A stretch of 64,000 nucleotides of DNA from Candidatus Anstonellaceae archaeon (GTDB lineage: Archaea; Micrarchaeota; Micrarchaeia; Anstonellales; Anstonellaceae). Below, one piece after another: positions 1 through 64,000 of the stretch; positions within the stretch are counted from its first letter, which is position 1; the number at the start of each line of letters is the position of its first letter. The DNA lies in contig JAWAEU010000004.1 of NCBI GenBank assembly GCA_038891055.1, forward strand, positions 18,865-82,864, written 5' to 3'. The translations under genes were made by a program, and so were the position numbers. Below the pieces are notes generated by a model, which did not search any database, was not told the DNA's origin, and worked only from the letters and a program-made list of their open reading frames with translations.

Positions 1-48
1 TAACAATATTTATTAATGTTTATATTTTTAGATTTTATTAAAAACTTT

Positions 49-684
49 ATGAATAAATTGTTAAAACTATATTATTCGCTTTTAAAAAAATACGGCCATC
101 AGGGCTGGTGGCCATTAATGCAAATAAAACAAAATGACGGCTATCATCCAAGAGATTATAGTTATCCTAAAACAAAAAAACAAATATTTGAAATATGTAT
201 TGGCGCAATTTTAACTCAAAATACTAGCTGGTCAAATGCCTCTAGGGCATTAAAAAATCTACAAAGCAAAACAAATTTTAATATAAAAAAAATATTAAGT
301 TTAAAAAATCAAGAACTTGCAAAAATTATAAAAAGCGCAGGGTATTATAATCAAAAAGCAAAAAAAATTTTAGAATTCAGTAAATTTTTTCAAAAATTAA
401 AAAAAGCTCCAACTCGTCAAGAGCTTTTAGAAATTTGGGGGATAGGGCCTGAAACTGCCGATTCAATACTTCTTTATGCCTATAAAAAGCCACATTTTAT
501 AGTTGATAAATACACCTTTAGATTTCTAAAAAGAATGAGATTTTTGCCAAAAAATTTTAATTTTAATTATCAAAAAATTAAAGAGCTAATAGAAAAAAAT
601 CTAAAGAAAGATTATAAATTATATCAAGAATTTCATGCTCTAATTGTACGAGAAGAAAAAAATAAAAAAATTAAAGTTGCATAG
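49..684 (+). CDS. HhH-GPD base-excision DNA glycosylase (endonuclease III-related), lacking the C-terminal Fe-S motif
   Basis: Motifs GAILTQNTSW, GIGPETADSILLYA (HhH) and VDKYT. Ends FHALIVREEK with no Cys cluster. Start placed at ATG 49. Confidence 0.85.
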   Translation: MNKLLKLYYSLLKKYGHQGWWPLMQIKQNDGYHPRDYSYPKTKKQIFEICIGAILTQNTSWSNASRALKNLQSKTNFNIKKILSLKNQELAKIIKSAGYYNQKAKKILEFSKFFQKLKKAPTRQELLEIWGIGPETADSILLYAYKKPHFIVDKYTFRFLKRMRFLPKNFNFNYQKIKELIEKNLKKDYKLYQEFHALIVREEKNKKIKVA

Positions 685-1357
685 GTACAAAACTTACCAA
701 ACCAAGATCTGTCTTAACAATTTTATTTGAAATTTTTTTAATCTTAATTAGATGCTGAAAATTATCCTCTAGAGAAACTGGAAAAATAGCAACCGAGTTT
801 GGTTTTAGCTGATCAATTAAAAACTCTGGAAAAGTCGGGTAACAAGCTCCAGCTACTATTCTATCAAATGGAGCAAATTCCTCCAATCCAAAATAGCCAC
901 TTTTTAGTATTAAATTTATACTCCTCTCTTGCGCTACAAAATCTGTATTTATAAAAAGATTTACTCTAAACCCTAATTTTTTTAGATTTTCAAACCCAAA
1001 ATAAATTAGTTTTTTAGAATTTTCCAAAGAGAAAATAGTAGCATTAGGACAGAGAGTGGAGAGTAGAGCTGTTAAATAAGCTGAGCCCGTACCTATTTCC
1101 AAAATCTTGTATTCTTTTCCTTTTTTACATTCACAGTCGTTTAATTCCAATTCCTCTATCACTATAGCATGCATATGTGGTGCCGAAATAGTCTGCCCGT
1201 CTTGAATTAATAGTGGAGAATCAAGATAAGCATGAGGTTGTATTTCTTTTGGTATGAAATTTACTCTATCTAGTTTGCAAAACGCATCATAAATTTTCTT
1301 TGATTTTATATACCCCAAAGAATACAGATAATCTACCAGTTCTTTTTGAGTTTTCAT
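671..1357 (-). CDS. pcm: Protein-L-isoaspartate O-methyltransferase
   Basis: Motifs AYLDSPL, GQTISAPHM, LEIGTGSAY, APFDRI and FVPM. Confidence 0.9.
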   Translation of the reverse strand: MKTQKELVDYLYSLGYIKSKKIYDAFCKLDRVNFIPKEIQPHAYLDSPLLIQDGQTISAPHMHAIVIEELELNDCECKKGKEYKILEIGTGSAYLTALLSTLCPNATIFSLENSKKLIYFGFENLKKLGFRVNLFINTDFVAQERSINLILKSGYFGLEEFAPFDRIVAGACYPTFPEFLIDQLKPNSVAIFPVSLEDNFQHLIKIKKISNKIVKTDLGLVSFVPMQL

Positions 1358-1363
1358 AAAAAT

Positions 1364-1756
1364 CTATTTTTCAATATAGTACTCAAACCATTCTACTTTT
1401 TTGTCTAAAACTGTTTTTTTTATTGATTTTTGAGTTTTTGTTAAATAAGATCTCCCACTTTTTACTTCTACAAAAATTATTTTTTCTACCTCGCCACTTT
1501 CCAATCCCTCAAATACTATAAAATCGATCGGTTTTCCAATAAATTTTGCCTCTGATGCTAAAAAAGGAAAGCCCTTCAAGTATGGTGCAAATTGTTCCAA
1601 AATCTGACCTGAGAGTGAGGCTTTAGAGCGAGAGATAGCATCCTCTCTTGATTGTTTTATTTTAGTTGGCAAATAAATAAACAAAAAATAAATAAAAGTT
1701 AAAATTACTCCAAATAAAAAACCTAAAAAAAATAGTATCAAAAGTTCAAGAATCAT
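1364..1756 (-). CDS. Membrane-anchored Holliday junction resolvase-like PD-(D/E)xK endonuclease
   Basis: N-terminal TM helix, then GQILEQFAPYL, FIGKPIDFIVF and FVEVKSG. Confidence 0.8.
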   Translation of the reverse strand: MILELLILFFLGFLFGVILTFIYFLFIYLPTKIKQSREDAISRSKASLSGQILEQFAPYLKGFPFLASEAKFIGKPIDFIVFEGLESGEVEKIIFVEVKSGRSYLTKTQKSIKKTVLDKKVEWFEYYIEK

Positions 1757-1826
1757 AACTTATTAAAAAAAGCAAACATATTTAAACTTATTTTGTTTTA
1801 AATTTTGAGATAAAGGAGGTAATTAA

Positions 1827-2246
1827 ATGCAAAAAATAAAAAAAGGCTCAAAAGTGGTTTTAGACTATGTAGGAAAATTAGAAGATGGGACTATATTTGA
1901 TCGCTCTAGTGCAGAGCATTTTAGCTTCGTAGTAGGAAATGGAGAAGTAATAGAAGGTTTTGAAAAAAATATTATCGGTATGCAAGAAGGAGAGAAAAAA
2001 ACATTTAAATTAGAACCAAATCAAGCATATGGGCCATATTTAGAAGAACTAAAAATTAGAATGCCTATAGAAAAGATTCCTCCAAACACTATGGTTGGAT
2101 CTATTTTGATTATTTCAGATAATAAGGGAAATGAGGCACCGGCTACAGTATTAGAAATAACTTCAAAAGATGCGCTACTTGATTTAAATCATCCACTTGC
2201 AGGAAAAAAGCTAATCTTTGAAGTTAATATAATAAAAATAATGTAA
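1827..2246 (+). CDS. slyD: FKBP-type peptidyl-prolyl isomerase (SlyD-like, no metal-binding tail)
   Basis: YVGKLEDGTIFD, GFEKNIIGM, AYG and DLNHPLAGKKL. SD GGAGGT upstream. Confidence 0.9.
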   Translation: MQKIKKGSKVVLDYVGKLEDGTIFDRSSAEHFSFVVGNGEVIEGFEKNIIGMQEGEKKTFKLEPNQAYGPYLEELKIRMPIEKIPPNTMVGSILIISDNKGNEAPATVLEITSKDALLDLNHPLAGKKLIFEVNIIKIM

Positions 2247-2301
2247 AGAGAAACATAAAAAAAGAAAAAAATAAAGAAAAGAAAAAAAACTATTTAATGC
2301 C

Positions 2302-2334
2302 TCAGCAGCAGCCAGGCTTTTTCTTTCCGCCCAT
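2302..2334 (-). CDS. Candidate 10-aa micropeptide MGGKKKPGCC
   Basis: SD GAGGAGGTG 5 nt before the ATG, TATA-like TTTATAT at about 2391-2398, U-rich tract after the stop. 18 of 33 nt are G+C in very AT-rich flanks. Confidence 0.55.
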   Translation of the reverse strand: MGGKKKPGCC

Positions 2335-2452
2335 TTGTCCACCTCCTCTCTTTTGCTATTTAGTTGGTTAAAATAATTCAAAGAAAAAACATATAAATTT
2401 AATTGATTAATTTTATTTATCGTGGATATGTATCGTAGATTTGGGGGAAAAA

Positions 2453-2596
2453 ATGAAATTTGAATGTCATCGTTGTAAAAAAGAATTTGAAAATTTAAGT
2501 GAAATGAATTTTTTGATGGATGAAAAAGGTTTTACATATACCTATTGCGCAGAGTGTATTCAAAAAATAAAAAATGAGGGAAAAAGTTCTCAATAA
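2453..2596 (+). CDS. 47-aa CxxC...CxxC zinc-finger microprotein
   Basis: MKFECHRCKKEFENLSEMNFLMDEKGFTYTYCAECIQKIKNEGKSSQ, with a GGGGG SD-like run upstream. Absent from the supplied ORF track (shorter than any ORF listed). Confidence 0.75.
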   Translation: MKFECHRCKKEFENLSEMNFLMDEKGFTYTYCAECIQKIKNEGKSSQ

Positions 2597-2782
2597 AAAA
2601 TTGAAAATAACTAAAAATTACCCAGAAATAAAAAGAATTATGCCTAATTCATAAAGATAAAAAAATAAGTAAAAATTAACTATCTTTTTTTTAAAAATTT
2701 AAAAAAAATAATAAAAAAATTAAATTTTTTAAAAAAAAATTATATAAATATTTAAATAATTGATAAGAGAGATAAACAACAG

Positions 2783-2862
2783 AGAAAATGATGGGGGGAT
2801 AGTTTAAGCAGTTCACTTTCTACTTTAATTTTTGTGGCTGCTTTACATCCCTCTCTGATTCT
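2783..2862 (+). ncRNA. Candidate kink-turn (box C/D-like) hairpin RNA
   Basis: AGAA/UUCU stem, 3-nt bulge, AUGAUG...CUGA, then stems GGGGGAU/AUCCCUC and AAGCAG..CAC/GUG.CUGCUU. TATA-like TTATATAAAT at about 2740-2749. Confidence 0.6.
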
Positions 2863-2923
2863 AAAATAAAAAATTAAAAAAAAATAAAAGAGGTTTTATA
2901 AAGAAAATAAAAAAATAAATAAA

Positions 2924-3118
2924 ATGGGAAAAATTATGAATATAAAAATAAAAGAATTTTTTAATTTTTTGAGCTATTCGCTAGTTTTATGTTTATTTTT
3001 ATGTGGCTTTTTTATATATTTTTTAGAAAATAACTTGATAGATTTTTTGGTCATTAGCTTTACTTCTACTTTTTTAGCCATTTTTTTCTTTTTGTTTAAT
3101 AAAAAAATAAAAGGCTAA
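2924..3118 (+). CDS. Small two-TM membrane protein
   Basis: 64-aa ORF with two hydrophobic segments. No family recognised. Confidence 0.45.
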   Translation: MGKIMNIKIKEFFNFLSYSLVLCLFLCGFFIYFLENNLIDFLVISFTSTFLAIFFFLFNKKIKG

Positions 3119-3204
3119 AAAATTTAAAGTGTTAAAAAATAGAAAAATTTATAAATTTAAAGATATAAAAATATTATTTGAAATATAATAAAAAGAGGAT
3201 AAAT

Positions 3205-3708
3205 ATGGAAATAAAAAATAGTCAAAATAAAAAAGAAAACAATATACAAAACGAAAATAGGCAAAAACAATTTGATAAATTTAAACTTAGCCCTGAAGAA
3301 ATCGAAAAAATATTAAAAGCAGACAAGCCTTATTTGGCTGCATCTAGAAATGATTTTGAATCACTAAAAATTCTTATAGAAAATGGAAAAGATGTTAATC
3401 AGCAAGACATTTTTGGATATACTGCCCTAATGATGGCAAGTATAAAAAATAATCTTGAAATAGCAAAATATTTAGTTGAACATAAAGCAGACTTAAATAT
3501 AATTAATTGTTGGGGGGATAGTGCCATAGTATTAGCAGCAGAATTTAATTCAATTGATGTAGGTAAATATCTGCTTGAAAAAGGCGCAGACCCAACTATT
3601 AAAAATTTCTTTGGTTTTGATGCTCTAAGACATACTATAGAAAATCGTAATTTTGAATTTTTTGAACTAATAAAAAAATATTTAGAAAACTATGAAAAAA
3701 ATAAATAA
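3205..3708 (+). CDS. Ankyrin repeat protein
   Basis: Repeats GYTALMMAS, GDSAIVLAA and GFDALRHT with GKDVN/KADLN/GADPT turns. Start at ATG 3205 after GAGG. Confidence 0.9.
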   Translation: MEIKNSQNKKENNIQNENRQKQFDKFKLSPEEIEKILKADKPYLAASRNDFESLKILIENGKDVNQQDIFGYTALMMASIKNNLEIAKYLVEHKADLNIINCWGDSAIVLAAEFNSIDVGKYLLEKGADPTIKNFFGFDALRHTIENRNFEFFELIKKYLENYEKNK

Positions 3709-3760
3709 ATATTAAAAGGATAAGGGAAATATTTAAAAATTAAAAAGAATTAAAAGATTT

Positions 3761-4666
3761 ATGAGAAAGTTAATCAAAAATTTATTTTTAATTATTTTTT
3801 TAGCTGCTTTTTTGAGTGCTCAGACACAAACAACTATCCAAAATTCAAAAATAAATTACCAAGAAAAAAGCCCAAAAAAATTAGAACTATATTTTTGGGA
3901 AGACCAAAAAATTGTTCCCATTGAGTGTATAGAGAAGTGCAAGAACTCTGAGTTTAGTTATAAAATTTTGAGTAAAAATGATTCTTATATTCTACCTATT
4001 GAGTGTAAAAAAATTTGTTTTTCTTCCCAAAAAGAGGAATTGCAAACACTACGGCAAACAGAAAATAAAGTTTTAGAAAAAGTAGAAAAAATTAATAACT
4101 CAGCTCTACAACAAACTCAAGAGAAAAACCAATTGAAAAATGAAGTAAAAGAAGAATTTAGACAAGAAATTCAACAAGTAATAAGAGATAAAAAAGAAAA
4201 TCAACAAATTCAAAAAAATGAGATAGGAGAAATAGCACAACAAAAAAACGAGGAACTAAAAGAGATACAAAATAGATTTAAAGAAGAAGTAAGAGAGAGA
4301 GCTCTAATTAAAATAAAAAATATAACTAAAGAATTAGAAATAAATAAAGAAAAAAATGAGATTAATTTCACATATAAAAACTTTAAAGTTAATTTGAAAA
4401 ATGCTACTTTGGAAAACAACACCATAAAAGTAAATAACAAGACTATTTTGTTACCAGAAGAATTTAATCTAGACGAGCAGCAAATAAAAGAAATGAAGAT
4501 TATACAAAATCAAAATAAAGTAATATACAAAATAAAAACTCAAAATAGTGGAAAATTATTTGGAATTTTTAGAGTAGAATATGAAGAAGAAAAAGAAATA
4601 GATGCAACCTCTAATACTCAAAATGTCCTCTCCTCTCCATGGTGGAAAATATTTGTTTTTAAATAA
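3761..4666 (+). CDS. Secreted coiled-coil protein with C-terminal KLFGIF...IDA...PWW domain
   Basis: Signal peptide, Q/E/K-rich coiled coil, aromatic C-terminal motif. Confidence 0.65.
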   Translation: MRKLIKNLFLIIFLAAFLSAQTQTTIQNSKINYQEKSPKKLELYFWEDQKIVPIECIEKCKNSEFSYKILSKNDSYILPIECKKICFSSQKEELQTLRQTENKVLEKVEKINNSALQQTQEKNQLKNEVKEEFRQEIQQVIRDKKENQQIQKNEIGEIAQQKNEELKEIQNRFKEEVRERALIKIKNITKELEINKEKNEINFTYKNFKVNLKNATLENNTIKVNNKTILLPEEFNLDEQQIKEMKIIQNQNKVIYKIKTQNSGKLFGIFRVEYEEEKEIDATSNTQNVLSSPWWKIFVFK

Positions 4667-4688
4667 TCTAAAATAATTTAATTCTAAT

Positions 4689-5093
4689 TTATTTTTTTAT
4701 TTTCTTTTTGCTTTTTATTTTTTTTACCCTTTTTTTAGGGCGCTTTGGTTGTTTTTCTTCTTCAACTACAACAGGAACTTGTGGTTCGACTTTTTCCTCA
4801 GTCATTGTCTGTTGAGTTGAAGGAGAAGATTGTAAATTAGTTTGAGTAGGAGAAGAAAGCTGGGCTGTTGAAATTGGTCTTGGACTTAAGATATACTGAA
4901 AAATAGCAAAAGCAACTGCTAAAAAAGCAGCATACACAAAAGCAGTTGGGGTGTAAGTATTTAAGAAATAAACAGAACTATAAAAAGGCTTACCAAATAA
5001 AAAATATTCGCCAACAACCCAAATAAAGGCTATGAAAAAAAACCAAAAAATATACAAAAAAACTATTCTTTTTATATTATGAAAGTTTGCCAT
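4689..5093 (-). CDS. Membrane protein with S/T/Q linker and Lys-rich tail
   Basis: Two TM segments and a basic C-terminus. Confidence 0.6.
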   Translation of the reverse strand: MANFHNIKRIVFLYIFWFFFIAFIWVVGEYFLFGKPFYSSVYFLNTYTPTAFVYAAFLAVAFAIFQYILSPRPISTAQLSSPTQTNLQSSPSTQQTMTEEKVEPQVPVVVEEEKQPKRPKKRVKKIKSKKKIKK

Positions 5094-5137
5094 AAAAAAA
5101 CAACTAAAATAGAATTTAAAAATCTAACGCTTGCTTT

Positions 5138-6022
5138 TTAGTCAAAAAATTTACAAGGCTTTCCTCTAATTTCTAAATTTAGTGGAGTAGTAGAAGTTAA
5201 ATTATAACAACCAAAATCAAAAACTCCAAAATTGCTGGTTAAAAGCTCATCGTAGATTCTCTTTTTGACAGTAAAGTTACCGCAACTAAGAACAATTTCA
5301 TCAGAAGAATTAAAATTAAATACAAAAAGTTTTGCAAAATAATTATAATTTCCAAATAAATCCTGACTTTTATTTTGGTCAAAAACTGCACAATAAAAAT
5401 CATTCAAATTTTTTGCAACATACACTGGTGAAGATGCGCATTCCACATCGTCAAAAAAAATTTTTTGCTTTAGCAGCCCTTCTTCATCAAATTTACAAAT
5501 ACTCTCTTTTCTAAATATGCCATTTGAACCAGCGAGTTTTATTTTATCTGAGCAACTATAATATACATTCTGATTAAAAGAGTTTGCATAAATGATTACC
5601 GAGGCCTCTTGGCCCTTCTGTATTATCATTGGTTTTACCTCAATTTTACAAATAGGAGAATCTTTTTTAGCATTTGTTGGATCTAAAGAGATATACCCAG
5701 ATATTATAAATTCAACTGGTTTTATTTTAAAATCATCTTCTTCTACATATTCCGAATTATTAGTAAAGTTTATAGTTATGTTATCTAAACTAAATTCTTC
5801 TTCTGAATTGTTTGGCTGAAGTTGTTGATATTTATTTAAAGGGGAATCGTTCTGAGTTATTTTACTCTCCTCCTCTTTAGTTTGGGCTATATTTACTTCC
5901 AAAGCATCTTTCTTTAAATTTTCTAGAGTAGATTTTGAAGAAGAGTTAGATTGGGTCACACATCCACTAAAAATAAAAAAAATAACTAAAAAAAAGGAAA
6001 AATATAAAAAAAACTTTTTCAT
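5138..6022 (-). CDS. Putative lipoprotein / surface protein
   Basis: MKK, hydrophobic stretch and FSGC lipobox; several paired Cys. Confidence 0.65.
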   Translation of the reverse strand: MKKFFLYFSFFLVIFFIFSGCVTQSNSSSKSTLENLKKDALEVNIAQTKEEESKITQNDSPLNKYQQLQPNNSEEEFSLDNITINFTNNSEYVEEDDFKIKPVEFIISGYISLDPTNAKKDSPICKIEVKPMIIQKGQEASVIIYANSFNQNVYYSCSDKIKLAGSNGIFRKESICKFDEEGLLKQKIFFDDVECASSPVYVAKNLNDFYCAVFDQNKSQDLFGNYNYFAKLFVFNFNSSDEIVLSCGNFTVKKRIYDELLTSNFGVFDFGCYNLTSTTPLNLEIRGKPCKFFD

Positions 6023-6076
6023 AAAGTACAAAACTACAATAAATTATAAAAGCATTTTGATAAAGAATTTTGTTTG

Positions 6077-6625
6077 CTATTTGTGGTTTAGTTTTTCTAA
6101 TAACTTATCTATCTTTAGATAAAGTTCATCTAAAGAGCCATTGTTTTGGATGTAAAAATCTCCAACTTTTAAAACTTCTAACAATTGTTGAGAAGTTGTA
6201 GAAGTATTTTCTTCTAATCTTTCTATTCTTACAAATTCTTCAAAAGTTTTTGGATCTCCTTCTCTATTTCTTTTCTTCATTCTCTCAAATCTTATCTGTG
6301 GGTCAGACTGGATAATAATTAAAAAAAATTTAGGTAATTTTTTTAATTCCTCTACTTCTGCTAAATTTCTAATAGATACAATTACTCCATCCTTTGTATA
6401 ATCTATTTTTTCTATTACTTTTTTTGCAAAAAAATTCGGGCCATTTTCTTGGCGTAATTTATTTGCATAAAAAATTAAATTCTCCCTATTTATTTCTATA
6501 TTTTGTTGTTTTAAAAATTCTCTAATAACATCTGAAAGAGAATAGTAAATAAAGCCTTTTTTTACTAAATACTCTGCAACCGTATCTTTACCTGCGCAAT
6601 TCCTTCCACTTATTCCTATAAACAA
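6077..6625 (-). CDS. Nucleoside monophosphate / dephospho-CoA kinase-like P-loop protein
   Basis: GRNCAGKDT, SLSDVIR, IRNLAEV, RFERM..RNREGD and IQNNGSL. Confidence 0.8.
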   Translation of the reverse strand: MFIGISGRNCAGKDTVAEYLVKKGFIYYSLSDVIREFLKQQNIEINRENLIFYANKLRQENGPNFFAKKVIEKIDYTKDGVIVSIRNLAEVEELKKLPKFFLIIIQSDPQIRFERMKKRNREGDPKTFEEFVRIERLEENTSTTSQQLLEVLKVGDFYIQNNGSLDELYLKIDKLLEKLNHK

Positions 6626-6705
6626 TTTAACACCTAAAGGCTGCTAAATAAATATAAACAAATATAAAAAATTATATTTATTAAATTATAGGGGAAAAAA
6701 TTAAT

Positions 6706-7308
6706 ATGGATATTGTTTTAGCTTCAGCTTCTGAAGAAAGAAAAAGAATATTAAAAAAAATAATAAAAAAATTCGAAATCTTTCCAAATACTGCTAAAAT
6801 TAGAATTAAACCATTTAAAAATATTTCACAAAGGGTAAAAAGCATTGCATACTTTAAAGCCCTCAGAATTTGTCTAAAAAAGCCAAGAAAAATCATTATA
6901 GCTGCAGATACAATAGTAGAAAACAAAAACAAAATATTCTCAAAACCCAAAAATAAAACAGAAGCAAAAAGATTTTTAAAGACTTTTTTGGGAAATAAGA
7001 TAAAAATTTATACCTCTATTTGTCTTGCTTATTTTAATGGAGAATCTAGACCAAAAACAAAATGTTTTTGTTTTAGTACCACTATAAAACTCAAAAAATT
7101 GAAAGAAAATCAAATAGAAAGATATATTTCTAAAAATAAATGGAAAAATAAAGCAGGGGCTATTGATATAAACGATAGATTTTTTTTGACTTTTTTGGAG
7201 AGCAAAATAGACAAAACACAACAAGAGCTAATCGCCGGTCTTCCTTCAAAACATCTAAAAGAAAAACTTGCAGAATTTAAAAAGCTAATCAAAAAAAGCT
7301 ATTTTTAG
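6706..7308 (+). CDS. maf: Maf family nucleotide pyrophosphatase
   Basis: IVLASASEERK, AADTIV, SKPKN, KAGA and GLP. Confidence 0.8.
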   Translation: MDIVLASASEERKRILKKIIKKFEIFPNTAKIRIKPFKNISQRVKSIAYFKALRICLKKPRKIIIAADTIVENKNKIFSKPKNKTEAKRFLKTFLGNKIKIYTSICLAYFNGESRPKTKCFCFSTTIKLKKLKENQIERYISKNKWKNKAGAIDINDRFFLTFLESKIDKTQQELIAGLPSKHLKEKLAEFKKLIKKSYF

Positions 7309-9764
7309 TTGGAAGTTTGCCCTTGATTTTGATTATTCAAATCCTTAAATTCTTCCTCTTCGCCATATTCCAAATATTGCATAGCTATAATTTTTTCATT
7401 TTCTTCTAATTTCATAAGTCTTACTCCTTGAGTATTTCTAGAGATAATCGGAATATCTGAAAGTTTTATTCGTATTGCCCTATTAGTAGAAGAAACTAAT
7501 AAAATTTCATTTTCCCTATCTACTGCTTTTGCAGCAATTACTTTGCCATTTCGATCAGTAGTTTTAATATTTATTATTCCAAATCCTCCTCTTCCCTGTA
7601 TTTTGTATTTTTTAATATCTGTACACTTACCATATCCATTTTCACAAACAGTTAAAATAACAGCTTTATTGCACAAAGAGGCTGAGACAACATAATCGCC
7701 TTCTCTTAATGAAATTGCCTTTACTCCTTGAGCAACTCGTCCTATTTCTCTTATTTGACTTTCTTTAAATCTAATACTAAAACCATTTGAAGTAGCTATA
7801 AATATATCATTATCTCCATCTGAAACTAGCACTGCTATTAATTCGTCACCTTCTCTTAATTTTATTGCTTTTATTCCTCCTTTTCTTGGTTTGTCATACT
7901 CCTCTATCGAGGTTCTTTTTATCATTCCGTATTTTGTTATCATCAATAAATATTGGTTTTGTTTAAACTCTCTTAGAGCAATCATGGCAGTTATTCTATC
8001 GTTTTCAATCTCCAATAAATTTACAATTGGCTTTCCTATAGAATACCTTGACATTTTTGGAATCTTGTAAGCCTCTAGCCAATGTACCATACCTTTTTGA
8101 GTAAAAAATAAAATAGTATCCCGTGTACGGGCTATTAGTACATCTTTTATTAAATCATCTTCTTTTGTTTCACTACCAATTATTCCTTTTCCTCCCCTTC
8201 TTTGAAGTTTATATTCAGAAATTGAAATCGATTTTATATAATCTTTCTCTGTAAGAACTATAGCTACAGGTTCATCCGGGATTAGATCAGCAAAAGAGAT
8301 TTCTTGCTGTTCTTGCTCTACAATTAAAGTCCTTCTCTCATCACCATATTTTTCTTTTATCTCTTTCAATTCTCGAATAATTAATTCATCTACTTTGTTT
8401 TTGTCAGATAAAATACTTTGGAATTCTTCGATAGATTTTTTTAATTCTAAGTCTTCTGATTGGATTTTTTCTTGCTCTAAGGAGGTTAATTTAGACAATT
8501 TCATATCCAAAATGGCTTCTGCCTGTTTTTGAGTCAAAGCAAATTGGGCAATTAATTTCTCCTTAGCCTCTACACCATCTTTAGATTTTTTAATTAGGTT
8601 TAAGACCTCTTCTAAATTTTTTAAAGCTATTAATAAACCCTCCAATATATGTTTTTTTTCTTGTGCTACTTTTAAGAGATAAAGAGTTCTCTTTGTTATA
8701 ATCTCTCTTCTAAATTCTAAAAATTCTTCTAAGAGGCCCTTTAGAGATAAAACTTTAGGCTCTCCCTTTACAAGGGCTAAATTAATAATTCCAAAACTGC
8801 TCTGTAGTTGAGTTTTTGCATACAAATTAGATAAAACAACATTAGGATCTGCTTCTTTTTTTAGATATATTACTATTTCTATCCCTTCTTTATTAGATAA
8901 ATCCACAATATCTGCAATTCCTTCTATTTTTTTTTCTTTTACCATTGTTGCTATCTCCAAAACTAGAGCAGATTTATTTACCCCATAAGGAATTTGTGTT
9001 ATTTTAATTAGCTTTTTATTTTTATCTTCCACTATTTCTGCTTTCCCTTGAATATAAATTGTTCCTCTACCGCTCTTATAAGCCTGTAAAATTCTTGATT
9101 TGCCTAAAATAATTCCCCCTGTTGGAAAATCTGGACCTAAAATAAAATTAAAAAGTTCCTCAACTGAGCAATTTGGATTTTTTATTAGATATATTAAAGC
9201 ATCACAAACTTCTCCAAGGTTGTGAGGAGGGATATTAGTAGCCATTCCAACAGCTATTCCAGAAGAGCCATTTATCAATAAATTTGGAATTTTGGCTGGT
9301 AAAACAGCTGGCTCTTTTAGAGTGCCATCAAAATTTGGTAAAAAATCTACAGTCTCTTTATCCAAATCATCTAAAAGCTCTAAAGCTATTTTTTGTAGTC
9401 TTACTTCAGTATAACGCATAGCAGCTGCATTATCTCCATCTATTGAGCCAAAATTTCCCTGGCCTTCTATTAGTGAATAGCGCATAGAAAAGTCTTGTGC
9501 CATCCTTACCAAGCTAGAATAAATCGACATGTCCCCATGTGGATGAAACTTACCTAAAACTTCTCCAACTATTCTTGCAGATTTTTTATAGGGTTTATCA
9601 TGAAAATTTGACAATTCGTACATTGCAAAAAGAATTCTTCTGTGAACTGGTTTTAGACCATCTCTAACATCCGGTAAAGCTCTTCCAACTATAACTGACA
9701 TCGCATAATCTAAATAAGACTGAGAAACTTCTTCTTCTATTGCTCTTTTGTTAATAGTTGTCAT
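7305..9764 (-). CDS. gyrA: DNA gyrase subunit A
   Basis: DGLKPVHRR, HPHGD, AAMRYTE (catalytic Tyr), GyrA box QRRGGKG and beta-pinwheel repeats. Confidence 0.98.
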   Translation of the reverse strand: MTTINKRAIEEEVSQSYLDYAMSVIVGRALPDVRDGLKPVHRRILFAMYELSNFHDKPYKKSARIVGEVLGKFHPHGDMSIYSSLVRMAQDFSMRYSLIEGQGNFGSIDGDNAAAMRYTEVRLQKIALELLDDLDKETVDFLPNFDGTLKEPAVLPAKIPNLLINGSSGIAVGMATNIPPHNLGEVCDALIYLIKNPNCSVEELFNFILGPDFPTGGIILGKSRILQAYKSGRGTIYIQGKAEIVEDKNKKLIKITQIPYGVNKSALVLEIATMVKEKKIEGIADIVDLSNKEGIEIVIYLKKEADPNVVLSNLYAKTQLQSSFGIINLALVKGEPKVLSLKGLLEEFLEFRREIITKRTLYLLKVAQEKKHILEGLLIALKNLEEVLNLIKKSKDGVEAKEKLIAQFALTQKQAEAILDMKLSKLTSLEQEKIQSEDLELKKSIEEFQSILSDKNKVDELIIRELKEIKEKYGDERRTLIVEQEQQEISFADLIPDEPVAIVLTEKDYIKSISISEYKLQRRGGKGIIGSETKEDDLIKDVLIARTRDTILFFTQKGMVHWLEAYKIPKMSRYSIGKPIVNLLEIENDRITAMIALREFKQNQYLLMITKYGMIKRTSIEEYDKPRKGGIKAIKLREGDELIAVLVSDGDNDIFIATSNGFSIRFKESQIREIGRVAQGVKAISLREGDYVVSASLCNKAVILTVCENGYGKCTDIKKYKIQGRGGFGIINIKTTDRNGKVIAAKAVDRENEILLVSSTNRAIRIKLSDIPIISRNTQGVRLMKLEENEKIIAMQYLEYGEEEEFKDLNNQNQGQTSN

Positions 9765-9775
9765 AAAATCACAAT

Positions 9776-11710
9776 TTATATATCTAGATTTCTAACATTT
9801 TTTGCATGAGCAGAAATATATTGCTTTCTTGGCTCTACATCTTCTCCTAATAAAATTTCAAAGATTTCATTTGCCTTTTTTGCATCTTCTATTGTAACTT
9901 GAATTAGATTTCTATTTTTTGGATCCATAGTAGTTTGCCAAAGCTGCTGTGGATTCATTTCTCCTAAACCCTTATAGCGCTGGGAATGATAATTCTTTGG
10001 ATTAGAAAGTTGAGCTAAGGTTTCTTCTAATTCTTTATCAGAATAAATGTATTTTTCAAAATTACCTACTTTTAGTTTGTATAGAGGAGGTTGAGCAATA
10101 AAAATATGGCCCTTTTCTATCAATGGCTTTAGATATCTATAAAACAAAGTAAGTAAAAGTGTGCGGATATGAGAACCATCCACATCTGCATCTGTCATTA
10201 TTATTATCTTGTGATACCTTAATTTTGAAATATCAAAATTTTCTGCAAAACCAGTGCCGATTGCACTTATTAAGTTTTTTATCTCTTTTGATTGCAGAAT
10301 TTTTATTAATGAAGCTTTTTCGACATTTAGAATTTTTCCTCTTAGAGGTAATACAGCTTGTATCTTTCTATCTCTTGCCTGTTTTGCGCTTCCTCCGGCA
10401 GAGTCTCCCTCAACTATAAAAAGTTCACAAATTGTTGGATCTTGCTCTGAGCAATCAGCCAATTTTCCTGGCAATATAGTACTTTCTAGAGCTCCTTTTC
10501 TTCTTACAAGCTCTCTTGATTTTTGAGCCGCTAGTCTTGCCTGAAAAGTCAAAATTACTTTTTGGCAAATGGCATTTGCTTCTGAAGGGTGCTCCTCAAA
10601 ATAAGTTTTTAATTCTTCTGAAATTATTGATTCTACTAAACCTTTTACTGCTGAATTTGCTAATTTTGTTTTTGTTTGCCCTTCGAAGTTTGGGTTTGGG
10701 ATTTTTATTGATAAGATTGCATTTAAGCCCTCTTTTATATCCTCGCTATTTGGAAAATCTTCCTCCTCTTTTAATAACTGATTCGAGCGAATATATCCTA
10801 AAATTACTTTTGCAAGTGCACTTTTAAGTCCTGCCAGATGAGTACCACCATCTATTGTATTAATAGAATTAACATAAGTCAAAATGTTTTCCGAATAATC
10901 ATTGCAATATTGAATACATACCTCAAGCCAAAAATCTCCTTTTGATTTATTTATATAAATTAAGGGGTGGAGAGGAGATTTTAAGTGTGTAATTTTTGTC
11001 AAATACTCGATTATTCCACCGCTATAGTGATATAATTCTTTTTTAGCTGCTTTTTTATCTTCAAAGATTATTCTAATCCCCTTATTTAAATATGCTAATT
11101 CTTCTAACCTTTTTGAAATTATTTTTGGATCAAATTCTATAGATTCAAAAATTTCTTTATCTGGCAAAAATGTAACAGTAGTTCCACTCTCTGTAGTGGT
11201 ACCTATTTCCTTAACTTCAGTTACTGCTACCCCTTTTTCATATCTTTGATAATAAATTTTTCCATTTCTTTTTACTTTAACTTCGCACCATTGTGAAAGA
11301 GCATTAACAACTGATACTCCAACTCCATGCAACCCTCCAGAGACTTTATAAACTTTATTGGAAAATTTTCCACCTGCATGTAAAACAGTCATTACTACCT
11401 CTAAGGCTGATTTTCCAACTTTATGCTTTTCCACAGGAATTCCTCTCCCATCATCTTCAACAGAAACCGAACCATCTTCATTTAAAGTTACTTTTATTTG
11501 TTTGCAAAAACCAGCTAAAGCCTCATCTATTGAATTATCCACAACCTCAAAAATAAGATGATGAAGCCCCCTAATTCCAATATCTCCAATATACATAGCT
11601 GGCCTTTTTCTCACTCCTTTTAGGCCATCTAAAACTTCAATATGCTCTGCACTATACTCCCCAGAATTTTCTATATCTATTTTTAAATCTTGTGATTTGT
11701 TTTCATCCAT
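9776..11710 (-). CDS. gyrB: DNA gyrase subunit B
   Basis: EVVDNSIDE, DDGRGIP, GGLHGVG, EGDSAGG, DADVDG and YKGLGEM. Confidence 0.98.
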   Translation of the reverse strand: MDENKSQDLKIDIENSGEYSAEHIEVLDGLKGVRKRPAMYIGDIGIRGLHHLIFEVVDNSIDEALAGFCKQIKVTLNEDGSVSVEDDGRGIPVEKHKVGKSALEVVMTVLHAGGKFSNKVYKVSGGLHGVGVSVVNALSQWCEVKVKRNGKIYYQRYEKGVAVTEVKEIGTTTESGTTVTFLPDKEIFESIEFDPKIISKRLEELAYLNKGIRIIFEDKKAAKKELYHYSGGIIEYLTKITHLKSPLHPLIYINKSKGDFWLEVCIQYCNDYSENILTYVNSINTIDGGTHLAGLKSALAKVILGYIRSNQLLKEEEDFPNSEDIKEGLNAILSIKIPNPNFEGQTKTKLANSAVKGLVESIISEELKTYFEEHPSEANAICQKVILTFQARLAAQKSRELVRRKGALESTILPGKLADCSEQDPTICELFIVEGDSAGGSAKQARDRKIQAVLPLRGKILNVEKASLIKILQSKEIKNLISAIGTGFAENFDISKLRYHKIIIMTDADVDGSHIRTLLLTLFYRYLKPLIEKGHIFIAQPPLYKLKVGNFEKYIYSDKELEETLAQLSNPKNYHSQRYKGLGEMNPQQLWQTTMDPKNRNLIQVTIEDAKKANEIFEILLGEDVEPRKQYISAHAKNVRNLDI

Positions 11711-11755
11711 TTTTTAACCTCTAAAGCAAAAAAATACAGCTAAAGTTTTTTGATT

Positions 11756-11781
11756 TTTTTAGAATAGAAATATTCTAAAAA
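11756..11781. repeat. 11-bp inverted repeat upstream of gyrB
   Basis: TTTTTAGAATA-GAAA-TATTCTAAAAA. Confidence 0.6.
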
Positions 11782-11831
11782 TATTTGGAAACCAAACTTT
11801 ATAAACTATTCTTTAGTTGTTTTAATCACCC

Positions 11832-11869
11832 GAAAAATTTATAAATATTAGAAAAATTTATAAATATTA
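11832..11869 (+). promoter_or_regulatory. 19-bp tandem duplication of a BRE/TATA-like element
   Basis: GAAAAATTTATAAATATTA twice, in the divergent intergenic region. Confidence 0.6.
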
Positions 11870-11895
11870 AAAATATACCTAGAAAAAATTAGGAG

Positions 11896-12414
11896 GTGAA
11901 AAAGTTGTTATTTCAAATTTTTCAGACAAAAATTCAAGAAAATCAAAAAGAAAAAAACCAACAAAATTTAGAACAAAATTTTAATAATTTTATGAAAGAA
12001 TTAAAAGATATTTTATATCCAAAAAAATTTAATGACTCTGAAAATGTTGCAAACTATATTAAGATAGAAGAAGTTTTGAAAAGATTGAAAAAAGAGGACC
12101 CAGAGAAATATGAACAATTACAAAAAACAATAAAAGAATATGGAGCTTTACTAACTTTCTTTGTTAAGAAAAATAAAAACAACTATTATTTGGCTGCTTC
12201 ATTTTTTAAATTTTTGAGTATATTGACAGAGAACTTTGAAAATTTGCAGAGACTAAAAGGAAAATCACCTGAGCTAACTAATAATAAAGAATTTTTCGAG
12301 TATATGGCTGAACTTGTAAAAAAGGATATGTACGATGCTTCAAAGGAGATAGAAGAACTTTATCGATTGAATGAAGAAGAATTAGCAAACAGATTCGCTA
12401 AAAAAAAGAAATAA
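11896..12414 (+). CDS. Hypothetical helical protein
   Basis: 172-aa ORF with GGAGG SD-like sequence. No family recognised. Confidence 0.6.
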   Translation: MKKLLFQIFQTKIQENQKEKNQQNLEQNFNNFMKELKDILYPKKFNDSENVANYIKIEEVLKRLKKEDPEKYEQLQKTIKEYGALLTFFVKKNKNNYYLAASFFKFLSILTENFENLQRLKGKSPELTNNKEFFEYMAELVKKDMYDASKEIEELYRLNEEELANRFAKKKK

Positions 12415-12517
12415 ACTAAAAATTTATAATTTATTTTTTAAATTTACTAAAAAACCTACATTTATTAATTTTTATATTGATTATATTTTATCAATAAATT
12501 AATTAAAGGTGTAGCAT

Positions 12518-13066
12518 ATGGCAGGATTGAGACCAGCAAGAACTTGTAGGGATTTAGATAAAGTTGCTTGGACGAGGTTTTCATATAAAAAACCATCTAA
12601 ATCTTATATTAGTTCTATGCCTCATACAAATCTATTAAATTTTAGAATGGGAGTACAAAAACCAGAATATAATGTAGAATATGAATTAGTTTCAAAGCAG
12701 CCTATTCAATTGAGAGACAATGCTTTGGAAGCAGGAAGACAGGCAGCAAACAAATATTTAGAAAAAACAATCCCCAATAATTATTATTTTCATCTAAGAG
12801 TGATATGCCATCATGTAATTAGAGAAAATAAAATGATTGCTGGTGCAGGAGCAGATAGATTACAAAAAGGTATGAGGCATTCCTTTGGAAGACCTACTGA
12901 TAGAGCTGCCAGAATTAAAAAAAATCAAGCTATTTTGAGCATTAAGACTTTAGAAGAAAATGAAAAATTTGTAAAAGAAGCTTTGAGAAGAATGAGACTT
13001 AAGATATCTGGAAAATGGACGATAAGAAAAAAGATGATAAAAGATGAACAGTCAGGAGAAGATTAG
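12518..13066 (+). CDS. rpl10e: 50S ribosomal protein uL16 (L10e)
   Basis: LRPART, QLRDNALEAGR and RENKMIAGAGADRLQKGMRHSFGRP. Confidence 0.97.
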   Translation: MAGLRPARTCRDLDKVAWTRFSYKKPSKSYISSMPHTNLLNFRMGVQKPEYNVEYELVSKQPIQLRDNALEAGRQAANKYLEKTIPNNYYFHLRVICHHVIRENKMIAGAGADRLQKGMRHSFGRPTDRAARIKKNQAILSIKTLEENEKFVKEALRRMRLKISGKWTIRKKMIKDEQSGED

Positions 13067-13547
13067 CACTGAAATAGATAGACTATTAGAAATATTTCAA
13101 AACAATCCAAATAAAAAATTTGAATATAAAAAACTCAAAGAGCAGATCGCCCTACCTGATAAAATTCTAAAAAATTTTTTAAATATTTTGAAAACAGAAG
13201 GTTATATTGAGGTCGAATACAAAATTAGAGAAGAATACTATTTTTTAAAAAAAGAAAAGAAAAAAACAGAAGAACATCAAAAAGTAATTTTTAAAGAAAT
13301 CCCTCAAATTTCCACTAAACAAAATAAAGAAAGAGAGATATATGAAAAAATAGAAAAAATGCTTGAAGTTCTTTTAGATAAAAAAACTAAATATTTGGAG
13401 TTAAAGGAAAAGAGGAAGGAATACTTAAAAAAAGTAGGGGCAAAAAATTTAGGAAAAATAAAAATCGAGCAAGATATTAAAAAAATAAAAGGTGAAATTA
13501 AGCTATTAATAAAAGAAATAAAATCTTATATAAAAAATATAAAATAA
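13044..13547 (+). CDS. Hypothetical protein, N-terminal winged-helix-like domain plus coiled coil
   Basis: LNILKTEGYIEVEY fits a wHTH helix/wing pattern; K/E-rich tail. Confidence 0.55.
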   Translation: MNSQEKISTEIDRLLEIFQNNPNKKFEYKKLKEQIALPDKILKNFLNILKTEGYIEVEYKIREEYYFLKKEKKKTEEHQKVIFKEIPQISTKQNKEREIYEKIEKMLEVLLDKKTKYLELKEKRKEYLKKVGAKNLGKIKIEQDIKKIKGEIKLLIKEIKSYIKNIK

Positions 13548-13566
13548 AAAGAGAACTAAAATAAAA

Positions 13567-14157
13567 TTATTGAGAAGAACATTTTCCTCCTATTTGTTTT
13601 TGACCTCTAAATGAAAGTGAAGTGAAATAAGGTGTATCATAATAAATCGTTAAATAATTTAAAAACTTATCTGGAGCAGTGAGTGGGGTAATGGAAGAAT
13701 TGGAACATGCCACTGAAGTGCGCAGATACACTGCCTTTTTTTCTCCTGGGAAAAAAGAAATATTCAATCCATTTGAAGTTCCAGGCCCTGCAGTTCCATA
13801 TAAGGTTAAACCAGAACTAGACCCAGAAGTAGAATGATTTGCATAAACATAAAAAACTGTTTCTGAGCCATAAGGTTCTAAAACAAAGTTCCTAATGGTT
13901 ATTGGTTTAGAATCTACATTTTCTAATAATAATGCTATTTCTCCCAAAGTGGGATAAGAAGAATAAAAATAACCCTGCATTTGGATTATTCTAATTGGAG
14001 CTGCTTCTGCTGACCAATAAACTTCAAGTTGTTTTTGATTTATTTCAGAAGAAGATTGTACAAAAAATAAAGAGATACTTATTACTACTAAGCTAATTAA
14101 TAAAACCACTGCTAAAATCACTAAAAACTCGGCCGAAAGTTGTGCTTTCATTTTCAT
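13567..14157 (-). CDS. Class III signal peptide (archaeal pilin-like) protein
   Basis: MKAQLSAEFLVILAVVL cleavage motif. Confidence 0.8.
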   Translation of the reverse strand: MKMKAQLSAEFLVILAVVLLISLVVISISLFFVQSSSEINQKQLEVYWSAEAAPIRIIQMQGYFYSSYPTLGEIALLLENVDSKPITIRNFVLEPYGSETVFYVYANHSTSGSSSGLTLYGTAGPGTSNGLNISFFPGEKKAVYLRTSVACSNSSITPLTAPDKFLNYLTIYYDTPYFTSLSFRGQKQIGGKCSSQ

Positions 14158-14215
14158 TTTTAAACCTCGGACGAAAAAATAAATTAATTAAAATTTAAAA
14201 AATTATCTAATTTTT

Positions 14216-14767
14216 TTAATCGATACAATTAATTACCACCCCAAAGACAGGACTATAGTTTATAGAAGAAAAATTTTCTAAAGAATAGTTAAACTCAATC
14301 CTACTTTCAAAAAAAGTAGTACAATTTGCAAATTCTAAATTTGGTTCAGAAACTATCGATAACTCTTCAAATGGTTTGAGAAAGATGCTACACACACAAT
14401 CAGAGTTGCTGCAAGAACTAGGATTACAAAGAGCACTACCAACCCCTTCCCAAGAATTAGAGTCATAAGAAAAAAAACCGATCTTTTTTCCATTCAAAAA
14501 AATAGACCTAATAGTCATATTTTGCTCTATTTTTGAATTTAAAACTAAATATAACCTAGCACTAGACTTTTTATAAAAAACTTCTCTAATTGCAATAGGC
14601 TTAGAATTTTCCAAAAATTCTTTTTTTATTTTACTTACAGAACTAATATTGACAGAGGGAAAAAAATTAAATAAGGCAGCCACTACTAAAGTGATTAATA
14701 ATACAACAGCTAAGATTATCAAATATTCTGTAGTAATTTGCCCTCTGCTCCATCTTTCTTTTTTCAT
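14216..14767 (-). CDS. Class III signal peptide (archaeal pilin-like) protein
   Basis: RGQITTEYLIILAVVL cleavage motif; Cys-rich loop. Confidence 0.8.
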   Translation of the reverse strand: MKKERWSRGQITTEYLIILAVVLLITLVVAALFNFFPSVNISSVSKIKKEFLENSKPIAIREVFYKKSSARLYLVLNSKIEQNMTIRSIFLNGKKIGFFSYDSNSWEGVGSALCNPSSCSNSDCVCSIFLKPFEELSIVSEPNLEFANCTTFFESRIEFNYSLENFSSINYSPVFGVVINCID

Positions 14768-14793
14768 GAGTATAATAATAAATTAACAATAAA

Positions 14794-15402
14794 TTATCTT
14801 GCAGCCTTTGCCATTCTTTCTGTTTCATCTTTCTTTTTAATAGCATAAGAATTTTGAGAATCTCCTTTTGCTGCATATTCTATCTCATCAGCTAATACTT
14901 CTGCCATTGATTTTTTGTTATCAAATGAGCCCATAATAGCTGCAAGTGCGATATTTCTTAATGCAACATCCAATCTTCTTAAAGCTGAGATATCAACAGA
15001 AACTTGATAAGATACACCACCAAAAGAAACCCTTGTAAAATCTTCTCTGGGGGCAGCATTTTGAATTGCATTTATTAGAAGTTGAATTGGATTTTGCTTT
15101 GTTCTTTTTTCTAATATTTCAAAAGCCTCTTTTACAATTTTAATTGCTTTTGTCTTCTGTCCTTGCATCTTTCCATGAGTTCGAATTACTTTTCCTGCAG
15201 TCTTTCTTCCAGTACCTCCACGCATTAATTTATTTATAAGTCTTTCTACTACGTTTACTTTTGATTTTTCAAATGGTTTTTTTGCATGTCTTCCAAACGA
15301 ATGTGGTATTACTACTGGATTTAGAGATATATATTTTACTAAAGAAGGATCAGAAACTTTAACAGATTCAAAATCATATTTTGAAAATAACAATTTTTTC
15401 AT
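14794..15402 (-). CDS. rps7: 30S ribosomal protein uS7
   Basis: VERLINKLMR, NPIQLL, AAPRED and AIKKKDETERMAKAAR. Confidence 0.97.
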   Translation of the reverse strand: MKKLLFSKYDFESVKVSDPSLVKYISLNPVVIPHSFGRHAKKPFEKSKVNVVERLINKLMRGGTGRKTAGKVIRTHGKMQGQKTKAIKIVKEAFEILEKRTKQNPIQLLINAIQNAAPREDFTRVSFGGVSYQVSVDISALRRLDVALRNIALAAIMGSFDNKKSMAEVLADEIEYAAKGDSQNSYAIKKKDETERMAKAAR

Positions 15403-15411
15403 ATTCTCACC

Positions 15412-15840
15412 TTATCTCTTTGGCTTCTCCTTTCTTTTTCTTACAAGCTGTTGCAAATCAACTCCATTTACTTTTACTACCTTATATCTCACACCAGGAA
15501 TAGAGCCCATCTGACCTCTTTGAGAGCCACCCAAACCTTCGATTACGACCTCGTCGTGTTCATCGATATAATTTATAGCACCATTTCTTGGAGCATGAGC
15601 AGTGACCATTTTACCATTTTTTATTAGCTGGACTTTTACACATTTTATAAGGCCTGAGTGTGGCTGCTTTTGTTCCAATTGCTTTTTTTCAATGACAATT
15701 CCTTTTGCCTGTGGAGATCCTTCAAGAGGATCGTATTTTTCCTTTAATTTTAATTTCTTTCTTTTCCATGGTTTTTTTAACCATTTTTGCCTTTTTCTTT
15801 TTCTTAAAATTTCTCTACCTGCAAATTCTCCTCTAGCCAT
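15412..15840 (-). CDS. rps12: 30S ribosomal protein uS12 (divergent motifs)
   Basis: [32 protein letters not shown] and IPGVRYKV. Confidence 0.97.
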
Positions 15841-15855
15841 TAAAATTCACCTATT

Positions 15856-16278
15856 TTATTTAGTATATAAGCGTAATTCGCAATTAAATTTCCTTTTTAA
15901 TAAAGCCTGATGTAGCTTTATTCTATTTCCATTTTTTCCAATAGCTATCCCCCGATCATTTGGATCGATAGTAACATACACTATCTTATTATTCATTTTT
16001 TCATGGATATTTATATTTTTTATGTTAACTGGATTAAAAATGTTTCTTATAAACTGCTCCAAATTGTCAGTCTCCTCAAAAATCAAAACCTGTCTTGCAA
16101 ATGCCTGTCTTACTTTTGTTATTTTTGAACCTTTTTTTCCGATTGCCTTTCCCATTAGAGAAAAAGGCACAAAAAAAACTACTGCGTTTGGAGAGATATA
16201 AACGTCAGATGGTACTACTCCAGTTATTTTCTCAAAAATTGAAATTGCCTTTAGTTCATTATTAGACAGCTCTAACAT
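15856..16278 (-). CDS. nusA: Archaeal NusA (two KH domains)
   Basis: GKAIGKKG and GIAIGKNG; conserved position in the operon. Confidence 0.93.
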   Translation of the reverse strand: MLELSNNELKAISIFEKITGVVPSDVYISPNAVVFFVPFSLMGKAIGKKGSKITKVRQAFARQVLIFEETDNLEQFIRNIFNPVNIKNINIHEKMNNKIVYVTIDPNDRGIAIGKNGNRIKLHQALLKRKFNCELRLYTK

Positions 16279-16287
16279 AAAGATCTA

Positions 16288-16605
16288 CTATTTTTTTAAA
16301 AGTTCTAAAATATTTGAGTTTCCTGGACTTTCTACCACTATCGCTGAAACCAAAAAAGGTTTCCCGCATAATGAGCCGAGCTCCTTTGAATTTAGAGAAC
16401 TACTATAAACCAAAATATTTGACAGCTTAGCATACTTTTTTATATCTTGAGCTTCTTCAGGCGGTGCAGAAGAAGAAAGAATAATTAATTTTCCTTTTCC
16501 TAAAAGTGCATGTTTTATACCGCTCCTCAAACCAAATTTTACCTTTCCACTATCTACACATAATCTAATTGCTTTATTTATTTCTGCTTCAGCAACTTTT
16601 GTCAT
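16288..16605 (-). CDS. rpl30e: 50S ribosomal protein eL30
   Basis: DSGKVKFG, ELGSLCGKPF and PGNSNIL. Confidence 0.95.
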   Translation of the reverse strand: MTKVAEAEINKAIRLCVDSGKVKFGLRSGIKHALLGKGKLIILSSSAPPEEAQDIKKYAKLSNILVYSSSLNSKELGSLCGKPFLVSAIVVESPGNSNILELLKK

Positions 16606-16629
16606 AAAAACCAACCCTCCACTAATATT

Positions 16630-17667
<1,038 letters not shown>

Positions 17668-20196
17668 TTATTTTTCTTCATTTATCTCTAAATTTTTTGC
17701 AATATTGGAAAATACTGGATCGATTAGATCTCCCCCATATTGGAACTGAATGATTTTTCCACCAGCATCTCTTACCGAATAATCTGGCCTTACCACAAGA
17801 TCTTGTAATGCATTAATTAATCTTCTTTGCATATAACCAGATCTGGCAGTTCTAATAGCGGTATTTACTAATGATTCTCTGCCTCCCATCGAATGCTGAA
17901 AATACTCTGTTGGACTTAATCCTTTTTTAAATGAGCTAGAAACAAAACCTCTTGCCATTACTCCCTTATCTCCTTTTTTAAAGTGAGGCAAAATTCTTCC
18001 TCTATATCCTCTGGATGGTCTTTTATTTCTTATAGCCTGTTGTCCAACCATAGAAGCCATTTGAATTGCATTTAATAATGAACCTCTTGCCCCAATAGAA
18101 GCCATTATTATAGAAGTGTTGTTAGTAGTTAGATTTTTCTCTACGATAGAACCAGAGAGATCTCTAGTTTTTGAGGTTAGACTCATTATTTTTTCTTCTA
18201 AGGATTCTTTTAGATTTTTTCCTGGAATAAGCTCCAGGGTCTTATTTTTATATTGAACTATTAAATTTTCTGTTTCTCGCTTTAGATTATCCTGCAATTT
18301 CTTTATTTGCTCCAAAGCTTCTTTTGATAAATTATAATTAGCTAAAGAAACAGAAAATCCATGGGAGGTTATAACTTCTAAAGATACTTTTCCTACTCTA
18401 TCTAAAAATTCCTTAGCTGCGTCAAATCCATCTAAAAGTATTATTTTTTCTAATATTTCACCTAAAGCTTTATTATCTACAGCTCCTTGAATTAAAATAC
18501 CATTTTTTATTATTACGGTATTATCTGGATGATCCGAGCCATCTGGATTTTTTCTTTTGAATTTAGTACTAACCACGCAGTTTAATTCTTTTGGTAAAAA
18601 CATAGAGAATAATAATTTTCCAGAATAATTTGTTTTTCTATCTGGTGGAGGTAGTTTTGTAATTCCGCCAATATACAACAGCCTACAGGCTTCCTCTTTG
18701 CTAAATTCAGCTTCTTCTCTTGTTAAAAACCAACAACCACTAATATAATCCTCGTGGAATTTAATTATTGGTTGCCCGTGCCTTGGAGAGAGAATTTGAT
18801 TATGTACTTTCATTAATATTTCTGCCTCTGCTTTTGCCTCTTCTGATTGAATTACATGTAAATTCATCTCATCTCCATCAAAATCAGCATTATAAGGCGG
18901 ACAGACTATTGGATTTAGCCTTAATGTTTTGCCTGGGAGGATTTTTGCTACGTGACATAATATGGATATTCTATGCAAAGAAGGCTGTCTGTTAAACAGG
19001 ACAATGTCACCATCAATTAACTGTCGCTCAACAATTGAACCTATTGCTAAATTGTTTAAAACTTCAGCTTTTGTTTGAGGAGTAACTCTTACTTTTTTTC
19101 CATCTGGTCTTATTACATATTCTGCCTTGGGATAGCTATCAGAGGCTATGAATTTTTTAACATATTCTATATTCCAAGAGGTTACTTTTAGAGGTACTGT
19201 TAATTCTTTAGCAATATCTAAAGGCACTCCTACTTCATCTATGGATATAGAAGGATCTGGAGAAATTACCGTCCTTGCTGAGAAATTAACCCTTTTTCCA
19301 GACAAATTGTACCTAAATCTCCCTTCTTTTCCTTTAAGTCTTGCTGAAAGTGTCTTTAGTGGCCTACCAGATCTATGTCTTGCTGGTGGAATATTAGCAG
19401 TTTCATTATTAAAGTAAGTGGTAACATGATACTGTAATAATTCCCAAAGATCTTCTATAATTAATTGAGGGGCTCCTGCATTAATATTTGCCTCAAGCCT
19501 TTGATTTATTCTCATAATATCTACTAATTTGTGAGTGAGATCATCTTCAGATCTATCCCCAGTTTCTAATGTGATAGAAGGTCTAACCGATACTGGGGGA
19601 ACGAGTAAACAAGTTAATACCATCCATTCTGGTCTACAATACTTGGGATCGATTCCTAAAGCAGCAACATCCTCATCCGGCACTGCGGCAAGCCAATCTC
19701 GAATCTCAGTTGGAAGCATGATTTCTTTATCTTTGTAAAATGTGGTTGGTTTCAATAATTTTATTTCTGGTAATCTCTGCCCAGTGTAAGGACAGTGAGT
19801 TGGCCTTTTTATTTTGATTTTTAATTCATCCTCACTATCAAGTTGTTTTTTTATTTTTTCTAATTGGTCTTGGGACCATATTATTCTCTTTGTGTAAGGA
19901 GAAGTATTTTGCAAAACATACAATATAGTTTTTGCAAATTCTGGATGAATTACAGGCCTTACTAATTCAATATAACCAAAATGTCCTGGAGAAGTACCTG
20001 CTTTTCCACCAGAGGTTTTATCAATTAATCCTGGGTCAATTACTCCCATTCTTTGATCTACCAATCCTCCCTCAATTGGATAGGAATCATCATTGTAGGT
20101 GTCTGGAACTGTTATTTTCACCACTGCCATTTTTCTTATCATTTCTGGAGAAAACAAGGAGAATTTTATTCTATCAATTTCTTTTGTTATTAACAT
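17668..20196 (-). CDS. rpoA1: RNA polymerase subunit A' (Rpo1N)
   Basis: Active site YNADFDGDEMN, LFNRQPSLH, bridge helix TARSGYMQRRL. Confidence 0.98.
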   Translation of the reverse strand: MLITKEIDRIKFSLFSPEMIRKMAVVKITVPDTYNDDSYPIEGGLVDQRMGVIDPGLIDKTSGGKAGTSPGHFGYIELVRPVIHPEFAKTILYVLQNTSPYTKRIIWSQDQLEKIKKQLDSEDELKIKIKRPTHCPYTGQRLPEIKLLKPTTFYKDKEIMLPTEIRDWLAAVPDEDVAALGIDPKYCRPEWMVLTCLLVPPVSVRPSITLETGDRSEDDLTHKLVDIMRINQRLEANINAGAPQLIIEDLWELLQYHVTTYFNNETANIPPARHRSGRPLKTLSARLKGKEGRFRYNLSGKRVNFSARTVISPDPSISIDEVGVPLDIAKELTVPLKVTSWNIEYVKKFIASDSYPKAEYVIRPDGKKVRVTPQTKAEVLNNLAIGSIVERQLIDGDIVLFNRQPSLHRISILCHVAKILPGKTLRLNPIVCPPYNADFDGDEMNLHVIQSEEAKAEAEILMKVHNQILSPRHGQPIIKFHEDYISGCWFLTREEAEFSKEEACRLLYIGGITKLPPPDRKTNYSGKLLFSMFLPKELNCVVSTKFKRKNPDGSDHPDNTVIIKNGILIQGAVDNKALGEILEKIILLDGFDAAKEFLDRVGKVSLEVITSHGFSVSLANYNLSKEALEQIKKLQDNLKRETENLIVQYKNKTLELIPGKNLKESLEEKIMSLTSKTRDLSGSIVEKNLTTNNTSIIMASIGARGSLLNAIQMASMVGQQAIRNKRPSRGYRGRILPHFKKGDKGVMARGFVSSSFKKGLSPTEYFQHSMGGRESLVNTAIRTARSGYMQRRLINALQDLVVRPDYSVRDAGGKIIQFQYGGDLIDPVFSNIAKNLEINEEK

Positions 20197-20208
20197 ATCA
20201 TCCACCCT

Positions 20209-22047
20209 CTAAGCCTTATCTCTTAAAATCAATCTTGGAAATATTCCAAGAGACTTTATTTCATCCAAAAGTAATTTAAATGCATGGGACATTTCTACCC
20301 AATATAGTTCTGTAGAGTTTTCATCCAATGGAGAAACTAATCTATTTCTAATGTAGTCTTTATAGCCTATGGCTCCTGTTTTTGCGCAAACTAACTGATA
20401 ACTCTTATCAGATTCTTCCAGCAGTCTTTCTTTTAGGAGCATTGCCGCACCATAGCCAATAAGACAATCTCTTTCCATTTCCCCAAATCTCAATCCCCCT
20501 TCTCTTGCTCTTCCTTCGGTAGGCTGGTGGGTTAATAACTGGACAGGTCCTCTTGCCCTAACATGCATTTTATTTGATACCAAATGATGAAGTTTTTGAT
20601 AGTAAATTACTCCAATAAATATTTTTGCTTTTAGTTGCTTGCCTGTTCTACCATCGTACAAAATTTCTTCCCCATAAGGCTCAAAACCTAAACTTTCTAA
20701 TTCTTTTACAAATTTTTCTTCCTTATCACCATTAAATGCAGTAGCATCAGCAAATTCTCCACTCATGCATGCTGCTTTACCAGCTAACATTTCTAAAAGA
20801 TGGCCTGCAGTCATTCTAGAAGGAATAGCATGGGGGTTTAATATTAGATCTGGTACCAATCCATCCTTTGTAAATGGCATATCGTTTTGATGTAACAATA
20901 AACCTATAACTCCTTTCTGGCCATGTCTAGAAGCAAATTTATCTCCATTTTCTGGAATTTTTATCGATCTTATTCTAATTTTTACAAGTTTTGTACCTGC
21001 TACTGACTCAGTTAGAAGGACAGAATCCACAATACCTTCATCTCCAGGTTTTATTGCAAGAGAATTATCTCTTCTTTTTTCTTCAACCATCCCAAAAACA
21101 GTTATTTCTTCCAAAAATCTTGGAGGAGAAGTTTTTCCAACAATTACATCCTTTGTTTTTACTTCTGCTTCTGGAAAAACTAAACCATCTTCACCTAAAT
21201 TTCTATATGAAGCTTCATCTCTATAACCTTGAGCGGTTAGGGGAGGAATTTCGAATTTATCTTTTTGGCCCCCTGGATAACGTCTTTCTTCAGTTTCATG
21301 GGTTTTGTAAAAGACAGACCTTCCAAGTCCTCTATCTACTGCTGATTTGTTAACTACTATTGCATCTGAGGTATTATAACCTGAAAGAGTGGTAATTGCT
21401 ACTACAAAATTCTGGCCTGCTGCATGCTGAAAAAAATTTAAAATTTTATATGGCCTTGTTTGTACCAATGGCTCTTGAGGATAGTACAAAATATGCCCCC
21501 TAGAATCATAGCGTTCATTAAAGTTTAGTAAATAGGTGCCTAAAGATTGTTTTGCCATAGAACAAGCCATAGTAATTCTTGGAGAGGAATTATATTCTAC
21601 AAAAGGCAAAATAGAAACAGTAATTCCAGTGATTGTGACTGGTTCTATTTCTAAATGAGTAGTTTTTTCTGTTATTTCTTCAGGGGTGGTTGCAATAAGA
21701 GCATGTTCTTCTTCATCAGCATCCAAATACTCGATTACTCCCATTGAAACTAGTTTCCCCCAACTGATTTGTTTTTGTTTTAATTTTTCAATTAAATCTG
21801 GTGTTAGTTTACTTTTTCCATTTTCTACTACTATATAAGGCCTTCTGGCTCTTCCTTGGTCAGAATTTACAAAAATTTCTGAAGTTTTTTTACTATAATA
21901 AAAATTAACAGACTTTGAAATATTTCCCTCTCTTCTGGCTTTTATTAAACTTTGGAAATATTTTTCTCCATCATCTACATATCCCAAAAGTTTTCCATTA
22001 TGAAAAACAGCTGTTTTTCCTTTGTATAAATCTAATTTTTTAGCCAT
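20209..22047 (-). CDS. rpoB1: RNA polymerase subunit B' (C-terminal half of split Rpo2)
   Basis: GDKFASRHGQKG, NPHAIPSRMT and GGLRFGEMERDC. Confidence 0.98.
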   Translation of the reverse strand: MAKKLDLYKGKTAVFHNGKLLGYVDDGEKYFQSLIKARREGNISKSVNFYYSKKTSEIFVNSDQGRARRPYIVVENGKSKLTPDLIEKLKQKQISWGKLVSMGVIEYLDADEEEHALIATTPEEITEKTTHLEIEPVTITGITVSILPFVEYNSSPRITMACSMAKQSLGTYLLNFNERYDSRGHILYYPQEPLVQTRPYKILNFFQHAAGQNFVVAITTLSGYNTSDAIVVNKSAVDRGLGRSVFYKTHETEERRYPGGQKDKFEIPPLTAQGYRDEASYRNLGEDGLVFPEAEVKTKDVIVGKTSPPRFLEEITVFGMVEEKRRDNSLAIKPGDEGIVDSVLLTESVAGTKLVKIRIRSIKIPENGDKFASRHGQKGVIGLLLHQNDMPFTKDGLVPDLILNPHAIPSRMTAGHLLEMLAGKAACMSGEFADATAFNGDKEEKFVKELESLGFEPYGEEILYDGRTGKQLKAKIFIGVIYYQKLHHLVSNKMHVRARGPVQLLTHQPTEGRAREGGLRFGEMERDCLIGYGAAMLLKERLLEESDKSYQLVCAKTGAIGYKDYIRNRLVSPLDENSTELYWVEMSHAFKLLLDEIKSLGIFPRLILRDKA

Positions 22048-22071
22048 AAAAATACCACCCTATTTTTTTTA

Positions 22072-23547
22072 TTACTCTGCATCTTTTTCCAATGGATTTA
22101 GACCTAATCTAAACAAGGCTTGTTCTATTTCTTCGCTATCTTCTCTAACTGAAATTTCGCAAAATAAAGCCATGTTTTTGACTAATGCACACGAGGGACC
22201 TTCTGGAGATTCATTTGGACAAATTTTTCCCCAATGTGTGCCATGTAAATCTCTTGCCTTAAAGTGAGGGTGCTTTCTAGAGAGTGGAGAGATTACTCTT
22301 CTAAGATGAGAGATTGAAGAAAGATAAGAAGTTCTATCCAAAAGTTGAGAAACTCCAGTTTGGCCCGCTATCCAATTTCCAGTAGCCATTGAATATTTAA
22401 TTCTGTCAGAAAGAGCATCTGGTCTTACTAATGTTTGAACCATTAACCTTCTTCCTCTTGCATCTGCCCTGGTTGCTTGATATGAAATATCTTTTACTAA
22501 AAATTGAAAGGAATATCTAAATAGTTCCTCCATTAAGTCGCCAGCTAATTTTATTCTTTTGTTTGAATAATGATCTTTATCATCTCCCTTAATTTTTTTT
22601 GCTGCTACTAATATTGCTCGTTGAGCCATGTTGCACAAATAAATTGCTTTTTGTAGCCTATCAGATGGCTCAGTTCCAATATGTGGCAAAAGATAAGTAT
22701 CTAATAATGTTTCTGCTCTTTTTTTACGATATTCTTCTGCCTGACCAGGAGAAGCTTTTTTCCCAATAAAATCTAGTGCTTCTGCACTATCCTTTGTTTC
22801 ATCTAATTCTAAATTTAGCAAAATGTCATTTTTTACTATTTCATCATCGATAAAATGAGCAAAAATTTTATTTTTCTTATCCAAACCAAGTGCCTTAATC
22901 ACGGTGATAAATAGCAAATCTTTTGGAGAAGCTGGAAAAGTACAAAATAAAGTACCATCAGAAGTTCTCTCCACTGTGGTTCTAGCTCTAAAACCTGCAC
23001 GAGTAGAAAAAACTTTAGAGACAACCATTGTATTTTCTTTTTCCCAAGTGGTCATAAGTTTATTTGGAGCCAAATCCTCAATTGAAACCAATGCTCTTTC
23101 AGATCCATTAATTATAAAATAACCGCCTGGATCAGATGGGTCCTCTCCAGCCTTTATCAATTCTTCTTCAGACATATTTTGCAAATAACAAAGGTCAGAC
23201 TTTATCATTACTGGAAGCTCACCTATGTAAGTCTCAGAAAAAACCTTTTTTTCAATTCCATTATAAACCGGAATAATTTCTAAAAAAATCGGAGAGGAAT
23301 ATGTTAAATTTCTTTCTCTTGCTTCTTGCGGATAGATATTTCTTTTAGATCCATCAGCTTCTACTACTTTTGGTTTGTCCAGTCTTATTTTTCCTAAATG
23401 TAATTCAAATCCTTCAATAGATGGTTTTATTACACCAACTCTATCCACTATTTCTTGAATTCCATAATGTATAAATTTATTATATGAATCCAAATGCTGT
23501 TTTACTAAGGAGTTTTCTTTAAAATATGCTTCTAGCAATTCTTTCAT
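22072..23547 (-). CDS. rpoB2: RNA polymerase subunit B'' (N-terminal half of split Rpo2)
   Basis: QHLDSYN, DPGGYFIINGSER, DDKDHYSNKR and HWGKICPNESPEG. Confidence 0.97.
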   Translation of the reverse strand: MKELLEAYFKENSLVKQHLDSYNKFIHYGIQEIVDRVGVIKPSIEGFELHLGKIRLDKPKVVEADGSKRNIYPQEARERNLTYSSPIFLEIIPVYNGIEKKVFSETYIGELPVMIKSDLCYLQNMSEEELIKAGEDPSDPGGYFIINGSERALVSIEDLAPNKLMTTWEKENTMVVSKVFSTRAGFRARTTVERTSDGTLFCTFPASPKDLLFITVIKALGLDKKNKIFAHFIDDEIVKNDILLNLELDETKDSAEALDFIGKKASPGQAEEYRKKRAETLLDTYLLPHIGTEPSDRLQKAIYLCNMAQRAILVAAKKIKGDDKDHYSNKRIKLAGDLMEELFRYSFQFLVKDISYQATRADARGRRLMVQTLVRPDALSDRIKYSMATGNWIAGQTGVSQLLDRTSYLSSISHLRRVISPLSRKHPHFKARDLHGTHWGKICPNESPEGPSCALVKNMALFCEISVREDSEEIEQALFRLGLNPLEKDAE

Positions 23548-23595
23548 TTTACCCCCTCGCCCAAATCTGAACCTAAGCTAAAAAAATACCATTTT

Positions 23596-23862
23596 TTAAC
23601 CTTTTTGCACTACTCTATAATAATTATATTCTCCAGTGAAATCTTTTCTTTTGATTAAGACAATATCGCCTATTTTTGGGTTTAAACCCACTAACGCAGG
23701 ATCTGATAATAATATCGTGGGAAAATCAGACTCTTTTGCCTTTAGCCTCTCAAGAAGTTTTTGTTTTTCTTCTGGACTTAGTATAAGATGCTCTCCCATT
23801 AAAAAGTGGGAAATTTTTTCTTTTAATTTGTTAGATTCTTTAATTTCTTTGGATTTAGCCAA
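23596..23862 (-). CDS. rpoH: RNA polymerase subunit H (Rpo5)
   Basis: HFLMGEHLILS, PTILLSDPA, GDIVLIKR and YYRVV. Confidence 0.93.
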   Translation of the reverse strand: MAKSKEIKESNKLKEKISHFLMGEHLILSPEEKQKLLERLKAKESDFPTILLSDPALVGLNPKIGDIVLIKRKDFTGEYNYYRVVQKG

Positions 23863-24050
23863 GGTAACACCTACTATATAGTATAAACACTAAACTTTAT
23901 AGTGCCTATAATTTAGTATAAAGTAATTTAAAAATTTTTCTGCATTAATTTTTTAAATAAAAAAAGATTTAAAAAGCTTTCTACTTAATTTTATATTTAA
24001 AAAATTTTTTAAAGTCCAAAATTGTTGTTTGGGAGGTTTAAGTTGGGTTT

Positions 24051-26054
24051 TTAATTTTTCTTTTGATGCTGTTGTTGCATAACTTTTAATTTATTAATTA
24101 GTTGCTCTTTTTTTTGGCAATCTTTGAGGGCTATTTTGACTACTTCTAAAATATTTTTAACAGCACTAACTTTAATTTTGTTTTTAATTTTTGGTGAGAG
24201 ATAAATATCGTTTAAATTTTTTTCTGGGACGATTATTTCTTTTAAACCTGCTTCTATTGCGGCTTCAGTTTTAGCGGTTGCTCCTCCTATTGGAAGGACA
24301 TCCCCTCTCACTGAGAGAGAGCCTGTCATTGCTAAGTCCTGTCTTATTGGAATTTCCTCCATAGCAGATAAAACTGCAATAGCAATCGAGATTGCTGCTG
24401 AATCTCCTTCTACTCCTTCATAGGTTTGTAAAAATTGAATATGTACATCATAGGACGAGACATTTTTTCCAATATATTTTTTAATTATGGCAGAAACATT
24501 TTCTACAGCTTCTTTTGCAATAGAGCCTAATTTTCCAGTTGCAATTATTTTTCCTTCGTTTTTTGAGGCTGCTGGAGTAACTTCTGCAACTATTGGTAAA
24601 ACCAAACCAGACATTCCATCTCCCAAAACTGCTAATCCATTCACTTTACCTATTTCATAACCAGAAGTAGAAAAAACTTCATATTCCTTTTTTATTTCAA
24701 TATATCTTGAAGCTAATTGTTGCTCCATAGTAAGTGCTAATTTTTTTGCTTTTCTTACATGTTCTGCAGTAGTGATTGGACTGCCTTCTCCTCTTGCAAT
24801 ATCCCCTGCTGCCCTTACCAATCCACCTAATTCTCTTAAATTTAGAGTAAAACGATTTTTTCTCCCAGCTCTTCTCCTTGCCTCGGCGATTATTTCTTCT
24901 ACAGCAGCTCTATCAAAATGAGGAATTTTTTTGTCTTTTACTACCTCTTGGGCAACAAATTGTACTAATTTATTTTCGTTTTCTGGATTATCCTCCATCG
25001 TCTCTTCCATATAAACTTCATAACCAGAACCTCGAATTCTAGATCTTATTGCCGGATGCATGTGCTTTAAATCCATATAATTTCCAGCTGCAACTAAAAC
25101 AAAATCACATGGCACTGGTTCTGTTTTTACTATTGCGCCAGAAGAAAGTTCAGATTGACCGGTTATTGGATATTTTTTTTCTTGCATTGCTGTTAGAATT
25201 TCTTGTTGCCAGCGCATCTTTAGGGAAGCTATTTCATCGATAAACAATACTCCTTTGTGTGCTTTGTGAATAGCTCCAGCTTCAACTCTTAGATGAGCTG
25301 GAGTACCAAGACCACCTGATTGAAGAGGGTCGTGCTTTACATCTCCCAGTAGTGCTCCTGCTTTATTTCCTGTTGCATCAATAAAAGGGGCAGTAAATCT
25401 ACCTGTATTGTCTACTATTAATTTTGGCTCGTTGTGTTCTATCATAAATCCCATTCGTCTACTTAGAGTATCGGTAAATCGCCATAAAAGATAAAACAAT
25501 CCGAATGCACCTATCACTGCTAAAACAAACCATTTGTTTTCGTTATTTAAAAATCCTGCTGCATATAGGGCTATTAAAATAAGCATTAAACCTAATAAAA
25601 ACAAAAGATTATTAGATTTTTTTTGTGGCTTATTTATTAGATTAGAAGCATTTTTTGCCATTTGATATAATAATCTTCCTGCTCCAGGAATATTTTCCAT
25701 TTTTGGTGACTTGAGAGAGCTAAATTTCTTGATTTGATTATAAATCAACATAAGTTCTGGGTCTTTTTTAATATCCTCTTCTTTTGGATAAGTTGGAACC
25801 ACTCTTATTAGAGGTTTATTTTCATCATTATGATTAGGATAAACTAATACGTCCTCTAAATCTTCAGCAGGCATTAATTCTGCCATTGCTTGAGCTAACA
25901 TGGATTTTCCAGTACCTGGTGGCCCTATCATAAGTACATGACGGCGTTGTTTTGCTGCTTTTTTTATTATGTCCACTGCCTTATCCTGTCCAATAACTTG
26001 ATCAATTAGCCTACTAGGAATTTTTATTTCTGCAGTGGTTTTAAAATCTAACAT
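24051..26054 (-). CDS. lonB: Membrane-anchored ATP-dependent protease LonB
   Basis: GPPGTGKS, two TM helices inside the AAA+ domain, LFIDEI, and GDSA...K catalytic dyad. Confidence 0.96.
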
Positions 26055-26176
26055 CTCTTCACCATTAAAATTTTAACCTAAAGAAAATTAAAGAATATAT
26101 AATAAAAAAGAATTATTAAATTTAAAAACTTTTAGTACATCAGGCAGAGAATTTAGTTTTGTTAATAGAATTTATT

Positions 26177-26302
26177 TTATTCTATGGACAGATAGACATT
26201 TGGTCCAAATTTAAAAAAATATATTTCTCTATAGCTTAATTTTAGATTTTCAAAAAGTTGTTGTATTTGACTAAAGTTTAAGCCATTTAATAAAATTTTC
26301 AT
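26177..26302 (-). CDS. 41-aa small protein
   Basis: GGTGA SD 4 nt before the ATG of MKILLNGLNFSQIQQLFENLKLSYREIYFFKFGPNVYLSIE. Confidence 0.5.
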   Translation of the reverse strand: MKILLNGLNFSQIQQLFENLKLSYREIYFFKFGPNVYLSIE

Positions 26303-26382
26303 TTTATCACCTAAAAAAGTTAAAAAAATAAATATAACAAAGCTTTGTAGGGAGGTAATTTCCACTATATGCTAGAGTGGAG

Positions 26383-27627
26383 TTATTTCATTGAGACAAT
26401 AATTTTGTTTTGATCTATTTGTTCTACTGCACTAATTGGAATTAGAATTTTCTCTCCAAAAAAAGTTTTTATTGCCAATGCCTCTAAATTTGGCTCAATC
26501 CCTAATACTTTACCAACATAATTTCCATTTAGACTTATAACTTCTTTACCAGCAACTTTAAGTTTTGAAAATAGCTCTTTTCTCAATTTATTTAAAAATT
26601 CATGAGAGAAAAATCCAAGCGCACTACTTAGCAATATAATAAATAAAAGGCCTTCGAAATCCACGTAGGGAGGAACATCGTTTAAAAGCCAAGAGACTCC
26701 GGATATAAATACTAGCCATCCTAAAACAGTAAAAACTGCATATGTAGAATATCGTATTATTTCTACTTTTTTATTCTCTTTTACTAGATCCACAACCTTA
26801 CCTGTTATTAAAAGTATTATTGCCCATGGAAATAGTGTTAAAAAACTTCTAATTCCACTAGCTAGGGCAAGTGTAATGTTTTGCGAATCTCTAAAAAATT
26901 CATTAGCAGAATTATAAGCAGCCCAAATAGAAATAAAAATAAACAAAAATGACGGAATATACAAAATCAAAGAAATTTTATCAACAGAAAAAGAAAAGTC
27001 GCCTAAATATTTTAAAATCTTTTCTTCTATACCAAAACCTCTAAGAAGCAAATAAATAGAAATCAAAAAAATCGGTATTTCTATTCCCCAATTTAAGACC
27101 CTACTCAAAACAAAAATAATTCCCAACAAAGCTGGCACTCCAAAAATTAATCTTGCATAATATGGTTCTTTTAATTTTTCTAATATAACAAAATATGTTT
27201 TTTCTAATTCTTGAGCTTGTTTTACTACTACTATATCTACAGCGTCTATTTTAATTCTAGATTGAATTATTGTGACAGAGCTCTGATCAGAAACTCCGTC
27301 AGAAACTAAAATACAGGAATCAAACTTTTTTTGAGCTAAAATAGAGTCTAATTGTTTTGCTATTTCTTCATCTGCCACATATCCCAATTTAGAAGAGCCT
27401 GTGAGAGTTACTACTTCAACATCTAAATTTTCTTTTTTTAATTTGTCATACAAAGAAACTGCCCTAAAAATTGCATTGCTATCTACATCAGTCGGATCAA
27501 CCAATGCTAAAGATATGGCAGCGTTTAAATTCTCCTCCCTCCCTATTATGGGGCCAGAAATTGAAGCCTTTTCATAAATATCATTATCTCGATCTATACA
27601 TAAAATCAATTTTGATTTTTTTAGCAT
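26383..27627 (-). CDS. DUF373 family membrane protein with C-terminal PRC-barrel-like domain
   Basis: LCIDRDND, DPTDVDSNA, VSDG.SD and VKQAQELEKTYF; C-terminal GKEVISLNGNYVGKV. Confidence 0.85.
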   Translation of the reverse strand: MLKKSKLILCIDRDNDIYEKASISGPIIGREENLNAAISLALVDPTDVDSNAIFRAVSLYDKLKKENLDVEVVTLTGSSKLGYVADEEIAKQLDSILAQKKFDSCILVSDGVSDQSSVTIIQSRIKIDAVDIVVVKQAQELEKTYFVILEKLKEPYYARLIFGVPALLGIIFVLSRVLNWGIEIPIFLISIYLLLRGFGIEEKILKYLGDFSFSVDKISLILYIPSFLFIFISIWAAYNSANEFFRDSQNITLALASGIRSFLTLFPWAIILLITGKVVDLVKENKKVEIIRYSTYAVFTVLGWLVFISGVSWLLNDVPPYVDFEGLLFIILLSSALGFFSHEFLNKLRKELFSKLKVAGKEVISLNGNYVGKVLGIEPNLEALAIKTFFGEKILIPISAVEQIDQNKIIVSMK

Positions 27628-27697
27628 ATAAAAAATACACAATAAGTATTTAAAATTATTAGCAACTAACTTATTTATAGCATTTAGAGGTGAAATA

Positions 27698-28294
27698 GTG
27701 AATAAGACTACTAACAAAAATACTGATCACAATATAGCACAAATTGCATATCCTGGAAAATATCTTGGCTCTGAAGAGGAATATGAGCCTGGAGAAGGCA
27801 CATATACTAAAGATGGAGAGATATACTCAGAATTATTTGGAATAATAAAAGTAGAAAACAAAAAAATTTTTGTTCAGGCAAAAAGACCATTAGTAGATTT
27901 TTACATTGGACAGAAAGTAATTGGAAGAGTGGAAATGATTATAGAACCAATAGCTTTAGTGAAAGTGATAACCAAAACTTCTGAAAATAAGAGATTTTCA
28001 TATCAGACTCAAAGTTTTATTTTAAAAATTGAAAACATAAAAAATGGATTTGTGAAAAAAGTAAGTGACGAATATAAAGTTGGTGACATAATAAAAGCAA
28101 AAATAATAGAACTAAAAAATGGAGAGTATCATCTCTCAACTAAAGATGAAGACTGTGGGGTGATAAAAGCTTATAATTCCTCCCCACTCTACCCTCGATA
28201 TCCTCTTACCAAAACCCCAAATAGCTTAATAGACCTAAAAACAAACACAAAGGAATATAGAAAAGTTTCTTCTGATTATTTGTTAAAGATATAG
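27698..28294 (+). CDS. csl4: Exosome RNA-binding subunit Csl4 (Cys-less ribbon)
   Basis: PGKYLGSEEEYEPGEGTY, S1 domain VGDIIKAK, GVIKA...EYRKVSSDY; next to rpoL. Confidence 0.9.
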   Translation: MNKTTNKNTDHNIAQIAYPGKYLGSEEEYEPGEGTYTKDGEIYSELFGIIKVENKKIFVQAKRPLVDFYIGQKVIGRVEMIIEPIALVKVITKTSENKRFSYQTQSFILKIENIKNGFVKKVSDEYKVGDIIKAKIIELKNGEYHLSTKDEDCGVIKAYNSSPLYPRYPLTKTPNSLIDLKTNTKEYRKVSSDYLLKI

Positions 28295-28304
28295 AGGTGT
28301 AAAA

Positions 28305-28571
28305 ATGAAACTAAACGTAATAAAAAATGAGAAAAATTATCTTGAAATAGAATTTTTAGATCAAGACATGGCATTTGTAAATACAATAGCCTCGATAGCA
28401 TTAGAAAACAAAGACGTAGAATTTTGTGCTGCTAAATTAGACCACCCAGAAGTATCCAATCCAGTTCTAATTATAAGGACAAAAAGCTCAAGTCCAAAAA
28501 AAGTTTTAATAGAAGCAGCACAAGAGCTAAAAGAGCAAATAAAAAAATTACAAGAAGGGCTCAAAAAATAA
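28305..28571 (+). CDS. rpoL: RNA polymerase subunit L (Rpo11)
   Basis: LEIEF, DVEFCAAKLDHP and PVLIIRT; csl4-rpoL synteny. Confidence 0.9.
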   Translation: MKLNVIKNEKNYLEIEFLDQDMAFVNTIASIALENKDVEFCAAKLDHPEVSNPVLIIRTKSSSPKKVLIEAAQELKEQIKKLQEGLKK

Positions 28572-29570
28572 GTGGAGAAAAAGAAGATGGATATAATAAA
28601 AATATTAAAAGAAAGTAAAAAATTGCCTCTAGTGGGAGAAATAAGAAATTATTATATTCTTATTTTTTTTCTTTTGATCCTCTACATTATTACAAAAAAT
28701 GTATTGATAGGTTTAATTTGTGGATTTAGTATACTTACATTTTTCTTTTATGAGATATACGAGGGAATAAAAAATCATGGAATAAAAAAAGAATTGGTAG
28801 AGATTTTAGTCGCTGTTTTAGCAGCCTTTTTAATTTATAATTTTATTGGATTGTTGTTAAATACTCCTACGCCCATCAGTGCAATAGTATCTTGTTCCAT
28901 GTTGCCTCACTACAACAGAGGAGATTTAGTGATAATTGGAAATTGGGAATTAAATACTATTTCTCTAAATTATAACAAAGAGCTTGAAAAAGAAATGCAA
29001 AAAGTCGAAGTTTATTATAAAGATAAACAAATTCCTATTAACACCTCTATTTATCTTTATTGCTCTCAAAATCCTCTAAACGAATTTTGTCAGAAGTTCA
29101 TTTACTCTGAACCAGAGAACTTTTATGAAAAAATAGGGCCACTTAAGATAGATTACAAAATGTGCAAAAAAATTAATCTCTCTACAAAAAATATAATAAA
29201 TTTACCTTGTGTAAATTCAACTTATTTTGAGAATAGATTAATCCAAATAAATAAGAACTCCGACCTAATAGTTTACAATCCTAAAAAAAAGAATGGAGAA
29301 ATTGAACAAATAGATATTATTCACAGATTAGTATTTATTGTAAATAGTACTGATGGAGTATATTATTTTACAAAGGGCGATAATAACCCAATTTATGACT
29401 TTCAGTATTATTTACACTCCCAAAGAAATTATTTGATAAAAAAAGATCAAATAAAAGGAAAATTACTTCTAAGTATCCCATATATTGGAAATTTAAAACT
29501 TGTAATAACTCCCCAAGTGCTTTTGTTAGATGAAATACAAACAGGCTGTTGGGGCTATTTTTTAGAGTAA
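28572..29570 (+). CDS. Signal peptidase I (S26B / Sec11 type) with large insertion
   Basis: SCSMLP..RGDLV, IIHR, TKGDNN and IPYIG. Confidence 0.88.
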   Translation: MEKKKMDIIKILKESKKLPLVGEIRNYYILIFFLLILYIITKNVLIGLICGFSILTFFFYEIYEGIKNHGIKKELVEILVAVLAAFLIYNFIGLLLNTPTPISAIVSCSMLPHYNRGDLVIIGNWELNTISLNYNKELEKEMQKVEVYYKDKQIPINTSIYLYCSQNPLNEFCQKFIYSEPENFYEKIGPLKIDYKMCKKINLSTKNIINLPCVNSTYFENRLIQINKNSDLIVYNPKKKNGEIEQIDIIHRLVFIVNSTDGVYYFTKGDNNPIYDFQYYLHSQRNYLIKKDQIKGKLLLSIPYIGNLKLVITPQVLLLDEIQTGCWGYFLE

Positions 29571-30340
29571 GATAATTTGAGGGATTTTCCTAAAGAATTA
29601 TAATAAAAGAGGAACATATCTGTTTGAAATAAAATAAGAGATAAAATATAAAAAATTAAAGATACGAAAGCTACTATAAAATAGATTATAAAAAACACAA
29701 AGGATAAAAAAATAAAGGTATTAAAAAAATAAAACAATAACGAAGCAAATGCATAGACAGATATAAAAATCTCCATTGTCTGTCCTTTTACCAGATAATA
29801 AGACTTTTTGAGGGGTTCTGAATCTCCTAAGAGGAAAAAGAATATTGAAAAGTAAGTACGAGTTGAATGCAAAATAAAAATAATAAGGTAAAAAATTATA
29901 GATATGGCTAAAAAATAGAAGAACAATAATTTAGTAAAGAAAAATGAAACTAGAGTTATTAAAAATAAAAAAATAGATAATAGGAGAAGCTTTTTCTCAT
30001 ACCAAATTGTGAGATTAACCAACAGATATTTTATATAAAATTTTAAAAATTCAAAAAATGAGATTTTGGTAGGAGTGATTTTTGCTAATTCTAAACTTCT
30101 TTTAAATAGCCTAAGATTCAAATTTAAAAAAATCAATATAAGCGAAAGCAAAACTAAAGACAAAACAACAATTGAAATAGCTGATTGAAAGAAGATCCTT
30201 AAAACCAAAAAAACACTAATGATTAGAGGAATAAGAAAAATAACTAAAGACGAAAGAAATGAATAAAGCAATAATTTTTTATCTCTTAAATTTTTATAAA
30301 CAAACATTAAGCCGTTTATAGCAGGATATTCCAAAACCAT
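29555..30340 (-). CDS. Polytopic membrane protein (paralogue 1)
   Basis: About 6 TM segments; shares WY.KKL and KSY motifs with its neighbour. Confidence 0.65.
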   Translation of the reverse strand: MVLEYPAINGLMFVYKNLRDKKLLLYSFLSSLVIFLIPLIISVFLVLRIFFQSAISIVVLSLVLLSLILIFLNLNLRLFKRSLELAKITPTKISFFEFLKFYIKYLLVNLTIWYEKKLLLLSIFLFLITLVSFFFTKLLFFYFLAISIIFYLIIFILHSTRTYFSIFFFLLGDSEPLKKSYYLVKGQTMEIFISVYAFASLLFYFFNTFIFLSFVFFIIYFIVAFVSLIFYILSLILFQTDMFLFYYNSLGKSLKLSYSKK

Positions 30341-30343
30341 TTT

Positions 30344-31141
30344 TTATGACCCCCTGTAATAAACTTCAATCAATTCTTTAAATAATTTAGCATAAGATAG
30401 CTGGAAAATTGCAAACCCAACTAAAAAAATGACGAAAAAAATAATAAAAGAAGAAAAAATGAGAAAAATATTCAATTCTTTAACAAAAATAATTAGTAGA
30501 AAAAATAATGGAGCTAAAAAAAACACAAAAAATAAAAATAAAAATAAAGACCACAATAAAATTAATTTTTTTGTTAGATTGTTAGAAATTACAAATTCAT
30601 AAGACTTTCTAATAGCTGATTGCTCTGGAGACAAACCTGACAAAAATAAATAATCTGCAAAATCTGTTTTTATGAAGTGAATAAAAAAAATTATCAAATA
30701 ATAAATAGAGCTAGAAAATCCTAATAGAGTTAAAATAAAAATCAAGTCATTAAAATTAGATATTTTAGTTTGATATTCTAATAAAAAAATTAAAAAAAAT
30801 AAAATGAAGGCTGAGAATAATAAAAAAAATAAAAATAGCTTTTTTTGATACCAACAAAATAAATTTAAAATACTCTTTTTAAAATACAAAAAAGTATAAT
30901 TTAAAAAGTCTAATTTCTCATCTGGCTGTGGAAGATCAAATTTTGCAATACTCATTGCAGTGCGTTTGAGTTTATAATTAAAAAATGTAATAAGAAAAAA
31001 TGAAAATGGAAAAATAAAAGAAAAAATAGAAGAGAAGACTAAAAGTAAAGAGTATAAAAGCAATTTAAAATTAAAAAAATTTTTAGTAGCAAATTTGATT
31101 ATCTCTAAAATTGAAATATTTTTTTTCATCAAATCATCCAA
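30344..31141 (-). CDS. Polytopic membrane protein (paralogue 2)
   Basis: About 6 TM segments; WYQKKL, IHFIKT and RKSY. Confidence 0.65.
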   Translation of the reverse strand: MDDLMKKNISILEIIKFATKNFFNFKLLLYSLLLVFSSIFSFIFPFSFFLITFFNYKLKRTAMSIAKFDLPQPDEKLDFLNYTFLYFKKSILNLFCWYQKKLFLFFLLFSAFILFFLIFLLEYQTKISNFNDLIFILTLLGFSSSIYYLIIFFIHFIKTDFADYLFLSGLSPEQSAIRKSYEFVISNNLTKKLILLWSLFLFLFFVFFLAPLFFLLIIFVKELNIFLIFSSFIIFFVIFLVGFAIFQLSYAKLFKELIEVYYRGS

Positions 31142-31185
31142 ATTGCTTATCTATAAGTGATATATCGATAGTAATATTTAAAAGA

Positions 31186-31914
31186 TTATATAATAGTAAA
31201 ATAAATTCTTCGATTATTTTTTCCTTTGTTTTCTGCCTTTATAAATGTTATTTTGCCTACTTCAGAGGTATTTTTAACATGAGTTCCTCCATCTGCTTGA
31301 ATATCCACTCCTTCTATTTCAACTATTCTAATTTCTTCTAATTCTTCCAAAATATTTTTTGAAAAAAGTTTTATTATGCCCTCCATTTTTAGGGCTTGCT
31401 GTTTTGAAACAAAATAAGTTTTAACTTCGTGAGCTTCACTACAAATTTCGTTTGCCTTTTTAATTGCATTTTCTAAAAATTCTTTGTCAAACTTTGGAGT
31501 ATTAAAATCAAACCTTGATTTATCAACATCTAATTGATTTCCTGTAATTAGTGCACCTTGACTAAAAAGTACTGCTGATAGAACATGTGCAGCAGTATGC
31601 ATTCTCATGAGTTTGTATCTTCTCTCCCAATCTAATTCTAAAATAACTTTTTGACCTTTTTGTAGATTTTGAGAAGAAGAAATAAAATGGATTACATCAC
31701 CATTATCTTTTCTTACATCTAAAACATCAACTTGAAAAGTTTTATCCTCTAAACTTTTTATTCTACCTCTATCCGAAGGCTGTCCCCCAGAAGTAGGATA
31801 AAAAATGGTTTGATCTAAAATTAGTTTATTTTCCTGCACATCCAAAACAGTTGCCTCAGCTTCCTTCAAATAAGAATCAAAGAAATATAATAACTTTGTC
31901 TTTGTTTTTTGCAT
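31186..31914 (-). CDS. alaXM: AlaX-M alanyl-tRNA editing protein
   Basis: LDQTIFYPTSGGQPSDRG, MRMHTAAH and DGGTHVKNT. Confidence 0.93.
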   Translation of the reverse strand: MQKTKTKLLYFFDSYLKEAEATVLDVQENKLILDQTIFYPTSGGQPSDRGRIKSLEDKTFQVDVLDVRKDNGDVIHFISSSQNLQKGQKVILELDWERRYKLMRMHTAAHVLSAVLFSQGALITGNQLDVDKSRFDFNTPKFDKEFLENAIKKANEICSEAHEVKTYFVSKQQALKMEGIIKLFSKNILEELEEIRIVEIEGVDIQADGGTHVKNTSEVGKITFIKAENKGKNNRRIYFTII

Positions 31915-31988
31915 AAAAAAATATTAAGCGACAAACTTAAAAATCTAAAGCGAGTAAAAAAGTAAGTATTTAAAAGAGGGAGGTAAAA

Positions 31989-32735
31989 ATGTTTAGATTT
32001 TCTCTGTCAGACCCAAAGAAATTTAAAAACGCTATAGATGGAGTGGTAAATTTAGTAGATGAAGCAATTTTAGAAGTAAAGTCAGAAGGCCTTAGCCTAA
32101 TGGCTATGGACCCATCCCAAATTTCGATGGTTTGTTTTTTTATGCCAAAAACAGCTTTTGAAGATTATCATACCAACTCTGATTTGAGAGTAGGATTAAA
32201 TTTTTCTAATCTTTCTAAAATTTTATCAAGAGCTCACCCTTCTGAAAAATTAGAGATAGAACAAGAAGAAAACAAAATAGTGATAAGGTTTATAGGTGGA
32301 AAGAAAAAAAGAGCTTTTAAATTACCTATTTTAGACCTTACTCAACCAATTACAAGAGAACCAAAAATTAATCCTGGGGCAATAATAAAAATGGTAAGCC
32401 AAAATTTCAAAGAACAACTAAAGGATGCTGCTTTAGTATCCACCCATGTGACTCTAACTGCTACTGAAAATAATTTTAAAATAGACGCAAAAGGAGAATC
32501 TAGCGACTTAACGGCTGAACAGGAAAAAGATTCTGAAGGAATAATTTCAATGGAAGTAAACAAAGAAGCGAGGGCAACATTTTTAATAGAATATTTAGAC
32601 GATATAACAAAAGCCTGTCCTGAAAACCAACCACTTGTAATATATTTGGAAAAAGAAAAACCAATAAAAATAGAATATATGATAAACGAAGCAAAATTAG
32701 TATATTATTTGGCTCCTCGAATTGAAAACGATTAG
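31989..32735 (+). CDS. pcn: DNA polymerase sliding clamp PCNA
   Basis: AMDPSQISMV and YYLAPRIE. Confidence 0.96.
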   Translation: MFRFSLSDPKKFKNAIDGVVNLVDEAILEVKSEGLSLMAMDPSQISMVCFFMPKTAFEDYHTNSDLRVGLNFSNLSKILSRAHPSEKLEIEQEENKIVIRFIGGKKKRAFKLPILDLTQPITREPKINPGAIIKMVSQNFKEQLKDAALVSTHVTLTATENNFKIDAKGESSDLTAEQEKDSEGIISMEVNKEARATFLIEYLDDITKACPENQPLVIYLEKEKPIKIEYMINEAKLVYYLAPRIEND

Positions 32736-32762
32736 TTAAAAAAATATTAAAATTCGAGATTT

Positions 32763-34019
32763 ATGACAAGAATAAAAAAAATTGAGGGATTAGAAGTTTT
32801 AGATAGCAGAGCAAATCCTACTTTGATGGCAAGAGTAGAGTTAGAAAATAAAATAGTGGAAAAAGCTTATGCGCCCAGTGGAGCTTCTAGAGGAAAAAAT
32901 GAAGCAATAGAATTAAGAGATGGAGGCAAAAGGTTGAGCGGACTTGGAGTAAAAAAAGCTATTGAAAATATCAAAAAAATAGAAAAAATTTTAAAGGGCC
33001 AAAATATATTTGAACAACAAGAAATTGATTTTAAAATGATAGAGTTAGATGGCACAGCAAATATGGCAAATTTGGGAGCAAATGCTACTGTTGCTGTTTC
33101 GTTGGCTTGTTTTAGAGCTGGAGCAAGAGCAAAAGGGATTCAGCCTTACTACTATCTCAATAAAAATGCGACAACTTTGCCAGTTCCTTTTATGAATATT
33201 ATAAATGGAGGGGCTCATGCAGGAAACAAATTAGCTATTCAAGAATTTATGATAGTTCCAAAAAATTTTAAAAAATTTGAAGATGCTTTGTGGTCTGCGG
33301 TTGAGATATATCATATTTTAAAAAACAAAATAAAACAAAAATATGGGAAAGAAGCAATAAATTTAGGGGACGAGGGGGGTTTTGCTCCACCACTACAAAA
33401 AAGTGAAGAAGCATTGGAGCTTATTAGCTCTTCTATTGAAGAAGGAGGATATAATAAAAAAATATTTTTGGCTTTAGATGCTGCTGCAAATTCATTTTTT
33501 GACCCAAAAAGTAATAAATATAACATTGATCAAAAGCAAATTGGGGCAGAAGAACTTTTAGAGTACTACTTAAATTTATTAGAAAGATACAAAATAATTT
33601 CAATCGAGGATCCTTTTGAAGAAATGTCTTATTACTACTATGCTGAATTAAAAAGAAAAATAAAAAAATTTGGGTGTTATGTAGTTGCAGATGACATGAC
33701 AGTATCCAATTTAAAACTTGTAAAAAAAGCAATAGCACAAAATGCTTTAGATGTACTTCTTTTAAAAGTGAATCAAATAGGTACTTTGAGTCAAGCAATA
33801 GAAACTGCAAAATATTGCATAAAAAATAATATTGAAATTATGGTAAGTCATCGCTCTGGAGAAACTGAAGATAGCACCATTGCAGACATAGCAGTAGGGT
33901 TAGAAAGTAAAATGATTAAAACTGGAGCACCTGCAAGAGGAGAGAGAACAGCTAAATACAATAGGCTTTTGGAAATTTGTTATATGCTAAAAAATAAGGC
34001 TAAACTTTCGAAAATTTAA
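32763..34019 (+). CDS. eno: Enolase
   Basis: LDSRANPT, PSGAS, GDEGGFAP, LLKVNQIG and SHRSGETED. Confidence 0.97.
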   Translation: MTRIKKIEGLEVLDSRANPTLMARVELENKIVEKAYAPSGASRGKNEAIELRDGGKRLSGLGVKKAIENIKKIEKILKGQNIFEQQEIDFKMIELDGTANMANLGANATVAVSLACFRAGARAKGIQPYYYLNKNATTLPVPFMNIINGGAHAGNKLAIQEFMIVPKNFKKFEDALWSAVEIYHILKNKIKQKYGKEAINLGDEGGFAPPLQKSEEALELISSSIEEGGYNKKIFLALDAAANSFFDPKSNKYNIDQKQIGAEELLEYYLNLLERYKIISIEDPFEEMSYYYYAELKRKIKKFGCYVVADDMTVSNLKLVKKAIAQNALDVLLLKVNQIGTLSQAIETAKYCIKNNIEIMVSHRSGETEDSTIADIAVGLESKMIKTGAPARGERTAKYNRLLEICYMLKNKAKLSKI

Positions 34020-34035
34020 AAATTGCATTAAAAAA

Positions 34036-34905
34036 TTATTTGGACTTTTTAGAGGACTTTGTTTTTCTCTTTTTTTCTTTTTGTTCCTTTTTAATTTCTT
34101 CTTTATTTTCTTCTCTAATGGCTGGTTCGGCATTAGAATTTTGTGAAATTTGAGTTTGTGGTTCTTTATTCTCATTATTGCTGGCAGTATTATTTTCTAA
34201 TTCTTGTTTTTCTGTTTGAGAATTTTGCGAGGTTTGATCTTCTTGTTGTTTTATTTCCTGATCTTTTTCTTTGTTAGATTTTAAGGATTCTTCTTCTAAC
34301 AGCTCAGAACAAGAATTTTCAAATTCTTCTAAGGTTGGGCGAAATTCATCATAAGTAGAAATTTTATTTGAAGACATTGCTAATTCTCTAGCCAAAAGCC
34401 AAAAAATTAGGGATAAAGATTTTCTTCCCTTATTATTACAAGGAATTATCCAATCAATAAACATAGTATAATTATCAGTATCACAGAGGCCAATAGTTGG
34501 GATTCCCATCTCTCCACATTCTAATACTGCTTGTTTTTCACCTTTAGGATCGCAAATTATTACCAAATCAGGTTCAACAAAATCAGCTCTCCCTACATTT
34601 GTAAACATCCCTGGAATAAATCTTCCACTAATTACTTTTATAGAGGTTAATCTTTCAAAAACCTTTGCAGCTACTGAAGAATAAGTTCTTGAAGCAACTA
34701 CATAAACTTTTTTTGGATCATATTTTGAGATTATTTTAGCAGCAATTCTAATTCTCTCATCAATTACTCTCAAGTCTAAAACATATAAATCGTCGCTTCT
34801 TCTTTTGAAAATAAATTTCTGCATATCTATAGTTCTCATTCTTGTGCCTATATGAATTCCACTCTCCAAATATTTTTCTTGTTTTATTAACAAACCATCA
34901 GACAT
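34036..34905 (-). CDS. rps2: 30S ribosomal protein uS2 with long polar C-terminal tail
   Basis: YLESGIHIGT, GRFIPG, DTDN and PCNNKGRKSL. True start MSDG after GGTGGTG. Confidence 0.96.
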   Translation of the reverse strand: MSDGLLIKQEKYLESGIHIGTRMRTIDMQKFIFKRRSDDLYVLDLRVIDERIRIAAKIISKYDPKKVYVVASRTYSSVAAKVFERLTSIKVISGRFIPGMFTNVGRADFVEPDLVIICDPKGEKQAVLECGEMGIPTIGLCDTDNYTMFIDWIIPCNNKGRKSLSLIFWLLARELAMSSNKISTYDEFRPTLEEFENSCSELLEEESLKSNKEKDQEIKQQEDQTSQNSQTEKQELENNTASNNENKEPQTQISQNSNAEPAIREENKEEIKKEQKEKKRKTKSSKKSK

Positions 34906-34941
34906 CACACCACCTTTAAAATTTATAAGCACTAAAAACTT

Positions 34942-35015
34942 TGGGGCCACCGAGATTTGAACTCGGATAACCAGCACCCCAAGCTGGCAGGATAGCCAGG
35001 TTACCTCATGGCCCC
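34942..35015 (-). tRNA. tRNA-Pro(GGG)
   Basis: Acceptor GGGGCCA/TGGCCCC, anticodon arm CCAGC-TTGGGGT-GCTGG, T loop TTCAAAT. CCA not encoded. Confidence 0.95.
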
Positions 35016-35022
35016 AGCTTAG

Positions 35023-35220
35023 CTACAATTTATTATACTTGATTACTTCATCCATTACCTCCACGTGTGATAAAAACATTCGTCTACAGCAAATCCTTTT
35101 GACTTTTAAGGAATTTAAAACATCTGCTGGTTTCTCTCCGCTCTTTACTCTTTGTTTGTATTCTTCCCAAAGTTGTGCTATTGGTGCCCCACAACTAAAA
35201 CATCTTATTGGAAAATACAT
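35023..35220 (-). CDS. rpoN: RNA polymerase subunit N (Rpo10)
   Basis: PIRCFSCG and CCRRMFLSH. Confidence 0.97.
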   Translation of the reverse strand: MYFPIRCFSCGAPIAQLWEEYKQRVKSGEKPADVLNSLKVKRICCRRMFLSHVEVMDEVIKYNKL

Positions 35221-35247
35221 CTTATCCCTCCGAGTTTAAAATAAAAA

Positions 35248-35658
35248 TTATCTATATGACTTTTGAAATCTTGCTCTTGCCTTTGGACCTTTATATTTTT
35301 TAGGTTCTACTCTTCTTACATCTTCTATGAGTAGTGTTCTACTTTCAGCTAAAAATCTCTCTTTTAAAGCAGGTTGATATTTCACTAATGCTTTTGCGAT
35401 AGCTATAGCAGCAGCTTGAGCTTGGCCCATTTGCCCCCCACCTTTTACATTTATAGTTATGTCAACCTTTGAGGAGATATCTTCTGCAACTCTTAGGGGC
35501 TCTAAAATTATTGATTTTACAAATTCGTTATTAATTGAATCTAATAAATAAGAATTTACCCTTATTGTTCCACTCCCTTCTTTAAGTGAAGCAATAGCTA
35601 TACTCTCTTTTCTTTTTCCTCTTGCAATAATTACAGATTTTTTTGTTTTTTTAGCCAC
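35248..35658 (-). CDS. rps9: 30S ribosomal protein uS9
   Basis: GKRKESIA, GGGQMGQA and GPKARARFQKSYR. Confidence 0.96.
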   Translation of the reverse strand: MAKKTKKSVIIARGKRKESIAIASLKEGSGTIRVNSYLLDSINNEFVKSIILEPLRVAEDISSKVDITINVKGGGQMGQAQAAAIAIAKALVKYQPALKERFLAESRTLLIEDVRRVEPKKYKGPKARARFQKSYR

Positions 35659-35673
35659 TAAAACCACCTACCT

Positions 35674-36096
35674 CTATTTTGATTTATAACCAAAAGCCTC
35701 ACAAATTTTTTTGAGTGTAACATACTTTAAGAGTGAGAGTTTTTCTAAATTTGGATTTATAATTTGAGATTGATCTATGTCTTGTGGAATGTCGTCATAA
35801 ACTTTCAAATTTTTTAAAGCTACCTTTGATCTGGAAGTTTTTTTTGGTAACATTCCCCTAACCATCTTTTTAAATAATTTGTATGGCACTGCAGGAAATT
35901 TTTCATTGTGTTCGGGGTTTCTCTTATCAGTTAAGCTTCTTCTTATTTTTAATTTTTCTACATTATTAAAATAAGAACCAGATATTACTAAATCCTGGGC
36001 ATTCACTACAATTATTTTTTCCCCCTCTAAAAGCTCTTTTGCTATTTTTGAAGCCAGCCTTCCTGCAATTTGACCTTTTGCATTATAAATCTTCAT
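35674..36096 (-). CDS. rpl13: 50S ribosomal protein uL13
   Basis: GRLASKIAKELL and VRGMLP. Confidence 0.95.
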   Translation of the reverse strand: MKIYNAKGQIAGRLASKIAKELLEGEKIIVVNAQDLVISGSYFNNVEKLKIRRSLTDKRNPEHNEKFPAVPYKLFKKMVRGMLPKKTSRSKVALKNLKVYDDIPQDIDQSQIINPNLEKLSLLKYVTLKKICEAFGYKSK

Positions 36097-36100
36097 ACCA

Positions 36101-36466
36101 TCACCTTATTATTTTAACTTTATAATTTTCTAAAATTTTGTCTAAATTAGAAAAATCTAAAATAGTACAAGAAGCTTTTTTCAACTCCTCTAAAGCTCTT
36201 TTAGAATAACTCTGAGCACAAACATTGAGTGGTTTTAAAATTTTTCCTGCTCCTAAAACTTTATCTGGTACTACAAATACAACATCCTCCTTTATCTTGG
36301 AGGCAAAAAAAGATAACTTTGAAATGTTTACTCCTTTCTTTGCTCTCTTTGATCTATTAATTAAGTATTTCAATTTCTTTTTAATCTCTCCAATCTCTTG
36401 ATTTTGTTTTGTATGTGAATTATTTGAATGCTTTTGATCTTTTATTTTGTTTTTTGACATGGACAT
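36101..36466 (-). CDS. rpl18e: 50S ribosomal protein eL18 (divergent N-terminus)
   Basis: VNISKL and VVPDKVLGAG; synteny. Confidence 0.85.
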   Translation of the reverse strand: MSMSKNKIKDQKHSNNSHTKQNQEIGEIKKKLKYLINRSKRAKKGVNISKLSFFASKIKEDVVFVVPDKVLGAGKILKPLNVCAQSYSKRALEELKKASCTILDFSNLDKILENYKVKIIR

Positions 36467-36482
36467 CAGATCAACCTCCAAA

Positions 36483-36568
36483 TGCAGGGGGTGAGATTTG
36501 AACTCACGAACCCTCTAAGGGACCAGCCCCTCAAGCTGGCGCATTTGACCAGGCTTTGCTACCCCTGC
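36483..36568 (-). tRNA. tRNA-Leu(GAG)
   Basis: Acceptor GCAGGGG/CCCCTGC, anticodon arm CCAGC-TTGAGGG-GCTGG, long variable arm. Confidence 0.95.
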
Positions 36569-36618
36569 TTTAATAAAAATAATACTTTTAGTGCTCACTT
36601 TTTTCATTTTTTCACCCA

Positions 36619-37209
36619 TTAGTCTAATTTGTTTAATTCTTCAACTAAATCTTCAGAATTTTTAGAAATTAATTCAAAGGTTTTTAGAAGCATTTTTTTA
36701 GGAGGAATTTGCCCAAAACTTTCGACGAAAAATTTAAAAGTATTTTCATTTTCTATCTCGTAACTAGCCAGACCTGCCTGCCATTTTGCATGTTTTCTTC
36801 CCTTGTTAGAGGTAGCTTTTGCCTCCAATCTCAAATTTTGATTTTCAGCTAAAACTAAGAGTAATATATTGTCAAATACTAATTCTATTTCTTTATCTAT
36901 TGGTTTTAGATCAGAGGAATAAACTTTTTTTGGTCCCTGTACATCTAAGTTAAAAACAAAAACATCTTCTGGCACTGTAGGACCTTTTACCCTTAGAGGT
37001 AAAAGACCTATTCTATGGGCTATATATTCGTCAAATAAAGTAGAAGTATTTTCATATATTATTACTTTGTCAAATGCAAAAGTCTCTAATTCCGTCATTA
37101 AATATCTTCTAATTAAATTTGCTAAATTCGGAGATATGTCTTTTATTGTAAAATATAAGGTATTTTCTTTCTCCTCGCCTTCATTCACAATAGTTAATTT
37201 CATTTTCAC
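36619..37209 (-). CDS. rpoD: RNA polymerase subunit D (Rpo3), lacking domain 3
   Basis: ANLIRR, FDEYIAHRIGLLPL, GRKHAKWQ and FVESFG. Confidence 0.95.
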   Translation of the reverse strand: MKMKLTIVNEGEEKENTLYFTIKDISPNLANLIRRYLMTELETFAFDKVIIYENTSTLFDEYIAHRIGLLPLRVKGPTVPEDVFVFNLDVQGPKKVYSSDLKPIDKEIELVFDNILLLVLAENQNLRLEAKATSNKGRKHAKWQAGLASYEIENENTFKFFVESFGQIPPKKMLLKTFELISKNSEDLVEELNKLD

Positions 37210-37215
37210 ACCTCG

Positions 37216-37752
37216 CTATACTCTTCTTCCTCTTCTTCCTCCAGGTCGTTTAGTACTATCAGTTGGTATTGGAGTAACATCTTCTATTCTTCCTACTCTA
37301 ATACCTTGCCTTGCAATTGTTCTTACAACTGCTTGGGCACCTGCACCTGGAGTTTTTGAGCCATGCCCACCTGGCGCCCTTATTCTTATGTGAAGGCCAC
37401 CTATTCCTTTTTCTTTTGCCTCATTTACAGCTTTTATTGTGGCTTGCATTGCAGCATAAGGCTTTCCTTCTTCTCTATCTGCTTTCACTATCATTCCTCC
37501 AGAAGCCTTTGCAATTGTTTCAGCACCAGAAAGATCAGTGATTGTTATTATAGTATCATTTTTAGAAGAATAAACATGACAAATTCCCCATTTTATTTGT
37601 TTTTGCTTTTGGGCAGCTGAAGTCTGAGCAGTTTGAATATTTTTTTCTTGTTCGGCTTGAGAATTGTTTGACTCCCCGCTACTTGCTATATTTTTACTTT
37701 CGTTTTTTTGCTGAGAATTTGATACTTCTTCTTTAGAATTTTTTTCTTCCAT
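37216..37752 (-). CDS. rps11: 30S ribosomal protein uS11 with N-terminal extension
   Basis: WGICHVYSS and [25 protein letters not shown]. Confidence 0.97.
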
Positions 37753-37773
37753 CAATATCACCTTTTTTAAGCA

Positions 37774-38298
37774 CTAAGATTTATTTTCATTAGATTCTAC
37801 TTTTTGTGAGCCAGATGAAGAAATATCTATTGGCTTGTAATATTCAATAGTAGGTTCTTCCATAGCTGTTACAAAGTAAGATGGGATTGTAACTCTTCTC
37901 CCATTAACCGCAATAAATCCATGCACTATTAGCTGCCTTGCTTGTTTTTGGGTTCTTGCCAAACCTTTTCTCACTACCAAAGTTTGTAACCTTCTTTCTA
38001 AAAAGTCTCTCACACTTAGCCCTAAGATGTCTTCTAATTTCATGCTCTTTTTTGCAATCCCCAGTTTTTTTAATTTTGCAATTAGATTTTGACCTAATAT
38101 TTCTCCTTGTTCACCTAAAGCTAAAAGCTTTCTTGCATTTCTTCTTAGTTTTTTTAATCGAGTAGAAGCCACCCACAATTCTCTTGTGTTTTTCAATCCA
38201 TATTCTTTTTTTAACAAAGATTCTTCTAAAATTCTTTCTTTATCCCAAATCTTTCTTGGTGTTTCAGCTATTGATTTTAACCTTCTTGGATCACCCAT
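37774..38298 (-). CDS. rps4: 30S ribosomal protein uS4
   Basis: MGDPRR, YGLKN, LERRLQT and ARQLIVHG. Confidence 0.97.
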
Positions 38299-38334
38299 AA
38301 TATCACCTGTTTACCAACCTCCTCCAAACCAACT

Positions 38335-38943
38335 CTATTTTGCTTTTTTATCTTTTTCCGCTTGCTTTTGTTCTTGAGAAGGTTTAGCGGTTGCACCTGC
38401 AGCTTTAGCAGCTTTTCTTAGTACACCTACAGTCATACCCTTTCTTCCAGTTGTTCTAGTGCGCTGTCCTCTCACTTTCTTAGAATAGGTGTGTCTAAAT
38501 CCTCTCCATGTCTGCGAATCTTTTTCGTGCTGAATATCTTGTTTTACTGCAAATATCAAATCATTTCCTAAAAGATGTCTTGGTTCATTTGAGATATAAT
38601 CCCTCTGCCTATTTAAATAGAATTTTGGAACCCCAAATTCTAATGGGTGATAGATTATATATTCTAATCTTTGAAGTTGTTCTTCTGATAATTCCCCTAT
38701 TAAAGTTTGAGGACTGATTGATAAATCTTTTGCTGCAATATTTGCTAAAACTTCGGATAAATTGTATCCTATTCCCTTTATACTATCCAAAGCTCTATTT
38801 AGAGGTAAATTTCCCTTTATATCTTTTGAAGCTATTCTAACAACTCCCTTAATCTCCTTTCCTTCTGGAGACTTTAAAATCTCCTCTTCTTTTTTCTTTT
38901 GAATTGGTTTTTGTTTTTTTGGTTTTTTTATTCCCATTCCCAT
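38335..38943 (-). CDS. rps13: 30S ribosomal protein uS13
   Basis: IKGIG, LNRQRD, WRGFRH and VRGQRTRTTGR. True start lies downstream of tRNA-Ser. Confidence 0.96.
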   Translation of the reverse strand: MGMGIKKPKKQKPIQKKKEEEILKSPEGKEIKGVVRIASKDIKGNLPLNRALDSIKGIGYNLSEVLANIAAKDLSISPQTLIGELSEEQLQRLEYIIYHPLEFGVPKFYLNRQRDYISNEPRHLLGNDLIFAVKQDIQHEKDSQTWRGFRHTYSKKVRGQRTRTTGRKGMTVGVLRKAAKAAGATAKPSQEQKQAEKDKKAK

Positions 38944-38958
38944 GATAACCACCAAAAA

Positions 38959-39058
38959 CGCCGAGGATGGGATTTGAACCCATAAGCCCTTGCGGGCACA
39001 CGCTTGCCGTACGAATTTTGCTCCAGGCGTGCGCACTACCAGGTTATGCGACCTCGGC
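38959..39058 (-). tRNA. tRNA-Ser(GGA) with a 16-nt intron at 37/38 (39005-39020)
   Basis: Acceptor GCCGAGG/CCTCGGC with G discriminator; CACGC-CTGGAG[CAAAATTCGTACGGCA]A-GCGTG; long variable arm. Confidence 0.92.
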
Positions 39059-39952
39059 ATTCTTTAGCACGATTTTTGGTAATGCCACAATTGAATTATT
39101 TTTTAAATTTTTTAAATCTTGAGCAGAACATACACTCAAGCCAATAGCAAATATCTCTCCAGTAGAATCTACTAGAAAGACATAGCTATTTTTAGCAAAA
39201 AAATCCTTAGCAGCTGCCACACCGGATTTTGCCAGCGGCAAACCGCGACAGACTGCTTCAACGGATTTTTGCTCTACATATATCTTTGGTAATAAAATAA
39301 TTTTGTCAAAAGGCTTTATTAATCTTTTTATTGGCTCACTATTTAGAGTTTGCTTATAAAATTTCCAAGCATCTATTAGGTCATAAAGATTACAACAATC
39401 CTCTTCCTCCACAAGTCCGACTGCTATTCTTCTTAGTTCTAAAAGCTTTCCGCAGCCAAAATATTTTCCGATATCCTCTGCCAAAGTTCTAATATACACC
39501 CCTGCCTGCACTTTTGCCCTAAACAAAATTTTTTTTCCTTCTATTTCTAAGGCTTCTAAATTGTAGATTTCTCTAATTCTTTCTTTTTTTGCTACTGCAG
39601 ATTCTTTTGGAGGAATTTGTTTTATTTTACCTATAAATTTTTTAAAAATTTCTTGTACCTCTTTTAAATCTTTTGGTTTATTACAAACCCTCATTACACC
39701 TATATAAGTCTTTGACTGCATAGTTAAAAATCTCAATAATCTTGTAGCTTTGTTTAACCCAATAATCAAAACTCCAGAAACCTTTGGATCTAAAGTTCCA
39801 CTATGGCCTGCTTTTTTTAAACCAAGAAGTTTTTTTATATATGCGCTAATTTCATGAGAGGAGGGACCTCTTGGTTTATCTAATAAAATAAAGCCACAGT
39901 TTAGGAGTTTTTGGAGTTCTTGGTCAGCTACTGGAGTAGTTTTATGCTGCAT
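39044..39952 (-). CDS. cbf5: Pseudouridine synthase Cbf5/TruB
   Basis: DKPRGPSSHE, GHSGTLDPKVSG, Q.PPKESAV, ELRR and a PUA domain. Confidence 0.95.
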   Translation of the reverse strand: MQHKTTPVADQELQKLLNCGFILLDKPRGPSSHEISAYIKKLLGLKKAGHSGTLDPKVSGVLIIGLNKATRLLRFLTMQSKTYIGVMRVCNKPKDLKEVQEIFKKFIGKIKQIPPKESAVAKKERIREIYNLEALEIEGKKILFRAKVQAGVYIRTLAEDIGKYFGCGKLLELRRIAVGLVEEEDCCNLYDLIDAWKFYKQTLNSEPIKRLIKPFDKIILLPKIYVEQKSVEAVCRGLPLAKSGVAAAKDFFAKNSYVFLVDSTGEIFAIGLSVCSAQDLKNLKNNSIVALPKIVLKNAEVA

Positions 39953-39976
39953 TGTTATAAGTCCTCTAAAACAAAC

Positions 39977-40159
39977 CTAGGTGGAAATTGAAACATCAGT
40001 TGGCTCTAAATGCCTAATAGAACATCGGCGCTCCTTTTTTCTTGCTGGGCTTTTTATCATCACAAAATTTTTATCTATTATTTTTGTGATTACTACTTTT
40101 TGTCCTGCATCTCTACCTGCTAATTTTATGCAAATTCTACCTTCTTTTATTGCTGCCAT
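39977..40159 (-). CDS. rpl14e: 50S ribosomal protein eL14
   Basis: GRICIKLAGRDAG and RRCSIRHLEP. Confidence 0.95.
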   Translation of the reverse strand: MAAIKEGRICIKLAGRDAGQKVVITKIIDKNFVMIKSPARKKERRCSIRHLEPTDVSIST

Positions 40160-40706
40160 TAATTTCACCTCCGCAAAATTCAAGATAATTTTTTAAAACT
40201 ATGGTTGCAATTTTTTTGGCAGAAAGCACAGAGGCATCCACTACTAAATTGAAATTTTTATGATCTAATATATTTATATTGTAAATCTTTTTATATCTTA
40301 AAATATTATCCTTATCCCTTTGTGTGATATGGGAATATGCTTTTTTAAAGCTAATTTTTTCTCTTTTTGCTACTCTTTTTGCCCTTATCTTTTTAGGTAC
40401 CTCAAGCCATACCCTAAAAATATTTCCTCTTATTATCCATGGCCCAAGCCAGGTTGCTATCACGCATTTTTCTCTTTTTGCTAATTTTATGATTTGTTTA
40501 TCAAATTCTTTATCTATACTAAAATCCTTATTTGCTTTTTTTTGAAATTCTAAGAGAGTAAGCTTTTGCAATTTTGCTATGTCTTTGAATGTAGGTGCTA
40601 TCAATTTGTAGCCAAGCTTTTTTGCAACTATTTTGCCAATTGTGGTTTTGCCAGATCCTGCAAGACCTGCTATTGCAATAATTTTCTTAATTTTCAAGTT
40701 ACTCAC
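40137..40706 (-). CDS. cmk: Cytidylate kinase (archaeal type)
   Basis: GLAGSGKTT, IDKEFD and RYKKIYNI; synteny. Confidence 0.9.
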   Translation of the reverse strand: MSNLKIKKIIAIAGLAGSGKTTIGKIVAKKLGYKLIAPTFKDIAKLQKLTLLEFQKKANKDFSIDKEFDKQIIKLAKREKCVIATWLGPWIIRGNIFRVWLEVPKKIRAKRVAKREKISFKKAYSHITQRDKDNILRYKKIYNINILDHKNFNLVVDASVLSAKKIATIVLKNYLEFCGGEINGSNKRR

Positions 40707-40723
40707 TTGTAGAGCTTTAAACT

Positions 40724-41056
40724 TTAAGAGGGATTAGCTGGTAGATTTAAAAATTTGTGATATTTGGAAGGTATCTGTTCTAAAGTTATCTGATTTGAGC
40801 GCAAAAGTTCTTTATATTTTATTAATCTTCTTGCCTCTTTAGCAATTAGCTGGCCTGCGTAAGGTCTATTTGGAACTTTTTTTGATTTTGCCAAAGACTT
40901 TGAGAAAGAAGTTCCTGCCAATTTTTTATTAGTTAGTGCACAGGAAAATTTTTTTTGTTTTGTTCTTTTTTTAAATAATATTGTGGTCCTGTTGGAGGGA
41001 GTTTTTCTTTTTAACTTTCTTATAGAATTAGATCTATTTTTTGGTATCATTTTCAT
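40724..41056 (-). CDS. rpl34e: 50S ribosomal protein eL34 (Zn ligands eroded)
   Basis: RSNS.RK...KTP, CALTNKKLAG and PNRPYAGQL. Confidence 0.9.
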   Translation of the reverse strand: MKMIPKNRSNSIRKLKRKTPSNRTTILFKKRTKQKKFSCALTNKKLAGTSFSKSLAKSKKVPNRPYAGQLIAKEARRLIKYKELLRSNQITLEQIPSKYHKFLNLPANPS

Positions 41057-41603
41057 CCCCCTTAACTTTATTTGAAACTAACAAATTACTAATTTTAATT
41101 TTTTCATTCAAGTTTTTAAAATTATTTATAAAATATTTTGCGATTGAAATAAAAAGTGAAATAAAGATTACACTTAGCCAAAACCAACCAATTGGGCCAA
41201 AAGTATCTCTCCAATTTGGAAATCTATCTAAATTTTGTATAAAAATTGGCAAAGAAAAAGGAAGTTTTATCACAAAATTATTGTAAGTCTGCTTTAGCCA
41301 AGAAGAAAGAAAAATTAAAATTGGTATGAGCGGAATTAGTGGTTTTAGTTGCATAAAAGATATTGAAAATAGCTCTGGAATTAATTTTTCATATTCTTTA
41401 GAAAGTTCTTCTAATTTTTTTTCATCTTTTTCTTTGGAAGCTTGCGAGATTTGTAATTGTAAATCTTTTGATTTTTGATTTATTTGTTTTATTTTTTCTT
41501 TATCTACTAAAAATTTTACCACTAGAGAGTAGAGTAAATAATAAAAAAAAGCTATTAAAAAAATAGTTATTGCTGGGTCAAAAAAATTAAAAATATCTAC
41601 CAT
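41034..41603 (-). CDS. DUF106 / EMC3-TMCO1 (Oxa1 superfamily) membrane protein
   Basis: TM, coiled coil, QLKPL and GWFWL; adk-DUF106-rpl34e synteny. Confidence 0.85.
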   Translation of the reverse strand: MVDIFNFFDPAITIFLIAFFYYLLYSLVVKFLVDKEKIKQINQKSKDLQLQISQASKEKDEKKLEELSKEYEKLIPELFSISFMQLKPLIPLIPILIFLSSWLKQTYNNFVIKLPFSLPIFIQNLDRFPNWRDTFGPIGWFWLSVIFISLFISIAKYFINNFKNLNEKIKISNLLVSNKVKGDENDTKK

Positions 41604-41608
41604 AAAAT

Positions 41609-42160
41609 TTACTCCAAAAGTTGTTTTAGTCTTTGTTTAGATTGTTCTAATTTTCCATCTGCATTTATAATTATAGATGCAGGGGCAGAACAAAAAAAAG
41701 AATAAGCTGCTAAAAAAGCTCTATTTAATTGCTCATGTTCTACTATCAACTCAAGTGATTGAGAATCTCTAATTCTACTTTTATCCTCCACTCTTCTTTT
41801 TAAAATATCTTGTGGCGGAGCTGTGATTAACACTAATTTTTCTATATTTAAATCTTTTAAAATTTCAAAAGGCAAGCCAGGCAAATAACCCTCAGGGGTG
41901 TTAATTGAGCAATGCGTGTCTAAAATTATTTCTCGCTTATTTTTTGACTTTTGAGCTAAAAAAATACCTACTTCTTTTTGAATTTCCTTTTGGGCAGAAA
42001 TTGGAAGCTTTCTAATTTCATCTCTATGTGAAATCTTAAACTTTTTTTGTGCTATTTCAAACATTGCAGAACCATAATTAATTATCTCCCATCCCATCTG
42101 AGATGCTATTTCTAAAACAGTTGATTTACCAGCACCTGGTAATCCCATTACCACTATCAA
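41609..42160 (-). CDS. adk: Adenylate kinase (archaeal)
   Basis: GLPGAGKST, RDEIRKL, DTH and GYLPGLP. Confidence 0.95.
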   Translation of the reverse strand: MIVVMGLPGAGKSTVLEIASQMGWEIINYGSAMFEIAQKKFKISHRDEIRKLPISAQKEIQKEVGIFLAQKSKNKREIILDTHCSINTPEGYLPGLPFEILKDLNIEKLVLITAPPQDILKRRVEDKSRIRDSQSLELIVEHEQLNRAFLAAYSFFCSAPASIIINADGKLEQSKQRLKQLLE

Positions 42161-42164
42161 ATTC

Positions 42165-43652
42165 TCACCTTTTTTTAAGAAAATTATATAATAAGGAACT
42201 CTGACCTAAAATATTATATCTTTCTATAGATTGATAGAAATTAGAAATAATTGAGACTGTAAGTAGAATTCCAGTTCCGGTTCCCAAAGCTCCAAGAAGA
42301 TCAGCTAGTCCTGCCAATAGACCAACTGAGATAGAGCCAACTAAAACTAATGGAGGAATATACTTTTCTAAAACTGAAGTTAGTATCCTAACATCTCTTC
42401 TATAACCTGGTATTTGAAATCCCAACGAATCAATTTGTTTTGCAACATCAGCAGGTCCCATTCCAGTGAGATCTACCCATAATATTCCAAATAAAATACA
42501 GAGAGTTACTAAAAATAACAAATATATAATAATATGAACCCATTCTGGGATATTAAAAATTGGAGTAGTATATGTGAAATAAGAATTTATTTGGGCAAAA
42601 TAACTTTGCTCTGGGTTATGATGCACTGGACTGAGAAGATAAAATATTCCATCTACAAATCTTGCACTCTGCCCCTGTCTTTCTGCTCTGCCAATTACAT
42701 TTATCAAGTCAATTCCGCCTTCGCATACATAAGCTTTATTAGGTACTTCTAAATTTAGATTACCCCCAATGCAGAGATTTTGGTCTACTAAAAGCATTGC
42801 AAAAAATTGAATATTAGCTAAAAATGCAACTGCTAAAATAACAGGAATATTTGACAAATAGAAAAATTTAAGAGGTATGGCAGAAGAAGTGCCAAACCCA
42901 TAAGAGATTGGAACCTCTACTTTTATTCCTTCAAAATATACTACTACTAATAAAATTACTATAGTTGCAAACAGAGGAAGAAGAGCTTCAAAGATTTTTG
43001 AAAAGACCAAAGCTCCTCCTTCTGAAATTATAGAAAGAATTCCACTATATCCAAAGAATATATTTAACACACCTGCAAGAATAGAAAAAGCAACACCTGC
43101 TGCAATAAATAAAGAAATTCCTGAGCCAAGGCCATATTTAGATAAAATCTCATCTAAATAAAACAAAATAATTGAACCTAAACTTATTTGTAAAACTACA
43201 AGCCAAAAAGTATATGGCCCAAATAGTGTTAGAATATAACCTGAAGAAGAAAGATAAGTAGTAAATACAAAAGCCTCAAAAAATGAGAGTATAAATGCTA
43301 ATAGCTTTTGAGCTCCATGAAAATTAGCTCTCTCCCTTGGATCGGACAAATTTACATCTATTATTTTTGCACCTACCAAAAGTTGCATAAAAATTGAAGC
43401 TAAGATTATTGGCCCAATACCAACGGTTATTAGAGTGCCAATTTTAGAAGCAGTAATTAGCTGCAAAAAAGAAACAGTGGAAAAAACCCGCGGATCTACA
43501 CCTATAGCTGGAATATGATACATTATAAAAAATAATAGTAGTGCAAAGGCAGTCCAAAAAATTCTCTCTTTTGCAGTCGGAAAAGAAGTTGGCAGAGAGA
43601 TTTCTGGAATTAAAGAAAATATTGGTTTTAGTTTTTCAAGAACAGAAGACAT
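42165..43652 (-). CDS. secY: Preprotein translocase SecY
   Basis: GIGPIILASIFMQLL, GSGISLFI, SNIPVIL, IPGYRRD and GTGILL. Confidence 0.97.
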   Translation of the reverse strand: MSSVLEKLKPIFSLIPEISLPTSFPTAKERIFWTAFALLLFFIMYHIPAIGVDPRVFSTVSFLQLITASKIGTLITVGIGPIILASIFMQLLVGAKIIDVNLSDPRERANFHGAQKLLAFILSFFEAFVFTTYLSSSGYILTLFGPYTFWLVVLQISLGSIILFYLDEILSKYGLGSGISLFIAAGVAFSILAGVLNIFFGYSGILSIISEGGALVFSKIFEALLPLFATIVILLVVVYFEGIKVEVPISYGFGTSSAIPLKFFYLSNIPVILAVAFLANIQFFAMLLVDQNLCIGGNLNLEVPNKAYVCEGGIDLINVIGRAERQGQSARFVDGIFYLLSPVHHNPEQSYFAQINSYFTYTTPIFNIPEWVHIIIYLLFLVTLCILFGILWVDLTGMGPADVAKQIDSLGFQIPGYRRDVRILTSVLEKYIPPLVLVGSISVGLLAGLADLLGALGTGTGILLTVSIISNFYQSIERYNILGQSSLLYNFLKKR

Positions 43653-43717
43653 ATCTAATATCAGCCTCTTAAAATTAATAAATCTTAGATCTAAAAAATA
43701 AAGCAAAAATTCTAATT

Positions 43718-44182
43718 TTATTGTTCAGAAGAAATTTTAGCTTCTTTTTCTAAGCTTTTAGGTATGGGAGCAAGAGAAGAAAATTTTATATTCGCTTTTT
43801 GAAGTTTTTCAATAGCTCTTTTGGAAAATTGTTGGGCTATAATTTCAAAATTTTGTGGGGCATTAAAAATATTTCCTGTGCCTAAAATTTTTCCTCTAAA
43901 TTCGAATTTTTCTTTTATTTTACCTGCCCTCAAGAGATTATCTATCTCAAATAAATTTATTGATGGAATTTCTTTTTTTGTTGGATTTACAAAACCAAAT
44001 CTTCCCCCATGTTTCATCCAATCTCGCTCATAGGTTGTGACATAACTGAATTTGTGTTTGTGAATTCCTCCTCTTCCAACTCCTCCCCTAGTACCTGAAC
44101 CTCTTTTATTTTTTACATTACCAGTCCCACATGTCCTAGAACCTCTATATTTATTAATTCTTTTTCTTTTTCTCTTGAACAT
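43718..44182 (-). CDS. rpl15: 50S ribosomal protein uL15
   Basis: RGSRTCG, RGGVG, HKHK and KILGTG. Confidence 0.95.
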   Translation of the reverse strand: MFKRKRKRINKYRGSRTCGTGNVKNKRGSGTRGGVGRGGIHKHKFSYVTTYERDWMKHGGRFGFVNPTKKEIPSINLFEIDNLLRAGKIKEKFEFRGKILGTGNIFNAPQNFEIIAQQFSKRAIEKLQKANIKFSSLAPIPKSLEKEAKISSEQ

Positions 44183-44203
44183 CGAAACACCCTCCTATAA
44201 AAT

Positions 44204-44650
44204 TCATAACATTCTTTTTAATAATAAATCAATCGAAGGTCTTGGACCTAATTCACCCTCTGGATAAATTTTCTTTTTATTTTTATATCCCTTAGAAGGC
44301 GGTCTTAATCTAAATGTTGGTTTTATACCAAATTCTTTTAATGATTTACCATCAAAAATTTCATTTGCTATTTTTTTTATTTCTTCTTCTGATTTTATTT
44401 TAGATAATTTTTTCTTTCCTACTTCTCCCCTTTTTACTAAAAGCCTAAATAAAATCTCTTTGGAGATTTTTCCCCACGTAATATAATCCTTAGCTTTTTT
44501 TAGCATTCCACCATAGGCCTTATTCATAAAAAAAATTGAACAATAGTTTGGCTTGTAGATATTTAACATCTTAAGAGTATGATCTATCTTTTTATTTAAT
44601 TTTCTTCTCCCTCTTATTCTAATCACAGCATAAAGCTCTTTTTTTTCCAT
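44204..44650 (-). CDS. rpl30: 50S ribosomal protein uL30
   Basis: AVIRIRG, KDYITWG and FRLRPP. Confidence 0.95.
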   Translation of the reverse strand: MEKKELYAVIRIRGRRKLNKKIDHTLKMLNIYKPNYCSIFFMNKAYGGMLKKAKDYITWGKISKEILFRLLVKRGEVGKKKLSKIKSEEEIKKIANEIFDGKSLKEFGIKPTFRLRPPSKGYKNKKKIYPEGELGPRPSIDLLLKRML

Positions 44651-44689
44651 ATGAACCACATCTTTTTTATTTTAGGATTAATAGTAATA

Positions 44690-45385
44690 CTAAGATGAAG
44701 CTTTATCAAAACTTGCCTTTAGCCTAGCAATCTCCTCTCCTCTTGAGCCCATCTCTGACCAATCTCCTCTATATCTTAATTTGTTTAGATTATCCAATGC
44801 TTTAATGGTTGCTCTTGCGACATTTAAAATATTTCTTGTCCTACCCCTTGAAAATGACCAAACATTTTTAACTCCTGCATAATAGAGTACTTTTCGCACT
44901 ATTTGATTTGCTGCAATTCCTATTCCTCTTGGAGCTGGTTTTAATATAACTTCAACAGAACCTTCCTTCCCCCTTGTTTTTATTGGTATAGAATGAGGAG
45001 ATTTAAAAGTATCCTCCCAAGAGCCATTACCTCTTGGTACAAAAATAATATTAATCTTTGCTTTTTTTGTTGCACTCTCTATTGCTGGTTTTGCTTCTTC
45101 TGATTTTCCTACACCTAAACCTACATGGCCGTTCTTATCTCCTACAATCACCACTGCTCTATATTGGGTTTTTCTACCGCAGTCAGTCATTCTTTGAGTT
45201 GTTCTAATTTCAAGTGTTTCTGCCTCTAGATTTGGAAGTAAAAAATCCACAATTTGTGGTTCAAGTATTTTTTTTCCTTGGCTAAAAATCTCCTCGATAG
45301 AAGAAATTTGACCTGATTTTACTAATCTTCCAATTTCTGTTTTTGGTTCCCAATTTTCAAGATTAACAATATTTTTAAGCTTCAT
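44690..45385 (-). CDS. rps5: 30S ribosomal protein uS5
   Basis: WEPKTEIGRLV, QRMTDCGR and PAPRGIG. Confidence 0.97.
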   Translation of the reverse strand: MKLKNIVNLENWEPKTEIGRLVKSGQISSIEEIFSQGKKILEPQIVDFLLPNLEAETLEIRTTQRMTDCGRKTQYRAVVIVGDKNGHVGLGVGKSEEAKPAIESATKKAKINIIFVPRGNGSWEDTFKSPHSIPIKTRGKEGSVEVILKPAPRGIGIAANQIVRKVLYYAGVKNVWSFSRGRTRNILNVARATIKALDNLNKLRYRGDWSEMGSRGEEIARLKASFDKASS

Positions 45386-45966
45386 TAACTCACCTGTTCA
45401 ATTTTCTTTTTAACTTCATAAAAAATTTTTGAAATATTTGTTGGATCAAAATTATTTTTTAGATAATCTGAAAAAATTTTTTGGAATTTTTCTGGTTGAT
45501 TTTGTTTTAATTCTTCTGCATATTTTGCAATATGACTTCCATCCAATCTTTCTTTTGGCACTAAAGAATTATCTATATTGATGTTTAGCCCTCCTTCTTT
45601 TGCACCTATTGCGGCTGCAAATAAAATCCTTCCTCTTGTAGGTCTTGCCATGCCAATGTCTAATATCAATTCCTCTTTAGAAGGATACTTTTTTGCTAAT
45701 AGAGCTCCTGCTAAATATGCTGTGGGAGTATTTGCTTTTGGATACCATCCAAAATTTTTTAATTCTTTGGAAAAAACACTTCTAATAATTTTATCTCCCT
45801 TTTCATTGAATTCAACTACTTGTAAAATAACATGTTTGTTAGAAGCTCTAACTACTAAACGATTTTTATGAGATTTTAACATTTTAAATCGTTTGTAGTA
45901 ATTAGTTTTATTTTCTCTTCTCCTTCTAAAAGGGACTTTATAATTTGGACCACTAGCTCTAGCCAT
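45385..45966 (-). CDS. rpl18: 50S ribosomal protein uL18
   Basis: FRRRRENKTNYYKR and NTPTAYLAG. Confidence 0.96.
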   Translation of the reverse strand: MARASGPNYKVPFRRRRENKTNYYKRFKMLKSHKNRLVVRASNKHVILQVVEFNEKGDKIIRSVFSKELKNFGWYPKANTPTAYLAGALLAKKYPSKEELILDIGMARPTRGRILFAAAIGAKEGGLNINIDNSLVPKERLDGSHIAKYAEELKQNQPEKFQKIFSDYLKNNFDPTNISKIFYEVKKKIEQVS

Positions 45967-45971
45967 ATATA

Positions 45972-46409
45972 TCACTTTGCATTTTTCTCGATCAATAAAT
46001 TATTATCTTTGAGATAATTTAATAGGATTTTTTTACTTCTAAATTGATTTCCTTTTATTTTTAGATAAACCTTTTTAATAGCAGCTGACTTTTGTACTTT
46101 TCCTGCTTTGATTAAATTTTTGAGAAGTTTTCTTTGAGCCCTAACCTTTGCCATCCAATATTCTTTTTGACCTATCCTGGCTTTTTTAGTTCCTTTTCTA
46201 GAGCCATAACCGCTAGACTTTTTCTTTTTTATTTTTCTTCTTGGAGTTGGTGGGAGTTTTCTTATAAGACCTTCATCAATGAGTTTTTTTACATCCTCTC
46301 TTGTCAATACTTCTTTAAATCTTTTTTGATTGGAAGGATCCAACCAAACTCTAGAAATACCCACTTTTAAAATTGAAGCTGCAAGTCTTTTAACAGTATC
46401 CTTTCCCAT
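45972..46409 (-). CDS. rpl19e: 50S ribosomal protein eL19
   Basis: KRLAASILKVG, GSRKG and WMAKVRAQR. Confidence 0.96.
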   Translation of the reverse strand: MGKDTVKRLAASILKVGISRVWLDPSNQKRFKEVLTREDVKKLIDEGLIRKLPPTPRRKIKKKKSSGYGSRKGTKKARIGQKEYWMAKVRAQRKLLKNLIKAGKVQKSAAIKKVYLKIKGNQFRSKKILLNYLKDNNLLIEKNAK

Positions 46410-46410
46410 G

Positions 46411-46866
46411 TTATTTCTCCTCCTTCTCTAAGTTTTTTTGATTTTTATTTTCCTCTTCTTTTAAAATTTTTTTCTCTTCGGCTATAGCCTTAGTTGAGAG
46501 AGATTCTTTCTTTGGATTTAATATAACTAAACCCAATTTAGCTGCTTGCTCCACTAATTTTATTCTTAATTTTCTACCTATAGTTGAGGCTAGTCTTACT
46601 ACACCATCTTGTGGGACTTTTTTTAATTCTTCTAAATTTGAAACCAAAAATTCTTTTTTGCCTGATGGGTGAAGTCCTCTAATTTTTTTATCTTGTGAAT
46701 ATCCTATTGATGGGCTAGCTCCCATGTAAGCCTTTTTAACTCTTTTTTTATTATCGATGCCTCTTGGTCTTCTCCAATTATCTTTGATTCTTTTTCTACT
46801 ACTTCTACCATAATTTGGTCTTAAAAATTTTGGCTTTTTCTTTTTCTTTAATTTTATTTTGGACAT
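46411..46866 (-). CDS. rpl32e: 50S ribosomal protein eL32
   Basis: WRRPRGIDNK and RGLHPSG. Confidence 0.96.
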   Translation of the reverse strand: MSKIKLKKKKKPKFLRPNYGRSSRKRIKDNWRRPRGIDNKKRVKKAYMGASPSIGYSQDKKIRGLHPSGKKEFLVSNLEELKKVPQDGVVRLASTIGRKLRIKLVEQAAKLGLVILNPKKESLSTKAIAEEKKILKEEENKNQKNLEKEEK

Positions 46867-46868
46867 TT

Positions 46869-47378
46869 TTATTCACCTACAGGGTAAATCCCATCTTGAA
46901 AAACTCTTGGGTCATAATTCTTTATTTTTACTGCCCTTAAAATATTGGCTACTGTTTGGCCTAAATCTTCTTTTGAAGGACTTGAGAGAAAAATTTCTTG
47001 CCCTTTTATTTCTACTTTTGTATCTCCCATTATTTTAGCATATCTTGGAGAGCGCTCGCCTAAAAAATTTTTTATTTCTATAACATTTCCTCTAACAGTT
47101 AGTGAAATTGGAAAGTGAGCATAAACTATCTTCATTTTTTTGCTATAACCATCCAAACAACCTTTTGCCATATTTTTAAAGTGTGCTAAAAAAGTGTTCA
47201 CTATAACTAATTTTCCTCTCAGCACTATTTTTGAATTATCCAAAGTTAGTTGTAAAATTGGAGGGATCTTTTTAGTCACACTACCTTTTGGGCCAGAAAA
47301 AATTATCTGATCGTTTTCAATTTTCACACTAACAGAATTTGGAATTTCCCAAACTTTTTCAACCTCTTTTTTTGCCAT
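46869..47378 (-). CDS. rpl6: 50S ribosomal protein uL6
   Basis: VYAHFP, NFLGER and DPRVFQDGIY. Confidence 0.96.
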   Translation of the reverse strand: MAKKEVEKVWEIPNSVSVKIENDQIIFSGPKGSVTKKIPPILQLTLDNSKIVLRGKLVIVNTFLAHFKNMAKGCLDGYSKKMKIVYAHFPISLTVRGNVIEIKNFLGERSPRYAKIMGDTKVEIKGQEIFLSSPSKEDLGQTVANILRAVKIKNYDPRVFQDGIYPVGE

Positions 47379-47388
47379 AAACATCACT

Positions 47389-47775
47389 TTAGTATACAAA
47401 TGCTATTAATCTTCCTCCTAAATTTTGTTTTTTTGCTTCTTCATTAGTCATCAAACCCTTTGGAGTGCTAACTATCAAAAATCCAAAACCAAGACCTGGG
47501 ATATATTTTTGTTCCCATTCTACCCATTCTGTTTTTTTAATAGCGAATCTTGGTTTTATTGCACCGCAATTATTTATCCTTCCAATAAGCTTTACTTTAA
47601 AAAAGCTCTTTGGACCTCTATCCACAAATTCAAATTCTCCTATATAATTTTTTTGTTGTAAAATCTTTAAAATCTCTTTTATTAATTTTGAATACTTAAC
47701 TTCACATTCTTCTTTTCCGTTCATTTCATGTGTTTTTATTGTATTTAGAGCATCAGCAACTAAATCCTTTGACAT
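47389..47775 (-). CDS. rps8: 30S ribosomal protein uS8
   Basis: GRINNCGAIKPR, STPKG and GGRLIAFVY. Confidence 0.96.
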   Translation of the reverse strand: MSKDLVADALNTIKTHEMNGKEECEVKYSKLIKEILKILQQKNYIGEFEFVDRGPKSFFKVKLIGRINNCGAIKPRFAIKKTEWVEWEQKYIPGLGFGFLIVSTPKGLMTNEEAKKQNLGGRLIAFVY

Positions 47776-47787
47776 ATTCACCATCCT

Positions 47788-47967
47788 CTAGCTATATTTT
47801 CTAAAACCTAACTTCTCTGCAATTTCTCTAAAAACTCTTCTTGAGACTTGCAAACCATAACATCTAATTAATCCTCGAGCATTTCCAGTGATTATACACT
47901 TTCTTTTACCTTTACCTTTTTTTCTATATTCAAATGGAATTTTTCTATTTTTGTTTTTCTTTCCCAT
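47788..47967 (-). CDS. rps14: 30S ribosomal protein uS14 (C-minus form)
   Basis: GKG.RKC, GLIR.YGL and FREIAEKLGFRKYS. Confidence 0.95.
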   Translation of the reverse strand: MGKKNKNRKIPFEYRKKGKGKRKCIITGNARGLIRCYGLQVSRRVFREIAEKLGFRKYS

Positions 47968-47977
47968 AAAACTCACC

Positions 47978-48499
47978 TTAAATAATTTCTACTCCAAAAT
48001 TTTTCTTCACAAATTCTATCCCTTCCTCTTTTGTTATAAGATGTTTTTTAGAAATTTTAGACTTTTTGATTTTTTTGTTTTTTGTTCTCCATCCGCCCTT
48101 TCTTTTTAGAGAAACACAAACATCAAACCCAATTATACCGATTTTTGGATCGTATTTTATTCCTGGAAAATGAATGTATTCTGGTATTCCAAAAGAAAAA
48201 TTCCCAAATTTGTCAAAATTCTTTTTTGAGAGTTTAAACTCTTTTACTTTTAGTGCCTTTTTTAGAAATTCCACTGCCTCTTGATTTCTTAGAGTTACTT
48301 TTGTTCCAATAGGATCTCCTTTTTTAATATGAAAAACTGGATTTCTAACTTTTGCTAATGTCTCTACTGGTTTTCTAGAAGTAAGACGACTAAGTAATAA
48401 CTTAGCGTTTTCTAATTCTACTCCTGCCTGTCCAACACCTATATTTAGAGTAATCTTTTCAATTACTATCTGGCGCATTGGATTTTGTGTTTTGTCCAT
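47978..48499 (-). CDS. rpl5: 50S ribosomal protein uL5
   Basis: NPMR, NIGVG, FDKFGNFSFGI and YDPKIGI. Confidence 0.97.
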   Translation of the reverse strand: MDKTQNPMRQIVIEKITLNIGVGQAGVELENAKLLLSRLTSRKPVETLAKVRNPVFHIKKGDPIGTKVTLRNQEAVEFLKKALKVKEFKLSKKNFDKFGNFSFGIPEYIHFPGIKYDPKIGIIGFDVCVSLKRKGGWRTKNKKIKKSKISKKHLITKEEGIEFVKKNFGVEII

Positions 48500-48504
48500 A
48501 AAAA

Positions 48505-49206
48505 TCAACCACTAAATTCATTATCTATTACCATGATATAATTGAGAGAGGTTAAAATTTCTTTTTTGTCTTTATCTTCTAAAACTGCAATCGAACCCAT
48601 CGAACCCCTCTGCTCTACTATGTTTTTTAGTATAGCGAATTTTCCAGCATGCTTGCCTTTAAATATATAACAATTTGCACCTGTTTGCAATTTTATAAGA
48701 TTTACAAGTTTGTAGTGTGGAAGTGAAATTTTTACACTATCTCCAACTTTTACATTATTGTCTGCAAGGATATTTTTGCCATCATGTAGCGAAATGGAAA
48801 TTCTTCCCTTTTTAATCACATGTTTACCAATTACTTTGCAGTATTTAACAGTGGATTTAGAAATCTCATTTGCTTTTAATTTTCCATTTATTATCTCCAT
48901 TCGCCAAAATTTATTTAGTGGTTTAATTTCTATTATATCTAAAAAGCCAATTGGTCTTTTTGGATCCTTTGAAACTCTTCCATCTACTAATACATAGCCT
49001 TTCTTTATTAATTTTCTTGCTTCAGAGAAATCTTTAGCTAAACCTAATTCATCTCTGATTAAAACAGCCAGGGCTAAAGACTCTTTCTTTGGATGAGGAC
49101 CTGCCCTAGGAGAAACTAAAAACACTTTTTGCTTCTTTTTTCTAATAGGCAGAACAGATTTAACCGCTATTCTCTTTAAATGATAAGACTTACCTTTTTT
49201 TGCCAT
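48505..49206 (-). CDS. rps4e: 30S ribosomal protein eS4
   Basis: HLKR, AGPH, VDGR and LHDGKN. Confidence 0.95.
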   Translation of the reverse strand: MAKKGKSYHLKRIAVKSVLPIRKKKQKVFLVSPRAGPHPKKESLALAVLIRDELGLAKDFSEARKLIKKGYVLVDGRVSKDPKRPIGFLDIIEIKPLNKFWRMEIINGKLKANEISKSTVKYCKVIGKHVIKKGRISISLHDGKNILADNNVKVGDSVKISLPHYKLVNLIKLQTGANCYIFKGKHAGKFAILKNIVEQRGSMGSIAVLEDKDKKEILTSLNYIMVIDNEFSG

Positions 49207-49207
49207 T

Positions 49208-49588
49208 TTATTCACCTACTTTTTCTTCTTTTACGTTAGTTGTTTTTTCCCCTTCTTTTTCAGAAGGCTTTAGGATTTTTTCAATCAATCTTACTGCAGC
49301 TGGTCTTAGTGGGAATAATTTTTCCACTCCCCTCGAATTTTTTATAGTTATTCCTTCTACAAATAATCTTAACTTTTTATAATCAACTTCTATTACAGAT
49401 CCTGTTTTTCCTTTGAATTTTCCTTTTATTATTTTTACTTTATCTCCTTTTTTTATGGTCAGAGATCTTTTACCAACTTTTTGAGCTAGCTCTTTTGCTA
49501 AACGCACTTTTAAAAATTTTTTTCTAATATGTAGAGGAGCATTAAAAAATGCTTTTCTTTGTTTTCTTGGTTGTTTTGAGCAAGTCAT
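49208..49588 (-). CDS. rpl24: 50S ribosomal protein uL24
   Basis: SKQPRKQRK, APLH and KOW motif GDKVKII.GKFKG. Confidence 0.96.
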   Translation of the reverse strand: MTCSKQPRKQRKAFFNAPLHIRKKFLKVRLAKELAQKVGKRSLTIKKGDKVKIIKGKFKGKTGSVIEVDYKKLRLFVEGITIKNSRGVEKLFPLRPAAVRLIEKILKPSEKEGEKTTNVKEEKVGE

Positions 49589-49601
49589 AAAATCACCAAA
49601 T

Positions 49602-50000
49602 TTATACTACACCTGAGGCAATTGCAGCTACTTTTGGAAATCTTTCTGCAACTTCTCTTGCTATCACTCCTTTGACCTCAGTGCCTACTGGTAAGCCATT
49701 TTCATCAATAATCACAGCAGCATTATCTTCAAAGCAAATTCTCATTCCATTTGGCCTTCTATACATTTTTTTCTGTCTTACTATCAGTCCTCTAAGAACT
49801 TTTCCTTTCACTTTTGATTCTCCTTTTTTTACTGAAACTACTACTACATCTCCAACCCCTGCTTTTGGATACATGCTATGATGAGCCTTTGCTCCCTTCA
49901 CTCCTATTATTTGTACTATTTTTGCACCTGAATTATCTGCACAAACTAAAGTTGAGCCTATGTGCAATGCTTTTGTAATTTTTGAGCCTAAACCTTTCAT
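49602..50000 (-). CDS. rpl14: 50S ribosomal protein uL14
   Basis: CADNSGAK and FEDNAAVI. Confidence 0.97.
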   Translation of the reverse strand: MKGLGSKITKALHIGSTLVCADNSGAKIVQIIGVKGAKAHHSMYPKAGVGDVVVVSVKKGESKVKGKVLRGLIVRQKKMYRRPNGMRICFEDNAAVIIDENGLPVGTEVKGVIAREVAERFPKVAAIASGVV

Positions 50001-50021
50001 AACAAACACCCTATGAATTAT

Positions 50022-50447
50022 CTACTTTTTGGTTTTTTGCTCTGTTTGTGGTTCTGTGATTTCTTTGTTTTTATCTTCCTTTGATTCTCTTTCTGCAAAA
50101 CCACCATGTTTTTTCATATGTAGTACTTGAGCTTCGTCCCTTTCTTTAACTTGGCCTGGTAATAAATGACCTGGACCTTTCTTTAATATTTTAGTCACTA
50201 TCCACGCTTTTGTTTTTGAAATTTTTCTACATTCTGCAATTTGAACGACATCACCAACCTGTGCATTGATATTTTCTGGATTGTGAGCTGCTATTTTTGA
50301 AATTTTTCTTGCATATCTTTGATATTTTGGAATATATGAAACTAAGTCTCTCTGGACAATAACTGTTTTCTTTGCCTTATCTGAAACAACTACCCCAGAT
50401 AATATCAAACCCCTTGTGGGATAGATTCCTTTTCTTTTTTTTGCCAT
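50022..50447 (-). CDS. rps17: 30S ribosomal protein uS17
   Basis: GVVVSDK, PKYQRY, AHNP and ECRKISKTK. Confidence 0.95.
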   Translation of the reverse strand: MAKKRKGIYPTRGLILSGVVVSDKAKKTVIVQRDLVSYIPKYQRYARKISKIAAHNPENINAQVGDVVQIAECRKISKTKAWIVTKILKKGPGHLLPGQVKERDEAQVLHMKKHGGFAERESKEDKNKEITEPQTEQKTKK

Positions 50448-50707
50448 ACTCTCAACCAACTTTTATACAATTTTTTTATTCTATCTTCTGGCCTACAAAT
50501 GGCCAATGAAAGATTTAATATATGATTTTTATGTTTTAATACCAAACCTTTTTTTGGTAGGATCAAATCTTTATTTTTTGTTCTAAGTACGACAGTATTT
50601 AGAGTTTCAAATATTATTTTTCCCCTTTTACCTACTAACAAAATGTTTGGACTAGAGATTACTTTCACATCTAAGCCTATCCAGTTTTTTAACATTATCT
50701 CATCCAT
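50405..50707 (-). CDS. rnp1: RNase P protein component 1 (Rpp29)
   Basis: IGLDVKV, GKIIFETLN, PK and RPEDRIK; synteny. Confidence 0.88.
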   Translation of the reverse strand: MDEIMLKNWIGLDVKVISSPNILLVGKRGKIIFETLNTVVLRTKNKDLILPKKGLVLKHKNHILNLSLAICRPEDRIKKLYKSWLRVWQKKEKESIPQGV

Positions 50708-51018
50708 TAATTTATAACCTCCTTTTTTATTTCTATTGAATCTGCTAAATAACCCATAGAAACCAATATTTCTTTAATTTTTGAAATATGATTTCCTTGA
50801 AGCACAATTAAACCTTCTTTCACTGTTCCGCCACAAGCTAATTTATTTTTTAATTCTTTGGCTGTTTGCTCTAATTTATCTTTTTCTACACCCTCCACAA
50901 TAGTGACTAATTTTTTGAATTTCTTTTTTGTCGCATAAACTTTTAATCTAATATTTTGTTTTTCTATTGCATCTGAGACAATCTCTTTCATTAGGTCATC
51001 TTGCAATATATTTCCCAC
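50707..51018 (-). CDS. Translation initiation factor aIF1 (SUI1)
   Basis: KLVTIVEG, LKNKLACGGTVK and LQGNH. Confidence 0.92.
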   Translation of the reverse strand: MGNILQDDLMKEIVSDAIEKQNIRLKVYATKKKFKKLVTIVEGVEKDKLEQTAKELKNKLACGGTVKEGLIVLQGNHISKIKEILVSMGYLADSIEIKKEVIN

Positions 51019-51024
51019 TACTTT

Positions 51025-51243
51025 TCACCCCTCTTTATTTTTTATTTTCATTTTTTTATTTAATAGAGTTAAAATTCTTGCTATTGTTTTTTTAATCTCT
51101 CGAATTTTACCTGGACTTTGTACCTTTGCTTTTGCAAAAATTTTACCTCTCTCTAAATTTAGCTCCTTTTTTAACTCGTCCAATTTTGAGACCAACATAT
51201 TTTCATCCATCTTTTTTAGTTCTGATTTTTTTATAATTGCCAT
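51025..51243 (-). CDS. rpl29: 50S ribosomal protein uL29
   Basis: PGKIREIKKTIARILT. Confidence 0.95.
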   Translation of the reverse strand: MAIIKKSELKKMDENMLVSKLDELKKELNLERGKIFAKAKVQSPGKIREIKKTIARILTLLNKKMKIKNKEG

Positions 51244-51252
51244 AAAATCACT

Positions 51253-51990
51253 CTATTTTTTTCTTTTTGATAATTTGAATGGAGAATCCTCAGACTCTTG
51301 TTTATTCTCAACACTTGCGGAAGTTTTGGATTTAAAGGCCTGAGGCTGTGCCTCATCAATATCTGCAGCTTGTTTGATAACATTTGGAATTTCAATCTTT
51401 TTATCTGGGCTTTTATCTGGGAAAACGGTGCCTGGAGGAACAATTGAAACTCGCACTCCAATTGCACCAGGTTTTGGATATGCTGTAACATGAGCAGTTT
51501 TTACCAATCTGGTAGGTTCTCCTGCTTTTGGAATATAACCAGCTGAAACTCTTAGTGCTTTTGCTCTTCCTCCTTTTGCAGTTAATTTTCCAGCTATAAC
51601 GATCTCTCCTCCAAGAGCACCTGCATTCATAATATCTCTTAGAGCAGCATGTAAAACAACTCTTGGTTTTTTACCGCTTTCTATGAATTTTGCTATTTTT
51701 TTTGCAATTAATCTTGGTTCTAGGGCTGGATTCTTTGCTTCTGTCACTGAAATTTGGGGGTTTTCGATATTAAACCTTTTTGTCAATTCCTCGGTTAAAT
51801 CTTTAATTGTCTTTCCTTTTCTTCCAATGACTCTACCTGGATTTGCTACTATTAAATTTACTCTAGTTAGCATAGGAGTCCTTTGAATATCTACATCTAT
51901 AAAGCCAGCTTTATCTAACTCCTCTTCTAAAAACCTAGCAACCAGATACTTTATAAGTGCATCTTTGATAAATTGTTTTTCAACAACCAT
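51253..51990 (-). CDS. rps3: 30S ribosomal protein uS3
   Basis: PGRVIGRKG KH motif, GALGGEI.IAGKL. Confidence 0.96.
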   Translation of the reverse strand: MVVEKQFIKDALIKYLVARFLEEELDKAGFIDVDIQRTPMLTRVNLIVANPGRVIGRKGKTIKDLTEELTKRFNIENPQISVTEAKNPALEPRLIAKKIAKFIESGKKPRVVLHAALRDIMNAGALGGEIVIAGKLTAKGGRAKALRVSAGYIPKAGEPTRLVKTAHVTAYPKPGAIGVRVSIVPPGTVFPDKSPDKKIEIPNVIKQAADIDEAQPQAFKSKTSASVENKQESEDSPFKLSKRKK

Positions 51991-52674
51991 CTACTCACCA
52001 TATTTTTGCTCTTTAATTACTTCTGAAAATTTTTTTGCTTTTGAATTAACATCAGAAGAACTAACTTTTTTCTCTTGAGCTTTAGGCTCAGCAGATTTCT
52101 CTAATTCTTTTTTGTTTTCTTCTAAATTCTGTGTTGGCTGTTGTTCTTTTTCAGATTTCATTGTGCTCTCAATTTCTTTTTTATTTTCTTTTTTATTTTC
52201 CTCTTTTCTTTCTTTTTTTGCAGGTGGTTGCTTTATTTCTCTTAGCACAATTTCTACAAATGCAGTCTCAAGGTCATGTCTAATTCTTCTTCCCTTTGGT
52301 GCCAATCTTCTATAGATGTGTTGTTTGTTTGCAACTGCATGTACAACTCTACACTCCCCCAAGCCCTTTGCAGATGCATTTGATATAGCGTTTTTTAATA
52401 CTTCTAATACTATTTTTACTGATTTGACTGGGTAGCCTCCCTTTTTTCCTCCTAAAGCCCTAAGATGTCCCCTTCTTTTGTTGTGCTTAAAATATCTAAT
52501 TGGCCTTTTTTTTGCTGCTGCTTCTTCTAAAAATTTTAGTGCTGCAAAAGCGTTTCTATTTTTGATATTTGCACAAACATTTGCCAAATCTTTAAAACTG
52601 GCGTTAATATCTTCTCTTCTTGCAAAAGCAAGTTTTTCATCAGGACTTTTTGGAATATAATTATACTTTGCCAT
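51991..52674 (-). CDS. rpl22: 50S ribosomal protein uL22 with charged C-terminal tail
   Basis: ASFKD, GYPVK and LKNAISNA; synteny. Confidence 0.94.
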   Translation of the reverse strand: MAKYNYIPKSPDEKLAFARREDINASFKDLANVCANIKNRNAFAALKFLEEAAAKKRPIRYFKHNKRRGHLRALGGKKGGYPVKSVKIVLEVLKNAISNASAKGLGECRVVHAVANKQHIYRRLAPKGRRIRHDLETAFVEIVLREIKQPPAKKERKEENKKENKKEIESTMKSEKEQQPTQNLEENKKELEKSAEPKAQEKKVSSSDVNSKAKKFSEVIKEQKYGE

Positions 52675-52686
52675 AAATATCCTCCT

Positions 52687-53091
52687 TTATTTGAGTGGAA
52701 TGTACTTAGAGCCTCTGGTTGCTCCAATACCAGGCCCTGCATGGATAACTCTCCCTGTTGTATATGCAAAATCTCCTAACCTATAACCTATTTTGTCGAT
52801 TGTAATTTCTACTGGTTTAAATTCTTTTCCATTATGCACTGCAAATTTTAAACCCAGCCAGTTTGGCAAAATTGGAGCTTCTCTAACATGAGTTCGAATT
52901 GGCTTTTGAATTTTTAGTTTTTTATATTTTTCCACTTTTTGAATTAATTTTTTTAATTGAACATTTGTGCCTTTTAGTGCCCTCTTCACTGCTCTTCTTG
53001 CTCTACTTTTTAGCAGGGGCAAACATTCCTCTATTGACAATGATTGCAAAGTTTTTGCATCCAATCCTCTGTAAGTTGGAATATATACCAT
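52687..53091 (-). CDS. rps19: 30S ribosomal protein uS19
   Basis: IRTHVR, VHNGKEF and PGIGATRGSKYIPLK. Confidence 0.97.
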   Translation of the reverse strand: MVYIPTYRGLDAKTLQSLSIEECLPLLKSRARRAVKRALKGTNVQLKKLIQKVEKYKKLKIQKPIRTHVREAPILPNWLGLKFAVHNGKEFKPVEITIDKIGYRLGDFAYTTGRVIHAGPGIGATRGSKYIPLK

Positions 53092-53106
53092 TCTCTCCCA
53101 CCTCTA

Positions 53107-53850
53107 TCAATTTTGATTTATTAGTTTTGCTTTTCTTCTTCCAGTAGATTTTGCAGCAATATGACCTACTTTTCTTCCTGGAGGAGCACCTCGTGAAGTT
53201 GCTGAGCCTCTTCCTTTGTGGTGTTGCTTTCCACCAAATGGATGATTATATGCATTCATTTTTACTCCTCTATTTACTGGCCATTTTCTATTTTGAGCAT
53301 GTTTTTTGTAAAAGTTTGCCGAAGCTTTTAGTAGTGGCATCTCCAGTCTTCCACCACCACATATTACTCCAAGTTGAGCTCTACAATTTTCATCTAAGAC
53401 GATTGTTTTTTTAGAAGGTAATTTCACATAAGCTTTTTTATTTTCTTTTGAAATCAAGATTGCATAGCTTCCAGGAGCTCTCACAAATTTTCCACCATCC
53501 CCTGGAGTTTTTTCAATATTGTAGATATAAAAACCGTCTGGGATTTTGCTTAGTGGCAAAATCGAGCCTTTTTCTATTTTTGCATTATAACCAGAATAGA
53601 TTTTATCTCCAATTGCTATTCCTTCAGGTGCGAGAGTATATATCTCTTCTTTAGTAGTAAATTGTACCCTCATCACAAGTGCATGGTGGGCAGGGTCATC
53701 TATAAATTCTTTTACTTCCCCCTCCACAAACGAAGTTTTTTCTATCTCATCTAATTTTCTAAAAGAGACTTTAGCTTTATAGCGATGAGAAGGTGCGGCA
53801 TAAGCCACAGAGCCTTTTCCTCTCCTCTGTTGTTTTAGAAGCTTTCCCAT
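53107..53850 (-). CDS. rpl2: 50S ribosomal protein uL2
   Basis: PGDGGKFVRA, RGVKMNAYNHPFGG and PPGRKVGHIAA. Confidence 0.97.
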   Translation of the reverse strand: MGKLLKQQRRGKGSVAYAAPSHRYKAKVSFRKLDEIEKTSFVEGEVKEFIDDPAHHALVMRVQFTTKEEIYTLAPEGIAIGDKIYSGYNAKIEKGSILPLSKIPDGFYIYNIEKTPGDGGKFVRAPGSYAILISKENKKAYVKLPSKKTIVLDENCRAQLGVICGGGRLEMPLLKASANFYKKHAQNRKWPVNRGVKMNAYNHPFGGKQHHKGRGSATSRGAPPGRKVGHIAAKSTGRRKAKLINQN

Positions 53851-53860
53851 ATTTTTCCCC

Positions 53861-54271
53861 TCAAATCATCTTAAGTTGCATTGCTATATCATCTGCCCTT
53901 CCTTCTTTTAGCTTAATATAGGCATATTTTATTCCTTTTGGACTAATTTTTGTGTTCACTTTTTTTACTTTCACTCTAAATAGCCTTTCAAATTCTTCTT
54001 TTATTTGCTTTTTTGTGCTATTGAGTTTAACTGCAAAAACTAATTGATTTAAAGTTTCTATATTACTAATTACTTTTTCAGTGGTGATAGGAAACAAAAG
54101 GACATTATAGCTGGAGGAAAGTAAATTTGATTGGGCTGTATTTGTAGATTTTTGTTCTTTTGTTGATTGGAGATTAGTAGTAGAAGTAGTAGGTAAATCT
54201 TTCTTTGCAGTCAAATTCTCTTTTGATTTTTTTTCTTTATTTAATTTTTTTGCACTTTGTTTAGATTCCAT
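53861..54271 (-). CDS. rpl23: 50S ribosomal protein uL23 with N-terminal extension
   Basis: PITTEK, NQLVFAV, KVNT and KYAYIKL. Confidence 0.94.
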   Translation of the reverse strand: MESKQSAKKLNKEKKSKENLTAKKDLPTTSTTNLQSTKEQKSTNTAQSNLLSSSYNVLLFPITTEKVISNIETLNQLVFAVKLNSTKKQIKEEFERLFRVKVKKVNTKISPKGIKYAYIKLKEGRADDIAMQLKMI

Positions 54272-54275
54272 AAAA

Positions 54276-55091
54276 TCAACCCATTAAATTTTTTGAAATT
54301 TTTTGGCTTAAAGTCTCCAATGCTTTTTTTGTTATTACCAAAAGCCTCCCTGGGTGGGTACCTGGTGCTAAATCTACTACTCTAAGATCTTTACTCTCTA
54401 CAACATCTACTCCTGGCAAATTTTTGGAAGCTTTTGCAACTGGAGAAGAAATATTTTCTACAACTACTAAAAGAGATTTTGGAGTCTTTTTACCTCCCTT
54501 TCTTCTTCTCACTCCACTAACAACTTTTGTTTTTTGTTTTGCTCTTAAAATATCTTCACCTACACCAATAGCAGAAAATAAATTGTAAGCCTCAGAAGTT
54601 TTCTTTATTCCTTCCTCTGATTCTAAAACGACTGGAAGAGTTAAGTCTTTTTTGAATTTATGACCTCTTTTGAGAGCTAGATGGGAATTAGTACATGCAG
54701 CTAATGCGCTCATCAATGCTTTTGTATATTCCTTTTTGTTAATTTTTTCTATAATTTTCTTTTCAACTTTTGGAGGATGGGCCCTTCTACCTTTCACTGC
54801 TGAAGGAATCCTTCGCACTTTTCCCCAATTTCCTTTTGGTAAAACTTCTCTTGGTAGACGAGCCTGACCTCTGTTTTTTAAAGAGCCATAGTCCCCTTTT
54901 CTTCCTCGATATTTTGCAGAGGTTTGTAAACCTGCGTAAATATAATTTCCTTTTGGCTGATAGAGCTTTGTTTGATCAGCTATAGCTGCCCTTGCAATTA
55001 GATAGAAATTTATTTTGGAAGAAAAAAATTCTGGCAACTCTATTTGTTCAATTTCTTTTCCATCTATAGAATATAGAGGTACTTTTACCAT
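54276..55091 (-). CDS. rpl4: 50S ribosomal protein uL4
   Basis: GRRAHPPK, NLPGVDV and LAPGTHPGRL. Confidence 0.96.
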   Translation of the reverse strand: MVKVPLYSIDGKEIEQIELPEFFSSKINFYLIARAAIADQTKLYQPKGNYIYAGLQTSAKYRGRKGDYGSLKNRGQARLPREVLPKGNWGKVRRIPSAVKGRRAHPPKVEKKIIEKINKKEYTKALMSALAACTNSHLALKRGHKFKKDLTLPVVLESEEGIKKTSEAYNLFSAIGVGEDILRAKQKTKVVSGVRRRKGGKKTPKSLLVVVENISSPVAKASKNLPGVDVVESKDLRVVDLAPGTHPGRLLVITKKALETLSQKISKNLMG

Positions 55092-55102
55092 AAAATCAAC
55101 TT

Positions 55103-56038
55103 TTATAATAATACTACATTTTGAGGTGTTTTAATAGGAAGAGAAATTTTTCTAACAGCTTTTCTTAGTCTAATTAATCTTTTTTTTGGCCCTGGAATTG
55201 AACCTTTTATCACTAGACAGTCGTTTTTTGCCACTCCATAATGAGGATAGCCACCCTTTATATTTGCTTCTGTTGGAGAAGAAATCTTCAATAACCTCAA
55301 ATTATAGTTAAATCTTTTGTGATAACCCATCTGGCCTGCCATTGGAACTGTATAAAATACTGCTGCATAGCCAAATGCACCAAGAGTACCAACATGCCTT
55401 CGCTTTCCTGTTGCCTTTGGCCTTTGGATAGAAACCCCAAACCTCTTTACAGCACCTTGCCAGCCTTTTCCTTTAGTTATCGCAACTACATCTACATATT
55501 CTCCTTCTTTTAAAACCTCACTTGCTTTAATTTCTTTTCCTAAAATAGATTGTGCATAGTTTAATTTTTCTTGGACTGATTTTCCACCTATTGCGATCAT
55601 CATTTTATCTATTTTCTTTTTTCCAAATCCACAGAGTTTTGGTTGGGTATATGCCAACACAAAAACATCGTCGACTTCTGATGGTTGTAGCGGGGTTGTA
55701 CTTTTTGGCTTTTTGATTTTTAATTCTTTTAAAATTTTTTGATCTGTAGTTAGCTGATCTCGCAAAACCTGATTGTTTTTAAATCCCCTAATTCCATAAA
55801 TTACAATTGGAGGTACTTCCACCACGGTTGCTGCAGTCACAATCTCGCTATTAGCAGTTGGAGAATTAGAATCATCTATAAATGAAACAGAGCGCATTCC
55901 AACTTTATAACCTGCAAAACCAAGTAAAGTAGGACTATCCACTTTGGGCCAAAAGTTTATTAGAGGCATCTGCCTTTTTGCTCTCTTTCTTGGCCTAAAT
56001 GCCAAAGAACCTTTACGAGGCCTGTTGCTTTTTGACAT
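55103..56038 (-). CDS. rpl3: 50S ribosomal protein uL3
   Basis: RKGSLAFRPRKRA, GFAGYKVGM, TKGKGWQG and GQMGYH. Confidence 0.97.
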   Translation of the reverse strand: MSKSNRPRKGSLAFRPRKRAKRQMPLINFWPKVDSPTLLGFAGYKVGMRSVSFIDDSNSPTANSEIVTAATVVEVPPIVIYGIRGFKNNQVLRDQLTTDQKILKELKIKKPKSTTPLQPSEVDDVFVLAYTQPKLCGFGKKKIDKMMIAIGGKSVQEKLNYAQSILGKEIKASEVLKEGEYVDVVAITKGKGWQGAVKRFGVSIQRPKATGKRRHVGTLGAFGYAAVFYTVPMAGQMGYHKRFNYNLRLLKISSPTEANIKGGYPHYGVAKNDCLVIKGSIPGPKKRLIRLRKAVRKISLPIKTPQNVVLL

Positions 56039-56183
56039 TTTTTCACCACTTTGCTACTATAGCCTAAATGAAAACTCCTCTTACTGCATGCCTTACCCTC
56101 CTCTTTCAGAGAGTAAAAAACATGCTAATAACGATTTTCTATCCTAAATGGATAGAAGTGTCGTCTCTAAAATAAAGAGACTT
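56039..56183 (-). promoter_or_regulatory. Structured 5' leader of the rpl3 operon (candidate ribosomal leader)
   Basis: Four stem-loops between a TATA-like TTTTAAAT (about 56207-56214) and the GGTGA SD. Confidence 0.6.
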
Positions 56184-56266
56184 AAAATAAAATATGAAAA
56201 CAAAGATTTAAAAATGTTACTGTGATTTAAGTTAGAGTTTTTAAAAGTAAGAATAATAATAAAAAT

Positions 56267-57007
56267 ATGCGATTGCTCTTAACACTAAAATCAAAAAAAG
56301 ATGCAGAATATGACCTGAGATATTATAATAAAGTCCATGGATTTATATACAATTTGCTTAAAAATACTCCATATCACTCCCTTCACAATAAACCTGGCTA
56401 TAAGTTTTTTTGTTTTTCTAATATTTTTCCTATTGGAGAAATAAAAGTGGGCGATTTGAGAAAATTTTTAATATCTTCACCAGATATACAGTTTATTCAC
56501 TTTTTAGAAGAAGAGCTGAATAAAAAAAATGAAGTTTTTATTGGAGAGTGGCACTTTAAAATAGAAGAAATAAAAAAAATTGAGCTAAAAATTCCAAACA
56601 AGATGAAACTAGTTACAGCCACGCCGTTAATAATAAGAATTCCTAAAAGAAAATATTCTGAATATAAAATTAATTCAACTAAGCCTTATCTTTTTTGGGA
56701 GCCTTACTTTCCATTTCAAAGTTTTATAAAGCAACTAGAAGAGAATTTAATTAAAAAATACAATCAATTTTATAAAACAAAAATTGAAGAATTTCCTATT
56801 TTTGAACAATTTGAATTTAAGAAAACTACAAAAAATTATATTGTTTTTAGAGGAAAAGAAGAAAAAATTTTTGGAAGTATATGGGAATTTATTTTTATTT
56901 CTCTTAAAAATAACGAAAAGAAAAAAAAACTTCTGAAATTTGCTATAGATTGTGGTTTTGGGGAAAGAAATACATATGGATTTGGATTTATAAATATTAA
57001 AAAGTAA
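56267..57007 (+). CDS. cas6: CRISPR-associated endoribonuclease Cas6
   Basis: GFIYNLL, LHNKPGYKFFCFS and G-rich loop GFGERNTYGFG. Confidence 0.95.
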   Translation: MRLLLTLKSKKDAEYDLRYYNKVHGFIYNLLKNTPYHSLHNKPGYKFFCFSNIFPIGEIKVGDLRKFLISSPDIQFIHFLEEELNKKNEVFIGEWHFKIEEIKKIELKIPNKMKLVTATPLIIRIPKRKYSEYKINSTKPYLFWEPYFPFQSFIKQLEENLIKKYNQFYKTKIEEFPIFEQFEFKKTTKNYIVFRGKEEKIFGSIWEFIFISLKNNEKKKKLLKFAIDCGFGERNTYGFGFINIKK

Positions 57008-57043
57008 TGCTTTTAGGTAAAAGTTGGACTAAAAAAATTTAAA

Positions 57044-57063
57044 CAATATTTATATAAATATTG
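57044..57063. promoter_or_regulatory. Perfect 20-bp palindrome containing a TATA box upstream of cas8
   Basis: CAATATTTAT/ATAAATATTG, 24 nt before the cas8 ATG. Confidence 0.6.
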
Positions 57064-57087
57064 AAAAAGAAATAAAAATGATTTTAT

Positions 57088-58869
57088 ATGGAAAAGAAGG
57101 ATTATCTTGAACTTACAGGTAACTGGTATGCGGATGGTGGAATTATTGGGTTTATTAACATAATGGAAAATACATATGGGTGGGACTTAAAAACATTGAA
57201 AAAAAAGATAGAAAATGAAGAAGAAAAAGTGTATTATGGATATTTCCCTTTTGCTTATTTTACTTCCTTTCTTTCAGAAAAATACAAAGAAAAAGTAGAA
57301 AGACTAACTGAGGAATTGGTAGAAAAACTAGAGAAAGAGAATTTTGAAAATAAACAAAAATTATTTGATTTTGTTTGGTTTAATTATATATGTGTAGCTT
57401 GGAAGGATGAATGGATAGAAAAGAAATTAGAGATAAATAAAGAGAAAAATAAAAAAAAGGAACAAGGATCAGAAAAATATAAAAAAGAGATGGAAGAGAT
57501 AATAAAGCTGTTGTTCGATGAACTGCTAAATGATTTGAAAGAAATTAAAGATAATGAAAAAAATTTGGGAAAAAAGAAAAAATTTAGCTATCTAGAAATT
57601 AAAAAAATTTTACAAGAGATAAAGGAAAAATGCTCTCGAATAGAGATAAAAATAGAAAATTTAAAGTCTTTGTTAGAAGATGAATGGAACAAGGTAATCA
57701 CAGCTAATCAAGAAGTATTAAATGATAGCTTTTATAGGATCCCTATACATAGTGGATTTTATGAGAACTTTTTATTTTTTAACAATAGCTCTAATCAATT
57801 AACACAAAAAAAATATCTTTTGGATCTGATAAATTTTGATTTACAAAATAGTAAATTAAAAATAATAGATAAAACAATAAATAAATTTTTACCATCTCAA
57901 GAAGAGTTTAAAAATATTAATTATACTGAGCTTTCAGCTAAAAAGTTCAAAGAAAAAAATAAATATTTTGCTGTCTATTTTGTTTGTTTTATATTTGCAT
58001 TTGAAAGATATGGGGAAGAAAATATCTTTTTTTATTCTTATGATTTAGAGCTTTGTATTAAAGTGAACAAAAGAATAAGGTTGCAAAAACAAAAAATTAA
58101 AGAACAAAAAGGGGTTTCTATTTTTAATATTGCATGGCAAGAAATATTTGATGCTTTAGTGGAATATAAATCTTCTTGGAGTTTAGAAAATATGTATATA
58201 ATCTCTTATAAAAAACTTGATAATAAAAACCAGGAGGGAGTAGAGTATATTGGTGTTCCAAAAATACAAGCTGAAATGCTTTTAGATGATGAAATAAGAG
58301 AAGGCTTAAATATAAACATAGCTCTAAAAAGTGAAAAAAAAGTAAAAAAATTTACTTTGATAAATGAGTTTGTAGTTGGAAATCCACTCTATCCAATAAT
58401 TTTGAAATATGTGAATAGTATTTTTTCAAAAGAAGAAAGAATAAAAGACTATCACAATCTCTTAATTTCTTTAATTGTTGAAGCACATATAAAGAAAATT
58501 AGGGAAAAAAATAAAGGAGCATTATTTACTGAGAATTTTTTTGTGAATTATAAACCTCTGTTGAGTGAAATAAAGAGGGATATAAGGGAAACTTCCTTTA
58601 ATGCTAGTCTAATTACAAAAATTGGAGAAAATAGAGATTCTAAAGAGAATAGAGAAGAAAAAACAAAATTAGCAAAAAGTCTTTATAATTCTCTAAAATC
58701 ATATGACAAAAACCATTTTTTAAATACCCTTTTAAATCACTTGAATAAAACAAAAGAGCTCTCGAAAAATAAAAATTTTATTGATTGGGTATTTGAAAAA
58801 ATTATAAAAAATAAAAAATGTTTTGAAATCTATGGTCTTATATTAATTTTAAATATAATGAGGGGATAA
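57088..58869 (+). CDS. cas8: Type I-B large subunit Cas8 (Cst1-like)
   Basis: N-terminal GNWYADGGIIGF motif, position between cas6 and cas7, helical C-terminal domain. Confidence 0.75.
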   Translation: MEKKDYLELTGNWYADGGIIGFINIMENTYGWDLKTLKKKIENEEEKVYYGYFPFAYFTSFLSEKYKEKVERLTEELVEKLEKENFENKQKLFDFVWFNYICVAWKDEWIEKKLEINKEKNKKKEQGSEKYKKEMEEIIKLLFDELLNDLKEIKDNEKNLGKKKKFSYLEIKKILQEIKEKCSRIEIKIENLKSLLEDEWNKVITANQEVLNDSFYRIPIHSGFYENFLFFNNSSNQLTQKKYLLDLINFDLQNSKLKIIDKTINKFLPSQEEFKNINYTELSAKKFKEKNKYFAVYFVCFIFAFERYGEENIFFYSYDLELCIKVNKRIRLQKQKIKEQKGVSIFNIAWQEIFDALVEYKSSWSLENMYIISYKKLDNKNQEGVEYIGVPKIQAEMLLDDEIREGLNINIALKSEKKVKKFTLINEFVVGNPLYPIILKYVNSIFSKEERIKDYHNLLISLIVEAHIKKIREKNKGALFTENFFVNYKPLLSEIKRDIRETSFNASLITKIGENRDSKENREEKTKLAKSLYNSLKSYDKNHFLNTLLNHLNKTKELSKNKNFIDWVFEKIIKNKKCFEIYGLILILNIMRG

Positions 58870-58870
58870 A

Positions 58871-59224
58871 ATGGAAAATCAAGAAGAATATAGAGAGTAT
58901 ATTTGGGAAAAAGTAGAGGGAAACAAAATAAAAAAAATAGATTTGGGGGAAGTTAAAGCAGCAGCAAAGTTTGTTTTTAAAGATGAATCTGATAACTATA
59001 AACAAAAATTAGTATATAAACTTCTCCAAAGCCTAAAAAGTAACAATCAAAAAGAGTTTTTTTATATTTTAATAAGGGCAATAAATAGGCCTGGAGAATT
59101 TCAAAGATTAATACAAACTCTTGAGAAAGATTACGATGCTATGCCAGAAGAAGTATTTATAAATTTTGGATACTCACTAATTATTGGAATAATTTCTACT
59201 TACGGAGGTGAAGAAAATGAATAA
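58871..59224 (+). CDS. Stand-alone Cas11-like small subunit
   Basis: All-helical 117-aa protein resembling the Cas8 C-terminus (KLxxxLxxSLKSxxxxxF ... FxxxG). Confidence 0.6.
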   Translation: MENQEEYREYIWEKVEGNKIKKIDLGEVKAAAKFVFKDESDNYKQKLVYKLLQSLKSNNQKEFFYILIRAINRPGEFQRLIQTLEKDYDAMPEEVFINFGYSLIIGIISTYGGEENE

Positions 59225-60443
59225 ACAACAAGAAGATCAAAAAATGAAAAACCAAAAAGAAGAGTTCAATGGTCATAATCATCCACAGATTAATAAAGAA
59301 CCATCAAAATATATTGTCTTAGATATATTATTTTATGGAAGTTCTCTTAACTACGACCAAGGCTCTCAAAACTATCAAGAACTAAAAAAAATAACAAAAT
59401 GGGATGGGAAACAATATGTTATGGTAAGTAGATATGCTCTAAGATACAGCATATTGCATTGGGCAAATAAAATGTTTCCAGATAAATGGAAATTGATGGG
59501 AAAGGAACAGTTTGAAGAGGGTGAAGAAAATAAAAAAAATAAAGGTCCCCCCAAACTAAAATTGACGGAAAATAAAGAGTCTGAAGAGGGTGAAGAAAAT
59601 AAAAAAAATAAAGGTCAGCAAAAAATAACGATGGAAATATTAAAACAATATTTTGAAGATTTTCCTGAAATTGATTTGTTTGGTTTTATGGTGGCTTCTG
59701 AAAATCAAACTATAACAAGAACATCTCCAGTAAAAATTTCCCATGCTATATCATTAACCCCTTATAATTATGACTCTCATTTTTCAGCAAATTTAGATAT
59801 AGTCAAAAGAGCATATGGGCCAAATAAAGGGAGTAATCCTATAAATATTGAGGAAAAACTGGATTTTTATTTATATAATGTGGTGATAGATGTAAATAGA
59901 GTTGGATTATGCACAAAAGAAGAGATAGGTTATAAAGAAAAAGAAAGTCCTAATAATAATCAAAATAATAACCAAAATCAAAATCAGAAGATAGATATAG
60001 GGGAAAAGAAAAGAAAGGAAAGAATACTACAGCTAATTAAGGCTATATTTTCCTTAAAAAGAGAGATTAAAGGAAGGATGGAGGATTTAATTCCATGGCT
60101 TGCAATAGTCGGTCTATATAACGATGCAAAATATCAAACATATCTAAATAGAATAGAATTAGAAAAAAATCAAATCTACAAAACAATTAGAAAAGAAAAA
60201 GAATTTAAAGACAGCGAAGGAAGAACCGTTATAGAAGTAGAAAATCAAATCATAGAAAAAGAAGCTCCAAAATTTTTAATACATGACGATTTAGAGAATA
60301 AAGAAATTCTAGAGAAAGAGGAAGAAATGTTCAACAAAATTGGAGAGTTTATAGGAAATGATAAAAAAGGAGAACCAGCTAACCAGATTTTAATCTATAA
60401 GAAGAGTAATGTTAAAGTAGAATTTGGAGAAAAAAATTTTTAA
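59217..60443 (+). CDS. cas7: Cas7 (Cst2/DevR type)
   Basis: SSLNYDQG, SRYALRYS, EIDLFGFM and TRTSPVKISHAISL. Confidence 0.92.
   Translation: MNKQQEDQKMKNQKEEFNGHNHPQINKEPSKYIVLDILFYGSSLNYDQGSQNYQELKKITKWDGKQYVMVSRYALRYSILHWANKMFPDKWKLMGKEQFEEGEENKKNKGPPKLKLTENKESEEGEENKKNKGQQKITMEILKQYFEDFPEIDLFGFMVASENQTITRTSPVKISHAISLTPYNYDSHFSANLDIVKRAYGPNKGSNPINIEEKLDFYLYNVVIDVNRVGLCTKEEIGYKEKESPNNNQNNNQNQNQKIDIGEKKRKERILQLIKAIFSLKREIKGRMEDLIPWLAIVGLYNDAKYQTYLNRIELEKNQIYKTIRKEKEFKDSEGRTVIEVENQIIEKEAPKFLIHDDLENKEILEKEEEMFNKIGEFIGNDKKGEPANQILIYKKSNVKVEFGEKNF
59513..59616 (+). repeat. 35-bp perfect direct repeat (69-bp period), in frame within cas7
   Basis: TGAAGAGGGTGAAGAAAATAAAAAAAATAAAGGTC at 59513 and 59582, encoding EEGEENKKNKG twice. 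Confidence 0.85.
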
Positions 60444-60455
60444 GTTGAAGGTTAA

Positions 60456-61316
60456 ATGATGGAAAAAACAATTTTAGTAAAAATTTTTCAGCCTTATGCA
60501 CAATATAGAAATCCTTTCACATTTTATCACGCACAGACTTATCCATTACCACCCAGATCAACAGTAATTGGAATGCTTCAGTGTGCTTGCGACGATTGGT
60601 ATGGAAACAAAGAAGGAATAGAAAAATGGGAAGAATTAAAAGTAAGTGTACATGGGGGATTTGAAAATATTTTTTGGAACTATCAAAATCTTATAAAGGG
60701 AGAGATAATTATACAAGAAGGTAAATTTTTGAATAAAACAACAAAAAAGGGAAAAGGAGAAGATAAATATTTTCCAATCTATGGAGAAGGGCAAAATTCT
60801 CAGAGAAGTCCAGTATACCAGCAAGAACTTTTTAATGGACATTTATATATTTTTATAAGAGGAAAAGAAGATATGGTTAGAATGATAAAATCTGAACTAG
60901 AAAAACCAAATAAAATTTTGTCGCTTGGGAGAAGTGAAGACGTTGCATTTATCCAATATGTAAAGGAAATTTCACCAATTAAAGAAATTCAAATAAAATT
61001 TGATATAGAATTAACCTATCCCACTTATATACTAGATTCTAATTTTTTGGGCAAACCACAAAAATATCCTGTGTACTGGATTTCTAGACATATAATTTTT
61101 AAAAATGCAAACAAGCCAATTAAGCTGAAGAGAGAAATAGATAAAAATACAATGAGAGAAGTTAAATTTAGTAGAGTTATATACACTGGTTATGACTATG
61201 AACTTATACTTAAAGAAAATCAAAAGCTAAACGTTGAGTTTTATGAATTTTATGAAAAAGATCAAAAAAAAGAGATAAGAATTATTAGCGAATACGGGTG
61301 GATTGATGGAAAATGA
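60456..61316 (+). CDS. cas5: Cas5
   Basis: AQYRNP, TYPLPPRSTVIGML and LSLGRSED. Confidence 0.93.
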   Translation: MMEKTILVKIFQPYAQYRNPFTFYHAQTYPLPPRSTVIGMLQCACDDWYGNKEGIEKWEELKVSVHGGFENIFWNYQNLIKGEIIIQEGKFLNKTTKKGKGEDKYFPIYGEGQNSQRSPVYQQELFNGHLYIFIRGKEDMVRMIKSELEKPNKILSLGRSEDVAFIQYVKEISPIKEIQIKFDIELTYPTYILDSNFLGKPQKYPVYWISRHIIFKNANKPIKLKREIDKNTMREVKFSRVIYTGYDYELILKENQKLNVEFYEFYEKDQKKEIRIISEYGWIDGK

Positions 61317-63891
61317 AGAAGTGATATCAATCCTTAGAGCAAAAAATAAAAATCAAAAGTCCTATTTGCTAAAAGATCATTTGAGAGAAGTGATAGAAAA
61401 AGCTAGTGAATTGGAGGATTATATAAGTAAAAATAAATCGAATATTGGATACGATTTTGATGAAGAATTTTTTGAAAGTTTAATAATAGCATGTTTTCTA
61501 CACGATTTAGGAAAAATAAATTGGGAGTTTCAGTTAAAAGTTTTTGATAAAAAAGAAAAAAACAAAGAGAATGGAAAATACAAAAATGAAGAGCTTAATT
61601 TGTTATACAAATTTTTTGAAAAAGCGAGAGATATTAAAATAGAAGATCATGAAATAATTTCAGTTCTTTATTCATTACTTTTCATTGAAAATTCAGAATG
61701 GGATAAAAAAATTAGAACCGCTATAATCTTACACCATTATAATAATTTTTATATAAATAAGCAACAAAACGTAGTAGATATTTTAGAAGAATATCCAGAT
61801 GTAGTAAAATATATAGACTTTTTAATCTCAAGAGCAGACAGTATCAAAAAAAATTTAGAGTTGCTTTTGGATGAACTGGCAGAAAAGATAAAATACCAAA
61901 AAACTAAAGCCATCTTGAAAAAATTAAAAGAAAAAATAAACTTTGAAAAAATTAGAAAATTTAAAGAAAACTTAGAAAAAAAATATGATAGAACAGAAAT
62001 TTTTAGGACTTTTGTTTTAGGTGAAAATGACTCTCAAGAACTATATGAGTTTTTCTTATTTTTGGGTTTTTTGAGAAGGTGCGATTATGCTGCTAGTGGA
62101 GAAGTAGTGATAGAAAAGGTAAAGGAAATAGAAAGAGAGGTTTATATAAATTTAGAACAAAATATTAAGAGGTCAATTAAAAAAGAAGGAGAAATATGGC
62201 AAGAAAAAATAATAAACAACCACAATTATGGGAAAATGATTTTGGTTGCGCCCACAGGTTCAGGAAAAACTGAATTTGCCTTAATATGGGCTAAAAAAAG
62301 AAAAAAGAAATTACTCTATACTTTACCACTAAGGGCTGCTTTGAATGACCTTTATTTTAGATTTTTAAAAAAAGAAAAAGAATACTTTCAAGAGGCTCAT
62401 CTTGGAATATTACATTCAACATCTTTTTTAGAATATCTAAAAGAAGAAGAATTTAGTGGTCAGATAAAGATAGAGGATAAAATAAATAGTTCTTATTTGT
62501 TTTCATATCCAGTTTTACTTACGACACCAGATCAAATTCTTGTTTCTTCTCTAAAATACTATGGATTTGACAAAATAATTTCTATCTATCCATTGTCCTG
62601 TATAGTGATAGATGAAATACAAGCATATAAACCTGAAATGGCAGCGGTGATAATAAAAACTTTAGAGATTGTTCAACAATTAAAAGGAGATATACTGATA
62701 ATTACAGCAACATTTCCCCCTTATTTCATTAAATATTTTAAGGATAATTTTAATATTTTAAATCTAGAAGAATTAATAAAAGAAGGCAAAATCAATAAAA
62801 AAGAAATAAAGAATTATGAGCTAAAAAGACATAAAATAGAAACTATAAAACTGCCTTTATTTATATATAAAGGAAAAGAAGAAATTGATGAAAAATCTTT
62901 CAAAAAAATAGAGGAAATAATTTCACAAAATTCAAATAAAAAAATTATGATAATTTTAAATAATGTGGAAAAAGCTAAAAACCTATACAAAAAGCTTTCT
63001 TCCCAATATTTTGAACAAGTCGAACTTCTACATGGTAGATTAATTGAAAAAGAAAAAGAAGAAATAATAAATAAGATAAAAACAAAAATAGAAAATAATG
63101 AAAACATTATTTTAATAGCGACTCAAATAATAGAAGCATCTGTTGATATTGATTTTGATATACTTATAACAGAAATTTCTCCTATAGACAGTCAAGTTCA
63201 AAGATGGGGTAGAATATGGAGAAATAGAAATACTGACTATAGAGAAAAAAGCCCTAATATTTATATATTTATTGGTAGGTCTGAAGAAGATATAGACAAA
63301 GATAGAGGAACAAATGCTATTTATGATAAGTTTGCAATAAAAAAGACTGTTGAAGTTTTAGAGAAGAACAAGGATAAAAATTTAGGATATGAGGAGGAAA
63401 AAATATTAATTGAAGAAGTTTATTCTGATGAACTTTTAAGATATTATGAAAATGAGATCGACAAAAATCTAGAATGGCTCGAATACTATTCTTGTCAAAA
63501 AAGAAAAGAAGCTCAAAAAATTTTTAGAAATATTGAAGGAATAAGGCGTGTTGATTTGGAAAAAATGAAAAAAAGTAGAGATAAAATAGAAAGAATTTTT
63601 GCTGAAATTCTTGAAGATGAAAAAAATTATAACCTTCCATTGGAAGATACTCAAAACTCTATAGCAGAAAAAATTAAAAAAGAACTGAAGGATGAAAAAG
63701 AAAGACAAAAAGTTAACAAGTGGAAATTATTAAAAATTTTGTATCTTTATTCGTTTGCTGCTCCTTTTTTTAGTATTAAAAAGGTTACTTTAGCTGGAAA
63801 AAAAGAATTCAGAGGATTTATTATTCTAAAAGAAGGTGAAGAAGAGGATAGGCAAAAAAGCGAAAGCGAATATGAAGAATATATCTTATAG
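61306..63891 (+). CDS. cas3: Cas3 HD nuclease-helicase fusion
   Basis: HDLGK, HH, APTGSGKT, DEIQ, TAT, ATQIIEASVDID and QRWGR. Confidence 0.96.
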   Translation: MENEEVISILRAKNKNQKSYLLKDHLREVIEKASELEDYISKNKSNIGYDFDEEFFESLIIACFLHDLGKINWEFQLKVFDKKEKNKENGKYKNEELNLLYKFFEKARDIKIEDHEIISVLYSLLFIENSEWDKKIRTAIILHHYNNFYINKQQNVVDILEEYPDVVKYIDFLISRADSIKKNLELLLDELAEKIKYQKTKAILKKLKEKINFEKIRKFKENLEKKYDRTEIFRTFVLGENDSQELYEFFLFLGFLRRCDYAASGEVVIEKVKEIEREVYINLEQNIKRSIKKEGEIWQEKIINNHNYGKMILVAPTGSGKTEFALIWAKKRKKKLLYTLPLRAALNDLYFRFLKKEKEYFQEAHLGILHSTSFLEYLKEEEFSGQIKIEDKINSSYLFSYPVLLTTPDQILVSSLKYYGFDKIISIYPLSCIVIDEIQAYKPEMAAVIIKTLEIVQQLKGDILIITATFPPYFIKYFKDNFNILNLEELIKEGKINKKEIKNYELKRHKIETIKLPLFIYKGKEEIDEKSFKKIEEIISQNSNKKIMIILNNVEKAKNLYKKLSSQYFEQVELLHGRLIEKEKEEIINKIKTKIENNENIILIATQIIEASVDIDFDILITEISPIDSQVQRWGRIWRNRNTDYREKSPNIYIFIGRSEEDIDKDRGTNAIYDKFAIKKTVEVLEKNKDKNLGYEEEKILIEEVYSDELLRYYENEIDKNLEWLEYYSCQKRKEAQKIFRNIEGIRRVDLEKMKKSRDKIERIFAEILEDEKNYNLPLEDTQNSIAEKIKKELKDEKERQKVNKWKLLKILYLYSFAAPFFSIKKVTLAGKKEFRGFIILKEGEEEDRQKSESEYEEYIL

Positions 63892-63903
63892 GAAAGATAA
63901 AAA

Positions 63904-64000
63904 ATGTATATAGATAATGAAGATATAATAACAGGTACTCAAATAAACTATTTGTATATTTGTGTTACTAAATTGTGGTTTTTTTGTCATCAAATAACTA
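63904..64000 (+). CDS. cas4: Cas4, partial (runs off the window)
   Basis: MYIDNEDIITGTQINYLYICVTKLWFF matches the Cas4 N-terminus. Confidence 0.85.
   Translation, partial: MYIDNEDIITGTQINYLYICVTKLWFFCHQIT

What the first reader, a model, noticed from the sequence alone, without database searches (positions are those of the whole stretch)
17668..51018. Systematic loss of zinc ligands across the transcription, translation and RNA-decay core
Seen: structural Cys ligands are replaced or deleted in at least seven unrelated proteins: RpoA' (two sites), RpoB', Csl4, uS14, eL34, uS5 and aIF1, plus the uS17 N-terminus. AlaX has CGGTH changed to DGGTH. This is not general Cys avoidance: paired Cys persist in extracytoplasmic parts (SecY loop, signal peptidase, pilins, lipoprotein) and in RpoN. 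Established: bacterial C-minus ribosomal proteins are usually Zur-regulated paralogues, and single Cys-less ribbons occur in some archaea such as halophiles. Inference: here the copies in the main operons are themselves C-minus, suggesting a constitutively zinc-sparing (or thiol-protected) information machinery.
Basis: partly seen in the sequence, partly recalled or inferred. Interest (0 to 1): 0.8.

Follow-up and report, generated by a model that had tools for sequence, protein, structure and literature searches.

The report
Clade-wide loss of structural zinc sites
A small group of tiny hot-spring archaea (Micrarchaeota) has permanently replaced the zinc-holding cysteines in about half of the zinc sites of its RNA polymerase, ribosome and associated factors, while its closest relatives keep them all, which makes it a natural test of how much structural zinc a cell needs.

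Summary
Against 20 relatives and solved structures, the window's RpoA' (both sites), RpoB', Csl4, uS14, uS5, aIF1 and eL34 lack their Cys ligands. Elsewhere in the genome eL24, eL43, Spt4, TFE, Nop10, PriS and two IleRS knuckles are also lost.

Of 14 sites scored, G000 has lost 12. The eight genomes from other genera of its family have lost none. The losses are shared only with one sister genus. Ten map to a stem branch of 0.12 substitutions per site, where about 0.16 are expected.

All the genes are single-copy, and the zinc-less segments are under purifying selection.

The loss is not total. RpoN, RpoP, TFB, eS26, eS27, eS31, eL40, eL42, aIF2-beta, Rpp21, MCM and several synthetases keep their sites.

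The AlaX and uS17 items are older traits of the order or family. Zinc uptake genes remain.

The cause (zinc scarcity, thiol stress or drift) is unresolved. Similar partial syndromes recur in other DPANN, and this scan noted one before on other DNA.

The parts
17668..20205 (-). rpoA' (Rpo1N), 845 aa, single copy
   Evidence: Pfam RNA_pol_Rpb1_1 to _5. One match in G000.
19981..20022 (-). Former RpoA' zinc site 1. Residues D62, S65, S72, H75 stand where relatives have C, C, C, H.
   Evidence: Alignment with 17 relatives. 76 of 79 other archaeal loci have CCCH. Solved structures have Cys at the aligned positions.
19783..19902 (-). Former RpoA' zinc site 2. Residues S102, T105, C138, T141 stand where relatives have CxxC...CxxC.
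   Evidence: In the broad sample every other locus that covers the site keeps both knuckles.
20209..22047 (-). rpoB' (C-terminal half of subunit B), 612 aa
   Evidence: Pfam RNA_pol_Rpb2_4 to _7.
20323..20388 (-). Former RpoB' C-terminal zinc ribbon. Residues C554, T557, S572, D575.
   Evidence: The same state occurs in G001 and G005. The ribbon was lost independently in G018. In the broad sample it is Cys-less in L173 and degraded in L166.
27698..28294 (+). csl4 (exosome cap subunit), 198 aa
   Evidence: Pfam ECR1_N. Orthologues found in 17 of 20 relatives.
28175..28243 (+). Former Csl4 C-terminal zinc ribbon. Residues N160, P166, D179, T182.
   Evidence: Alignment. CCCC in 12 of 17 relatives. 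Lost in G001 and G017. Two or three ligands are gone in G005 and G011.
40724..41056 (-). eL34. Former C4 site now C39, T42, I71, E74 (window 40835-40942).
   Evidence: Pfam. Alignment. Also lost in G005, G011, G014, G017 and G018.
44690..45385 (-). uS5. Former Cx4CxCx3H knuckle now N120, D125, F127, H131 (window 44993-45028).
47788..47976 (-). uS14. Former CxxC...CxxC now C27, T30, S45, V48 (window 47833-47898).
   Evidence: C4 is kept in all 16 relatives outside genera g1 and g4.
50707..51018 (-). aIF1 (SUI1). The N-terminal zinc knuckle is replaced (residues 5-16, window 50971-51006).
   Evidence: Pfam. Alignment. Cys are kept in all 14 relatives scored outside g1 and g4.
50022..50459 (-). 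uS17 without the N-terminal CxxCxxH motif. This is a family-wide, older loss.
31186..31914 (-). AlaX. H106/H110 are kept. D208 (window 31291-31293) stands where solved AlaX has Cys. This is an order-wide trait.
35023..35220 (-). rpoN (Rpb10) with an intact C7, C10, C44, C45 site. It serves as an internal control.

Best explanation
**What it is.** A subclade of Micrarchaeota, comprising the window's genus g1 and sister genus g4, has converted many structural Zn(Cys)4 or Cys3His sites into metal-free segments. The genes affected are single-copy and essential for information processing. The conversion happened in steps and is irreversible.

**Order of events.**
- First wave, on the common stem: all three zinc sites of the RNA polymerase clamp (two in RpoA', one in RpoB'), plus uS14, uS5, eL24, eL34, eL43, aIF1, PriS and most of Csl4.
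- Second wave: Spt4, TFE, Nop10 and the IleRS knuckles.

**How it works.** The Cys were replaced mostly by Asp, Asn, Ser, Thr and Lys. These presumably hold the former knuckles together by hydrogen bonds and salt bridges (inferred). The new sequences are conserved (shown).

**Effect.** The zinc and thiolate content of ribosome and polymerase is roughly halved (counted from sequence).

**Driver (inferred, not shown).** Most likely a lineage-specific change in the metal and thiol regime of these geothermal-water cells. The candidates are poor zinc availability and thiol-reactive stress. Either would make Cys4 sites a liability wherever the fold can do without them.
For: - **Loss matrix.** G000 has lost 12 of 14 scored sites. 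G001 has lost 10 of 12, G002 7 of 9, G011 9 of 11 and G005 10 of 14. The 8 genomes of the five other genera of the family have lost 0 (10 to 14 sites scored each).
- **Tree.** Built from 17 ribosomal-operon proteins, 3071 columns. g1+g4 form a clade (SH-aLRT 100) that is sister to g3, which keeps every site. The stem is 0.123 substitutions per site.
- **Burst.** Ten sites were lost on that stem. About 0.16 are expected from 11 loss events over 14 sites and 8.42 units of tree outside the clade.
- **No back-up copies.** No Cys-bearing paralogue was found in a 97% complete genome.
- **Selection.** dN/dS is 0.05 to 0.24 in the former zinc segments within the genus.
- **Direction.** Compared with sister-genus genome G003, 15 of 39 G003 clusters keep at most 2 Cys in G000. 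In the reverse direction the figure is 5 of 35.
- **Catalytic zinc sites kept.** ThrRS, carbonic anhydrase and GTP cyclohydrolase II keep their ligand-type motifs.
- **Habitat.** Five runs labelled hot springs metagenome, from two studies, hold 78% or more of the sampled words. One of them may be the source.
- **Recurrence.** An independent DPANN genome (that of L177) lacks RpoA' site 1, uS14, eL24 and eL43 Cys together.
Against: - About half of the sites are kept, so there is no general intolerance of zinc or Cys.
- ZIP and ZnuA-type uptake genes are present in G000, as in zinc-site-bearing relatives. Gene content therefore shows no altered zinc economy.
- No arsenite pump (Acr3 or ArsB) was found in g1 or g4. 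No other gene-content correlate of thiol stress was sought.
- The clade was singled out because of the feature, so the burst statistic is post hoc.
- dS is near saturation, so the dN/dS values are rough.
- The second-wave losses are shared by g1 and G011 but not G005. This conflicts with the ribosomal-protein tree, which groups G005 with G011 (SH-aLRT 99 under two models). The AU test of the alternative gives p = 0.04.
- No metal content was measured.
Confidence: 0.6

Rival explanations
1. Neutral ratchet. The lineage went through a period of weak selection (small population, symbiont lifestyle, falling G+C). During it, marginally useful structural zinc sites decayed by drift. Compensated versions were then frozen in. 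There was no selection for sparing zinc or protecting thiols.
For: - G+C of the ribosomal region falls along the clade: 43% in G005, 36% in G011, 31% in g1, against 45 to 58% in the other genera of the family.
- Partial losses occur independently in other small-genome lineages: G014, G017, G018, G019, and the genomes of L177, L190 and L166.
- Uptake genes are unchanged.
- The set of sites kept and lost shows no obvious logic in the ribosome.
Against: - The stem on which 10 sites fell is short, 0.123 substitutions per site. It is not a long fast-evolving branch.
- G016 (34% G+C) keeps all 13 sites scored, whereas G018 (55% G+C) lost four. G+C does not predict loss.
- Strong purifying selection acts on the new sequences.
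- All three zinc sites of one structural module, the polymerase clamp, fell together. Clamp membership of these sites is recalled from Pol II structures.
Confidence: 0.3
2. The sites still bind a metal through changed ligands (Asp, His, Ser, water). Zinc is kept and only the thiolates were exchanged.
For: - His is retained at RpoA' H75 and uS5 H131.
- Asp appears at several former Cys positions: RpoA' D62, uS5 D125, RpoB' D575, AlaX D208.
- For AlaX this reading is plausible, because both His of the HxxxH motif remain.
Against: - Most sites keep at most one or two possible ligands, alongside Thr, Val, Ile, Lys, Pro, Phe or a deletion. Examples: eL24 D,S,K,T; uS14 C,T,S,V; eL34 C,T,I,E; eL43 C,S,-,A; Csl4 N,P,D,T.
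- These cannot form a tetrahedral zinc site. This is inference from coordination chemistry, not a measurement.
Confidence: 0.07
3. Artefact. The cause would be a chimeric bin, sequencing error, or an unusual genetic code that hides Cys codons.
For: None found.
Against: - The same replacements appear in five separately assembled genomes: G000, G001, G002, G005 and G011.
- Reading frames are open under table 11, with normal Pfam matches.
- Contamination is 0.02% and completeness 97%.
- Cys is used normally elsewhere in the same genes and genome.
- Near-identical DNA is present in five runs.
Confidence: 0.01

Closest known systems
Bacterial C-minus (zinc-free) ribosomal protein forms such as S14, L31, L33 and L36
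   Same: Zinc-ribbon ribosomal proteins whose Cys ligands are replaced while the protein stays functional. uS14 is affected in both cases.
   Different: In bacteria the C-minus form is usually a second copy, switched on by Zur when zinc is scarce. Here each gene is the only copy and sits in the main operon. The set extends to archaeal and eukaryotic-type proteins (eL24, eL34, eL43), RNA polymerase, Spt4, TFE, aIF1, Csl4, Nop10 and PriS.
Zinc and non-zinc forms of bacterial ribosomal protein S4, spread by horizontal transfer (PMC3087516; I saw only the search listing and the start of the abstract)
   Same: Zinc-bearing and zinc-free versions of one essential ribosomal protein exist in related organisms, possibly through allele exchange.
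   Different: That case is one protein in bacteria. Here at least 15 sites changed in one archaeal clade. Exchange of alleles is only suspected, from the mosaic similarity between G011 and g1.
Canonical archaeal and eukaryotic RNA polymerase clamp with three structural zinc ions (Pol II Rpb1 and Rpb2; archaeal structures 8cro, 4qiw, 2pmz, listed)
   Same: Same subunits, domain order and flanking motifs. The GHFG motif after site 1 and the FGEMERD motif before the RpoB' ribbon are conserved.
   Different: All three Cys clusters are gone. In a sample of 79 other archaeal loci, site 1 is degraded in 2 and site 2 in none. Among the 150 best library representatives, 119 show CCCH. Of the other 31, most carry C-D-x-H/Y-type or other partly degraded patterns, a few did not align across the site, and none aligned fully Cys-less.
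Earlier notes of this scan on other DNA: e1-5304383 (genus-wide loss of structural zinc sites in a tiny archaeon; a later check found that part of it fell) and e1-5263520 (Saccharibacteria beta' without zinc sites)
   Same: Several structural zinc sites of the core machinery are lost in a small-genome lineage while relatives keep them.
   Different: These are different genomes and different sets of sites. The first lost eS31, which is intact here. They are unchecked AI notes, used as leads only.

Membership tests
Zur-type C-minus ribosomal protein paralogues (bacterial zinc-sparing response) | Cys ligands of the zinc ribbon replaced | tested here: met
   uS14, eL24, eL34, eL43 and uS5.
Zur-type C-minus ribosomal protein paralogues (bacterial zinc-sparing response) | Coexists with a Cys-bearing (C-plus) paralogue in the same genome | tested here: not met
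   tblastn with Cys-bearing orthologues finds one locus each in G000, which is 97% complete. Family searches also give one match each.
Zur-type C-minus ribosomal protein paralogues (bacterial zinc-sparing response) | Expression repressed by a zinc-sensing regulator | not tested
   No regulator sites were examined. The genes lie inside the main ribosomal operons.
Archaeal RNA polymerase subunit A' (Rpo1N) | Rpb1 domains 1 to 5 in order, split A'/A'' | tested here: met
   Pfam.
Archaeal RNA polymerase subunit A' (Rpo1N) | Two Cys clusters (CxxCx6CxxH and CxxC...CxxC) in the clamp | tested here: not met
   The two sites read D,S,S,H and S,T,C,T.
Spt4 (RpoE'') | N-terminal C4 zinc ribbon | tested here: not met
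   G000 Spt4 has 0 Cys. The four positions read D,T,T,A. The NCBIfam match covers only the C-terminal part, at 33.7 bits against a cut-off of 50.
Spt4 (RpoE'') | C-terminal part conserved, and gene position next to eS26 as in relatives | tested here: met
   Pfam Spt4 matches residues 26 to 67. Alignment with 15 relatives whose sequences were taken from the eS26 loci.
uS14, short zinc-bearing type | Ribosomal_S14 domain | tested here: met
   PF00253, 40.7 bits.
uS14, short zinc-bearing type | CxxC...CxxC | tested here: not met
   The positions read C27, T30, S45, V48.
AlaX / AlaRS editing domain | HxxxH plus CxxxH zinc motif | tested here: inconclusive
   HxxxH is present. CxxxH reads DGGTH here and in 15 of 17 sequences recovered in the order; the other 2 read DGGCH. 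Solved homologues have C. Asp may still bind zinc.

The most novel reading that the evidence does not exclude
De-zincification is being actively selected in this geothermal lineage, and zinc-less alleles move between related lineages by recombination. Four second-wave losses (Spt4, TFE, Nop10, IleRS) carry the same replacement residues and flanking changes in g1 and in G011, but not in G005, against the ribosomal-protein tree. The similarity of G011 to g1 is local to the former knuckles. If so, the clade is evolving towards a minimal zinc and thiolate quota under zinc scarcity or thiol-reactive stress. Its fully zinc-free RNA polymerase clamp would then be a designed-by-nature template for metal-independent transcription machinery.
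Probability: 0.15. Interest if true: 0.8.

Novelty: new variant of a known kind. Interest (0 to 1): 0.6.

Why it matters
**Why specialists would be surprised.** Structural zinc sites of RNA polymerase and of archaeal and eukaryotic-type ribosomal proteins are treated as near-invariant. Here one clade lost all three sites of the polymerase clamp, together with the zinc ribbons of Spt4 and TFE, and half of the ribosomal sites. Sister genera kept every one of them.

**What it makes testable.**
- It provides matched natural pairs, a zinc-bearing and a zinc-free orthologue at 60 to 85% identity.
- These pairs allow direct tests of what the zinc sites contribute to folding, stability, assembly and redox sensitivity.
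- They also allow tests of which residue patterns can replace a zinc knuckle.

**Wider point.** Partial versions recur in other DPANN lineages, and this scan has noted similar cases in other small-genome microbes. The clade is therefore a clear case for asking whether cellular zinc quota is an evolvable trait.

Tried and rejected
- **Gene-content correlates.** ZIP (PF02535) and ZnuA (PF01297) are present in G000 as in relatives. CDF (PF01545) was found only in G003. Acr3/SBF and ArsB were not found in g1 or g4 but occur in 6 of the other 16 genomes. None of this discriminates between the explanations.
- **eL37 and TFS.** Not found in any of 5 family genomes with PF01907 and PF01096, so they could not be scored.
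- **G+C as predictor of loss.** Rejected. G016 is low in G+C and keeps all its sites. G018 is high in G+C and lost four.
- **Placing G011 next to g1.** The ribosomal-protein data favour G005+G011. The AU test gives p = 0.04 against the alternative, and the group was named after the tree had been seen. The sliding-window identity of IleRS shows only local similarity of G011 to g1 around the knuckles. The question is unresolved.
- **First regex for site 1 in library representatives.** It was too loose and gave meaningless patterns. It was replaced by pairwise alignment.
- **First broad alignment.** It timed out, and my first ligand numbering was off by one. Both were redone.
- **Automated matrix.** It flags RpoA' site 2 in G015, G017, G019 and G020, but only because three extra non-ligand Cys columns or truncated loci were included. 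Their four ligand columns read CCCC.
- **Literature.** Four full-text searches found no description of concerted zinc-site loss in Micrarchaeota or DPANN. Passages on 'zinc' in PMC12605026 and PMC11698992 said nothing on uS5.
- **Not attempted.** Structure prediction was not run, because the tool returns no side-chain contacts and cannot show metal independence.
Full report
**Setting.**
- The window is G000:C4:18865-82864. The genome is 881,671 bp in 9 contigs, about 30% G+C, 97% complete.
- The best named matches of its RpoA' in the species-genome collection are Candidatus Micrarchaeota MAGs, at up to 68 to 70% identity. The organism is therefore a Micrarchaeote (DPANN).
- Near-identical DNA (78% or more of sampled words) occurs in five runs labelled 'hot springs metagenome', from two studies. 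One of them may be the source.

**Check of the observation.**
- I aligned each protein with orthologues from 20 relatives. These comprise 2 genomes of the same genus (g1), 10 of five or six other genera of the same family (f1), and 8 of other families of the order (handles).
- RpoA' site 1 reads D,S,S,H where relatives have C,C,C,H. RpoA' site 2 reads S,T,C,T, and the RpoB' ribbon reads C,T,S,D.
- uS14 reads C,T,S,V. uS5 has GNGSWEDTFKSPH in place of GCGSWECxCxxxH.
- aIF1 lacks its N-terminal knuckle, and eL34 reads C,T,I,E. Csl4 reads N,P,D,T.
- Solved archaeal polymerases and ribosomes have Cys at the aligned RpoA' and uS5 positions.
- Two items are older traits. The uS17 N-terminal motif is missing from the whole family. 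AlaX has Asp before GGTH or GGCH in 17 of 17 sequences recovered in the order, whereas solved AlaX and AlaRS have Cys.

**Rest of the genome.**
- I called 949 ORFs; Cys makes up 1.24% of residues.
- I fetched the complete sister-genus genome G003 (840 kb, 46% G+C) and paired 499 reciprocal best hits at 48.6% identity.
- Of 39 two-knuckle Cys clusters in G003 orthologues, 23 are fully kept in G000 and 15 keep at most 2 Cys. In the reverse direction 27 of 35 are kept and 5 keep at most 2. Proteins with more than 4% Cys were excluded from this count, and clusters overlap.
- Pfam and NCBIfam scans covered 207 small ORFs and 65 larger cluster-bearing ORFs. With the pair alignments they give the census below.
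- Further losses: eL24 (0 Cys), eL43, Spt4 (0 Cys), TFE, PriS, two IleRS knuckles, one PolD DP2 cluster, NurA, and a deleted C-terminal ribbon in a CBS protein. Nop10 keeps one Cys.
- Kept: RpoN, RpoP, the TFB ribbon, Rpp21, eS26, eS27 (with a CxC first knuckle), eS31, eL40, eL42, aIF2-beta, aMBF1, a NusA-like KH protein, MCM, MetRS, DnaJ, UvrA, topoisomerase I, ribonucleotide reductase, the Rad50 hook, ThrRS, AlaRS, and the other PolD clusters.
- eL37 and TFS were not found in any of five family genomes.
- Each affected gene is single-copy in G000.

**Distribution among relatives.**
- In a 14-site matrix, G000 has lost 12 of 14 sites (two or more ligands gone). G001 has lost 10 of 12, G002 7 of 9, G011 9 of 11 and G005 10 of 14.
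- The eight genomes of the other f1 genera have lost 0, with 10 to 14 sites scored each.
- Outside the family, G018 lost 4 (RpoB', uS5, eL24, eL34). G017 lost 3 (uS5, eL34, Csl4). G014 lost 3 (uS5, eL24, eL34). G019 lost 1 (RpoP).
- The automated flags for RpoA' site 2 in G015, G017, G019 and G020 are artefacts of extra columns. Their four ligand columns read CCCC.
- A tree of 17 ribosomal-operon proteins (3071 columns) puts g1 and g4 in one clade (SH-aLRT 100) that is sister to g3. The stem is 0.123 substitutions per site, and the topology is the same under the C20 mixture model.
- Ten sites fell on that stem. With 11 loss events on 8.42 units of tree outside the clade, 0.16 are expected (Poisson about 3e-15). 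This figure is post hoc, because the clade was picked for the trait, and relatives are not independent.
- PriS is also Cys-less in g1 and both g4 genomes.

**A second wave, and a conflict.**
- Spt4 and TFE, Nop10 and the two IleRS knuckles are lost in g1 and in G011 but kept in G005. The replacement residues are the same and some flanking changes are shared.
- The ribosomal-protein tree nevertheless groups G005 with G011 (SH-aLRT 99 under both models).
- Holding G011 with g1 costs 35 log-likelihood units, with p-AU 0.04.
- In IleRS, G011 is overall closer to G005 (73.5%) than to G000 (68%). It is closer to G000 only in the windows that hold the former knuckles.
- Descent, recombination and convergence remain open.

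**State of the zinc-less genes.** Within the genus, dN/dS in the former zinc segments is 0.05 to 0.24. dS is 0.6 to 2.3, near saturation. The segments are therefore maintained by selection, not decaying.

**How unusual is it?**
- Among 79 other archaeal RpoA' loci, 76 have CCCH at site 1 and one lacks coverage. Two read C,D,S,H (L177 and L190, both DPANN-type MAGs).
- Site 2 is intact in every other locus that covers it.
- The RpoB' ribbon is more variable. Of the 63 loci in which the FGEMERD anchor was found (of 77 with an RpoB' C-terminal match), 49 have two CxxC, 12 have one and 2 have none; the printed list shows L173 fully Cys-less and L166 degraded.
- Among the best 150 representatives of a 1.84-billion-protein library, 119 read CCCH. 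The other 31 mostly carry C-D-x-H/Y-type or other partly degraded patterns. A few did not align across the site, and none aligned fully Cys-less. The query was itself zinc-less, which biases this list.
- The genome of L177 has also lost the Cys of uS14, eL24 and eL43. Those of L190 and L166 have lost eL24. Those of L173 and L157 keep all three.
- Multi-protein zinc-site loss has therefore arisen more than once in DPANN. The clade studied here is the most extreme case I saw.
- This scan noted a similar genus-wide loss on other DNA (e1-5304383, of which part later fell) and zinc-free polymerase sites in Saccharibacteria. I used these only as leads.

**Cause.**
- Gene content gave no answer. ZIP and ZnuA-type uptake genes are present in G000. 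CDF efflux was found only in G003. Acr3 and ArsB were not found in g1 or g4.
- G+C falls along the clade (43%, 36%, 31%) but does not predict loss elsewhere.
- All three zinc sites of the polymerase clamp, and the ribbons of the two clamp-binding factors Spt4 and TFE, are gone, while RpoN, RpoP and TFB keep theirs. Clamp membership is recalled from Pol II and archaeal structures and was not tested here.
- I therefore commit to a selected or at least selectively maintained, stepwise conversion to metal-free folds. It roughly halves the zinc and thiolate load of ribosome and polymerase. The driver is unresolved between zinc scarcity, thiol-reactive stress and a drift-driven ratchet.

**Literature.**
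- Four full-text searches returned no paper describing this pattern in Micrarchaeota or DPANN.
- For PMC3087516, PMC5861453 and PMC13090322 I saw only the listings and the starts of the abstracts.
- For PMC12605026 and PMC11698992 I saw only the passages containing 'zinc'.
- The bacterial C-plus/C-minus paradigm (Makarova et al. 2001) is recalled and was not retrieved.
- Supplements were not consulted.

Noticed in passing
G000 contig C1:180213-180416 (Spt4), C1:116206-116880 (TFE), C9:6277-6414 (Nop10), C4:89783-92839 (IleRS); all outside the window: These four zinc-less states are shared with G011 but not with G005. They carry identical replacement residues and, in Spt4, a shared DDDPYLQ insertion. 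The ribosomal-protein tree nevertheless groups G005 with G011. This may be allele exchange, a wrong tree or convergence.
   Followed up: partly
G000 contig C9:7202-7378 (outside the window): eS27 keeps four Cys, but its first knuckle is CxC instead of the usual CxxC (a one-residue deletion).
   Followed up: no
window 38335-39060, 34036-34977, 51991-52674: Several ribosomal proteins are much longer than their Pfam domains. In uS13 (241 aa) the domain covers residues 75 to 207. In uS2 (313 aa) the best-matching Pfam stretch covers residues 135 to 197 (two stretches matched). uL22 is 227 aa. This suggests lineage-specific extensions.
   Followed up: no
G000 contig C4:84960-86018 and C1:71731-73455 (outside the window): ORF translations with the repeated peptide FNPTLGAFLT mark a CRISPR array read as protein. 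Cas2 (two copies) and Cas4 genes are present, so this tiny genome carries CRISPR-Cas.
   Followed up: no
G000 contigs C2:1190-4732, C6:31712-35770, C6:22318-26292, C8:4614-6509 (outside the window): Very large proteins with 5 to 13% Cys (for example 151 Cys in 1180 aa), presumably disulfide-rich surface proteins. They contrast with the Cys loss in cytoplasmic zinc sites.
   Followed up: no
window 17668-23547: Both large polymerase subunits are split (B''/B' and A'/A''). Other Micrarchaeota noted earlier in this scan have a fused A subunit.
   Followed up: no
whole genome; window as sample: A genome of 30% G+C whose DNA is found in runs labelled hot springs metagenome. This is an unusual pairing if the site is hot. 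Temperature is unknown.
   Followed up: no
locus L023 (G014), uS17 region: Part of the uS17 gene of relative G014 reads as X (masked N in the stored genome), so that site could not be scored there.
   Followed up: no
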